Source: Monocercomonoides exilis PA203 (taxonomy: Eukaryota > Protista > Preaxostyla). From it: DNA of 64,000 bases. The translations under genes were made by a program, and so were the position numbers. The notes beneath the pieces are model-generated. The model had not been told where the DNA came from, ran no database searches, and worked only from the letters and a program-made list of their open reading frames with translations. Where the stretch lies: positions 1-64,000 of the forward strand of contig LSRY02000045.1 of NCBI GenBank assembly GCA_001643675.2. The letters are read 5' to 3'. Below, one piece after another: positions 1 through 64,000 of the stretch. Numbering within the stretch: position 1 is the stretch's first letter; each line of letters starts with the position of its first letter.

Positions 1-170
1 AGAAAGAAAGAGATGAAGAAGAAGCAAGCGGAAGTGAAAAAGAACCAATCTCACAAGTTAGAAAATTATGATCGCAGTTTGAATGCATCTGAATGGATAT
101 GAAATTGAGTTGTTTGCACGACTGGATGGTTGACAAGAAAAAGGGGAAATCTGAATAGTCAATTTTGCAA

Positions 171-3100
171 CTCAACAACCTTGCCAATTCTTGTTGTTAA
201 TATGCCGAGCAGAAAAGAAATTGATTTCTAACTATATGGCTGCTGTCTGGTGCTCGTGATGAGCATGAGATAATTAGAGGGAGAAAACATCGACAATGCT
301 CTGTTCATCATTCAGCACCTGGATTGCATGACTTGTTAATCACTTGAATAAATTATATTTTGTTGAAAAGTGAAAGAAAAAGAATAACAATGCCAAATCT
401 TGTTTTGGTCATGTCACAAAATTGTTGCACTTTTGATCATGTGCTTTATTCTTCTCATATTGGTGTCATCTTTCAATATTATTGTGAAGTTCAAAGCACA
501 TACAAATGGATTATTTTCATTTATCAAAATTCGCTTTTTCACTTGTGCATCATCTTCGCTTTCCATGTTTTCAAACGTTTTTCTTCTTCTTCGTATTCGC
601 CAATACTGATCTGGGAAATTGGATCAACATCCTCAACATCCCAAAGAGACAAAACAAGATGATTCTCTTGTGTTTGAAAGGCATTTGTCTTCACCTGATA
701 TCTCTCTTTTCTGCCATTCTATCATCATCTTCTTCTTCTGTTTCTATTTGTTATCTTCATCAACATTGTTGGGAAGAGCCCATCTGATCCCAAGAAAATA
801 TATCAATGAGAATGAGCAGGATTGTTTTTTATCATTCCTTTTTGTTAATGAAAGGAAATATCACAAAGCTCTTTATGAATTGGAGTCATCAAGGCCAATC
901 ACGTGAGCACTTTGGCGATCATCAGGGTTGTGAGTCCATGGAAAGGTATGGAAAGAAGAGAGAATGCAAAAGGCGAGAAATGAGAAGAGGAATTATTAAG
1001 AATCTGTTTGTGAATGAAGCCTTGCATGAAGCAGAAGGAAAGACAGGATGGATTTTTTTGAGAGGGATTGTCAAAGAAGTTCTTTGAACTGAACAAGGAT
1101 CGAATTGACAGTTGGTGTGCCTGAGTGGATTTTGAGCAGGATACACATTCTTTAGCCTTCTCATAAGTCTTAATGCAATTATGTTCCATTTGGAATGAGA
1201 GATGGTTTTGAATATATTTGAGGATATGGTGAGACACTTTTCCTGATAGAAATGGTGGAACCAGTTCTTGCAGTTTGTTTTATTCGACAAAAGACATCTG
1301 GCAAAACGGGAAGGATGCATTTGTGGAGAATGGGAAAACAGGAGAGTTTTGAGGGGATGGAGGAATGAGATGTCTCGTCCAGAACGAGTTGGGAGAAGGG
1401 AGCAGAGGGAAATGAAGGTGAAAGAGCAAGGAGGAATGGCGGATGAAACTCAGTTTGTGAGGGGAGGAGAAAGAAGGGTCAGTTGATTTATTAATCATTT
1501 TTTATATGAGTTGTTGTTTGTCTTGTGGTGTGGCTGCTCATCATTGATAACCTTGGGAAATGTGTGTGGAGAAGGTTGTGTTGCCTTTGGCATTCCCTTT
1601 TGATATTTGTGTTTTTGGGGAATGTGTGTCTGTGAATGAGCAAAAAGAGGGAATGATGTTGTTGGGAGTGATAGAGATGTGTCTGCTTTGCAATGAGGAA
1701 GAGGAAGAGGAAGAGGAAGGTGATGGAAGGGGCAGTTGGCAGTCTGCTTGAGGGGTCTTTTAAAGGGAGAATGAAAGAAGAAAAGCAGAGAGAGGCAGGG
1801 GATTGAGATGGAATGGAAAGGAAAGGAAGGAGGAAGAAGGAAGAAGAAATGTGAAGAGAAAGATGTTGTGGCTGGGCAAATGAAATGGGGTGAGGAGTGT
1901 TTGTGGGTGTGATGATTCCACGCTCAGCAAGGTTGTTGGCAATGTTGATGGTTGTGATGGATGCTGTGTGTTTTGGAGCAGAAAAGTTGGGGAAAGCAGA
2001 CAGAAGAAATGGGAGAGGATGGTGAGTGGCAGGCAGTTGGAGGGGGTGAGGATGAAGCGGAGGAAAGGATGCTGGATGGGCATATGGCTGATGGAGCAGA
2101 TGTGTTTGTTGAGAGGGGTTGAGGGGCAGTTGTGTTTTTGGAAGGGAGAGGAAAGAAGAGGGAGATGGAGAACATATGGAGGGTGTGGAGCTTGTTGGAA
2201 CAAGAGAAGGAAGATGAAGGATAGGATTGCATTTGAATTGTGATAAGCATGAAGGGATTGGAAATATCCTTGAAAATTCACAAAAAAATATTGTAATTTT
2301 TCAGAGGGATTTCAAACACTTTATTCTCTGTTTTGTTCTCATTCACATCGTTGATTTCTTTTCGCTCAGTTCCACTCAAAACATATTTTTATCTGTCTGT
2401 TTGTGTGGCATTCCCTGTGGAAAAAAAAATATAAGGGAATCAACACACATGATTGTCTTTGGAAAGGAGCCAGCGCAAATGAATTCTTTAGAAATGGCTG
2501 AGAAATTGGATTTGGAGGAGTCTGGACACACAGAAACCAGGGGAATGGCATTTTTCTTTTTTATAAATAATAATAAAAATATATTTACAATTACAAAAAA
2601 ATATTTTTCTCAAATAGAATAAGGAATTGGTTTATGCAATCAGATCAAATGAAAACAGAAAAAGCGGAAAGCGTGTTGAGAGAAGTTTTGCAACTTGGAG
2701 TGGACACGGCGCATGGCACCCTCTGAGGGGTGCAACTCGATCCTTGAGGTGGTACTGGTGATGAGCCTCTGGGCTGACTGGGAAATGGGGCAGCGATTTA
2801 TCGGCCAGATGGCTGTGCCTGTGCATGGAGCATGTTTGCGATGCCTCTTTCTATGTGCTGTGCTGGAAATGTGTTGTGAGTTGGCGGTATGAGTGGGCTT
2901 GTGGGGCAGCTTGGTGTCGGTGGGTGGCGTTGTTTCTTTTCAGAATGTTATCTTTTCAGCCAGGGTGGTGGAGGTGTGCCATTTTGTTTGCCTCTCGAGG
3001 GAGCTGTTGATGTGTTGCACCTTTTTTGTGTCTTTTTTTCCGTATTTTATTTCTCAGCAGGGCGCAGCTGGGGATGTTTTGCAACAGAAGAATTTTTCGA

Positions 3101-3332
3101 TGATCGGGGTTCCTGTGTGGGCCAAAACGGCGGGGGATGCGATAGGAGCAATGAAAACTGCGATTGGGAGGGGTGCAGTGTGGTGACGAGGGATGCAGCA
3201 AAATTTTGTTTTTTCATCTCAACGGCAGTTCTGGCGGCTGTGGCAGCGCCAGCGCAAATACGGATGATTTTATTGGATGCTCTCCTTCAGATCTGGGATT
3301 TGCCGTTATTTCAGCCAGCAAAAATATTTCGA
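171..3332 (+). pseudogene. Heavily decayed member of the cysteine/beta-helix surface-receptor family (outer part of arm; mirrored at 14936-18230, minus)
   Basis: Only short broken ORFs. The right-arm copy still reads CGAAQQPCQF (family CG-x-PC motif, ORF 18045-18230). Other remnants include EGKTGWIFL and SLVSVGGVVSFQNVIFS. Confidence 0.5.
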
Positions 3333-4760
3333 CTCCAACTGCCCACTCGACACACTGAACAGCGTCGTTGAAATCGAAGAAAGAGAATTCGTCCCAATCA
3401 CACTCACTGTCTTCCCTCTCCCAACAACAGAAATCTTCTTTTCCCCAACACTGATCGTCGCCCCTTCGCTCACATGCCTCCCACCCAGCAACGTGATTGT
3501 GGAGCTCAGCTGCGCCATGCTCGACCCCACTGCATGCCCCACTGTCTTGCAAGGTGCTGCCTCACTCATCCCACACAGATTGTTTGCGTCATCTCCACTC
3601 ACTCCAACATAAATCGTTTTGTCCTTCAGCCAATCCTTCTTTTCTGTATGCTGATACACCCAATTGTTTCCGTTATAATATTGGTAGTACACTCTCGTAT
3701 CATTGCTATTCGTTGTGTACGATTCGTAGAATGGGTTAGCCGATGAAAAAAGATTGTTTCCATCATAAAAATGCACATCATGGCCATATGGAGTGGAATT
3801 ACTGCAACTGCAATCATGGAAGAAGAAGAAATAGCAATAAATGTTGTTGCTTGGAGCTATTTGTTGGTTTGGATCAAATCTCATTCCTCCGCCATATGAT
3901 AATGCGCTGCACGAAATAAACTGGAGGCTCCTCATTTTGAATGCAGCTGGAACATTGAAACAGCACATCCCTCCGCCACTAGTGCTTGAAAGTGAGCACG
4001 AAGTGAATAAACATTCAAACACACAAGCACTCTCCCCTTTGTCGTTTTCTGTTCCAATACAGGAAGATCCAGAAACATTAAAAGTTTGAAGATAAAGGCC
4101 TCCTCCATAACCACTTGCTTTGCATTTCTGAAATTCGCACCCACTGATCCTGACGCATGACGAAATCGAATAAATGTCAATTCCTCCGCCTTCGTAGTTC
4201 TGAGCTGTGCAAGCGTTGAACGAAGTATTCTCGACCGTAATGGAACATATTTCATATGCTGTTATTGCTCCTCCGCCATAATACGCGTAGCAGTCGTTGA
4301 ACGAGCAATGTTTTACAGAAAGTGTTCCCGATGAAAGACCGTATATATTGATTGCCCCTCCATTTGAAGCTCTGTCTTCATATTCATCATTTTCTCCAGT
4401 AGTTTTTGAGCCATTCCACACACACCAAGTGAACGAATTCGCCCCATCATCTGATATCTGCTGTCTCGCTGGTTTCGATGGATTCCCCTCACTCCCGCTG
4501 ACTGCAACATTCTGAGAGCGATAGCATCCGACAAATGAGGTGTTCGAGGCAGCCGAGGAAGATGAAGGGTTGTTAAGCAAAGGCAGAAGATTTTATAAAA
4601 GGAAATTGACTGAAGATGAAGAATCTTATTGCTTATCTGAGACGTTAGAAAAGACAAAAAGAGAGCGTGACGCAAGGGATATGACGAGCAATGGAAGAAT
4701 GGGGCTGAAGAAATGCAAAAAGAAGAGAAATGCGACTTTTCCTTCGAAAGCACTTTCTCC
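3306..4760 (-). pseudogene. Truncated N-terminal-domain fragment of Pmp-like/beta-helix surface receptor (424-codon open core)
   Basis: Motifs GGAI/GGGI/GGGL, FxxC and LCGMSEAAPCKT. The ORF starts at TTG, the upstream homologous segment (SHFSSFCISSAPF) is out of frame, and homology to the 612-aa paralog ends abruptly after SSGQLE. No signal peptide or TM. Confidence 0.8.
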
Positions 4761-6759
4761 TCTCTTTTATTTTTATCATTGCTGTTGAAAGGATTGTCAT
4801 TTTTGTCAAGATTTTATTGTTGAAAAAAATAATAAGACAGTTGGTTCAATTGAAAGGCATTGTCAGCACTTGTCAAATAATTTTTTTAATTCAAAGAGAA
4901 ATTGAGAGTTTCAAAAGCTAAATGCCAACGGCCAAAATGCGCATAAACTTTTCTTGAAAGACTCGTTTTGGAATCAAATTTATTGTTTTGCTTTTATTTT
5001 ATTTATTGAATATGAAAGTGAATGATATGATGATGTTTTCAAATGGGACGAAATTTTTTGCTTTATGAATTTTGTTCCACTCATTTCTTTCAAAGATTTT
5101 TCTCCACTTTTTTATATTTCTCATTCAATAGAGCACAGTAATGTCAGTTTTATGATTATACGATTGCAAAAAATTTTGGAACAAATCATTGAATTTTTCA
5201 TAAATGTAAGAATTCTGTCCCAAATGGTGAAAATTCTATTTTGTTCTTTTCTTTTTGTTTTTATCCAAATATTTGAAATAAGTATTGATTGAATGTTTGC
5301 AGCAAATCGAAATGAATAATTTTCATTGATTCGTTTCATTTTCACTTGATATTTTTTAAAAATACATTTATTTATAAAAATTTATTATTATTTTATATTC
5401 AATATTTCCATAAAAAAATCATAACTTTGAACAAATTTGTCTTTTGCTTTTATTTATTTTCGAAAAAGATAGTTATTTAAATAGCAACAGAACGTTTGTA
5501 ACACTTGGCCAGAATATCATTTCTTCAAACAAATCTTTTTTCACAATATTCAAACACTCATAAGTTCGCAGATGAGCCTTTTCACCGTTTATTATTCAGA
5601 AGAAATACAAATGAATTATTTTCATTAAAAAATGTTCTTATAACATTCGGTTTGTCGAATGAATGTTTCAAACAAAATAGGATTCGATATTCAATTTCTT
5701 TTCTCTTAAAATCAAAGATAATTTGAAATTTGATTTTCTCGTAAATTAGCAGATTCTTTTTTTCAACAAAATTCTCTTGACCCTTCACATGATAAAACTG
5801 TTATTGTCCATGTTGATGATATATTTATTCAGAATTGATTTCTCACCTCTTATCTTATCTTGTCTTGTCTTGTCTTGTTTATTTATTCAGTAATTTGATA
5901 GTCAAAAATCCAGTCTCATTCAAATAATCATTTATCATTGTTTTCATTATCGTTTGTTGATTTGAGATTTGGGTGATTCCTTTGTGGCATCACACTATTT
6001 CTATCATAAGAATTCATTTCGATAAATCAATTTGAAGATCATGAAGATGAAACCAAGCAGAACTATTGATGAGTTTCTATTTGTTTTCAGATTGTTGTCT
6101 TTCAGTTATTTTCAATGATTCAATAATTGATGATTTCAATCCACTGAACAATTCATTGCAATCTGTTTGACCCAATGATCGAATGTTGGTTATTATTGGA
6201 GAACAGAATTATCATTTTTGATTTCAAAAACACTCACCCATTTTCAAGAGTTAATCTCAAAATCCAATTCATTTTGACATTTGTTTTGAAATTTGAGGTT
6301 GTTCACGGACCATTTTTCATTTTTTTTTGTACAATGATTCAACAATTTATTTATCTTTTTGAATGAACTGAAACATCTTTTTCGAAAAAATGAAAAATTC
6401 TTTTAAATATTTTCTTGAAGGATCATTTGGAATTATATTAAAATCATCTTAATTGATCACTTGTTTTTTTGGAGTATTTTTTTTTCGAGTTTTTATTGTT
6501 TATTATCACTCAAATACAATGAAACACATAGGCCTTTGCGACAGACCGACTTTTTTCTCTGCTCGACAAGTCGACCGACAAGACAGTCACAAATATTTCT
6601 ATTTTATTTTATTCGAAAAATATATTTTTATATAACTTTTTTGAATTATATTCTGCTCGTTTTTTCAAAAATATATTTCTTATTGCATTTGATAATTAAC
6701 AACATTATTTAATATTTCATTTTTTTCGAATAATTACAAAAATTGCATTTTTAATGGGT

Positions 6760-6840
6760 TATCGACAGATCTTTGTCGAGATCAGTCTGTCGAAAGATCA
6801 GTCGGTAGAAAGATCAGTCGGTCGAGATCACTTTGTCGAA
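6760..6840. repeat. Subterminal short-repeat cluster of the hAT-like element (AGATCAGTCGGT / TGTCGA units)
   Basis: ATCGACAGATCTTTGTCGAGATCAGTCTGTCGAAAGATCAGTCGGTAGAAAGATCAGTCGGTCGAGATCACTTTGTCGAA. The related motif TCGACCGACA occurs at ~6571 and ~11626. Confidence 0.7.
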
Positions 6841-7075
6841 TGCATCTTCTTTTGAAAATGTCACTTCATTTCAGAAACAGACAATGATATCTTTTAATTT
6901 ATAATATCATTTAATGATTGGAAAATTTAAAGAATTTTACGTAAATGAAGAGATTGTCTGTTTTGCATATATTATTATTAGTCCAAAATCACATTTCGTT
7001 AAACACTTTATCTGCTTTCAGATATATGCGTTGTTGATGTTATTATTTTTGAAAATAGTTTAAGAAAATATTCCA

Positions 7076-8075
7076 TAGGGCTGTAATTTTATCTTGACCT
7101 TTTTTCTTTATCTTGACAATTTTCTTTTTGTTATGCTTTCAGCTATACACAAGCTTGTGATAAATAAAAAATAACCAGAAATGTTTGAAATGTTTTTATT
7201 TCCTTATTCTGTATTTTTTTCAATATTTCTTTTTTTAAATAAGATCGAGGATTATAATAATTTTATGTTCTGATCAATTACTTGCTGCTTTTCCAGCGAA
7301 TATTTTTTATCGGAAGTTTTAAGTTTTCATATCATAATACATCGTTTATTTTTATAAGTTGAACTTGTTTTAAACTTTCTCAACTTGTTTTTTAACACTT
7401 TTTCTCATTTCACACATTTTTTCAAAAACACGATTTAAAGGACAAATATGAATTTGTTTTGTAATTTATTGAAATGATAAATAAACATTATTATAATAAA
7501 AGATTCTTGTTTATTTAAATGATAAATTATTTGTATATGTTTGGTAATTTGAAACACAAAAATGATATACACATGCTTTTCAGTTCAAATTCTTGAAAAG
7601 TTCCTTTTCATTTCAATGCTTAATGCAAATAAACAATAAATAAGATTTTGAATATTTTTTCATTTAAATAAAATTTGACACAAACACTTGTTTATTAAAA
7701 AAATCGTGTTTTAAGCAAAAACAGTGAAATGAGAAAAAAAGGTCAAAAATTAAATTGAAAAAGTTAAAAACAAGTCAAAATAATAATATAGGAGTGAAGA
7801 ATTGTGATGCTATTGCTTAAAACGTTCAGTATGAAATATTCGTTTCACAGCCAGCAAGTCTTTGATCTGGGTCCTAAAATAAAAAAATTTAAAATATTAT
7901 TTGGTACATAAAAATATCAATTTTTTTCTACAGAATTCTGAAAATCATAAATATCAAGAAGTCTATTAATTTTGTTTTTGTTTTAAGCCTTTTCATAAAT
8001 CAAAAAAGCAAAAAATAAGTTTTAAAAAATAGGGTTGAGATAATAAATTGAGGTCAAGATAAAATATGCACCCTA
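7076..8075. mobile_element. 1-kb degenerate foldback/MITE-like element nested in the hAT element
   Basis: Imperfect 25-bp termini TAGGGCTGTAATTTTATCTTGACCT vs revcomp TAGGGTGCATATTTTATCTTGACCT. Inverted similarity continues internally (TTTTTCTCATTTCAC ~7400 / GTGAAATGAGAAAAA ~7724; AAAACACGATTT ~7425 / AAATCGTGTTTT ~7701; ACTTGCTG ~7280 / CAGCAAGT ~7852). Flanking 8-mers match only 5/8. Confidence 0.7.
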
Positions 8076-8473
8076 ATAATAAAATATATCAGTTTTGAAA
8101 ATAAACATTTAAATTTTGAAAACAAAAGGTTGACATGCGTAATAGGTTTGATGAAGTTCATTTTTTTTATAATTAAATACTATTAATAAAGAAAGAAGTT
8201 TGACAGAGTTGTTTGTGATACTGAAGGAAATTTGAAATTATTCGTGAAATTGTGTGCACAATAATTGCTATTTCAAGATGAAATATGAAACATTCAAAAT
8301 GATATCAAAGGAATGAGGGATACTTATGAGAAGAACAGAATTCAATCATAACTAAATAAAAATGAAAAGATAAAAAAGATACGAAAGATTTTTGAAGGAA
8401 AAAAGCTTACGTTTTCAAAAAAAGAAAGAAAAGAAGAAAATGTTGTATTGAAAATTTATATCATTGAAATCAT

Positions 8474-8900
8474 TTGATAGACAACCAGGAAGTCCACACA
8501 CTTACGCTTCAAGAGGTTTTCAGGGTAGAGGAAGGTGAACTCAGGCTAATGATAGCGTCATCGCAAAACAAATATCGCTGTTTTGCATTGGCCATTTCAC
8601 GAGCGCATAGCAAGGGATTCATGCACATAGATGCAAAGCCTAACAATACATTGACTCTGCCTGCGAAAATTTGCCCAACGTTGTCTCATTTAGCTTTGTT
8701 TGAACAATGTTCTTCTTCTTTTTCTTTTCATTCATCGATTTACCCCGGATTTATACGAGCAAAGTTTGGAACTGAGATTTTCATAGTCGGTTTTCTACAC
8801 AATTTCGATCTGATATGTCTGCCACAATGGGAGCAGAGATCCTAGCTCCTCACTCGTCATCTTGGTTCTTTCGATTCGTGGAATCAATGCTGGATTATAC
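8474..8900 (+). pseudogene. Decayed protein-kinase fragment carried inside the hAT element
   Basis: AISRAHSKGFMHIDAKPNNTL resembles kinase subdomain VIa/VIb (H-x-D-x-K-P-x-N). MGAEILAP follows in another frame (subdomain VIII-like). No full domain. Confidence 0.45.
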
Positions 8901-11555
8901 GATATTGCAAAATGCATTCTTCTATGCGTAGAAATGAATATCATTTGAGCTGAAAACTGGAAGTGTTTAGAACCGAAGAATTCAAATATAAAGATGCAAA
9001 GGCTGATTCAGGAGTCCAAGGGTGTGCTGCCAAACTGGCTGAGAAGCAAAGGCAATGAACAATGGATAAAAAGATGCATTAATGAATATGGAAAGCTCCT
9101 GGAGCATTTCTTCGATAAACTCATGCTCGCAAAGTCCATATTGACGATTGCCTATTCGTAGCCTTCGCAGATTATTCACGAGATGCTGTTTGACGCTGCG
9201 ATTCATTCTCTTCTTTCTGCAGTATCTGAGGCGATTGCAACTTATTCGTTATTGCAGCCAACAAGAGAAAACAAACTGTTGCTGAGTGAAGTGGAGTAAT
9301 TCATCGATTGTTGACTGACGTTCAACATATAGAAGGATATGGTAACAGAAGTGTCAGAATTCCGCTCGTTTCTGAGTCAAATAACATCTCAACAGAAACT
9401 CGAAGGCGGATATAATAAATACTGATTCTGAATCGAAATCTTCATCTTCATCTTCTTCTTTCCTAATTCAAATCAGCTCACATTTTCATGTTAATGTCTA
9501 TCCAAACGAATAAAATTAATGATACATGTTCATTCTTTAGCCATTTGTACTATTATCGAAATGGAAGAGATACAGCGTTTGAACAAAACATCTGACGAAT
9601 TTAATGTGAAGTCAACTTCAATCAACACTCTTGAAGTGGTTGTGTTTTATAAAAACATAGCAAGCAAAAAAGATAGAAAAGCTAATGAGTCAAAAGATGG
9701 CGATGGAATTATTGATGAGAACAGCAGATTTATCTGTATAAATTATATAAAAACATCTTATTCAAGAAATAGCTGAAGATGGAAAAAAAGATGAATTTAT
9801 ATGGAGAAAGAAAAAGAAAAGAAGAAAGAGAAAGAGAGAAAGAGAAAGAAAGAATGAGTATATAAAAACAGATGGATTTGGAAATTCAAGAATTTTTGTG
9901 GATACTGAACGGAGAAGGAGGAGCGGAAGAAAATGAGATATACGAAGAGAAAGAAGTTCCAAAGACTGTGCAAGTGATTCATTTCTCAGCGGGAAAGGCC
10001 AAGAACATTCTTCAGTATGAAAAGATCAAAAAGGCAGAAAAATAAAATTTCCAACCTGACGAACTCAATTCTCTTTATTTGATAAATGGAATATTTTCGA
10101 TTTTTGAAACATCCTGGACAGTTGTTGTTTTGTCACTTCTGACAAACAAAATTGAATTTCCAAAACATTCAAAATGATACATGCTTTATTTGCTTCATCT
10201 TCTGTACTTTCATCCGCACCATTGAAATGTGGCTCGCTTCCATCTTCTCAGCATTCAAAACAAATAAAGATCAAGTGAATACAAGCACATTCCAATCTGT
10301 ATTCGAAAGAGAATCAAGATGCTTCGCAACATGCTTTTTTCCGCACTCATTTTTCTCTCAAAACACCATTTTCACGTTCTTAATAAAAGGCCAAAAAAGA
10401 TTTTGCTTTGCTATCCAGTTACAGATGCTGACAGGCATTGGAACTCGACTGAAGGAAAAAGGAGGATATATTGTTCTGTTCGAGATGCATTTTTTCCCAT
10501 GCAGCAGAGAAGGTAACCTGGCTAAAGAATTGTCTCAATTGGAAACACGAATTGGAAGGACAAACAGAACATCAGCTTCTCGAAACAGCATTTAGTGTTA
10601 ATATTCTTTTCTCAATTCAAGTGATACCAATGCTCCGCTTTCTCCTCGCTCTTATGAACGCTCATCTCTCCCATCCTCAGATGAATCATTGAATCTGATA
10701 CCTTCATTTCCATTCACAGTGCTCCATCTCTCACACAATTTTTTCTTTTGCTGACTATTTGCACAGGAAATGGAAATATAACGTAATATGAAACAATTGA
10801 GCCGCTTTGAACAATTCCACTATTCTCAAAAGACCGCAGGAATCCTGTTCTGATTTTCTCCTTGCGAACGGAACCCGTTTCAATTTACATCTTTTGTTCC
10901 TTCGTTTTTTTTAAACAAGGACAAATTGTTGAAGCAAGAACTTCCGTTTATTGTTCCAACATTCTTTCTTGCAACTTATAAAAATCCAACGATAATGCAT
11001 TCCACATGTTCTTCCTATTTTTAAAAACAACAGCTTAACATCAATCCAACAACAGCCGCTCAAAATCAGATTTCCTCTATCGTTCACATATTTAGTTTCA
11101 TTGTTGGCCTCTTGCTTCAGTCGATTTAAAGTGGAAAAGATAGGTCATTAAATGATGCTGAAGGACAAAAAAAGACTTCATGAAATGAATATTGACAACA
11201 CAGCTTTATTTTGCTTGTTTTACATATTTTTGAAAATTCCAGCTGAATCTGAAAGTTATTTAAAATCAAATTATTGTTTTTGCATTTGATAATAATATTT
11301 GTCTTGTGTTTGAATGTGATTTTTATGAGTTATTGCAATACCTTGCACTGATAATATCTGTATTTTTTAACTGAATTAATAAGTATTTTGAGATTATTTG
11401 ATTGCATTTCACTGAAAAATGAGTTCTTGAAAAATCAAAACTTAACTTCTTGCGCATGAAATGTGTGTTAAAATAATTTGCAAAAGAAAAATTTTGCAAC
11501 TTCAAAAGTTAAAAGCGAAAACTGTTAAAAATACATTTCAAATAGCTAATTTCAG

Positions 11556-11603
<48 letters not shown>
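11556..11603 (+). repeat. A48 homopolymer near the right end of the hAT element
   Basis: Direct count of an uninterrupted A run. Confidence 0.95.
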
Positions 11604-11608
<5 letters not shown>

Positions 11609-11689
11609 GACACAGGTTTTTTTTTTCGACCGACACAATTCGCTAAATATTTCCTTGTCGCAAAGGCCTAGAAACACATATTAATGAAT

Positions 11690-14600
11690 TTTGTTTTGCA
11701 TTGTAAAAAATAAAATGAAAGTGTAATTCGAAAATGATGTTGATCATTATCTCAATTCAGTTTTTCAAGATATCAATACTCAAACAAATGAATGAAAACA
11801 GTTCTCGATTTTGATGATTTGAAGATAATTATTAATGATCACACAAGAAAACATTTTGAGAATATTTTATTTTTTGTTTAAAGATGTTTCAATTCATTCA
11901 TAAAGGAAAAAAAATACTGTTGAAACATGGTGCAAACAAGAATACAAAATAGTTGATGATTCTCATCAAATTTCAAAACAAATGTCAAAATGAAATTGGA
12001 CTTTGACATTAACATTTGAAATTGGGTGAGTGTTTTTGAAATCAAAAATGATAATTCTGTTCTCCAATAATAACCAACATTCGATCATTGGGTCAAACAG
12101 ATTGCAATGAATTGTTCAGTGGATTGAAATCATCAATTATTGAATCATTGAAAATAACTGAAAGACAACAATCTGAAAACAAATAGAAACTCATCAATAG
12201 TTCTGCTTGGTTTCATCTTCATGATCTTCAAATTGATTTATCGAAATGAATTCTTATGATAGAAATAGTGTGATGCCACAAAGGAATCACCCAAATCTCA
12301 AATCAACAAACGATAATGAAAACAATGATAAATGATTATTTGAATGAGACTGGATTTTTGACTATCAAATTACTGAATAAATAAACAAGACAAGACAAGA
12401 CAAGATAAGATAAGAGGTGAGAAATCAATTCTGAATAAATATATCATCAACATGGACAATAACAGTTTTATCATGTGAAGGGTCAAGAGAATTTTGTTGA
12501 AAAAAAGAATCTGCTAATTTACGAGAAAATCAAATTTCAAATTATCTTTGATTTTAAGAGAAAAGAAATTGAATATCGAATCCTATTTTGTTTGAAACAT
12601 TCATTCGACAAACCGAATGTTATAAGAACATTTTTTAATGAAAATAATTCATTTGTATTTCTTCTGAATAATAAACGGTGAAAAGGCTCATCTGCGAACT
12701 TATGAGTGTTTGAATATTGTGAAAAAAAGATTTGTTTGAAGAAATGATATTCTGGCCAAGTGTTACAAACGTTCTGTTGCTATTTAAATAACTATCTTTT
12801 TCGAAAATAAATAAAAGCAAAAGACAAATTTGTTCAAAGTTATGATTTTTTTATGGAAATATTGAATATAAAATAATAATAAATTTTTATAAATAAATGT
12901 ATTTTTTAAAAAATATCAAGTGAAAATGAAACGAATCAATGAAAATTATTCATTTCGATTTGCTGCAAACATTCAATCAATACTTATTTCAAATATTTGG
13001 ATAAAAACAAAAAGAAAAGAACAAAATAGAATTTTCACCATTTGGGACAGAATTCTTACATTTATGAAAAATTCAATGATTTGTTCCAAAATTTTTGCAA
13101 TCGTATAATCATAAAACTGACATTACTGTGCTCTATTGAATGAGAAATATAAAAAGTGGAGAAAAAATCTTTGAAAGAAATGAGTGGAACAAAATTCATA
13201 AAGCAAAAATTTCGTCCCATTTGAAAACATCATCATATCATTCACTTTCATATTCAATAAATAAAATAAAAGCAAAACAATAAATTTGATTCCAAAACGA
13301 GTCTTTCAAGAAAAGTTTATGCGCATTTTGGCCGTTGGCATTTAGCTTTTGAAACTCTCAATTTCTCTTTGAATTAAAAAAAAATTATTTGACAAGTGCT
13401 GACAATGCCTTTCAATTGAACCAACTGTCTTATTATTTTTTTTCAACAATAAAATCTTGACAAAAATGACAATCCTTTCAACAGCAATGATAAAAATAAA
13501 AAGAGGAGGAGAAAGTGCTTTCGAAGGAAAAGTCGCATTTCTCTTCTTTTTGCATTTCTTCAGCCCCATTCTTCCATTGCTCGTCATATCCCTTGCGTCA
13601 CGCTCTCTTTTTGTCTTTTCTAACGTCTCAGATAAGCAATAAGATTCTTCATCTTCAGTCAATTTCCTTTTATAAAATCTTCTGCCTTTGCTTAACAACC
13701 CTTCATCTTCCTCGGCTGCCTCGAACACCTCATTTGTCGGATGCTATCGCTCTCAGAATGTTGCAGTCAGCGGGAGTGAGGGGAATCCATCGAAACCAGC
13801 GAGACAGCAGATATCAGATGATGGGGCGAATTCGTTCACTTGGTGTGTGTGGAATGGCTCAAAAACTACTGGAGAAAATGATGAATATGAAGACAGAGCT
13901 TCAAATGGAGGGGCAATCAATATATACGGTCTTTCATCGGGAACACTTTCTGTAAAACATTGCTCGTTCAACGACTGCTACGCGTATTATGGCGGAGGAG
14001 CAATAACAGCATATGAAATATGTTCCATTACGGTCGAGAATACTTCGTTCAACGCTTGCACAGCTCAGAACTACGAAGGCGGAGGAATTGACATTTATTC
14101 GATTTCGTCATGCGTCAGGATCAGTGGGTGCGAATTTCAGAAATGCAAAGCAAGTGGTTATGGAGGAGGCCTTTATCTTCAAACTTTTAATGTTTCTGGA
14201 TCTTCCTGTATTGGAACAGAAAACGACAAAGGGGAGAGTGCTTGTGTGTTTGAATGTTTATTCACTTCGTGCTCACTTTCAAGCACTAGTGGCGGAGGGA
14301 TGTGCTGTTTCAATGTTCCAGCTGCATTCAAAATGAGGAGCCTCCAGTTTATTTCGTGCAGCGCATTATCATATGGCGGAGGAATGAGATTTGATCCAAA
14401 CCAACAAATAGCTCCAAGCAACAACATTTATTGCTATTTCTTCTTCTTCCATGATTGCAGTTGCAGTAATTCCACTCCATATGGCCATGATGTGCATTTT
14501 TATGATGGAAACAATCTTTTTTCATCGGCTAACCCATTCTACGAATCGTACACAACGAATAGCAATGATACGAGAGTGTACTACCAATATTATAACGGAA

Positions 14601-17600
14601 ACAATTGGGTGTATCAGCATACAGAAAAGAAGGATTGGCTGAAGGACAAAACGATTTATGTTGGAGTGAGTGGAGATGACGCAAACAATCTGTGTGGGAT
14701 GAGTGAGGCAGCACCTTGCAAGACAGTGGGGCATGCAGTGGGGTCGAGCATGGCGCAGCTGAGCTCCACAATCACGTTGCTGGGTGGGAGGCATGTGAGC
14801 GAAGGGGCGACGATCAGTGTTGGGGAAAAGAAGATTTCTGTTGTTGGGAGAGGGAAGACAGTGAGTGTGATTGGGACGAATTCTCTTTCTTCGATTTCAA
14901 CGACGCTGTTCAGTGTGTCGAGTGGGCAGTTGGAGTCGAAATATTTTTGCTGGCTGAAATAACGGCAAATCCCAGATCTGAAGGAGAGCATCCAATAAAA
15001 TCATCCGTATTTGCGCTGGCGCTGCCACAGCCGCCAGAACTGCCGTTGAGATGAAAAAACAAAATTTTGCTGCATCCCTCGTCACCACACTGCACCCCTC
15101 CCAATCGCAGTTTTCATTGCTCCTATCGCATCCCCCGCCGTTTTGGCCCACACAGGAACCCCGATCATCGAAAAATTCTTCTGTTGCAAAACATCCCCAG
15201 CTGCGCCCTGCTGAGAAATAAAATACGGAAAAAAAGACACAAAAAAGGTGCAACACATCAACAGCTCCCTCGAGAGGCAAACAAAATGGCACACCTCCAC
15301 CACCCTGGCTGAAAAGATAACATTCTGAAAAGAAACAACGCCACCCACCGACACCAAGCTGCCCCACAAGCCCACTCATACCGCCAACTCACAACACATT
15401 TCCAGCACAGCACATAGAAAGAGGCATCGCAAACATGCTCCATGCACAGGCACAGCCATCTGGCCGATAAATCGCTGCCCCATTTCCCAGTCAGCCCAGA
15501 GGCTCATCACCAGTACCACCTCAAGGATCGAGTTGCACCCCTCAGAGGGTGCCATGCGCCGTGTCCACTCCAAGTTGCAAAACTTCTCTCAACACGCTTT
15601 CCGCTTTTTCTGTTTTCATTTGATCTGATTGCATAAACCAATTCCTTATTCTATTTGAGAAAAAATATTTTTTTTTTGTAATTGTAAATATATTTTTATT
15701 ATTATTTATAAAAAAGAAAAATGCCATTCCCCCCTGGTTTCTGTGTGTCCAGACTCCTCCAAATCCAATTTCTCAGCCATTTCTAAAGAATTCATTTGCG
15801 CTGGCTCCTTTCCAAAGACAATCATGTGTGTTGATTCCCTTATATTTTTTCACACAAGGGAATGCCACACAAACAGACAGATAAAAATATGTTTTGAGTG
15901 GAACTGAGCGAAAAAGAAATCAACGATGTGAATGAGAACAAAACAGAGAATAAAGTGTTTGAAATCCCTCTGAAAAATTACAATATTTTTTTTTGTGAAT
16001 TTTCAAGGATATTTCCAATCCCTTCATGCTTATCACAATTCAAATGCAATCCTATCCTTCATCTTCCTTCTCTTGTTCCAACAAGCTCCACACCCTCCAT
16101 ATGTTCTCCATCTCCCTCTTCTTTCCTCTCCCTTCCAAAAACACAACTGCCCCTCAACCCCTCTCAACAAACACATCTGCTCCATCAGCCATATGCCCAT
16201 CCAGCATCCTTTCCTCCGCTTCATCCTCACCCCCCTCCAACAACTGCCTGCCACTCACCATCCTCTCCCATTTCTTCTGTCTGCTTTCCCCAACTTTTCT
16301 GCTCCAAAACACACAGCATCCATCACAACCATCAACATTGCCAACAACCTTGCTGAGCGTGGAATCATCACACCCACAAACACTCCTCACCCCATTTCAT
16401 TTGCCCAGCCACAACATCTTTCTCTTCACATTTCTTCTTCCTTCTTCCTCCTTCCTTTCCTTTCCATTCCATCTCAATCCCCTGCCTCTCTCTGCTTTTC
16501 TTCTTTCATTCTCCCTTTAAAAGACCCCTCCAAGCAGACTGCCAACTGCCCCTTCCATCACCTTCCTCTTCCTCTTCCTCTTCCTCATTGCAAAGCAGAC
16601 ACATCTCTATCACTCCCAACAACATCATTCCCTCTTTTTGCTCATTCACAGACACACATTCCCCAAAAAACACAAATATCAAAAGGGAATGCCAAAGGCA
16701 ACACAACCTTCTCCACACACATTTCCCAAGGTTATCAATGATGAGCAGCCACACCACAAGACAAACAACAACTCATATAAAAAAATGATTAATAAATCAA
16801 CTGACCCTTCTTTCTCCTCCCCTCACAAACTGAGTTTCATCCGCCATTCCTCCTTGCTCTTTCACCTTCATTTCCCTCTGCTCCCTTCTCCCAACTCGTT
16901 CTGGACGAGACATCTCATTCCTCCATCCCCTCAAAACTCTCCTGTTTTCCCATTCTCCACAAATGCATCCTTCCCGTTTTGCCAGATGTCTTTTTGTCGA
17001 ATAAAACAAACTGCAAGAACTGGTTCCACCATTTCTATCAGGAAAAGTGTCTCACCATATCCTCAAATATATTCAAAACCATCACTCATTCCAAATGGAA
17101 CACATATGAATTGAAACTTATGAGAAGGCCAAAGAATGTGTATCCTGCTCAAAATCCACTCAGACACACCAACTGTCAATTCGATCCTTGTTCAGTTCAA
17201 AGAACTTCTTTGACAATCCCTCTCAAAAAAAATCCATCTTGCTGTCTTTCCTTCTGCTTCATGCAAGGCTTCATTCACAAACAGATTCTTAATAATTCCT
17301 CTTCTCATTTCTCGCCTTTTGCATTCTCTCTTCTTTCCATACCTTTCCATGGACTCACAACCCTGATGATCGCCAAAGTGCTCACGTGATTGGCCTTGAT
17401 GACTCCAATTCAAAAACCAAGAGCTTTGTGATATTTCCTTTCATTAACAAAAAGGAATGATAAAAAACAATCCTGCTCATTCTCATTGATATATTTTCTT
17501 GGGATGAGATGGGTCTTCTTAATAGTGTTGATGAAGATAACAACAGAAACAGGGGATGGTGATGATAGAATGACAGAAAAAGAGACACTCCAAGGTCTGC

Positions 17601-18151
17601 CAAATGGCATTTCAGGCGAAGACAAATTCCTTTCAAACACAAGAGAATCATCTTGTTTTGTCTCTTTGGGATGTTGAAGGATGTTGATCCAATTTCCCAG
17701 ATCGAGTATTGGCAAATGCGAAGAAGAAGAAAAAACGTTTGAAAATATGGAAAGCGAAGATGATGCACAAGTGAAAAAGCGAATTTTGATAAATGAAAAT
17801 AATCCATTTGTATGTGCTTTGAACTTCACAATAATATTGAAAGATGACACCAATATGAGAAGAATAAAGCACATGATCAAAAGTGCAACAATTTTGTGAC
17901 ATGACCAAAACAAGATTTGGCATTGTTATTCTTTTTCTTTCACTTTTCAATAAAATACCATTCATTCAAGGGGATTGGCAGGATATGTTGCAATCCAGGT
18001 GCTGAATGATAAATAAAAGCATTGTCGATATTTTCTCCCTCTTATTATCTCATGCTCATCACGAGCACCAGGCAGCGGCCATAAAGAAAGAAATCAATTT
18101 CTTTTCTGCTCATTTCAAACACAAACAACAAGAATTGGCAAGGTTGTTGAG
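11690..18151 (-). repeat. Right arm of ~6.3-kb inverted repeat (near-identical core ~12023-17083)
   Basis: Mirror of the left arm. Core differences are mostly homopolymer-length changes; substitutions and indels cluster at 17084-18151 and ~11690-12022. Confidence 0.95.
13510..14962 (+). pseudogene. Mirror copy of the truncated surface-receptor N-terminal fragment (424-codon open core)
   Basis: Translation identical to 3306-4580(-), with the same 5' frameshift and the same 3' breakpoint at 14935/14936. Confidence 0.8.
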
Positions 18152-20593
18152 CTGCCCCACAAACAATCCCCTGTCCCCATTTCTCTTCCAGCCTCTGTCC
18201 TTTCAACCAAAAAACATCAAATTGAGCCATCTTTCATTCATCAAACTCTCTAATCTGTTATGGCAAATGATCAAAGTTTAATGATAAAAAAGCCGTTCAA
18301 CAGAGTGAGAAATCAAGACGTCAAACATTGCAGCTGGAATAAATGAATTATTTCCAGAGATATGGCAGATGAGACAACAACAATTTTATTATGAGGGAAG
18401 CTGGAATTATTCATTTTGATTGATGGAATGGTGTGGAGCAACAACATTTTCAATGCGAGTGCGGATATTTGTATGTATGCAATTTATATTGTTCTATTTG
18501 TTGTGAAGATGTTATCATCCGTAACCTCTCCAAAGTGGTGATTCAGACGATTTATTAAAAATGGACGATTTATTCTTTGCAGAACAGAACAGCAATGAAG
18601 CGAGCCAAATGTTATCTTACAAATATATCATTGGAGCCAGAATGTATTTTATCATAAATGTTTATGTTACTCATTTTGGACTCAACATGCGCGATAGATA
18701 GAAATGTGATGAAAAATGAATTTTAATGGAGCAGAAATCAACGGGGTTGGAAGATATCCAAAGGCAAAAAGGAAGAATGTCCAATCCCTATGAAAAGGGA
18801 ACGTTTTTTAATGAGTGTGGGATATTTTCAAAAATTTTTGTTGGAGAGATTGTGGCAAATGACCGAAACAGGAGATTGGCAGCAGTTTGGACAGAGCAAG
18901 GCGCCTTTCTTGGGATGAGAAGGGTAAGATATTGATTTTATGGACTGAGGAGAGGGATGGAACTACTTTTAGTTGATTGGCTTGTTAGTCGAAAATACGA
19001 GAAAAACGGACAGTTCTGTGTGATACAAGAAGCTTGTGGTGGATTTCAGACAAAATGGACTTTGAATATTTTAATACTCGCCTTAGCCTTATGTCATCGA
19101 AGCGTTATCTACAAGAGCAGAGAACGAGGTTGTTATTTTGAGGATATTTTACAGAAGAAAATATCGTTCATATGAAAACTCAGCAGCATCTTCTTTATCG
19201 TCTTTTGCATCTCCTTCATCGTATTCTTCATTCTCATAGACTTTTTCATTTGTTGTTATTCTTCTTTTTCAGCCTCATAGTTTTCATCATCTTTTTTGTC
19301 TTCTTCGCCTCATCATCATCATCATCACCAGCTCCTCCGAATAAAATAATTTCTTCTTCTTCTTCAATTTGTCTATCTATGTCTTCTTCTTCTTCGTTTT
19401 TCTCGTCTTTTTTTTTTCCCCTTCCTTTCACTTGCCATCTTATGAAATAAGTTGGTTAGAGTTGTTGGAATTTGTGGAATGGAAGCGAAAGGGAGGATTG
19501 GACATGGGCAATTTTGAGGGAGCAGAAGAGAAGTGGTATCATTTGCCTTGAGATTGGGAGCAGAGACAGAGAAGGATGATGTTGTGGGCAGAACAGAGAA
19601 ATATACACAGAAGAAGAAGAAGAAGAAGAAGAAGAAGAAATATTGTCTCCGAAGATTGGTCATATCAATTGGCATAGGTTTGTTCATTATTATTATAAAA
19701 ATATTTTTTTTCGTATTTTATTTTTTTATGATGTTTGTATTGTTACAAGAATGCTCAATGGCAATGAATGAACATGGAACATGAAAAGAGAGGATTAAAA
19801 ATGCATAAAAGAAGTCGGGATGAAACAAATGAAGGGGCGCATGGAGGAGTGAGCTGGAGGAGAAATGCGAAATGTAATGAAAGAAAGATAATTTTGAAGG
19901 TTTTGGAAGGAGCGTTGGACAAATCTGGTTGAAAGCAAAAAGAGAGAATGGGAAAATGATGAAAAGATAGAAGAAATGCACAAATAATTGAGAAGAAGAA
20001 AAGAAACTGTGCCTAACAAAGAAGAAAAAGAAAGAGAAAGGAGCTTTAGCGAAAAATCGATGTGATTGGCTTTTATGAGGAAATTATTCAAAAATTTGGA
20101 GAAAGTTCTAAAAAGAAGATGGAAATATACCTCGGAATATTAATCAAAATAAATGGCTTGAAGATAATGTTCATATTCCATATCTATTTTAGAAGAGTTT
20201 ATTTTTGCTTGAGATGAAGGAAGGGATGAGGAAGCAAGGAATGCGATGATTCTTTGAGAAAAGTTGGCAAGAGAAAAGGATAAAAAAGGTATGATATTTT
20301 TATTAATTATATTATTTGACTATTTTTTATATGATTTATTGTTTTTTCTTTTTATTTGTTTGAAAAAAAAAGTGTTTTTGTGGGCATCTTCCAAAAGTCG
20401 CAAGGAAAAGCAGAATAACATCAGACGATAGAAAGTGAAGGGCAATGAGCAGAATCAGCTTGGGAAAGAGCTTTGTAGGATTATTAATAATAAAAAGGCA
20501 TTGGCAGCGAAGGTCTGTTATATTTTTTTTATGAGATTCATAACATATGCAGCAGAAAAAGGAAGGAAAATGGTTGTAGAATAATTTGAGGTT

Positions 20594-22432
20594 TTGATGA
20601 AAATTGTATTGAGAGGAAGAGGAAGAGGTGAAGGAGGGAAGAGAGGAGAACAACGAGGCGGAGGAAGAGGTGCAGAAGGAAGTGAAGAAGAAAGTGAAGG
20701 AGGAGGGAGTGTATTGGTGAGCGAGACTCATTTCTCATCTTTTTGTGTGTCTTCAGCCCCGTTTCTGGCACCTCCATTGACACGCCTTGTATCTCTCGCC
20801 CAGCTGACCTTCTTCAACATCTCCACAAATCCACCAAAAATATCACATCTGGCTGAAGGGCTGAGCCAAACATCATTTCTGATGAGTGGGTGTGAGTTTG
20901 TATCGGTGTGGGATGTTTATGATGGGGGCATTGTTCCCTCACTGAACAGCCCCTCATCATCCTTGGCTGCCTCGAACACCTCTTTTGCCAGGTGCTATCG
21001 CTCTCAGAATGTTGCAATCAGCGGGAGTGAAGGGAATTTATCGAAACCAGCGAGACAGCAGATTGCAGACAATGGGGCAAATTCGTTCGCTTGGTGCGAG
21101 TGGAATGGCTCAAATACAACTGGAACAAGTAGTTCTTATTCAGATGGAATATCGAGTGGAGGTGCTATTAACATGTACAACAAGGCATCGGGAACACTTT
21201 CAGTGAAATTTTGTTCGTTCAACGACTGTACTGCATACAGTCGAGGAGGAGGAATTATGTGCCATACAATTCACACAATCAAGGCAGAAAACAATTCGTT
21301 CAATGCATGTACTGCAAAAAATTATTATGGAGGAGGAATATTTGCTGAATCAATTTCGTCATGTGTCAGGATCAGTGGGTGCGAGTTCCAGAAATGTTCT
21401 GCAAAATATAATGGAGGAGGACTTTTTCTTAATTCTTTTAATGTTTCTGGATCCAATTGTATTGGAATAGAAAATGGGAAAGGGGAGAGTGCTTGCGTGT
21501 TTGAATGTTTATTCACTTCGTGCTCACTTTCAAGCACTAGTGGCGGAGGGATGTTTTGTCAAAATGTTCCGGCTTTGTTCAAAATGAGGAGCCTCCAGTT
21601 TATTTCGTGCAGCGCATTATCATATGGCGGAGGAATGAGATTTGATCCAAACCAACAAATAGCTCCAAGCAACAACATTTATTGCTATTTCTTCTTCTTC
21701 CATGATTGCAGTTGCAGTAATTCCACTCCATATGGCCATGATGTGCATTTTTATGATGGAAACAATCTTTTTTCATCGGCTAACCCATTCTACGAATCGT
21801 ACACAACGAATAGCAATGATACGAGAGTGTACTACCAATATTATAACGGAAACAATTGGGTGTATCAGCATACAGAAAAGAAGGATTGGCTGAAGGACAA
21901 AACGATTTATGTTGGAGTGAGTGGAGATGACGCAAACAATCTGTGTGGGATGAGTGAGGCAGCACCTTGCAAGACAGTGGGGCATGCAGTGGGGTCGAGC
22001 ATGGCGCAGCTGAGCTCCACAATCACGTTGCTGGGTGGGAGGCATGTGAGCGAAGGGGCGACGATCAGTGTTGGGGAAAAGAAGATTTCTGTTTTGGGGA
22101 AAGGGAAGACAGTGAGTGTGATTGGGACGAGTGCACTTTCTACCTCTTCGACAGCGCTGTTTAGCATATCTTCTGGACAGCTGGAGGTGGGGCATGTTGG
22201 GATCGACCACAATGCAACAAGAAGCTCATCGCCGAGTGTGTTTGTGGTATCATTGGGAAGCGGGACACTTTTGCTGGAGGATGTGGTGATCAGTTCTTCA
22301 ACATCAGGTGGGAGTGGAATGACGAAGTGTGTGTTTGAAGTGGCACTGAGGCAGCTGGTGATGAATAATGTTAAGATTGGGAAGAAGGTTTTGATTCTGT
22401 TGAACAAATTTCTTTTATATTTTTTATTATGA
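20594..22432 (+). pseudogene. Third N-terminal-domain fragment of the surface-receptor family (612-codon ORF, no signal peptide or TM, runs into AT-rich DNA)
   Basis: VWDVYDGGIVPSLNSPSSSLAASNTSF, GGAI repeats and LCGMSEAAPCKT. Positions 21578-22093 are identical to 14327-14842. Family similarity ends at ~22385. Could be a short functional gene or an exon. Confidence 0.7.
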
Positions 22433-23875
22433 AAAACGTTCAAAGAAGCTTTTTTTTGAATCATAAATATTGTATCAAAATCATTTGAATTTTTTGTTGA
22501 AAATTTATTTTTCGCAGCAAGATAATCTTTCTTTGATTTGAAAAGAGTTGAAAGGTTTTATCCAAATATTTTCAGAGCCATGTCTATTTTTCGAGGTGGA
22601 AGTATTTCATCATTAAACTCATTTGATTCGTATTATTTCGTGACAAACAACACAAAAGCATTGGAAAAGCATCACTAACATGAAATGCTCCTGAAATAAT
22701 AGAAAACTGAGGAGATGAAAGCATTTTTTTATTTTTATTCACAATTTTTTTTGAAAAATCTTTTGATGATTTTTATTTTCGTCACTGCATTCTTTTTCAA
22801 GCCCAAAAAGAAGGATTTTGTGAAACGAACTTGAAAAAAATGAGAAACAATTTTTTCAATAACGAACAGTTATTTTTTGATTTTTGAACTTTTTTCAGCA
22901 AAAATCGTTTTTGTTGAAAAGCTTCTTTTTCCAAAAAATACATTTTCATTCCACTTTCACAATCGAATATTCAGGCACATAGTTTCGATTTGTATCTTTT
23001 GAAGTATGCTTTTCATTTGTGCTTTTTATGAATGCTTAAACGAAGAAATCTTATTGCAACACTTTTCCTTCAAAAATGATTAAAAGCATTCATTTGGTAG
23101 ATGTCCTCCAATAATAAAAAAATAATACAAAAAATAATATAAAAAGATGAAAATACAAAACAAAAAATTCATTTGTTGTCAAATTTGGTGAAGTTGCTTT
23201 TCAAAAAATGAAAAATCAAACTAAAATGGTTAATGGCTTATAAAACTTTTCAAATAAAAAATAACAAGGAAATCCAATCAAATATACTCAACAATGAATA
23301 CTATTCCAAAAACAGTCTGGTGCGAAGTACATATTAACGGCCAATGCTAAAAGTGTGAAGTTGGATCAATAACAATTCTTGATTTCCAAAACAAAAATTC
23401 AAATCTCTCAAAAGCTCTCAAATCAATGCTGTATGCAAACACTACTAAACATGACAAAACTGATGTGCTCAATTTCTCAATATGCACACAAAATTCTCAA
23501 ACGAAAAGAAGTCAAATAAAATAAAATAAAAATAAAAACATTTTCCGAGTGGATGAAAATTCGCAATAATGCGAGAAAACTTAAAAAAAGACCAACGAAT
23601 CAAAAGATAAACCTAATAAACCATTGCTCGTGAGTCTCTTTCGTTTTGTTGCTGAGTGACTTTGTGTTGTTGAATCTATCGAACATTCATCATTTTGCAT
23701 TTTGTCTTTGTAAAAAGGAACAAATTTCTTCTTCTTTCTCTTCTTTTTTCTTCTTTTCCTTCTTTTTCTTCTTCAAGTTTTATCTTTTCTTCGGCTTTTC
23801 CCTCTTTTCCCGCGTTTCTTCTCTGAGCTGCTTTGAGTTGAATCCGATGCAGCGCAAAGACAGAACGCAGCGAGA

Positions 23876-26800
23876 TTAAGCCAAACAAGACGATTTGTCT
23901 TCGCTCTCTTCCTTCAAATCTGCCTCAGAAACACATTCCGAATCAGACTGAGCAGAAGAAGCAGAAGCAAATGAACCAAAAGAAGAAACAGAAGAAGAAG
24001 AAGAAAGGCTATCAACAGACTCATCTGAGTCATCCAATGCATCCACTTCGGCTGAGTCATCTGAATCATCTGAGCCATCTGAAGAGGCAGAAGAGGCAGA
24101 AGAGGCAGAAGAGGCAGAAGATGCAATTGACAGGATCGACGCTGAGGTGGAGATGCTCACAATTCCCAACTCTCCATTTCCTTCTCCATTTCCTTCTCTT
24201 TTAACTTCTTCGCCCTCTCCTTCTCTTCCTTTCTTCATCAGCTCCTCTGCCTCTGGAAGAATTCCCGCAATCTTTTTCTTCAGCGCGCAGATCGACGGGC
24301 GCAGAGCGGGATTTTTCTGCAGCATCTGCTCGACGATGGGCCGCAGGAAGGAATATTCCGCGCCTATTTCGGAAGGTTTGCGGCCGGCAGCGATCGACAC
24401 GCCCGCCGCGAAGGCGTCTTCGTCCTCAAAGGGCATCTTCCGGCTGAGCATCTCGTGCAGCACCAGCCCCACCGAAAACACAGCGCTCTTCTCGTTCGGC
24501 TGCCCAACCGCCCCGCTCAGCTGCTCCGGAGCTGCCCACCGCTGCGCAAAGAAGTTCGTCGGCCGCTCGCTCTTTCTGCACAACACTCCCTTCCCTCTCT
24601 CTTTCTCTCTCTCTTTCCCTCTGCTCAGACACGACTCCACCGAGAAGCCCACAAAGTCCTCTCCTTCCTCGTCTCCCCATCCTCCCTCTCTTTCTCCCTC
24701 TCTCCCTCCTTCTCCTTCGAATGCCCCGCCCGCTGTCGATGAATACAGCCGCAGCGCAACTGCCCCGCCGTCGGTGAACACAACCGACTGCGACGTAAAC
24801 TCCCTCAGCTCTTCTTCTCTTCCGCTCTGCAGCAGATGCTCCACCCCATTCAGCACCCAGAATATCACCCGCGCTGCCTCCACCTCTTCCTTCTTCGCTT
24901 TCTCCCTTTTCTTCTCCTCTTCTCCTTCTTTCTCTTCTTCCATTCCTTCTATTCCCCCTCTTCCCATCCCCATGTTCTCCATCTTCTCCATCTTCTTCTT
25001 CTTCTTCTCCTCTGCCAAGTGCACCCTCGCAAACACTGTGTCCCTCAGGTCAACCACAACTGACTCGAATGGATGCTCACAGCTCATTCCTTCCACCAGC
25101 TGGCTCAGCGACGTCGTCGTCTGCGCATCTGAATACGGCACCATCAGACACGTCTCTGCCCCTTGCTCTGCACCCACCCCATTCACCCCATTCACCCCAT
25201 TCATTCTGTTCAATGAATTATTTGAGTTATTAGAATCATTAGAATTGTATGAGCTGTATGAGTTGTATGAATTGGCTGAATTGGCTGAATGAACTGAATT
25301 CAGTCTATTTATTCCCTTCCCTCCGCTCCCTCCATTCACTGCTGCCCCTGCCCCTGCCAAGCCAGGCGACACACACAGCGAACGATTCGACTCCGCCCCG
25401 TTCAGCACAGGCGGCGCAAACGGCGACAGCGCATTCGCCACCTCCCTCTGCCCCATCCACTTCTCCCTCTCCTTCTCCTTCGCCTGCCCCTCTTCTCGCT
25501 GCTGAGCATCCAGAAGCAGCTCCAGCGTGTTGCACTGCCCGTCTGCTGCCACCAGCCGGCAGTCAAAGCCATCCACCCCACCATCTCCCCCATCTCCATT
25601 CAGCCTCCCGAATCTGCCTGAGCCCTCGCACCGCAGCAGCGCCTCCTGCGACGAGCAGATCTCGCTCGTCTGCGCCGCCCCGCTCAGACCCATCCCGATC
25701 GCTGCTGTCTCCATCCGCTGCATCTCAAAGCCCCCTTCTGCCCCGTCCCCGTAAATGTCGTACGCATAGCGCATCCCTTTCGCCCGGTTCTTTTCCTCTA
25801 TTTGGCGCCGGCGCCTCGCCCGCAGCAGCACAGCCACAATCGCCAGCACAAGCACCACAGCCAGCACGATCATCCCAATGAAGGCATACAGCAGCCACGA
25901 GACACTCCCCTTTCCATTCTCTGTCTTTGTCATTTTATTTTGATCGTTTGCTTCAGTATTGTTCTCGTCTGCTGGCGGTGGATGTGCTTCATTGATCACA
26001 AACTCATTCGTTTGCACAATCAAATTGTTGTGCTCATCTCGAAACTGAAGAAGAACAGCAACTTTATATTCATTTTCCAATTTGCCTTTTGCTGAGCTGT
26101 CAATCAGACATTCCAATGTGTTTTCGTCAATGCTCTTCGTCTCTTTTATTGCTAAATCTTCGATCGTTGTTATTTCTCCTTCAATCCGAAGAACCCTCAA
26201 AACAGGCGAACAAGGCAGCAAAAGCGTGCCAATGAATTTCAATTCGATGTCTTTGTTTTCGTTCTCTGATTTTTCAACAGACTCAATCGAAGGAACAAAG
26301 AAAGACAGCGGAACTTCTGATTCACCCTTGTTCAAAGTGCCATCTTTGTCCAGCACCCAAAAAGAGGAGTTCTCTTTTGCTCCGTCTCCTCCTTTCACAC
26401 TCTTCACATTCAACGTGCTTCCATCTGAACACAAAATGTTGCGTCGAAGAGAAGGATAGCCGGAAACAAATGGATTGTTGTTCTGAAACATCCCCATTTC
26501 TATCGTAACAGTCGAGTTTGACAGAGAAATGGCTCCTTGAGAGAAGTTCTCAAATGAAGTATCGTTTATATTCACTGTGCTTTCTACAAAGTTGATTGAA
26601 GAGCTGCTCCATTCCCACACAAAACCAGTTTCTTCGCCAGTTTCTTCGTTTTCATTCACTTTTGAACGAATATTCTGTCCATTTTGGCTTCTCATTTCTG
26701 CAACACCCCAAAATGAGCTCTTTTCTATTGTAACATTTCCACACGAGGTCAAATCCAAATAGCTTCCTCTTTCGCGCTGCCCGCTGATGTTGCTGAACAC

Positions 26801-29800
26801 ACACGAGTCAATCAGAATGCGGCTGTTCCAACTGGCTGCCTTCACAGCTGCTCCTTCCGAATGCTTCAGCTGCACATCCCTCACTTCACACAGAACCAAC
26901 TCAAACGGCGTGTCGCTGCTTTCATCGGCTGCCTTGTAAAATTCAGAATTAAACTCAAAATTATCCGATTCTTCATCGAAAAGAGAAGAAAGAGAAGAAA
27001 GAGGAGAAGAAAGAGGAGGCAGAAGAGCAAACAAGCATCCTTCTTCCACACTCACTTGGCTGATAGAAACTTCTCTCAGCACAAAAGACGCTGCCATTTC
27101 GGCTGCAAAGGCAGACGAGTGCGAAGAGAGCGAAGAGACGTTGCTCCGCTTCACTTCCACTTTGCACCCGCTTTCTGCAGAGAGCACACCGCAGCACTCG
27201 AAAACATGCTCTATGCAAATGTCTGCCAGCACAGCCACGCTGCCGCCAGACACAGAAATGAGAGAGTTCGCAGATGACTCGAAGGAATTGGGAGATTGAG
27301 AAGAAGAAGAAGATGATGATGAAGATGAAGATGATGAAGAATCGGAAGGTGTTATGAAAGAAACAGAACAATCTTCTATTCTCAGTCCGCTGGCTGTCAG
27401 AGACGACGACTCGCACTTGATGACATGAGCCGACTGCGAGGCATCGCCCGACACGACAAATAAAGATAGCTCTTTGAAGCAGACACCAATCAACTCCACA
27501 GCAGCACCAGAGCAGGCCTCAATGAACGAATTCCCTGCTTCTGGCTCAAATGAAGACAACGAAGAAGAAGAAGAAGAAGAAGAAGACTGAGCAAATTGCT
27601 TTGCTCCAAATGCTTCTGCTGATGGCTGCTGCCTCGATGCCTGCAAGCGGATGGCCGAGAACGAAACATTGCTCAAACACAAACAATGACTCTCAACACA
27701 AATTACAGTATTTGCCAGCTGCGCCGGCTCTTCTGACGTGATTGTGCAGTCGCCCAGCGTCAGATTTCCGCTCCTCACGCCAAAGACAGAGCGATGTGGC
27801 GAAACGAAGCTGGGGCCGAAGACGATGTCCATCCCCAAAATGCTGCACTCCTCAGACGAAGACACCACACAATCCGCACTTCCATCGGTCTGAGCGATTT
27901 TGCAGTTGAACTCAAAAACAGCTGGGCTGCCTCCGACTGTCTGCACTGTCGCTGATGAAATGGCTGTCTCAGTTGAAACAGCTGCCTTCTTCACCACCAG
28001 CACGTTCTGGTACGGCTCGTCGTTCAGATGCCGCACAGCCTCGCTCAGCGTCTCACACGGGTCTTCCCTTCGCCCACAGTCCTTCTCGTTCTTCCCTTTC
28101 TCTCCTGACACAAATATCCGCTCTGACTTGTAGAACACAATAAATGGCACCAAATCAATCGGCTCCTCCTCCACTTTGTCCATCCCGAAGATGGCATTTT
28201 CTCTGTCAAAGGCCAACTCGCTGAAGTCCATCACAAACAGCGCCTCGTTGATCTGCTCAGCAATCGATCGGCAGACAATGTAAAGATCCTTCGCCACACT
28301 CGCTCTGTTCAAAGAAAACCGAATCAGCCGAAATTTGATTGGAAGCGCCTTCGCTTTCTCCGAAGACGGAGCATCTGAATCTTCTGGATCGTCCAGGCAG
28401 CTCAATGCAATTGCGCCTCCTCTGCCTTCACTCGTTGAGCACGCACATGTCACAAAAGACGACAGATTCGCCAGCACACTGCCTTCATTTGCCCAGCTGT
28501 CAGCCAGCCCACCCGCCTTCTCCTTCATCCACACACAAAACGCCCCTCCCAGCTGAGACTCGCTGTTGCAGTCACTGAATGTCGAGTTGTCCATCGTCAG
28601 CGCCACAGACAGCGCACTCTCACAAGAAATGATCGATGCCTTCGCATTTGTGCTGCGGATGAGATGCCACTGAAGATTCTCCAGTCTGATTTCGCTCGCT
28701 TCTTTGCTTGCTTTCGTTTCTTTGCCATTCCCTGATAAGACTGATTCCTCATCCCCCTTCTCTTCTGCATCGTCCACAGAAATAAACGATCCATCTGCAA
28801 AATTCAGAACATCAACAGAAAACGCGCTTGCAACAAAATGTGCAGCGGGTGCTGAAAGTCGGATGGCTGATGTCGCAAAGGAGAGCTCAGCCATTTTGGA
28901 CTCTTCAATCGAAAGTGTCCCAGACGAAACATGGAAAAGCACAAACGCAATGCCTTCTTCTGCTGTCTGCATCGCAAAGGAGCATTTGTTAAGCGTGGCT
29001 GTTCCTGTCTCAGTGAAAAGAAGTTCCTTTTGCGATGTTTCGAAAGACGAAGGCAGGCAGAAGTTGATGGAGGTGAATGTGAGCACAAGCTTGTTTGTGA
29101 GCACAGCCTCAGAAGGCTCAGAAAGAGATTGAATAGCTTTTCCCACATTGATTGTGCATTCATCTGAGGAAGGCTCATCAGAAGAGGAAGAAGAAGAATA
29201 ACCAGGAGAAGAAGGAACAGCTGGGCTTATTGAGCTGTTTGAAAGGTCCCACTCGTCTGAAATGGCAGCACTTGTGTTGATTTTGATTTCTCTGAACTGA
29301 ACTCCTTCTCTGAAATGCCTCATCCCTTCCCAAAACGACAGACAAGGCTCCGTTTCTGATCCGCACCCATGGATGTCTCTTCCACTCGACGACACAACAA
29401 CAGAAGTGTCTGTGTGCTCAAACAGCAGCTTGTCCAAAGATATGCCTTCTGTAAAGTTCACTTCATCTGCCCCAAAGAAAGCTGTTGTGTTCTTCCATTC
29501 AGTCCAATCAAACATCAACCTTCCAATGACAACTGAAGAATTCAAATCGGAGCTCAATATGAACACGTTTCTTCCAACAAATGCTTCATTCTCAGAAAAC
29601 ACCAAATCAGACAAAGAAAATCCATCGATCGAGTTGCAGCAGCTCAGATACAAAAACCCTCCTTTTCCGACAAACGTCGAGCAAGTGCAATGGCTAACAG
29701 AACTCAACTGCTCAGAATTTTCTCCCTTCAGACAGAAGCTTCCTTCTGCTCCAAGTTCAATTCTCATTCCTCCGCCTTCCTCACTCAACGCAGATGTCAA

Positions 29801-32800
29801 ATCATCTAAAGAGCAGTTCACAATTGACAGACGCGTCTCAAGCTGAATAGACCCAAACGAAGGCTGCTCGTCATACTCACTCACATGAAGAGAAGTGAAT
29901 TCACAGTTCTTGAAGCTTATTTCAGATGGCTGAGATTCTTGATTGGCCGATGATGAATAATCATCTTTTGTATCTGTTGTTGAATGAATCAAACTGAAAA
30001 GTGAACAAGATGAAAATGACAAATGCGTAAAGCTAACTCCCTCGAATGAAGCTTGGGCTGTTTGCGAAATCACAAAAGGCGTGACAGAAAATGAGGCAGA
30101 ATCATCATGGCATTGAGAAAGCTGCACAACCCCACCCAAAACGCTGATCAAATGCACGCAACTTGAAACATCTTGCGATTCTGAAGAAGTGAGGATGAAA
30201 GAGCACGATGAAAATTGGATGTTTCCTGTTTCTGTCGAAGAGGAAAACAACGAAGCACCTTCGGGTGTCTCAACAGCAAAAACAGAAGGAATATGAAAAT
30301 CGATCGAAGAAAACGAAAGAGCGGCTGTGGATGAAACAACACTCCCAGATGCAAACTGAACATTGGCGCTGATGTTAATCCCGCAGTTTTCTTTGCCAAA
30401 TGACACAACATTGACTGAGTTGAGCGAAATGTCATTTTCGATCGAGCCATTCGATTTCACAGTGATCACACGAAGTGGCTCATCTGCATTGCTCTCTGCA
30501 AGTCGATTGACAGAATAGTCAAGCGATTGGCACGGAACATATTTGTTCCCACAAAACACCTCGTTCTGCCCTGCTGGCGCCTCAACCAGAACAGATGCAC
30601 TCACAAAACCCTCCACAAAAATCATCAGATCAACCGCCTCGCTGAAATACCTCCTGTCAAACCCAACCAGCGCATTCGTTTTGTCCTCAAATTGTGTCGC
30701 AAATGCAAACAACTCAGAATTCACTCTCTTCCTCAGGTCATTCGCCACAATGAACATGTCTCTTCCCTGATGTGCCTTGTTTCCTCCAACACTTATCTCT
30801 GAAAATGAATATCGGTCATTGTTGTCTGTTGCACATGTCAAATAGATTCCTCCCCCGCATCCTTCAGAACTGCTGCAGATGCTGTCCGTCACTCCCACAT
30901 TCTTCATTTTCAGCTGTCCATCTACCCCTTTCAGCTCAAAAGACATCGCTCCTCCCTTTTTGCATCCTTCTGAGCCGAGCGTTTGGAACGTGCATCCAAC
31001 AACTTCTACTTCGTAGATGTTCTGAAGAGAGAATATCGAAGAACACGGATTCGATGCTCCATTGTTGATGCTGCTGAATGAAGAGGAGTTCAACAGAAGA
31101 ACAGCTGTTGATGAATCTCCTTCTCCTTCTCCTTCTCCTTCTTTTTCTCCTTCATTTTTTGGTGTTTCCACCTCCAACATTTCCATGAAAGATTTCTGCT
31201 CCAAATTGACTGATGCAAAATGGCATTCTTCAAACCACAAAACACCACCTGAACTGAATGCAAATGCAGAGCAGCTGAATGCCATCTCCTCCACCCACAC
31301 ATCACGCAGAGACACTTTCCCTTTCATTGCAGCAACCAACTTGAACTTCACAGGTTCATCTGTCTGCTTTTGGAATGAGCATTTCGTCAGACTCAGCCCA
31401 CTCCCTGCCAAATCTGTTGAATCATCGCATTCACTTGCAAACAGTACATTCTCATTGACCGAAACAGAACTCCCATCCAAAAAGGACGAAGGAATCGAAA
31501 TAAAAACATCTTCTATTGTGGCACTGCGAGAATTGACAAGCACCCCTTTTTGTGAATTGTTCAAAGTGTTCAGTTTGGAATGAATGGAAAGCGTTGAAGA
31601 AGGCGAATGCGAAGGCGAGTCAGAAAGTGAGTCCAAAGCATTTTGCGACGAGATTGTCAGCCCAGAAATGTCGTGTTCGTCTTCGATGTCTGTTGAGGAG
31701 GTTATGATTATTCGCTTGTTGGTGGCTTCTGTGCCAATATGCTTCATGGATGTCCAAAATGAGAAGCATGGAACATGAACACCACACCCAACTGAATCCA
31801 ATCCTTCAGAGCCAACGTTGATTGTGCTTCCTAAATAAGCAAATAGAAACACGGTCAGATCCGTATTTCCATATTTTGTGTCGTTGCCGACAAAGGCGTT
31901 GGTATTGCCAGCAAATTCAGAGAAATCAAAGTTGAACTTCGAAGTCTTGATCGAAGCATTCATTTCTGTGCAAGCGAGGAACATGTTCTCTCCCACTTTT
32001 GCTTCGTTTCCAGAAAAAGTCAGCTCTTCGAAGTTGAATTCTGCATCTCTTCCATTCAAGCAGAGGAACAAGAATCCGCCCTTTCCGCTGGCTTTGTTGC
32101 ATGCACAGCGGCTGATGCTGCTCTTCTTCAGAGTGAACGGCGCCTGAGACGAGGCAGACAGGCAAAGTGCTCCTCCTCCGAGGGATCCTTCAGAGAGACA
32201 TGCGGAGACAGAGCAGTTGGACAGAACAACACTCGCCGCGTGTTCAGGCGACAGAAGCGACGCTTTTCCAGTCTGAACAGCCGAAGAAGCTGAAGAGACT
32301 GAAGAGATCGAGTTGAATGTGCAGTTCAGGAATTTGAATGAATACTCTGAAAAATCTTTATCAGAAATATCCCCTCCTTCTCCTTCTGTTTGTTCTGTTT
32401 GTGCTCTTGAGGAAGCAGAAGCAGAATCAGACGTCGAATGAAGCAGAGAAGCCTCGTTTGAATGCACAATGTTGAAGAGGCAATCAGAATGCACACACAA
32501 ATTCTGAAATGTCGCCGTGTCAAAGGTGAAGTCGACTGAGTCGCTGATTTCCATCACAGCTGCACCAAAATTGACTGCCGAGTTTGAGCCGAAGCAGCAC
32601 GAGACAACAGACAGCACACCCGAAGACACCCCAACAAGAGGAAACGAGAAGGAAACAGCATCATCAGCATCACCAGCATCAGCATCACCAGCATCAGCAT
32701 CACCATTTGAATGGGCAAATGAAGAAGATGAATTCAAATAGAAATTGCATGATTCCAACGATGCTGCTCCACTTTGCGATGAAATCAGGAGCGTCATGCC

Positions 32801-35800
32801 ATTTGTGAATGAGGTTGGCACATTGAATGAAACATGAGAGATTTTCATTGTTTTCGTGTTTGTGATGGCAATTCCTGTTGCCTTTGGAATCGACTGAACA
32901 AAATCCACTTTGCACTCTTCGTTTTCTTCTGCGGATGTCAAAATCGAGTCAGAAAGATCGATTTCTTCTTTGATGAACGAAGACTCCTTCACTTTTATCG
33001 TCTGCATTTTATCTTCTTCTTCTTCTGCTGCTGCTGTTTCTTCTTCTTCTGTTTCTGGTGCTGCCTTTTGCTTCAGACTGAAATCGATCGTTTCACACGG
33101 ATCATCCGAGGGACCACAGCGGAACCAGTCGACACCTGTTTGGCTGGTTGGATCAGATGGGTCAGAATTGATGGCAGAAGAAGAAGAAGAAGAAGTGACA
33201 GAAGAAGAAGTGGTAGGAGCTTTGCCAAACACAAACACAACTGTGTTTCTGTATCGCATCGCATCCAGCAGATCAACATTATTCGACAACGTTGCACTTT
33301 CTGCGCCAAAGAACGAGTTGTCTGCGTCGAATGCACTCGAAAACACATCCACATATTTCGACAGATCGGCTGCCTGCGACAACTTCGCGCACTGAATGAA
33401 CACATCTCTGCCCAGCTCTGCCCGGTTGCCTGAGAAAGTGCACGACTCAAAGCAGAAGTCGCTCGAAGACCCATTCAGAATCAGATAGACGCCTCCTCCT
33501 TTGCCTTTGCTGCTGTCTTCATTGCTGCCTCTGCTGCTTCCAGCGCTCTCTTTGGCAGCACAGCTGCTGATGTTGCAGTTGATCATCTTCATCTCTTCTG
33601 AGCCACACACATCCCATCGCATCCCTCCTCCTTCAGTCGAACTGGCTCCCACACAATCTGTCAAGTTGCACTGCTCAAACACAACTGAGCCTGTCATCAA
33701 TGGACTTGTCGAAAAAAGTGCATTTGTGCCTTCGCTTCCTTTGATGTTGGCAAAACTGCACTGAGTGAACGAGGTCTGTGGATTGGCTGCTGAAGACGAT
33801 GAAGAAGAATCAGAAGAGGAGGAAGAAGAAATAGACTTAAATGCAAAGACAGCTGAGCTTCGACTGCTTGATGTGACATTCTGAATGTGAACAGAAGTCA
33901 ATTGGGAGCTGATTGAACCCTGCGACAGATCAAAGATGGGAGCAGAAATGAACAAAGGAGCAGAATGGCTGATGGTGCATTGGCTGATAACAAGCTTGGC
34001 ATCTGCTCTTTGATCAGATGAGATCAGAATGAGAGAAGATGAATAAGAATTAGACGATGGTGTTTCGTCCCATTGAAACGAGCAGTCACTCAATGTTAAT
34101 ATTCCATTTTGCAAAGAAACAAGCGATTGAAGCAGATGTTTCACTTCGTCAACCACCGACGGAGCAATTGAGAATGCAAGGCTATTCAATGAAGTCTCAT
34201 CAGAGGAGTGGAAAATGTAGCTGCTTTGACCAGAAACAGAAGATGGGATGCGAAGGTTGGCTTTTACAGATTCAGAAGGATCAGAAGAATATGATGATGA
34301 AAATGAAGATTTTGAAGCAGAATTTTGTTCTGGTGTTATTGAAACTGAGTTTAACAGATTTCCACTAGAAGTGACTGTTGAAGCACCTGAAATATAAACA
34401 GTTCTTTGTCCATTTGAATGAGAAGAAGAAGAAGAAGGACTTGCCAATCTGCCGAGTGCATAGTTCACAGTGGAGCATTTGCGACGGATTTCTCCACAGA
34501 AAAATATGTCTTCACCACTTGACTCAGATGTTGTATGTACGTTCATTGCAAAATAACCCTTCAGAAATATCCTCAAATCAATTGGATCACCTTGAAAATG
34601 ATTGAAATCGTCTCCAAAAATTGACATTTGAATTCCTTTCATCGATTCTGCTGTTGAAACAAAGCCAAATAGCGTTTCATTAACGCTTTCTTCAAAGTTT
34701 AAGCACACAAAATACAAATCACCTCCAAAACTTGCCTTATTTGAGCTGAAACTCGTGTTGAACACATAAAAATCTGTTGCTGTTGGCTTTGACCTACCGT
34801 AATTGGCATAAATAGCACCTCCTTTGCTGTTTGCAGGATTTGATTTGCACAAATTGAAAGAACAGTTGTTGATGCTGAGTGAAGAGGCAATATTCGAAAT
34901 TGAAGAATCACTTGATGATGATGTTAATTTCGCATTGAATGCAAGACATCCACCAGTAGCACAATCTCTGGAAGAAATGTTGTTGAATGAGCAGTTTTGA
35001 AGAGAAAGAGCCATATTTGATGAGCTGAGCTGAGTGAAAATAGGAGAATAAATTGACATGGAAGAAGAATACCATGAGGAAATATTATCGAACACACAAT
35101 CTCTGATTGAAGGATTTTCGCAAGAAGAGAAGAAAAAGAGAGAAAAGAAAGAAGATGATAGCTTAATATTAACTGCTGTTAGCTTTGACACAGAAAACTG
35201 CCCAGACTCAATCGAAAACAGCGCTGCAGACAGCTCTTTGTCTGCCGTTTGATTGATTTTGATGGAGTCAAACTGAGAATTGCTTTGACCAGAATTTGAG
35301 GAATAGAAAGTGTTGGGCTCATTGGATGAGTGAGCTGACGAGGAAAATGAAGAGGCACTTGTCATTCTCAGTATTCTTGTGTTGCTCGTTGAAAGCAGAA
35401 AACACAAATTCTGAACAACCAATTTGTTTCCGCTAACCATAAAAATAGCATTATTTGCAGCTGAGTTTCCAATCGTTGTTTTGTCTATTCCTGAGCCTGA
35501 TAATTCCAGAGGCTCTGTTGCAACCGTCAGATCAGCTATTGTTAAAAAGCCTTCTTCACAAAGCATCGGCATTAAATACGTTGTTCTCTGAGTTGAACGA
35601 GCATACTCAATTGTTTTGCATGGAAGGGTTCCTAATCCGCATCCCCATTCATCAACCCCAGAAGGCTTTATTTTCCTCTGCTCGTTCATTTTTGCAATAA
35701 GATAAGAAAAATCACCTTTTTCATTGATATAAAAACTCGTCCCTGTTGTAGTTGAATATGAATACGAAAAAATATAGTTACCAGGAGCATGGTAAGAATC

Positions 35801-36802
35801 AGGATCCGCTAAGTATATATCTTGTGGATCATTCACTGCTGAATTTTCTATGAAGTGGCAGCCAGTACAATTGTGTCTGTATACCTTATACATGTAAATT
35901 GCACCTCCTTTATCATCTGAGTGACATCTTTCAAAAACCGAGTTGCTGACATTAAGATCATAATTTGTTGATGTGTTATATCCATTAAAATATATTGCGC
36001 CTCCATATTTTCCTTTGCATCCTATCCAATCTTCATTAGATAATATTACGTGCTTCCATTTCTTATCTACACGGTCAGTTCGGGACAAGTGGAATTTTGA
36101 TGATTTTTCAGTTGATTGTGAATGAGTGCATTGAATATAGCGGTCGAAAGATGATCGAAAATCACAAGCCGGCGAGCTTGGCGACAGTCCGTGCACAACA
36201 GTTCCGTAGAAAACATCTGCACAACGGAAAAAAGTGTTGTTGTAAAGCACAGACGTGTTAACAGCGGATAAATGATCGGCCATTTGTAGCTCCTTGATGG
36301 GTTCTTCTTTTGCTGTAACATTCGAAAAGGCGCTTCCCTCAACGGACTCAAAATCTCCGATGCCTCCGCAGGCAAACGAAGAAGATTTCGAGGGGCAAAA
36401 AACCAAAGAATTAAATGAAGAAAATAAAACTGATGACCTTCCAGCTCCACCAGAAAGCCACGCCAAACTGCAAATTGAACGATTCCAATTTGCTTCAAAA
36501 ACAACGGAAAAATTAACGAAAAAGCATTGGCCATGTGATGTACAAGTTGGGTGCAAATTAATAGTTGGTTTTAATGAAGTAATACGGTCCAACGACAATA
36601 TTGAATTCTTGTCCACGGAGAAAAGTGCTGAGCATCCTCTTTCATCGAGCAACAAGTTCGTGCTTTCCAGGGAAGAATTTGTTAAAAGCACCATTGGCAA
36701 AAATTGCTGATTTGACTTAATTACAGTTTTTTCTTTACCAAACGGAACGAGTTGAGCAGCTACAGCATAACAAAGTGCAAATGCCAAAAAAGTTAACCGC
36801 AT
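23876..36802 (-). CDS. 4308-aa single-pass receptor-like protein: signal peptide, Pmp-like/parallel beta-helix ectodomain with seven CG-x-PC-type modules, TM helix, C-terminal degenerate (pseudo)kinase
   Basis: 12.9-kb uninterrupted ORF starting MRLTFLAFALCYAVAA. Repeated GGAI/GGFL...FSxNxA..G.D motifs. TM WLLYAFIGMIVLAVVLVLAIVAVLL followed by RARRRR (~25897-25805). Kinase C-lobe motifs RWAAPEQL, KSAVFSVGLVLHEMLSRKMPF and RPS; no HRD or DFG. Confidence 0.92.
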   Translation of the reverse strand: MRLTFLAFALCYAVAAQLVPFGKEKTVIKSNQQFLPMVLLTNSSLESTNLLLDERGCSALFSVDKNSILSLDRITSLKPTINLHPTCTSHGQCFFVNFSVVFEANWNRSICSLAWLSGGAGRSSVLFSSFNSLVFCPSKSSSFACGGIGDFESVEGSAFSNVTAKEEPIKELQMADHLSAVNTSVLYNNTFFRCADVFYGTVVHGLSPSSPACDFRSSFDRYIQCTHSQSTEKSSKFHLSRTDRVDKKWKHVILSNEDWIGCKGKYGGAIYFNGYNTSTNYDLNVSNSVFERCHSDDKGGAIYMYKVYRHNCTGCHFIENSAVNDPQDIYLADPDSYHAPGNYIFSYSYSTTTGTSFYINEKGDFSYLIAKMNEQRKIKPSGVDEWGCGLGTLPCKTIEYARSTQRTTYLMPMLCEEGFLTIADLTVATEPLELSGSGIDKTTIGNSAANNAIFMVSGNKLVVQNLCFLLSTSNTRILRMTSASSFSSSAHSSNEPNTFYSSNSGQSNSQFDSIKINQTADKELSAALFSIESGQFSVSKLTAVNIKLSSSFFSLFFFSSCENPSIRDCVFDNISSWYSSSMSIYSPIFTQLSSSNMALSLQNCSFNNISSRDCATGGCLAFNAKLTSSSSDSSISNIASSLSINNCSFNLCKSNPANSKGGAIYANYGRSKPTATDFYVFNTSFSSNKASFGGDLYFVCLNFEESVNETLFGFVSTAESMKGIQMSIFGDDFNHFQGDPIDLRIFLKGYFAMNVHTTSESSGEDIFFCGEIRRKCSTVNYALGRLASPSSSSSHSNGQRTVYISGASTVTSSGNLLNSVSITPEQNSASKSSFSSSYSSDPSESVKANLRIPSSVSGQSSYIFHSSDETSLNSLAFSIAPSVVDEVKHLLQSLVSLQNGILTLSDCSFQWDETPSSNSYSSSLILISSDQRADAKLVISQCTISHSAPLFISAPIFDLSQGSISSQLTSVHIQNVTSSSRSSAVFAFKSISSSSSSDSSSSSSAANPQTSFTQCSFANIKGSEGTNALFSTSPLMTGSVVFEQCNLTDCVGASSTEGGGMRWDVCGSEEMKMINCNISSCAAKESAGSSRGSNEDSSKGKGGGVYLILNGSSSDFCFESCTFSGNRAELGRDVFIQCAKLSQAADLSKYVDVFSSAFDADNSFFGAESATLSNNVDLLDAMRYRNTVVFVFGKAPTTSSSVTSSSSSSAINSDPSDPTSQTGVDWFRCGPSDDPCETIDFSLKQKAAPETEEEETAAAEEEEDKMQTIKVKESSFIKEEIDLSDSILTSAEENEECKVDFVQSIPKATGIAITNTKTMKISHVSFNVPTSFTNGMTLLISSQSGAASLESCNFYLNSSSSFAHSNGDADAGDADAGDADDAVSFSFPLVGVSSGVLSVVSCCFGSNSAVNFGAAVMEISDSVDFTFDTATFQNLCVHSDCLFNIVHSNEASLLHSTSDSASASSRAQTEQTEGEGGDISDKDFSEYSFKFLNCTFNSISSVSSASSAVQTGKASLLSPEHAASVVLSNCSVSACLSEGSLGGGALCLSASSQAPFTLKKSSISRCACNKASGKGGFLFLCLNGRDAEFNFEELTFSGNEAKVGENMFLACTEMNASIKTSKFNFDFSEFAGNTNAFVGNDTKYGNTDLTVFLFAYLGSTINVGSEGLDSVGCGVHVPCFSFWTSMKHIGTEATNKRIIITSSTDIEDEHDISGLTISSQNALDSLSDSPSHSPSSTLSIHSKLNTLNNSQKGVLVNSRSATIEDVFISIPSSFLDGSSVSVNENVLFASECDDSTDLAGSGLSLTKCSFQKQTDEPVKFKLVAAMKGKVSLRDVWVEEMAFSCSAFAFSSGGVLWFEECHFASVNLEQKSFMEMLEVETPKNEGEKEGEGEGEGDSSTAVLLLNSSSFSSINNGASNPCSSIFSLQNIYEVEVVGCTFQTLGSEGCKKGGAMSFELKGVDGQLKMKNVGVTDSICSSSEGCGGGIYLTCATDNNDRYSFSEISVGGNKAHQGRDMFIVANDLRKRVNSELFAFATQFEDKTNALVGFDRRYFSEAVDLMIFVEGFVSASVLVEAPAGQNEVFCGNKYVPCQSLDYSVNRLAESNADEPLRVITVKSNGSIENDISLNSVNVVSFGKENCGINISANVQFASGSVVSSTAALSFSSIDFHIPSVFAVETPEGASLFSSSTETGNIQFSSCSFILTSSESQDVSSCVHLISVLGGVVQLSQCHDDSASFSVTPFVISQTAQASFEGVSFTHLSFSSCSLFSLIHSTTDTKDDYSSSANQESQPSEISFKNCEFTSLHVSEYDEQPSFGSIQLETRLSIVNCSLDDLTSALSEEGGGMRIELGAEGSFCLKGENSEQLSSVSHCTCSTFVGKGGFLYLSCCNSIDGFSLSDLVFSENEAFVGRNVFILSSDLNSSVVIGRLMFDWTEWKNTTAFFGADEVNFTEGISLDKLLFEHTDTSVVVSSSGRDIHGCGSETEPCLSFWEGMRHFREGVQFREIKINTSAAISDEWDLSNSSISPAVPSSPGYSSSSSSDEPSSDECTINVGKAIQSLSEPSEAVLTNKLVLTFTSINFCLPSSFETSQKELLFTETGTATLNKCSFAMQTAEEGIAFVLFHVSSGTLSIEESKMAELSFATSAIRLSAPAAHFVASAFSVDVLNFADGSFISVDDAEEKGDEESVLSGNGKETKASKEASEIRLENLQWHLIRSTNAKASIISCESALSVALTMDNSTFSDCNSESQLGGAFCVWMKEKAGGLADSWANEGSVLANLSSFVTCACSTSEGRGGAIALSCLDDPEDSDAPSSEKAKALPIKFRLIRFSLNRASVAKDLYIVCRSIAEQINEALFVMDFSELAFDRENAIFGMDKVEEEPIDLVPFIVFYKSERIFVSGEKGKNEKDCGRREDPCETLSEAVRHLNDEPYQNVLVVKKAAVSTETAISSATVQTVGGSPAVFEFNCKIAQTDGSADCVVSSSEECSILGMDIVFGPSFVSPHRSVFGVRSGNLTLGDCTITSEEPAQLANTVICVESHCLCLSNVSFSAIRLQASRQQPSAEAFGAKQFAQSSSSSSSSSLSSFEPEAGNSFIEACSGAAVELIGVCFKELSLFVVSGDASQSAHVIKCESSSLTASGLRIEDCSVSFITPSDSSSSSSSSSSSSSSQSPNSFESSANSLISVSGGSVAVLADICIEHVFECCGVLSAESGCKVEVKRSNVSSLSSHSSAFAAEMAASFVLREVSISQVSVEEGCLFALLPPLSSPLSSLSSLFDEESDNFEFNSEFYKAADESSDTPFELVLCEVRDVQLKHSEGAAVKAASWNSRILIDSCVFSNISGQRERGSYLDLTSCGNVTIEKSSFWGVAEMRSQNGQNIRSKVNENEETGEETGFVWEWSSSSINFVESTVNINDTSFENFSQGAISLSNSTVTIEMGMFQNNNPFVSGYPSLRRNILCSDGSTLNVKSVKGGDGAKENSSFWVLDKDGTLNKGESEVPLSFFVPSIESVEKSENENKDIELKFIGTLLLPCSPVLRVLRIEGEITTIEDLAIKETKSIDENTLECLIDSSAKGKLENEYKVAVLLQFRDEHNNLIVQTNEFVINEAHPPPADENNTEANDQNKMTKTENGKGSVSWLLYAFIGMIVLAVVLVLAIVAVLLRARRRRQIEEKNRAKGMRYAYDIYGDGAEGGFEMQRMETAAIGMGLSGAAQTSEICSSQEALLRCEGSGRFGRLNGDGGDGGVDGFDCRLVAADGQCNTLELLLDAQQREEGQAKEKEREKWMGQREVANALSPFAPPVLNGAESNRSLCVSPGLAGAGAAVNGGSGGKGINRLNSVHSANSANSYNSYSSYNSNDSNNSNNSLNRMNGVNGVNGVGAEQGAETCLMVPYSDAQTTTSLSQLVEGMSCEHPFESVVVDLRDTVFARVHLAEEKKKKKMEKMENMGMGRGGIEGMEEEKEGEEEKKREKAKKEEVEAARVIFWVLNGVEHLLQSGREEELREFTSQSVVFTDGGAVALRLYSSTAGGAFEGEGGREGEREGGWGDEEGEDFVGFSVESCLSRGKEREKERGKGVLCRKSERPTNFFAQRWAAPEQLSGAVGQPNEKSAVFSVGLVLHEMLSRKMPFEDEDAFAAGVSIAAGRKPSEIGAEYSFLRPIVEQMLQKNPALRPSICALKKKIAGILPEAEELMKKGREGEGEEVKREGNGEGNGELGIVSISTSASILSIASSASSASSASSASSDGSDDSDDSAEVDALDDSDESVDSLSSSSSVSSFGSFASASSAQSDSECVSEADLKEESEDKSSCLA

Positions 36803-37799
36803 TGCAGCAATTTACAACAAATTCTCTCCTGTAAAACCGAAAAAGTCAACAAAACAATTTTGATCTAAACCTAAAAAGAAAAAATCGTGTCATATGATTT
36901 TTATTAGGAAATATATTTTTTTGTTTAATAAAAAAAAGAAAATAAACTCCGCATAATTCGTATAGCATGATATTAATATTTTGATAATTATTTTTGTCTT
37001 CAACACATATTAATTTAAAAATGCAATGCAACGTAAAAATATTTCAAATTAAAATACATATGGCATAATCTCTTTGAAAAGTCGGAAAACTTTAATTTCG
37101 AACCCACAAAAGATCACAAATTCGAAAACTCAATTTTTTGGCAATTTTTGTCTCTTATCATACACAACATTTTCATAACATTATTCTCAAATAATTTACA
37201 GCATTTGAACAAATCACAAACTTTTTCCATATTTAATTTTCATAATGTTTCAGTGATCAATATGAACAATAATCTTAAAAAGATTGATTATAGAACATAA
37301 GCACTACATAAACATTGAGAATGTTTATAGAAATTAATTTATCTTAAAGTTGAATGGATTAACGTCTCGTTTAAATTCTTTGCAATCAGCCAAATTTTAA
37401 AGTTTGACAAAGCGATGAATGTTGTTTATTTAACAAACCAATCACGAAAATTTTTAATTGAACAATGTAACATTCCTTTTCTTGTTGTTTTCAATTCATT
37501 TTTGGCTTTATTTGTTATGAAATCAATACGCATTGTTATTATTAAGCGAAAACTGTGATTTGATGAATTTAATATGAAATAACGAAATAAAAAAGGAAAG
37601 AAAAATAAGAATTACAAATTTGGAAATACCTGTGGAATATTTCTATACTCAAACAATTGTACCAATCATGGAAATTGCTTTTCTAATTGTGTGTGAATTT
37701 GTGTTCATTGTTTAATTGGAACCTCCAATCCTTATAAAATTTTTAATAAATAAATTATCGAAAAGCCTTCATTTTCATCTTCTTCTTCCTATTCCACTT

Positions 37800-40700
37800 T
37801 CTTTTCCTCTCCTCTACCTATACACTTTCTGCAGACGAACCCATTGATGATACCAAACCAGTGAACGTAAGCGTTGCCGAAATATTCCTTAATAAACACG
37901 ATCCCGATGACGATGAGCCTGCAAAAAATGATGATGGGGAAGTGCTAGTGAGGGAAAGCCTCAAACACTCACTCAATTTGCTTCACAAATTGTTCTTTTC
38001 CTCTCTTTTTCTTTTTCTTTCTCTTTTTCTTTCTTTCACTGCACCTTCGCTGCCCTCTACTTCACCACCGATCGTTGCCTCAATTTCTCCACTTTGCCAC
38101 TCTCATCTTTCAATCCTCAAACTTCAACCTCTCTTCTTCTTTGCTTCGCATTCGCATTCACCTTCGCCTTCGCCTTCGCCTTTTCTTTTTCATTCATCAT
38201 CATCATCTTCCTCTTCTTCATTGTCAGCTTCTTCTGATAATTCATCTATCTTGTCTGTATGCATTTGCGACAAATCCTATTCACAAAGGGACTTCCCACA
38301 TTCAAAACGGTCGAATGCTTTTCTCTTCTTTTGCAGTGAAAAATTGGAATCTTCATCCATTAGGCTTCTTATCTGCGATAAATCATCACATATCAACAAT
38401 CTTTGGTATCATCTTCTGCACAAAGCAGCAATCCAGCAGTTCAGATAGCCAACATTGACAGCCGCTCATGTTCTCAAGGTCTTACACTGCGAATTGTTGC
38501 ATGTGACTCCGCAGGCCATATACATATTGACTCTTCCACTTCCAGCAACTGGGAAGAGCAACAGCATCCACAGTCGCTCCAAACTTCACAAGACAACAGT
38601 GTATCTTTTGCGATCCATCAGCAGAATGAATCATTTCATTCTGAACTTTCTTTCCAAAATCAGATGGAGTGTGAACAGCAGTCTGCTCTTCCTCTGCTAT
38701 CATCTCCACTGTAAAACGAGTTGTGAAATGAATTGGGGAAAGAATACTTTTGTGGAAGTGGAAGCGTATGTGGCGTTGGTGGCGACGAAGATCAAAGAGA
38801 TGAAGCAGGCATTGTTGGCTTTTTGAACACCGACTCTCTTTCATTTGTCAACATGGTATTACAGAATTAGCAGGCACAGCCAGAACGGGGAGAGTGCTTG
38901 TGGAGGAAGGGAAAGCAGCAGCTGGAAGATAAGGAGAAGTGAAACCAAAGAGACCTCAGTGAGGCAGAGAGAAGTGATTGAATGGCTGGTTGAGATGCTG
39001 GTTTGTGATAATTTGGACTGGGAAAGAGTCAGATGATTTTGGAAGTTTTGAAAAAGAAGAAGAAAAAGAAAAAGAAAAAGAAGAAGCAGAAGCAGAAGCA
39101 GAAAAGGCAGACAATGCAAACGGATGTTCAGAAGTCGAATGAATCAAACGAATCGAATCTGAGTCATTCACTTTCGAGCCACTCTACTGATGCTGCAGTG
39201 CAAAATGCTCGTTTTCTTTGTCGTTCACTCTCTGTCTTCTGTGCTTCTTTGGCGTTCTCTGCCTTCTTGCTTCACTTTGCTCTTCTTCTTCTGCCTCTTA
39301 TCCAGCTTCATTGCCCTAGTTGAGAATTATCTAGCTATCGTACAGAATTCCTATCTCACTCACTTCTCTCCCTACAAACACCAGCCCCGCTTTCTTCAAC
39401 AGTCTCATTTGCTCATGCTGCAGTTCCTCCTTCTCTCTTTCTTCTCTCCCTTCGCTCCTCATTCTTACCACTGTTCCTCCTCTTCCTCCTCCTCCGCTTC
39501 CATCTCCTCCTCCTTTGCTGATTCCTCTATCACTCCCTCCTTCCCTTCCTCTGCTTCTTCTTCCCTCTCTTCCTCCTCCTCCGTTTCCCAATTCGCACCA
39601 TGGCTACAACCACTCGCTTTCAGGAAACACTTCATCATCCTTCTTCATCTGCTGTATCATTATCTTCCTCCTTATCTATCTCTTCTCCTTCTCCCTCTGG
39701 TTTTGCATCAGGTTTCTCTCGCTCATCATCGTCGTGAACCCGCCGTCCGCACAAACCGCCAGAATGATCTCTTCTTTCCTCCTCCTCTTCTTCCTATCCT
39801 TCTATGATGCTTCTGCTTCTGTCTTTGTCTATGCATCGTCTGTCTTGTCGCTCCAGTTGTAAACATCAAACAAACTGAACCCTCCTTTCTCGTCGTCTGC
39901 CAGTCTATCGTCCTCTTCTTCCTCATATTCCTCGTCTTCCTCGTCTTCATCGCAGTATCTATCACAGGAGCCGGACTCTTCCTCTGCTCTCACTTCATCA
40001 TCCCGAGGAAATCAATGCTTCCGCTCAATGAACTTTTTTCTTGATTCTACAGCTTCGTTCGCTCTTGAAGGCGCTGCAACCTTTGTCTATCGGATTCTTT
40101 TGCTCTGGACAAGCAAGAGGAGATGGTGAGTGGAGGAGACATCGGAATGGAAAAAGCGGTTGGCGTGGGAATCAGGATATGGGCCGAAGCGCGTAGAGGA
40201 GTGGGGAGAGGAGAAGCTATAGGAGCAAGATGATGTGAAAACTTTTTGTGGAAGCCGGTGTTTGTATGTTTAAAAGACAGAACCTGGAAGGGTGAGTTAG
40301 AAGGGGTTACATTTGGAGATTGGGAGTGAAATGGATAGGATGAAGAAGAAGAAGAAGAAGAAGAAGAAGAAGAAGAAGAAGAATGAGACGAATAAGAAGA
40401 ATGAGAATAAGAATTATTTGCTGATAAAATAGAAGAAGTTAAAAGAGAAGAAGATGAAGAAGATATCATAGATAAGAATGAAGCAGTAGGAGAAGAAATA
40501 TGACTGGAGAAGGAAGAAGAAAAAGAAAAAGAGGAGGAAGAGGAGGAAGAAGAAAGCAAATGAAACTTCCTCGTTACCTTTTTTGACATTCTGCATTATT
40601 TCCATAGACACTGCAATGATATATTCATCCAAATGCCAGACACAACTTGTAATTAGCCAGTAACCTCCAAAATTCCACTCACGCAATTTAAAACATTTCA

Positions 40701-41130
40701 TTACTCATTCCACTTCCTTCAGAGCGATAGCAGCGCCTTCTTCAAAGCAAAGCCTGGGAAAGCCTGTAGAATATCCAACGGAGTATTTTTTTTCTCCTCC
40801 GAATGATGGCGGAGAAAAGCTGTTTGAGCTTTTCGCATTTGAAGATGATGAGAATGTGCAGTGTTGCTTGAAATTCAACGAAGGAGCGAAAGATTGCTGT
40901 AGGAAAAGAATTCCAAGGAATTCTAGCTGATCACGGCGAGCGATAAGCATACCAAAGCCGGGCTGAAAAAAAGACGGAGCCGAACAATCTGTTGCCAATG
41001 CTGGAGATCACGCAAAGCTTCATCAAATCGACAATATTTTATACACAGTTGCGGGTAGACTTCTTCATTTTCCTGTTTCTCGGGACATTCCACTTTTTTA
41101 TATCCGAATAGATTGCCATCTTCTATTCAT
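37800..41130 (-). pseudogene. Disrupted low-complexity (Ser/Glu-rich) gene(s) of unknown function
   Basis: Chain of short minus-strand ORFs with coding-like composition broken by in-frame stops (e.g. 40998-40705, TGA, then 40701-40414 in the same frame). No recognisable domain. Confidence 0.3.
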
Positions 41131-43245
41131 TATGTGTTTCAAAAAGAAACATTTCCAACGAGATTCTCAGTTCAGAATTAGACCTTGTTTTATTCATCCA
41201 ATCTTCAAAACTGTTTTTTTATCAATCGAGTTGAAACAAATGACTACGAATATGTTATGACCATAAAAGATAAAATGCTGCTTTTTGAAAAAAAAACTGC
41301 AAAATAAAAATGCAACAAACATATCAAAACTTGAATCAAATGACTGTTTTTGGCAAATATGAAAAATGTTTGTTGGTTTCATTTTTGCAACAAATATTAT
41401 TAAATAAGTGTTCACTGCGACAGAAAACATTCAAACAGGAACATAATGCATTTTTCAATGTATGTAATTTGAATGTCCATAAGAAATTAACAAAATAAAC
41501 CATTGTTTCCTTGTAGATTGATGAAAGCAGCAAAAATTAAAAATACCTCCTTTTGGTGTTTATTTTCATTAATGCAATTGTGGTTCTTCGAAAACTTTTG
41601 AAAAGTGAGAATAATGTTGATATTGTAATTTGCACTTCAATGGAACATGGTTGAATAATGTTATATTATTTATTATTTGAAAAAAAGCAAATGTCAGACT
41701 ATCTCTGATTTTTCAAAAAGAATTTCTGACCCGTTTCTTTTATTCTGCATTCATGATGCCCATGTCGAGAATCATTCTTCCCCATGGTTTGTTTCTGGAA
41801 TTTTGACAATTCTGAAAAAAAGTTTTCAAAAGTGTTGTTATTTATCCAAGATCAATAGATATTTGTTTCTGTAGGATCTATGCGAAGAGGAGTATACATG
41901 ATTGTCCAATAATAATGCAGCATTCATATTTAAATAAGATCAGCAACGAACGAAATACAATGAAGAAATGTTTTGATAAACTTTTTTTATTCGAAGAGAA
42001 ATTGATAGTTTAAAGGAAATAATTACATATATTTCATGTCATTTTCTCTTTATTTGAATGAAATGCTTTGACGTATCTTGGTTTGTTGCTGCAACTACGT
42101 ATTTCACTATTATAATTCTTTATTTGAATTTTTTGTCTTTTTTTTGTGAAAATTGTCGAATTTTTTCTGAATGAAACTTCTGAAGAAATCATATTGGAAA
42201 AAAAACCGTGGAGCATTTCATCATGCTTAAACTTGCCGAAGAATTTATCTTTCAAATTGAATCCAAACCTAAATTTTTTTAATAATGTTTGTGATTTCAA
42301 CGTGTTCTTTAATTGCACCCCAACAAATAATTATGAATCCATTATTTTCATCTTCCTTCCTTTCTTCTTCTCAGTGAAAGCTGAGATTTCAAAGGAAGAG
42401 CAATTAAACGCTGTGTCTTCTGATCGTTTTCTTTCATAAAAGCGTCTGAGAAACCCTAAACAGGCTGCAAAATCGGTGGTGAAGATAAGTGGAGAAACGT
42501 CAATTATGGGGCAGTGGAGATTGAAATCTAACGTAGTAGAAGTTGTTGGTGCGAAGGGCAACAATTCTCCCGTGTGAAGAGAAAGAGGCAGAAAAGAAGG
42601 AGGAATTGAAAGGAGCAAAGGAAGATGAGGTAACGGAAGAGGGGGATTTTAAAAGTTGAAGTGAAATTAGAAGAAATGAAAAAGGTGGAGGAGAAGGAAG
42701 AAGATTTGGTTTTGGAAACGGGCGCAGAGGATGCAAATCAAGAAGAGGATATAGCAGAAAAAGTGGGAAGGAAGAAATGCAGATTGGGATGGAGGAAAAT
42801 GAAATAAGACATAAATCACCTGTTGAAAAATGATACTTTTTCTAAGTGATTCAACTCTAAATCAACTTTATCATTCATATCTTGTGTTAATTATTTTTTT
42901 CCACAAACAAAACTCAAACACTTCTTTAAAAAATTAGCGAAAATAACAATTGCTTGCTTATTAAGAAAACTGAGACCAAGCGAATTTGAAATTTGAATTT
43001 TTAAATATTAAAGTGCCGTTCAAAAAATTAGTACATTCTTTATTGATTAAAAGAATAAGCAAAGAGATGCACAACATACAAAAACCAAAAAATCGATGTC
43101 TGACACAAGAAGAAATGTGATGACGTTCAAAACAAAACTTTGTCAGGAGAAATTCACTCAAAATAATGAATGAAAATATTGAGGTTGATTTAAACAAAAA
43201 TGCTTTTTCAGCAGAAAAAATTATCATCTTCATTTTATTCACTCT

Positions 43246-43680
43246 TCAATCTCTGAACTTCCCAACGAGTTCCGTAGCTTTCGCAATTGTGCTTTGCTTG
43301 TCATCCAATGGGGTGTCCTTCAGGTTAATTGCATTAGTTATCTTCACCAACGCTTCCCTTCCCCCAAAGCACTTAACAAACTCTCGCCGCAGCTTTCTCA
43401 ATGTCGGCTGCTCTCCTGCCGCTCCAGATAGGCTCGCCCGAACACCATTCTCGTACGAGTTCCCCCTCAACCTTCTCAGGTCAGGCCTTTCTCCATTCAC
43501 AATCTTCTGCCCTGCCACATCAGCCTCGTATTCCCCCAATGGCATCTGCAGCGTCAGGCACTCTCACGCCATCATCCCGATAGAAAACTCCACCGTCTTC
43601 TTTGTCGCGTGCCCCTTCGCACCATTCGGCAGCTCTGACGCCTTCTACCGTATGCACTTCTTCCAGAGATCATCTTCGTG
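43246..43680 (-). pseudogene. Orphan C-terminal pseudokinase fragment of the receptor family
   Basis: Reads KCIR*KASELPNGAKGHATKKTVEFSIGMMA*ECLTLQMPLGEYEADVAGQKIVNGERPDL, which aligns with RWAAPEQL...KSAVFSVGLVLHEMLSRKMPFEDEDAFAAGVSIAAGRKPS of the 4308-aa protein. Two in-frame stops. Confidence 0.8.
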
Positions 43681-46289
43681 CTCGGACGTTGTGAAGTGGG
43701 AGGTAATTTTGTGAATATTTATTCTTCACAGAAACATCAGAGGAAGATGTGGCCATGGCGGAGGCTGAAAAGATGGAGGAAGTGTCAGAGTCTGACGAGC
43801 AGTCTAAGTTGAGTGCAATTCAGATAACCATGTACTTAGAGAATAGCGCAATCAGCGGACAGAGAGAGGTTTGATTGGAGTTTGCCTTTCATTTCGCAAA
43901 AGCAGTGAAGCACGAGATTGTCCAACAAGAACAAGACCTGTACAGCTGTTTGTTCTATTTTCTGCAAAGTGCAAATTTTCATTTTTTTCTTCTGGTTCTT
44001 TCCATATAGCAGTTTTAACAGCTTAAATATTTGATCGAAAAAAAAAGTCATAAGCTAATAATTTAATTTATCGCAACAAATGTGAATTCAAAAAATAAGA
44101 AAGAAATATTAATTTGTTATTTTCATTAGTCAAAAAATGGATGTTGAAAAATAAAACAACAAAAAAGAATAACGACAAATAATAGAACACACATGATAAA
44201 TGCTATTTAAACGCAAATGATAACTCTTTTTTTGATTCACTCTTCATTTTCAATTAAGAAAATGAAAATTCTTATAGTTGTTATAATTTTCGAATAATGA
44301 ATAATCATCATCACCAAAGATGTAGTTTGAAAAGTCGTTTGGAATACAAACTGTGAAAATAACGAATTCTTCTCGTGTCAATGTAAATATGAATTGTTAA
44401 TAAAAAAGCAATTTCCCTTTAATATTTATTTTAATAAAAGCTATTTTGGTTTGCGAAAAATTTGAAAAATTAAGAAATGTGTTTCGTTTGTGATAAATAT
44501 ATAAAATTTATATATTTATTTTTGAAAAGTCGCTTTGATCAAAAATTCATCCCATCGCTGTTAATTGAAAAACACTCCTTTGCCATTATTCAACATTTGA
44601 AAATGAAAAAAATAATAAGAGTTTGTTTGAATGCGAAAAACCACAACTCGTGAAAACAAATTATTTTCAAAAAATATTTTAATTTGAATTTTGATCAATT
44701 TGAGAATTGCTTTTCTTATGAAATTGCACTTATTAAGTTCGATCATGCATGCTGTTTGGAAAGACATTTGAAGAAAAAGATGTGTTTGGAACTTTTGCGT
44801 TGAAAAAGAAAGGATATCTTTTTTTTGCAAGTTTTGATTATAACTGAATAAATTCCACTCAAGACAATTCAAATGAGGCGCAATTTCGAACTTTGACAGT
44901 TGACAATTATGACGGTAAGCGAAATGCTTTCTCTGGAGCGAAAAAAACAAAGTCATGAATTTCGAAAGTGATAGATTTTAAATTTTGGATTCAACAACAA
45001 TGCGCCGAGAATGAAAGTTTTACCAGTTGAATGTTCTTTCCCATCGTGAATGCTTGTAAAAGATGAATCAATAATAATGATGAATTCGTGCATTTACATC
45101 AAAAATCAGTATCTCCATTTTGTTTCAATGAGGATAAATCTATTCACAAACATCAGTTTGATCCCCCAAATGAATGTTTATTCATTCAGCCTTTTTTCTC
45201 ACTCCAATGAATAGAATTCGAATATTTTGAGAAATATCATTATCATCAACGTTGCAACTCATCGTCAGACTTTTTTCTTTCTTCAAAGGAAAGTTTAGGT
45301 GAACAGATAAAAACTGCACCTCATGGTACATTTCTGCGAAACCCTTAAAGAATAGTGATTATCTCATGAAATTTTAATTCCATAAGAGATTACTGGAAGT
45401 GGATAAATGCATATTGAAAGGCTGAACATATCTGTTTAAAGAAAACGCATACAAAACGAAGTATTTACAACAAAGCTGATTGATGCCCAAAATGGAATGT
45501 TGCAGATATGAAGATCAAAGAAAGTTAAGGCATAATCTATACATCTTTGTTTTCTATTTCTTAATCAAAAGAACATTTATTAAAACATTCAGAATTTTTT
45601 TTGATGACATTTAAAGAGCTATTATATGGAATTTGATAAAAACAGGAGATTGAGAAACAAATGCAAGAAAAGAAGCAAAAACAGAAGCAGACGATCCAGA
45701 GAAGACACCTTTTCAAGATGGCTTTTGGTTGATTTAGGGGATGAGAGAAGTTCTAGACTTGAAGAAGCCTGAGATCAAACAGATGTTAAATGCACAACTT
45801 GAAAAGACGGAGAACGCGTGTGCTAAGCTGCATTAACGATACAGAGTGAATGAATATGGCTTTCAAAAAAAAATCTTGATTCCTCACCACATATAATGTT
45901 ATCTCCACCAGAAAAACGATTGCGCCAATTGCGCGCTTTCCGATATTTCTGTTGACTGTTCCAGAAAGTGCTTCTTCAACATGGGAACATTGTGTTCGAA
46001 AGAAAAAACAATAAGATCATCCTTTTTTCATTGCATACTTTAATGATCTTATTCGTTGTTTTCCTCTGAGTTATAGGTGAACTTTATCTTGTGCATGATT
46101 GCTACAATCGTCACAGACTCGTCCATTTCCTTGTCTCCATCCCTGCTCCAAAACGTAACAATGCCCTCTCTGATTTGAAACATTCGCTCCGAAATAGGCG
46201 CGATGCTCATAAACTCATCTGCTGTATCATCCATTAAACATCCTGGTTCCACACAATTCTCTCCCAATCGGAACATGACTCTTCCTGGG

Positions 46290-46740
46290 CATATGGAACC
46301 TTCATTATCACTAATAATTCCCATCAGTTTTAGAATACACTCTCATCAACTGCGGTTCATATCCTGGATGTGCAGGAACATCACAAAATGATTCATCAAC
46401 CAGAATCTGCCCTTCGTCTTCTTCATTTTTTTTTTCGCTTGATAAAACCTACTGATTCGATATTTCATCCAAACAACACTGAATTCAACTCTCATTCAAC
46501 AAAGATAAGAGGAGCAATAAGGCAACACCTGAACCCAAACCTGTATCGATAATGAACATTGTCACCTCAATGAAAGCACTGGCGTCTGAGATTGTGACAG
46601 ACCTGTGCATATGGTTCTTCGTGCTCGGAATGGAATTGCGAGAGATCACAGGAGATGCGCAGCTTGCGCTACCGGAGATCTCCATCTTTCATCTGTCTGT
46701 GGTCACACAGGTGAAATTGGATACCATTACAAGGAAAGAA
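46290..46740 (-). mobile_element. Possible highly decayed reverse-transcriptase relic (DIRS/tyrosine-recombinase retroelement-like)
   Basis: Across frames, in the expected order: WYPISPV*PQTDERWR (cf. W.NP.F.VPK.DG.WR), then GDNVHYRYRFGFRCCLIAPLIF (cf. Y.Y..MPFG...AP.IF), then LFG*NIES (cf. FLGW..DS). No YxDD seen. Confidence 0.35.
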
Positions 46741-48699
46741 GTAAATTCATTGGTTGCTGCAATGATGACTCTTCTGATCATTGATGAGGCATTCCTTCTG
46801 TTGAAAATTGAGGTTCCGTGGTCAAGAAGAATGTGGAGCGCGCGCTGAGGCATGCGATGCAGTCGTAGTCGATGATCAGCATTGTTAATTTCATCTCCAC
46901 TCTGCCAAACAACTTCAACTTTTCATCTTTCCTCTGGATTAGCCTGTCTTTCAGCCTGTTCTTCTTTCATGAATCGTCACGCAACGTCCTGCTGCAGATG
47001 GGCTTTATAAAGCTGCACCTTCATAATAACGCAGTGGAGCTGTGGTGACCGTTCTTTATCAAGACTGCCTTCTTCATTGTGAGGCTTGGGCTGGAAAAGG
47101 AGGAGCTAGTGCTAGCGTTTATTCCTCGCATACAGGCACCCTGTAGAGGATGCGCGCGCTGATTGTGTTTGCATAGGAGCGTTGCAAAGTGATCGTGCAA
47201 TCATGGTTTAAGTCAAAGATGAGGATGAAGATGATATGGGTGATGAGGATGATGAATTCTGAGATGAAGATAAAAAATGGGAGGACAACTCAGGAAAAGG
47301 TTGAAAGGCAGAGAACAATAAAGCGAAAAGAAGCGGATAAGGATGAAATGAATGACAGAGCAGAGAGATAAGATGAGATGTTAACAGGGCTAATTCAGAG
47401 GGGTGGTGAATTGCAGCCCATGAAGAATTGGGAAGAAATGCAGATAGCGAGCGAAGGAATGATGGTTCAAGGAAGAGTAAAAGAAGAGGCCGTTGAGGAG
47501 CAGCGGCTGGTGGACGAAGTGAAAATGGAAGAGACAAAAAAAAGGCAGATGAACAGTTCTGATGATTGCTGAGCAGAGAAAGCTGTTGATGGAAAAGGAT
47601 TGGGTGCACAGATGGGACATGTTCCAGAAAGTGGCACTCAGCTTAGGAAGAGAGAAGCTGAGGAGCAGAAGAAGATCTGAAAGCAAAGGACAGGAAGATG
47701 GATAGGGATAAGGCAAATGACCATGAGGTCAATACACTTGGGCTATTTGCTTCCAGCGTTGCGTCAAGCAAAATATCCCTTTTTGAGCGTCTTTTGGATC
47801 GTGAAAACGGATAATTTTTCTATTCTTAAGCTGAAAGGAACGGCTGTTCATCAAGCAGAGCTGCTCAAACCTGACAGAAATAACATTAACATTATGTTCC
47901 GTAAAAAGAATGTGTAAGTGCATGTCTGCAAATCCGCACTCTCCTCTCCGTGTCATTCTTTATTCCTTCCAATTTGAATGGCCTGCTATTGTCAATAAAT
48001 CAGAAATGCCGAATGAAGACTTTTATAACGAAGGATACTTATTTCCTGATGATATTACACACATTTTTATTCGCAACTCATCCTCTGGAATGAAGAAGCA
48101 GGCTATCATTCTGTTCCATATAGACATGCATATACATATACGAGAAAAGGTTAATCAAAAAAATGAATAAGAGAAGATGATAGAGATGCACTTATGAAGT
48201 GAAGCTTTCTGAAATCGAATAAACTCATTGAAGATCTACTCTTGTTTGTGAAAGAAAGGACGTTACTGATTTGGCATAAGATTTATTGAGAGAAAGAATA
48301 CGGAGAGATGAAATAATAACGATGCAGAAAACAAACAGAAATTAATACAAAGAAAGAAAGAAAGACAAAAAAAATATAGAAACTTAGATTTCCGAAGATA
48401 TATATATATATTATTGAACCGTAAACCTTTGTGTATTTCTTCTTTATTTCTCACATTTTGTTTTTCTCTTCGATACCAATGAAACACACAGAAAATCATT
48501 CTTTAATAACGAGATCCTTCCATAAGCTTCATCAGATGAAAATGGTGAAGTCCATGGTTTGCCACTGCATTTTGCACCATACAGCTCCTTCATTGCCTCT
48601 TTCAACTTCTCGGCTTCAACTCGGAAGAAGTTCAGCAGAAGCTTCAGAAACGCAGATGCATCTGTTCACCACTTCTTCAAAAGAATCCCCTCAAATTCT

Positions 48700-51340
48700 G
48701 TTAAAAACATGTTGATCTTATGATTTTTTTTTTACGGCTATTCAGCACCATGTTGCGGTACATGAAGAATGACAGCTCGTTTTTATAAAATTCTTTCTGC
48801 ACAAACTATTCAAATAGCCACACCTCAGAAAAGTCCTTCCGGGACAGTTTCACCCCGTTGATCAACTCCTTTTACGCTTCCTATCTCTTCTTCTGTGCAA
48901 CGTGATTCTCTTCAAGCCACTTGAACACAAAGTTCGCCAAATCAGCCAACCCATTTCTGTCCCTGAACGGGTCTGCCTCGGTCTTGTCTCAATATATTCC
49001 CAGGATCTTCTTCATAATTCTTACAACAATGGCGGCACTATCTTCAGCAGTTGCAACAGACGCTGCATCAGCACAGACGACCACAGCCTGCGTGGCACCC
49101 GAAGCACACGTGCTGATTAAAACGTTTCTTGTTCCAGCGACCCAGACACTGCACTCATCAATCACTCCCTCGCCATCGACACCGCCTACAAAGGCACCCC
49201 ACCTGCCACAGACACCCCTGCCCTCAATACACCAGGAGAAGTCACAGACCACTCCGAGTCTTCCCTGTCTCTGCTTTCTGTTGAATGTTCAAGAAGCATG
49301 AACGGCCACTCCACAACATTCGCACTCGCTTAACCTTTCTTTACCACTGTTGGAACCACAGTTTTCATGCAATCATCCCGCTCCCTCTCTTCGGATCGTT
49401 GTGCTGAAACAGCCGAATTCCATGCAACTCGCTCGTATCTCTTTTTTCTGCCTTTTCACACTCCTCAGCTCACTCGTATTCTCCCCCTCCGCTTCTGTTC
49501 CTCCTCCTCCTCGCCACATCCTTCTCCTTCTCATCTTTCTCCTCTGCCCCGCCTTCCCTGCTCCCTCCAAAGTCCACTTGCACCTCACGCTCCTCCAGCT
49601 CCCGAACCTGAACAACCAGCCGCTCCACCTTCTCTTCATACGACGCTTTCATTTTCTTCTGCTCCTGCTTCTTTTGCGCAAGCGCCGTCTGCTGCTTCTC
49701 TATCACCTCCTTGAACATCGCCTTCTGCCTTCATTTTCTTCTGCTCCTGCACTTTCGACAGCGCCATCAGCATCTTCGTTTCCTTCTCCATCTTGTTCAT
49801 CATCTTCTTCTTCACTTGCATCGGCTCTTCCACCACCGCCGGACATTTCTTCCCCTTAACTGTTGGCTTCTCTCACAACACTCGCATCGTTCGCCACTTT
49901 CGCAACAAATCCCTTTGTTAGGTCGGACCCAAACATCGCAACGCAGCCATCGCAGTTGTTTGCCGCAAATCTTTCGCAGCATTTTTCTCACAGCTCCGAT
50001 GGCAGAATGAACGAAGATGAAGATGGAGCAATTCCATCCACGTCAGAGGATAACAATAAAAGCATGGTAAGCTTCACCCCCAACCAGCCAGCGAACCATC
50101 GCTGTATCCGCTCACCAGCTCACCTTGACGTGTCAGGCGTTTCTTCTCCTTCTCAATCCCTCCATCAATAAATTCGAACTTCTCCTTCATCGCAACAAGT
50201 TACTCCTTCAGCTCCTTCACTTCTGTGATGTACTTGTTACTTATCTTCGGAATCTTCCTCTCCCGCATCCGGATGATCTTGTCCTTTTCCTGAAGCTACT
50301 CCGCCAGTACACTCACAGGCTTCGATATTCGCTCTTCGTATAGGATCTTCTGCAGCAGCATGTTGAACTTTAGAAACTTCTTCTCCACCACCTGCTTCGC
50401 TTTCTCATGCTTTTCCTTTATATTCCACTCCTTCTTCTTCTTCATCTCACGTATTCCCTTCACCATTCTCTTTCTTCTCCTTCTACTCCTTCACCCCTTC
50501 TTTCTCCTCCAGAGCCGCCAGCGCTATCGCTGCTGGAGGCAGAACCACATCCTCCATCATCAGCCCCGCCACCGACAGCCCCTTCTCCACAATCTCCCCC
50601 ACTTCATTCACTGCAACAATTCCCCTCCTCATTTTGTTGACCAACTTCATCACCACACGCCTCGACTGCGGAGATCGCGACGCCAGCCGCGCTATCTCCG
50701 ACGGCAGCAGTGAAGGGTCAAACAGATCGTAGATCGACGGGAGCGCATTCACACTTTCACACAAAAGATCCGCTTTCTCCCCGACTTCGTGCCCATAGAC
50801 ACTGCAAGCGACGGAAGCGGTACCACCAGCGGAACCGAAAGCATCGCTGAAAGAGCCACATCGTACGCACACACAACACCCCCATACAATGCAACCAGGT
50901 ATGTCACACCACAACATATCCCTCGAAGCGTCTGTTGCTCCCTCAGTAACGACTATCTGTGATTTTCATACACGCCAGCCGCCTCTTGATATCGTCCATC
51001 GCTCCTGTCGAATTATATGATGCCTCCACAGCAAATACATCAGAAGGGTTAGCCGCAGGTGCTGATGATGGCTTATCATCTTCTGTCACTTTCTTCTCTT
51101 CGCTTCTCTGCGTCCAGAATGGTGAATCAGATCGGCATGCTGCTCTAGTTGAAGAAGACGAAGGCGCAGAGCGAAAAGTGGATAACTTCACAGAGGCAGT
51201 CAAATGAATCTTCTCTGAGAAAAGTCATCGAACAAGTTGGAAGCTCCTTCTCTGGTGCTAACATACTATCTTCGTTGAAAAAAGAGGAAGATAAGTTCAA
51301 AAAACCGATCATTTTTGAGTTATGGAACAAGACGGAGCTG
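48700..51340 (-). pseudogene. Disrupted coiled-coil-containing gene of unknown function
   Basis: GC-richer coding-like tract with overlapping broken ORFs (e.g. FKEVIEKQQTALAQKKQEQKKMKASYEEKVERL; LADLANFVFKWLEENH with stops). Confidence 0.4.
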
Positions 51341-53099
51341 GATTTCTTTGATGATAAATCGAAACGAGAAAAAATATTTTTGTGAAAACAGATGAATAAG
51401 CTTAAACAATGAAGTGTGTGAAAGATGATTGTTTCTCATGAAAGAGATGAAAGTGCTATTTTGAATTGTGAATAAAAGAGTATTTCTGGGAAAATTGAAT
51501 GAAACATTTAATTATTTAATTTAAAATTCTTTTATTGTTCCATATGTTGTTCGTTTTGAATATTGTTTAATAATAATAAGCAATGAAATGTTGAATGTTT
51601 CACAATCATAAATTTCAAAAAAAGAATTCTATAATTCATGCAAATCAAATAGTATTTATCTTTCAACAAAGGAAAATAACAAAATCTTAGCTGCTGTTCA
51701 AAAATTCATAATGAATATTCGAATAGATGATATGAAAATGAAGAAAAAAAACATAGAACTCATTTGCTTTAAATAGCTCAAAAGCAGTTGCTCATATAAG
51801 TGTATTTCAAAATAAAGTTAAAAATTTATGTAATATTAACTAATTTGAATCCTGTTTTTCTATTAAAAGCGAAATAAATAACAATAAATAACATTCATCA
51901 AACTTAAATGGGAACGGAATGATCAACATTTTTTGATCATTTGTGATCATATTTTCAGATCAGTTAAATGTTTGCGACTTTTCAAAAAGAATGATACAAA
52001 TGGTTCATAATCGATTATGGATATATTATTATTTACTTAAAAAGAAACAATAACGGGAAGATCTCTGATTTTTCAAAAAGATAAGTCATATAGTTGGTAG
52101 ATAACCCGGGTAAATTATGAGTGATTTTTTTTGATACAGTCTGTCCCAAAAAAATGTTGATCTGTCCTTTTTTAATGTTGAGCATCCCGCAATAAATAAA
52201 AAATAAATTTCCCACATTCGCCTTTCGTCATTATTAACATTTTATTTGCAAGGTGTTTAACTCTGTTTCAAGAATAAAAGCAAGATTTATTGAACGTTTA
52301 AGTATTTTTCTTTGAACAAATCAATGGATGTTTGATTGCAATCAATTACTTATTCGGCTTTATCACTTTTGTTGTTTTTTAAGTTTTATTGTGTGTCAAT
52401 AACCAACTAACTTTTTTTAATGTTTTTTTTTTTTGATTCATAGGAAAGATAACTTTAATAAAATAATATGTCAATTCAGAAATACTTATTTTTCATATTT
52501 TTCTCAAATATTGAATCAAGCGGATGGAATTTTTATGAAAAAAGAAAAACTGTGCCATTCATTTTAAACGAAATGCTTATTTGAATCTTTGTTTTTAAAA
52601 CAATTTTCAACACTATCAATAATCCTCTTTTGAATTAACTGTTCATTATTTTTATTCTTTTTGGTTAATAGCCTTTTATAACATTATTTTATGTGAATGT
52701 TTGAGTATTTTTTACTTCCTTTTGTTAAAAAAATAAGATTATAAAGAACCAACAAGCCGATTTTCTTTATTATTGACAAAGATCGTTGATTAAAATAAAA
52801 GGAATATGGGTGTTTTTTTTTGACATCATAAAAAAAGATCAAAAATCGAAAAAATAAAATCTATAGTGGTATTTATTGATCATAAAAAATAAATGTATTT
52901 TTTTCAAGTCTTTAGCTTTTATTTCTGTTATATATATTTGTTTTATTTATTAATGTTAAAAAATACATACCTCTTTAATGTTTTTGATTAAAAAGGATTT
53001 TTATAATCAAGTTTCAAAAAAAAAATTGAAAAATCAATCTTTAAAAGGAAAATAGATATTTCTAAACTGGAAAAACAAAACATTGAAAAGAAAAAATTG

Positions 53100-53150
53100 A
53101 AAAGAAGAACAGAAAAGAAGAACAGAAAAGAAGAACAGAAAAGAAGAAAA
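53100..53150 (+). repeat. 13-bp tandem repeat (AAAAGAAGAACAG) x~3-4
   Basis: aaagaagaacagaaaagaagaacagaaaagaagaacagaaaagaagaaaag read directly. Confidence 0.8.
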
Positions 53151-53269
53151 GAAAACAAAATTATTTAGACAAATTTGACATTAATTATTATTTTTCTTTT
53201 TTTTTCCTCACCTTTGTATAGCCAACAAATCTCCGTTCATTTTATTCGATTCATCAGATTCATCAAACA

Positions 53270-53538
53270 TAAACAGATAAAGTGGAATATTGGATTAAGC
53301 CAAATTCAAAAGCTTGTTCCCTCACATTTCTCTGATTAAAATTGTTGCAAACAATGGAATTGATGCTGATGCATGTGGCAGACCCCAACAGATCCCATGT
53401 GCCACAGTGGAGTATGCTCTCAACGGATTCATTTCCCTCCTCCAAGACGCCTCTCTCACTCTTCTCGCCTCAACATTTGCTCCCACTCAAACATTCACTT
53501 TCAATGCAGTTGACACAAAAATTACTGGAATTAATTAA
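53270..53538 (+). pseudogene. Isolated ~90-codon fragment of the surface-receptor family
   Basis: IKIVANNGIDADACGRPQQIPCATVEYAL matches the family module (cf. IKPSGVDEWGCGLGTLPCKTIEYA in the 4308-aa protein). Embedded in AT-rich DNA. Confidence 0.75.
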
Positions 53539-56500
53539 CTTTATCATAATTTTCACAACTATTTCTTCTTCTAATTTTGAACAGTTTCTATATCATTGTT
53601 AAATCCTTGAACTTTCATAGCTTTTTCAACTGAAGTAAATATCATCACTTGTCTTTCATGTAGCCCAAAATCAGCACAGGTTTTATTATTTTTTCGTCAT
53701 TTTCCATTTGATTTAGCTTCTTCATCCAATGAAAATTACGTTCGTTGAAAAACAGTAATTATCGTTCTCATTTCTTCGGTCATATCAGAAAGTTCTTCAA
53801 AAACATTTATTTCCTCAGCATACATATTTCAACATGCTTGTATCCGATTCACTTAACCGCCTTTTATAAATTCTCTTTAAATAAGCCTTTTCTTCAAAAT
53901 TGATTTTCTTCCTCATTTCATTTTCAATAATTTGTTGTGATTTTGTAGTTGTGAAATCTGCCGAAGGCTATTTTGGAACCCATCCATTTCATAAAAGAAT
54001 TGTTTCAAAGCTCTTTCTGTTTTCACTGCAAATGCTTCAGCTTCCAAATGAAAAAGTCAGATTCGATCTCCTTCCTTTGATGAATGTCTTCTGATCTGAT
54101 ATTCCAGATCAAAATTATTCATTTCATTGACGTGTTAGGTTGGTTGAAATTCTATTTCAGAATAAATAATTATCTGTGCTTCTGAATAGGAATGAAAGAC
54201 GAGGCCTGATGATGAATTTGACGGGTGCTGAATGAAAGAGAAGGAGATGAAGATAGAGCAGGAAGTGAGAGAAGAGAAAGAGAGCCAGGAGAAGCAGAAT
54301 TAGCAGAAGATGGATGTACAGCTTGAGAAAAGAGGGAAGGAGATTGAGATGTTCTGAGAGAAGGAAAAGATTGTTGTTGGATGTTCATAAACAAGGACGA
54401 ATTGACAAGTGATGAAGTACAATGAGAAAGAGGATGAAGAGCAATATTTGTATTTGCAGCAAAATCAGCAGCTGAATCAAAAGGCGCAACAAAATTGAGT
54501 GTAGGGTATTTCTGCATCAGATCCATCGCCATTGAATTCTGCGACATGAAGAAAGACACCAACTTTGAGAACGACAGGCATCTCTTCGTCCAGGAACACT
54601 GCTCTGATTGAATGTTCTTATCCCTTTCTCCTTCTGAAACAGCAGAGGTGATCCTTTCCCTGCTCCTTTCCTTCCCTTTCTGTGTGTTTCTTCTGCTTCC
54701 TCTTTGTCTGGCCACCAGCCTTTCTACTTCATCCCCATTCCTCTTCGCAGATCCGCCCTGCTCTGCCTCAGCCCACTCTTCAGCGCACTCATCTGATCCA
54801 GCTGCGTTCTTGTCTGCCTCGAGTCGACTGCTGCATACACAGGCACTTTCATCATCTTCCACACAAATTGCCCATTTTCCTCGCTTTTAATGCGAACATA
54901 GCGGCAAGACACATCCAGTTCATCGCTCAAAGCTTCAAAGTCAGAATTAGCAAGGTTATTCAATATGCAGTCCAATTTCCGCTCTCTTGTTAAAAATGGC
55001 GTTTTGCTTTCTTTCGCCTCTTGTTGAGCCTCACTTGCCATTTAATTCTCCTTCTGGTTGGTCGGCGTGCCTGTCTCAAGGTGTGGTTGTAGTATTCCTT
55101 GGATGCTGCTAAACAGATTCTTGTCCTTTTCCTCTATCTTCTTCACCAATTTCTCCATTTTTCTGCGCTCTCGCTCTTCTTTCTCATTCCTCTTCTTCTG
55201 TGTCTCCTGCAATTTCATCAGCAGAAGCTGTTTTATTCTCTGATCATAAGATTTCAATGAATTATATGCAATCTTCGCCTCTTCATCGTCCACTTTCCCT
55301 TTTTCATTCTGAAATTCATCTTGCATTACCTTTGTCACTTCTTTGTTCAAATCCTTCATCCTCATCACACCCAACGTCACCCCTCCTTCTCCTCCAACAA
55401 CAACAACTGTTGATGGAAGCGTTATTGGTGCACCAACAGCTCCTCTCCCCATCTCCATCTCTTGGCTGGACACAATCAACGCTCTCCCTCCAACTCCTCT
55501 TCATCCACCGTCCATTCGCTTCCCTCGTGTAAAGTGTATCGTTCCAAAGTCACCTCCTCCGGAAGAATATTGTTTAGGCTGTGGAGAATGTGATAGCGTT
55601 GGAGACGGAATTGTTGTTCTGTTACTGCTGCTGCTTCTGTTTTTGCTTGGATTGTTATGAAAGAGGCTCTGGTTTTGGCTCATTTGAATGCGTTTCGTCT
55701 TTTTTGCCGTTTCTTATTGATTCTTTTGCGTTTGTATTCTTTTCTGCTTCTTTTTTATTGTCTTTGCTTTTCAAGCAACTTCTTTGCGGTTGTTCATTGA
55801 ATCATCCAAAATTGCTTTTTGATTTTCGTCTTTTCCTTCATCTGTATTGCCTTCAACTTCTTCCCTGTTTCCATTTCCATTTCCAGAATTTGTTGCTTCT
55901 TTCTCTTCTTTCTCACATTCTTTATCATCTCCTTCATTTTTTGCAGCATTCCCACTCATTCCTGATCTTTTTATAGATTCATCAATCGGCGTCGGAGAAA
56001 GCAGCAAGTTTGGTCTGACCATCAAAAGCACTTCGTTCACAACAGAATCACGTTGATGCTCAAGCGCCTGATAATACTTTCGCATCAACCTCTGTTTCTC
56101 TCTCCGTTTGTACCTCTTCTCTCTTCTCTCTTCTTCATCACTGATGATGGAGCTGTCGTAAAGGCATTCGCTTTCTTCATTTCACTTCGGTTCCTTTAAA
56201 GAATTTCTTCTGATCAGTGAATAATTCTCGTTTTCTTTTGCTTTCACTTTATTTTCTTTTTCATCATCATTGTTATCTCCTTCATTAGCAGGCTTCAATA
56301 CCTTCCTCAACTTAATTTGTCCTCTTATCCTTCGCTCTCTCTCTTTCTCTCTTCCTCTTCTCCAAATCCTCCGCATTCCGCTCCACCATCCGAAACTCTG
56401 CAAACAGCGGAAGCGCCTCAAATACATCGGGAGGGAGAACAAAATATTGTCTTTTCCTTCTTCTTCCGAACTGCTGCCTCATCCTCCTCATCTGCTGCTC

Positions 56501-57556
56501 TTCGCTTGTCAGAAATCTGTTTCTAGAAAAGCGCAGCAACGAAGAAGAAGAAGAAGAAGAAAGAACGTGAGGCACCAGAAGCAGCAGCCACTTGTGCACA
56601 GCGGTTGAGATAGCATCTGCGGAGGAGAGGATGCATTGCTCTTATGCGGCGAGCCATAGCAATTTCAGAGCGATGAGGTGGTTTGGGGTGGAGAGAGAGG
56701 TCAGTTACTGCTAGAGAAGATGGAGAAGATGGAGAAGATGGAGAGGAGGAAGAAGAAGTTGAAGGAGATGATTGAGGAAGAGAAAGAAAAGATTCATTGG
56801 ACAATGAAGAAGGAGATGTGCCTGTTCCTGTGCCAACACCAGCAATTGAATGTGTCAAAAAGGTTTGCGTTGAATTTTGATTGCTTTTTCTCTGTCTTTG
56901 TCTTCGAGGCACATAAGATGGATTCTGCAGAGTTGCTTCTTGTGGCGGAAGGTTCACAGGAAGATGCAGACGCGGCGCATGTATTCTTTTGAATTCTTCG
57001 ATGATTTCATCAATTTCTGCTTTTTCTGCTATTTCTTGTGATGAATTCACTTCTGACTGTACGGATGAAGAGGAAGATGAAGAAAAATATGATGATGATG
57101 ATGATTTCCGTATTGATGTCAATGATAACGCTTATTTCTATGACTATGCCTGTTCTACTTCATTTGTCTGTTTCTATCTCATAAACATTCGCACACCGGA
57201 AACACACATTCTTCTGTCAAATCGTCTGTCATTGGAATAATCTGCAACCAAATGCCGAAGGCTCTCGTTTTCGCTGATTGGAGCTAAGGAGTGGCAGAAG
57301 CGATGATTTGATGCAAGAGCAGCTTCAGAACAGAATTTGGCGTAGAAGAAGAGGCTGAAGAAGAAAGTGTTGATATTTCATCTGCATTGCTCCACATCTC
57401 TTTGTCTTCATCTTCAGTCTTTTCAATTTCTCTTCCTTCTTTTTCACTTTTTCTCTCTCCTTCTCTCTTCCTCCTTCTTTCTCTAAATAACCTCCATATC
57501 ATTAATGAATTTCTCATTTGGGAACAATAATTTCTTCAACTCATCATCCGACGCTG

Positions 57557-57628
57557 CTGTTAGCAATATAAAATAAATGATACAAAAGACTCCATTTTTC
57601 TGTCTATTGTCTTTTTGTTAATAAATAC
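57557..57628 (-). other. Probable spliceosomal intron (72 nt)
   Basis: Minus strand CAG|GTATTT ... TGCTAACAG, AT-rich, between coding-like flanks. Confidence 0.6.
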
Positions 57629-58409
57629 CTGTGCTTGAAACGCCCAGCAGCGGTGGTGCAAAGTTTGGAGAGAGGAAGGAAGAGACGACGTTATTGATTA
57701 AGGAATGCGCTTCAGGCGTGAAAACATATGAATACGATGGGAAGAATTGAGCGATCTGTTCATTGATGTTCTTTTGGTGGAAGGAGGTTCTTGTAAAAGA
57801 AGAAGAACGTTGGGATGAGTTGGAAGATGTTGAAGATCTGCAAAAATCCACATATTGATGGCTCGTGGCAGCTCTGGTTGTGCTTGTGATGTTACACAAA
57901 AAAGATGTTCTATCTGCCTAGGATATTTGAGGCAAGGGAGCTTTTGGTGGAAGCTGAATCATTTATTGAGGCAAAGTGAGAAAGAAGAGAGGAGGAGAAG
58001 GAGATCTGTGGTGTTTGAATGGAGTGTCATTCACAGAAGATAAGGAGTGACATTGAAAGAGGAGTACTTTTATTGGAAAGAGAAGATAATTCTTGCTTTT
58101 TGAGAAGCGCACATGACTAACTCGATCATGGAAACTACAAAGCGGTTTGTGAATGAATGATTTGAGAAGGAAGAAGAAGAAGAAGGCATTGACGACGAAG
58201 AGAAGAAATGTTTAGTGGTCTGTGAGAAGAGGAAGTCTCGTTTCATGTGGAATGAACAGTCAGCTGCAACACAGAGACAATAGTGGAAGCCAAATGCGCA
58301 GAAGAGTGTTCCTGGTTCATTCTTTTTCATCAGCTCTGATTCCAATGATGATAGAAATGATGTGAAGCGGTTGTGGTTTAGACACAGTGCTCAAACTTAG
58401 AAAAAGAAT

Positions 58410-58559
58410 CTGTATAAAAAAACATGAAAAGGGATAGTTCATCAGTTTATGTATCAATTAATTGAAAAAAATTAAAATAAGAGTTTGAAAAAATAAAAAA
58501 TAGAAAAACAAGAAATACGATAAAAACAATAATAACAATAATCAAAAAAAATTTCAAAC
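58410..58559 (-). other. Probable spliceosomal intron (150 nt)
   Basis: Minus strand AAG|GTTTGA ... T-rich ... TTTTATACAG. A further donor GTGAGT lies at 58874. Confidence 0.55.
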
Positions 58560-60941
58560 CTTATTAAATGATGAATTGCTCTTTCATCGTATCTTGTATA
58601 GAGCTTATTAGCAATTGTTTGAATGAGTCCAATCTGACTGGAAAGATTGAATGAATCGGTGATTTTCATGCAGATGTGACACATACAAAAAATTCGATGA
58701 AGATTGAAAATAAGCACATTCACAAAATGGACGTTGCTGTCAACACACATAAAAAAGATGAAGTTCATAATAAATGATGGAAAAAAGTTCAGAAAATTTC
58801 AAAAATTCAAAAATACATTAAAAAATAAACACACAATAATTCTTTGTTATTATTAAAAGAAAATTTCAACTCACACCACATCGCTTCAGATCTTCTCCAT
58901 TGCAAAAGTAGATCCGTCTGGAACTCTTTTCTTTTCTCTCGCTGAGTTAAGAATCTCCTCAACCTCCTTCACCATCTCCGCTTTCCTGACTTATCTCTTC
59001 TTCGAGAAATCTGGCAACATTGAATGGAAAAACTCAATTTCCGCGATAATTGCTGTATTCACTTGCTGTTCTTGCAAAGCTTGCTGCTCTGCGCTCGCTC
59101 AACTTCGACTCTTCTCCAAACTCCTCCAATGATATAAATTATGTCTTTTTTTCGATCGCAATCTTCTTTGGCCGTATGATATTCTTTTTTGTCAGCGTTT
59201 CTGCCCCATTTGACACAAACAGCGAAGAATCCAACGCAGACAAATTGATCCCACTGATGTTTCCATTTCCCCCTCTTCCTCTGCTGCTTCTTCCACATTC
59301 ATCAGTAACTGGTCTGCGTGTTGTGACTCAATTATAACCTCACGAAGCTTACACATTCTCTTCTGTTGTATCCTCCCAGGCTGCGCGGATAACAGTGCAG
59401 GTTTAAGAACTTTGCAAGGGGGTCCGCACCTAAAATGAGCAGGTCGTTCGTCGCCCACTTCTCATCGACAGAGAGTCTGCCGTCATAAACAATCCAGTTC
59501 TCGTTTAGCAAATAGAAGAGGTTCGTGTCCACGTACCGCACCGCACACAAAATATACAGCGCGCAATCGCTGCTAACCTGAGGAATCTCAGCGGTCCGCT
59601 CCTGCTCTTGCTGCTGTTGCCTCTGGAACAAATTCATAGCGTGCTGTGGATCGGACGAAGGCTGTGGGGCAAGCACAAGAGAAGAGAAATCGCAGTTAAC
59701 ATGCTGAGTATTCTTCGCATAAAGTGCATATGGAAGATGTTGACCTTCTCCTCTTTGTCATCTGCCTCGTCCCGCTTGTCAAACATCCTTTAAACCACAG
59801 ACACTCTTGACGCCATTCCTCTCCTCCTTTCCTCAGGACTCTTATTCCTTGTTCCTCATTCTTCTTCTCCTTCAGGAGCGATTGCAGATGGCAGATCTTG
59901 TCCAAGTTTTTGTTCTTTGTTTCCTCAAATCGCATCTACTTCAGCTGAATACGATTTGTGACTGGAATAAATGATAAATCCTTTTGCTTCATCCTTCCAT
60001 TTAGACTCCTCAACCATCTGTGCCTTTGTGAAATTTTTCTGTTTCTTTTCTTTTCTTTTCTTTTCTTTTTTTTCTGCCCCTCTTTTTCGTTCTCAATCTC
60101 TTTTTCTGTTGCTCCTTCCACTTCCTCGTTTTCCCAAACCTGTTCCATTGCCTTCCTCTTGCTCCTCTTCTTTCCTTTCTTCAGGACCCTCAGAGCATGA
60201 ATCTCTGGAAGAACCTGTTTCAAACATAATATCAAATTCACGAGTTCCGATGAACTGCTGTTCGATTAGCTCGTGTCTTTGGTTTTGATCTATTCAAGCA
60301 GCTCCATCTTCCGCTCATCTCCTGTTGAGAAGATGATAACACTATTATGCAACAAATGAAACTTATACAAAAAAGACATTATTACAACCATGACGAAAAT
60401 TGCGGGAAAAAATTAAAAAATAATAAATCGAAAGGAAAAAGAAGAATACGAAGATGATGCTTGCGAAGATTATTGGCAATTCAATAGCATTACTTTCATA
60501 TTAAATTACAAAGGCAATTATCATCAACTGAACGAAATATTTGAAAATTGATTTATCTTATATTTTTTCAAAAAAATTTATTAATTGAAAAGATCATGGC
60601 GTTTTTGGCATTTCAAATTTTTGCTCAAAACATCATTATATTAAACTATCAGCTCATTAAGCATAGAATATGCGACTTTCAATGTTGACCAAAATGCACA
60701 AATAATTTGGTTTTTTTAAGATCATTAATTTTGAATATTCTATTTAATTTTATTTTTTTTTTTGTTTTTTTTTATTTATTTTTAATTATTTTATAATTAA
60801 CTTTTTGTTATTTTTATCGAATGATTCAAATGAATTTCTTTTTTTCTATTTCTTTTTTTTTTATTTTTTTATTAATTTTTGTTATAAAAACTGAAGTGAG
60901 AAAAAACTAGCATTAGCAATAAATTTGAAGTGTGAAATATG

Positions 60942-62363
60942 TCACATGACTTTTTTATAAAAAGAAAGTGAAGGTTTCCAATTTTCTTGTGACATTAAAA
61001 TCCAGTATTCCTCCCATTTGTCTGGAATTATTTCTGACACGCTATTATCATTGCACTCCAAAAAAATTGAAGAATATGACGGTCTTTTCACATCCTTTTT
61101 GACAATCGCAATAAAATGACCTTGCTCGTATATTGCTGTTGAGTGAATTATGCAACCAACCAAATCATAAACGATAGATCGCTCAATATCCTTCAAAATC
61201 AGATCCCTTTCTTCCTTGAACTTAAATGGGTTTTTTATTTCCATGTCATTCGGTCCCGGTCCCTTTTCAACAAACACAATCGATTTTGGAGGTGCGACAA
61301 CCCTGAAAGATTCATTGACATTATGATTAATTGTAAGAATATCTGGAAATGATACAAAACGCACGAAAGGAATACAGGGTTTGTCCGTTTCACACCTATT
61401 ACACCTTCGATTTCGTTGTTCTGTGATAAGATTAATGTTTGTTAGTAATTTTAACAGGCCTCCGATAATGTCAGATCCATTTATTGTGAAATAATACCTC
61501 GTTTCACGATTCGAGACTAAGAAATTTTCACAATGAGTGCATTCACGAACGTTTTGGCTGTAGATTGAAAACATATGATAGATTTTATTCTTTTTATCCG
61601 ACAACATATCCAACATTTTGTCAAAAACATCAGTCAGTTTTTGTGCCACATTTCTTGGTCCAATTTTCAATTCGTAAAAGTTCCATATAACTGTTCCATT
61701 CCAAACTTTGCTGTTCTTTTTTGACTTCCGGAGCATTTCGAATAATTGAATGAACTCTGCTTGTTCATCGTTCATCATTGCAACTTGATTGCTGTTAATG
61801 TCAAGTGCAGCGAAACATTGACAAACAGAAGATAATGAACAGACACTTCCTGTGTTCACAAGCCCTCTTTTCGACTCCAATTGTTGCAACACACATGAAC
61901 GTGATTTCTCTTCGATTTCATCATCCCGTTTAAGTGTATATGAAAAAGGTTTTAATAGTTCGTTTGAATCTTTCTTTCTTTTCTCAATATTTTCTTCAGC
62001 TTCAAAATGAAAATTATTAAGATAATCAACTATTCTATCAATTGAAGAAGATGGAGAAATTGTCTTTTCTATTGGGACAGTTGGTGGTTGTGAGAAAGAT
62101 GATTGTTCTGGAGCAAATGATGGAGAATTCTGCAGAGAGGACAAAGAAAAATTATGATATGCGTTAGATGTTGAATTTTTCGCGTTTAAAAACAGCAGTG
62201 ATGATTGTGGTGAGTTTCCTGAAGGTGATGAAGAATTTGAATCAAAAGGAGAAGATGCTGTGAATGCTACTGAAGTTGGGGAAGAAGAGAACGCAAAAAG
62301 CGATTCTTGAATAACTGTTTGAGAGGTTCTTGTGGATTTTTCATTTTGGAATGGAGTCTTCAT
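60942..62363 (-). CDS. Ubiquitin-specific protease (peptidase C19/USP) catalytic domain, divergent; C-terminal part of a longer gene
   Basis: Cys box RGLVNTGSVCSLSSVCQ, two CxxC (CTHC, CNRC), FPDILTI, His box YDLVGCIIHS...GHFIAIVK, and CNDNSV. The frame stays open upstream of the Met (...SPFSATEDGSFHLSECS-MKTP). Confidence 0.85.
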   Translation of the reverse strand: MKTPFQNEKSTRTSQTVIQESLFAFSSSPTSVAFTASSPFDSNSSSPSGNSPQSSLLFLNAKNSTSNAYHNFSLSSLQNSPSFAPEQSSFSQPPTVPIEKTISPSSSIDRIVDYLNNFHFEAEENIEKRKKDSNELLKPFSYTLKRDDEIEEKSRSCVLQQLESKRGLVNTGSVCSLSSVCQCFAALDINSNQVAMMNDEQAEFIQLFEMLRKSKKNSKVWNGTVIWNFYELKIGPRNVAQKLTDVFDKMLDMLSDKKNKIYHMFSIYSQNVRECTHCENFLVSNRETRYYFTINGSDIIGGLLKLLTNINLITEQRNRRCNRCETDKPCIPFVRFVSFPDILTINHNVNESFRVVAPPKSIVFVEKGPGPNDMEIKNPFKFKEERDLILKDIERSIVYDLVGCIIHSTAIYEQGHFIAIVKKDVKRPSYSSIFLECNDNSVSEIIPDKWEEYWILMSQENWKPSLSFYKKVM

Positions 62364-64000
62364 AGAACATTCTGATAAATGAAATGAACCGTCTTCAGTT
62401 GCTGAAAAGGGAGAGGAGGGAGGGGAGGGAGGGGAGGGAGATGAGGGAGATGAGGGAGATGAGGGAGATGAGGAAGAGGATGAGGAAGAGGAAGAGGAAG
62501 AAAAAGAGGAAGAGGAAGAGGAAGAGGAAGAGGAAGAAAAGAGGAAGAGGAAGAGGAAGAGGAAGAGGAAGAGGAAGAGGGAGAGGGAGAGGAAGAGGAA
62601 GAGGAAGAGGAAGAGGAAGAGGAAGAGGAAGAGGAAGAGGAAGAGGAAGAGGAAGAGGAAGAGGAAGAGGAAGAGGGAGAGGGAGAGGAAGAGGAAGAGG
62701 AAGAGGAAGAGGAAGAGGGAGAGGGAGAGGGAGAGGAAGAGGAAGAGGAAGAGGAAGAGGGAGAGGGAGAGGAAGAGGGAGAGGGAGAGGAAGAGGGAGA
62801 GGAAGAGGAAGAGGGAGAGGGAGAGGAAGAGGAAGAAGATGAAGAAGTGTGAGGCGGTTCAGAAGAAGAAGAGAAAAAAGATAAAGAAATAAGATCTTTT
62901 TGTGTGGATGGTAAAGTTTGGTGAAGTTGCAATGAAGAAGAGGAAGGTGAAGGGGAACAAGAAGAGGAGGAGGAGGATACAGAAGAAGATGATGAAGTAA
63001 TAAATGAATAATTAGGAATAGAATTAAAAGAAGGAGGAGGAGAAGAAGAAGAAGAGGAAGAAAAGGATAATGAGGAAGAGGAAGAGGAAGATGATGATAA
63101 CAGAGGCAAAGGAGGAAGTGCAGAAGTTGATGATGCTTGGATAGAAGTTGAAGTTGAAACATCTTCTGCAGCCGGTGATGAGGAAGGAGACAGAGAAGAA
63201 GGCTGAGCTGAAGTTGTTGTTGCTGAGGAAGCTGATGCAAAAGGAGAGGATGAGGAGGAAGAAGAATTGATCTCATTTTTCAATGAAGAAGTGTTCGCAT
63301 GAGAATGATATGATACATTGGAAAGATCACTTTCAGAGTTAATATTGCTCACGTTAGGCGGAGGAAATGAGCGATCAACTGAAGCAGATAATGATGAGGA
63401 GAAGATAAGTGGTGTTCCAAGTGAAGAAGAAGAGGAAGAAGATAAAAAAGGACAAGATGAAGAGGAAGTGGAAGAAGATGAATTGCGTTCAAGGGATGCG
63501 GGGAAAGGGGATGAAGATGGGGGAGAAGAGACATCGGGTACGGAAATGATGTGGAAAGAGGAGATGTTGGTGAAGGAGTTGGGTGAGGAAGAAGAAGAGG
63601 AGCAATGCAATGAAGAAGATAACAATGGCTGAGAAGGATTTGAAGCCGAAGAGTTATTATCATTTGATGATGACGGAAAGTTTGACATCATTGATTGATC
63701 AGTATTATTCTTCAATTGTGGCAATGTTGAATGAATGAATGAAGAACTCGACGTGAATGAAGAAAATGAGCTTGTTGATGTATTTCCCAGTGGAGATGCA
63801 ACTGATGAAACTGGAACAGAAAAGGAAGGAGACGAGATATTTTTTGTTGAAAGATTATTGAACAAATTGGTCGGTTTTGTCTCTGTTTGAGAAAACTCAT
63901 GAAAAAGTGATGATGTTGATGGCAAAGGAAGAGAAGCACTTGATGAAGAATGCGCTAAAGAGGAAGAAGTGTTCATTGAAGAAATAGGAGCAAAGGAGGA
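62360..64000 (-). CDS. Poly-Ser low-complexity N-terminal part of the USP gene, out of frame by 1 nt at ~62537-62540; may begin upstream of the window
   Basis: The 538-aa ORF switches from poly-S to poly-LP exactly at GAAG-AAAA-GAGG (A4), whereas the sister unit at ~62501 has A5. The frame is open to the window edge. Confidence 0.7.
   Translation of the reverse strand, partial: SSFAPISSMNTSSSLAHSSSSASLPLPSTSSLFHEFSQTETKPTNLFNNLSTKNISSPSFSVPVSSVASPLGNTSTSSFSSFTSSSSFIHSTLPQLKNNTDQSMMSNFPSSSNDNNSSASNPSQPLLSSSLHCSSSSSSPNSFTNISSFHIISVPDVSSPPSSSPFPASLERNSSSSTSSSSCPFLSSSSSSSLGTPLIFSSSLSASVDRSFPPPNVSNINSESDLSNVSYHSHANTSSLKNEINSSSSSSSPFASASSATTTSAQPSSLSPSSSPAAEDVSTSTSIQASSTSALPPLPLLSSSSSSSSSLSFSSSSSSSPPPSFNSIPNYSFITSSSSSVSSSSSSCSPSPSSSSLQLHQTLPSTQKDLISLSFFSSSSEPPHTSSSSSSSSPSPSSSSSPSSSPSPSSSPSPSSSSSSSSSPSPSPSSSSSSSSSSSPSPSSSSSSSSSSSSSSSSSSSSSSSSSSSSSPSPSSSSSSSSSSSSSFLPLPLPLPLPLFLPLPLPHPLPHLPHLPHLPHLPPLPPLPPLPFQQLKTVHFIYQNVL
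62482..62839 (+). repeat. Pure-purine (GAGGAA/GAGGGA)n microsatellite, ~358 bp
   Basis: No pyrimidine on the + strand between the T at 62481 and the T at 62840. Encodes poly-Ser/Ser-Pro on the minus strand. Confidence 0.95.

Follow-up and report, generated by a model that had tools for sequence, protein, structure and literature searches.

Three long open reading frames close to the start of a contig of Monocercomonoides exilis PA203 are shortened copies that correspond to the membrane-distal head of this organism's giant receptor-like pseudokinases, and they appear to belong, together with long receptor genes, to one recombining pool of receptor variants. The account that we regard as probable is one of truncated heads that were amplified, that exchange short patches ectopically, and that might act as a two-way reservoir of head variants. 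The frames lie within the window, that is, the whole 64,000-nt stretch of DNA analysed here (positions 1 to 64,000 of contig LSRY02000045.1).

No gene family of M. exilis is larger than that of its receptor-like proteins of the tyrosine-kinase-like (TKL) type, and we know of no surface-protein diversification system described in oxymonads. The family of the fragments is the TKL expansion published for this species ('protein tyrosine kinase / TKL'; PMC6759080), and the fragments occupy the same repeat-rich regions as its 'unclassified repeats overlapping PTKs' (PMC8767320). Repeats make up 46% of the genome, with 35% of the genome classed as 'unclassified repeats'. In term searches, 'gene conversion' and 'pseudogene' were absent from the former paper and palindromes went unmentioned in the latter; a wider literature search on gene conversion in Monocercomonoides gave nothing relevant.

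Head-domain copies in the window and across the genome

All three frames named in the original prediction exist (Table 1), but the first two are one sequence: as they sit in 100%-identical palindrome arms, the window holds two independent fragments rather than three. Aligned to a full-length relative, a 4411-aa open frame at C41:578330-591562, fragments 1 and 2 cover residues 331-733 and fragment 3 covers residues 246-797, with 75-83% amino-acid identity. Each fragment carries the CG..PC motif once, as CGMSEAAPC, in agreement with the proposed content of an N-terminal domain plus the first CG-x-PC module. The head comprises a right-handed parallel beta-helix (VIA Z 15-19, residues 14-350) and, after it, the first CG..PC motif. 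Among the long-frame genes, fragments 1 and 2 have no close counterpart, the best identity being 83%.

Table 1 Positions of the fragments, palindrome parts, shared tracts and neighbouring receptor gene in the window
Feature	Position	Strand	Description
Fragment 1	3306-4580	-	Class A head-domain copy, 424 codons; public annotation MONOS_15951
Fragment 1, homology to full-length genes	3333-4544		Homology confined to this interval
Fragment 2	13688-14962	+	Mirror image of fragment 1 at 100% identity
Fragment 2, homology to full-length genes	13724-14935		Followed by an unrelated 8-codon tail and the stop
Fragment 3	20594-22432	+	Class B head-domain copy, 612 codons
Fragment 3, homology to full-length genes	20711-22378		Residues 246-797
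Class A 5' remnant, decayed	13515-13723	+	Mirror copy at 4545-4753 (-)
Palindrome left arm	~343-6269		Inverted repeat; bears fragment 1
Palindrome spacer	6270-11993		5.7 kb, between the arms
Palindrome right arm	~11994-17970		Inverted repeat; bears fragment 2
516-nt exact tract	14327-14842	+	Mirror copy at 3426-3941; common to fragments 1/2, fragment 3 and both C80 arms
516-nt tract, recipient copy in fragment 3	21578-22093	+	
171-nt tract in fragment 3	21101-21271	+	One base off C42:375516-375686
4308-aa intact receptor	23876-36802	-	Different subfamily; does not exchange with the fragments

Every feature of a complete receptor—signal peptide, multiple modules, transmembrane (TM) segment, kinase-like C-terminus—is absent from the fragments; for the signal peptide, TM and kinase this had been predicted. 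Their predicted models contain neither a signal peptide nor a hydrophobic segment of TM grade (maximum 19-residue Kyte-Doolittle means of 1.1 and 1.7, versus 3.4 in the TM of the neighbouring 4308-aa gene), and none of the three gave a kinase match. The anticipated combination of open cores and decayed ends was likewise found. Upstream of the class A core lies a remnant of approximately residues 246-330 of the full-length gene, frame-shifted and with a 57-nt deletion; at the 3' side, homology of fragments 1 and 2 to full-length genes ends abruptly 8 codons ahead of the stop, and their final ~70 residues make up only part of a module, for which disorder is predicted.

The receptor encoded by the 4308-aa gene has six CG..PC modules besides its signal peptide, a TM near residue 3642 and, of the kinase, just the C-lobe. 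Both this gene and the C41 gene include a TM segment and match positions ~155-259 of the kinase profile, the catalytic half remaining unmatched. Fragment 3 and this gene are convergent. No tblastn match at E ≤ 1e-3 connects it to the fragments; the peptide alignment quoted in the original prediction is therefore just a weak resemblance, while the accompanying judgement that this gene is too divergent to be the direct recipient holds.

Searching the entire assembly (82.3 Mb in 101 contigs) supported the view that the fragments copy the head domain alone and are not random pieces of the receptor family. All protein matches were MONOS_* gene models. Short frames accounted for 62 of the 99 best genomic matches to the head, as opposed to 4 of the 86 matches to the module that follows it and 14 of the 85 to the C-terminus, and at least 149 short head-domain gene models are annotated. 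An open core was retained in 56 of the 62 short head copies; stops occurred in six of them, versus seven of the 14 short C-terminal copies. Dozens of long-frame genes contain the head; within the fragments' own subfamily there are some 30-40, which the fragments outnumber. Between full-length genes, identity was 61-76% in the head versus 80-86% in the next module, which marks the head as the rapidly changing and presumably ligand-facing portion of these receptors.

Palindromic amplification of truncated ancestors

The arms of the 18-kb palindrome are 100% complementary over 2180 nt, which include fragments 1 and 2, and 93-100% elsewhere; additional 100% copies of these fragments reside on C80. 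Together with at least 3 kb of flank, the class A unit occurs at 14 sites that make up seven head-to-head palindromes. From one such locus to another identity is 85-98%, and the flanks of paired arms differ by 0.000-0.028. Most head-only copies are found within head-to-head palindromes, on the window's contig and on C80.

Shared breakpoints and flanks delimit class A (fragments 1 and 2) and class B (fragment 3), the latter retaining the upstream region of a particular type of long gene (L029). The head-only copies thus go back to no fewer than two ancestral truncations, later amplified, and amplification carried kilobases of non-genic flank along, mostly as head-to-head palindromes. That the fragments cover the same part of the family, as originally noted, is correct; it is largely due to common descent from these amplified truncated ancestors, and not to repeated independent selection of that part.

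Conversion tracts and substitution patterns

Mosaic identity proved stronger than had been predicted. Fragments 1/2 and fragment 3 share 539 nt with at most one mismatch, 516 nt of which are exact, although the flanks of the exact tract are only 52-90% identical between them; the next best match of this tract in the genome is 89%. The 171-nt tract of fragment 3, whose next best genomic match is 88%, has its near-exact counterpart (C42:375516-375686) in a 1887-aa open frame, a long-frame gene located 354 kb away. In total, tracts with at most one mismatch that join a fragment to a long-frame gene measured 197, 171, 171 and 156 nt, with boundaries read from one short-read-polished ONT assembly in a highly repeated region, and the pairs bearing long tracts were otherwise 77-84% identical. 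Per pair, tracts occurred in 4 of 594 fragment/long-gene and 2 of 351 long-gene/long-gene comparisons. The long-frame gene L040 has a patchwork structure, matching two separate fragments at 99%.

Sister arms of palindromes were identical apart from sharp patches of 20-250 nt. In one pair (L004/L005), 30 of 31 differences fell within 136 nt, with none in 2830 nt of flank; in two others, 28 of 30 (L016/L023) and 50 of 51 (L024/L025) fell within 149 and 248 nt, respectively. Exact tracts and clustered arm patches together make short-tract ectopic gene conversion well supported, in line with the segmental conversion originally proposed, and long-frame genes are included in it. The PHI recombination test was significant in all subsets (z from -3 to -15). 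Since AU tests on the whole-core tree failed to reject single clades (class A, p 0.35; class B, 0.27; A+B, 0.10), the intermingling of fragments with full-length genes in the tree is only suggestive.

Fragments certainly act as recipients of patches, unlike the copies of classical cassette archives, in which unchanged donors transfer one way. A donor role was seen from fragment to fragment only, namely from class A to fragment 3. As for the 171-nt tract, a positional paralogue of fragment 3 on C80, which retains a related haplotype (86%) diverged to about the level of the flanks, weakly points to fragment 3 as the slightly favoured source.

The cores of the fragments carry the substitution pattern of functional genes, with a dN/dS of 0.30 that is the same in class A, in class B and in the full-length genes. 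Class A cores differ by Jukes-Cantor (JC) distances of 0.10-0.23 (mean dS 0.43), versus 0.065-0.125 in adjacent non-coding flank for most pairs; at its highest, divergence of the cores is roughly threefold that of the non-coding flanks, and the differences cluster in patches. A test on private mutations of the fragments counted 41 changes and no stops where 2.2 were expected, which is not significant. Evolution as neutrally decaying pseudogenes, one of the outcomes considered at the outset, is contradicted by the dN/dS, by the 56 of 62 open cores, and by core divergence exceeding that of the flank in most class A pairs.

Candidate mechanism, rival readings and known systems

In the model that we propose, patches are donated between fragments and long genes. 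Coding cores are overwritten repeatedly by ectopic gene conversion in patches of ~20-500 nt, with other fragments among the donors and with tracts common to fragments and long-frame family members. Such overwriting keeps the cores open and makes their substitutions resemble those of functional genes, even as the non-homologous ends decay. Exchange probably proceeds in both directions, in which case the fragment arrays would serve as a reservoir of head variants for long-frame receptor genes on their own and other contigs, and arm-to-arm conversion within each palindrome would copy or wipe every new patch. Taken as a whole, amplified truncated heads with ectopic patch exchange and a two-way reservoir is the explanation that we consider likely. 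More tentatively, the arrays may constitute a selected, many-to-many conversion reservoir in which palindromic head cassettes re-tile the ligand-binding tips of ~100 giant receptor-pseudokinases; this possible reading would entail a germline diversification that does not depend on one expression site, and in which palindromes buffer new patches by copying or erasing them.

Two further readings, both of which we regard as rather unlikely, take opposite views of the direction of flow. On one, the fragments are a dedicated silent-cassette system, in which selected, non-expressed donors patch expressed receptors one way, in the manner of vls/vlsE, pilS/pilE, msp2 or VSG. The restriction of the archive to the variable head, the excess of fragments over long-frame subfamily genes, the persistence of open cores beside decaying ends, the tracts shared with long-frame genes, the L040 patchwork and, weakly, the C80 paralogue all fit such a system. 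However, patches overwrite the fragments as well, dozens of long-frame genes could take the place of a single acceptor or expression site, public annotation treats the fragments as ordinary gene models, and their common coverage follows from the amplified ancestral truncations. On the other reading, the fragments are functionless debris, that is, palindromically duplicated truncated copies acting as young, passive sinks overwritten from selected full-length genes. Amplification of few truncated ancestors, the incomplete and predicted-disordered ends of fragments 1 and 2, and the missing signal peptide would all be in keeping with debris. Open frames and the low dN/dS could be passive by-products of copying selected genes: the ratio equals that of full-length genes, dS in the core is higher than divergence in the flank, as imported variation would predict, and the private-mutation test gave no signal of selection. 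Against this, the opportunity for conversion is reciprocal, and tracts are similarly frequent per pair between fragments and long genes and among long genes; C-terminal fragments are far more decayed even though intact donors exist for them too; and the patchwork of L040 is hard to square with strictly one-way flow.

That the fragments are real short genes encoding stand-alone head-domain proteins, or exons spliced to others, seems improbable. They have open frames and are annotated as proteins, class B keeps its L029-type upstream region, and RNA-seq runs contain 38-47% of the words sampled from positions 18600-24500, though these are unlocalised and possibly DNA-derived. Yet the predicted models have no signal peptide or TM for a domain that is extracellular in the parent proteins, the 5' part of class A is frame-shifted, and both classes stop mid-module, few codons past the loss of homology, with no evident splice donor. 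What looks like a branch-point/AG motif ahead of class A is diverged coding sequence, and no receptor exon lies downstream with which the fragments could form ordinary receptor genes. Least probable, in our estimation, is an artefact of assembly or polishing, caused by chimeric ONT reads and by short reads mis-mapped among paralogues during ten Pilon rounds. It could be suspected from the contig-start position, the repeat content of the genome and patch sizes resembling short-read lengths, but patches differ from the sister arm by 15-35%, beyond what mis-mapped reads could write onto an identical draft. The spacer and the arm segments of 93-99% identity are unlike a zero-spacer fold-back, the same architecture recurs at no fewer than seven non-identical loci, and independent DNA runs from 2016 and 2022 contain 49-69% of the words sampled from the region of fragment 3.

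A sizeable share of the 'unclassified repeats' of M. exilis is made up of amplified heads that recombine with receptor genes, which accounts for this repeat class. If the reservoir role holds true, cassette-style diversification would reach from pathogens with one expression site to the many-acceptor receptors of a commensal protist.

Conversion archives of partial copies include Borrelia vls/vlsE, Neisseria pilS/pilE, the 'functional pseudogenes' of Anaplasma msp2, Mycoplasma genitalium MgPar and the VSG mosaics of Trypanosoma brucei. M. exilis resembles them in its arrayed, truncated copies of a variable, surface-exposed part, with open cores and non-functional ends, and in mosaics made by short segmental conversion tracts. 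It differs in offering dozens of possible acceptors with long frames where those systems have one expression site, in that the archive copies are overwritten too, and in that the protein is a commensal's receptor-like pseudokinase. Chicken immunoglobulin pseudo-V arrays likewise comprise truncated, leaderless, open copies in both orientations beside functional genes, with short conversion patches; that system is somatic, driven by AID and has a single acceptor, whereas the exchange evidenced here is of a germline, evolutionary type. The palindromes of primate Y chromosomes share inverted arms identical over kilobases, a unique spacer, gene copies, and an arm identity far above that between loci, but the arms of M. 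exilis bear truncated heads and take ectopic patches from a large dispersed family. Like Plasmodium var, Giardia VSP and Babesia ves1, the M. exilis family exhibits many-to-many ectopic recombination between paralogues centred on an exposed domain, to which it adds a separately amplified population of heads only that outnumbers the long genes of its subfamily.

Truncated receptor heads in a palindrome of contig C42

All three ORFs put forward in the original prediction as head-only copies of giant receptors were recovered by translation at the positions listed in the table. They are not, however, three independent fragments: fragments 1 and 2 have the same sequence and lie in opposite arms of an inverted repeat, in the 2180-nt core where those arms are 100% complementary, leaving two independent fragments in the window. 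Fragment 1/2 is publicly annotated as MONOS_15951, and the database relatives of the fragments were all MONOS_* proteins. A tblastn search of the flanks of fragments 1/2 returned no hidden receptor pieces.

The genome searched was the 82.3-Mb, 101-contig ONT assembly of M. exilis PA203, in which the window forms the first 64 kb of C42. The window's opening 20 kb proved to be an inverted paralogue of C80:1,892,414-1,912,637 (91-100% identity). The C80 stretch lies 50-70 kb from the end of that contig; in the window, the paralogy covers the 18-kb palindrome (171/343-6269 and 11994-17970/18151) plus 2.6 kb beyond it. Over 2 kb, the right window arm matches the left arm on C80 at 100% identity and its own sister arm at only 97%, a pattern that suggests either exchange between both loci or a partly redundant assembly.

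Features of the window and tracts shared by its fragments (C42 coordinates)
Feature	Position	Description
Palindrome arms	~343-6269 and 11994-17970	Inverted; spacer 5.7 kb
Class A (fragments 1/2)	3306-4580(-) and 13688-14962(+)	
Class B (fragment 3)	20594-22432(+)	
Class A/fragment 3 tract	14327-14842 (mirror 3426-3941) and 21578-22093	Exactly identical; neighbouring bins 52-90%
Fragment 3/L040 tract	21101-21271 and 375516-375686	One mismatch; next best match 88%
Outer arm parts	1-2000 and 16001-18000	Strong mirror-image GC skew (+0.35 and -0.42); low-complexity, G/C-strand-biased, with spurious-looking ORFs only
Dispersed repeat	13040-13223 (mirror in left arm)	~185 nt, inside class A upstream flank; possibly MITE-like; at least 30 copies on many contigs, 82-90% identity
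Longer repeat	18248-19158	~900 nt; at least 25 copies, 78-85% identity, mostly on C80, C53 and C71, often as inverted pairs; probably part of units of other fragment subfamilies
4308-aa receptor gene	23876-36802(-)	
Kinase C-lobe-like piece	43483-43650(-)	Isolated, 56 residues, 35% identity to 4308-aa gene (E 5e-4); possibly a decayed C-terminal receptor fragment
Hydrolase ORF and neighbour	60942-62363(-) and 62360-63976(-)	Ubiquitin C-terminal hydrolase ORF (PF00443, E 1.7e-11) directly downstream of a 538-aa ORF without Pfam match

Parent family and descent of the head-only copies

The parent family is the 'tyrosine-kinase-like' expansion, reported to be the largest gene family of M. exilis and to overlap its 'unclassified repeats' (PMC6759080, PMC8767320). 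Its nearest full-length member is a 4411-codon open frame (C41:578330-591562; the C41 gene). Like the 4308-aa gene, it combines a TM segment with a kinase match confined to the C-lobe (profile positions ~155-259), so the label 'pseudokinase' used in the original prediction is a reasonable one. Neither the fragments nor residues 1-1890 of the C41 gene had a Pfam match, and the supplements of both genome papers are silent on these gene models. Modelling of fragment 1/2 from a 39-sequence alignment predicted a right-handed parallel beta-helix over residues ~14-350 (pLDDT mostly 70-95). Foldseek returned nothing significant for this model in the PDB; in a wider structural search it matched lyases, glycosidases and phage tailspikes with VIA Z scores of 15-19. 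The final ~70 residues, where the next module begins and its CG..PC motif lies, are predicted to be disordered, so the fragment stops partway through a domain.

Alignment to the C41 protein placed fragments 1/2 at residues 331-733 and fragment 3 at 246-797, in keeping with the proposal that all fragments cover the same part of the receptor. Yet this coincidence is explained for the most part by shared ancestry, in at least two truncations that were later amplified, since 30 sampled loci fell into two classes with common breakpoints and mutually homologous non-genic flanks. Upstream of class A, residues 246-330 survive only as a decayed, frame-shifted stretch with deletions; class A itself breaks off after '...GQLE' and reaches a stop 8 codons on. 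Class B retains at its start the sequence found upstream in L029-type long genes, and most of its copies break off near residue 822. Fourteen sites carry the class A unit along with 3 kb or more of the flank downstream; they pair up into seven head-to-head palindromes, on C42 and C80. Two long-frame head copies on C41 (376993-378237(-) and 409381-410625(+); frames of 2389 and 1635 aa) are likewise inverted, 31 kb apart and identical in score; palindromic duplication thus affects long genes too.

Despite common descent, truncated copies consist of the head far more often than of the other two regions queried. Frames shorter than 1100 aa accounted for 62 of 99 best matches to the head query, as opposed to 4 of 86 for the next module (residues 734-1234; Fisher p = 4e-18) and 14 of 85 for the C-terminus (p = 1e-10). 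Stops interrupted 6 of the 62 short head copies versus 7 of the 14 short C-terminal ones (Fisher p = 0.0015). No fewer than 149 annotated models (340-1070 aa) are homologous to the head only. Most of these short homologues (51-60% identity) map to contigs of 1,962,414 bp (C80), 566,112 bp and 172,346 bp, a clustering that points to additional, more distant subfamilies of head fragments, having their own arrays.

Sequence exchange among head copies

Conversion was analysed on 62 loci of ~4.3 kb, with the boundaries of all tracts taken from one short-read-polished ONT assembly. A run-length permutation modelled on GENECONV gave results confounded by conserved blocks and was replaced by maximal near-identical tracts, the clustering of arm differences and the PHI test, the last of which detected recombination in every subset. 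Differences between sister arms were concentrated in single patches: 30 of 31 within 136 nt (L004/L005), 28 of 30 within 149 nt (L016/L023) and 50 of 51 within 248 nt (L024/L025). In the L004/L005 pair, 2830 nt of flank contained no difference at all, and the clustering had a chance bound of ~5e-25; differences between L013 and L014 formed three clusters of 18-35 nt. Such sharp patches in otherwise identical arms show that fragments are recipients.

Exchange also links the classes. Genome-wide, the haplotype of the class A/fragment 3 tract is confined to fragment 3 and the four class A arms (C42, C80), and its next best match (89%) is another class A copy; the transfer thus ran from class A to fragment 3. 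With long-frame genes, fragment 3 shares the tract found in L040, a 1887-aa frame 354 kb away; L040 carries a second, 99% tract in common with a different fragment (L027), and further fragment/long-gene tracts measure 197 and 171 nt. Fragment 3 is weakly favoured as the source of its 171-nt tract with L040, given that its positional paralogue on C80 is 86% identical there, about the divergence of the flanks. Fragments 1/2 had no close long-frame partner, the best reaching 83%. Fragments and long-frame genes interleave in the tree, but since AU tests on the whole core did not reject class A or class B as clades, this is no more than suggestive.

The cores of the head copies are not decaying. 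Pairwise dN/dS came to 0.30 in each of three sets: class A, class B and 27 long-frame genes. Between class A copies from different palindromes, divergence was 0.065-0.125 in the adjacent non-coding flank versus 0.10-0.23 in the coding core (mean dS 0.43); purifying selection predicts the core to differ less, so the excess must be imported. A test for selection on the fragments by private-mutation N/S and stops was underpowered (41 changes; 0 stops versus 2.2 expected).

Alternative readings and known variant archives

The fragments might be spliced exons of ordinary genes, and a TTCTAAC...CAG string upstream of class A does resemble a branch point and acceptor. Alignment identified it as diverged coding sequence (FFNIS...), and the 3' break of class A has no splice donor, arguing against this reading. 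RNA runs contained 38-47% of the sampled words of window positions 18600-24500, the words not being localised. That the fragments are pure junk merely receiving patches fits less well: tracts between fragments and long genes (4 of 594 pairs) are about as frequent as those between long genes (2 of 351 pairs), and C-terminal fragments are far more decayed than head fragments.

The best-supported reading is that of amplified, converting head copies. In it, truncated copies retaining only the head were amplified in palindromes and exchange short tracts across the whole family by ectopic gene conversion, which maintains open and diverse cores. The fragments would thus form, in practice, part of a variant pool on which long-frame receptors can draw. 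Term searches of both genome papers (PMC6759080, PMC8767320) and a search of a literature library for Monocercomonoides and gene conversion found no description of such a recombining head-copy pool. The original prediction of silent donor cassettes is supported only in part: archives of the vlsE, msp2 or VSG type are modelled as one-way donors, whereas the M. exilis copies are themselves rewritten and face many potential acceptors.
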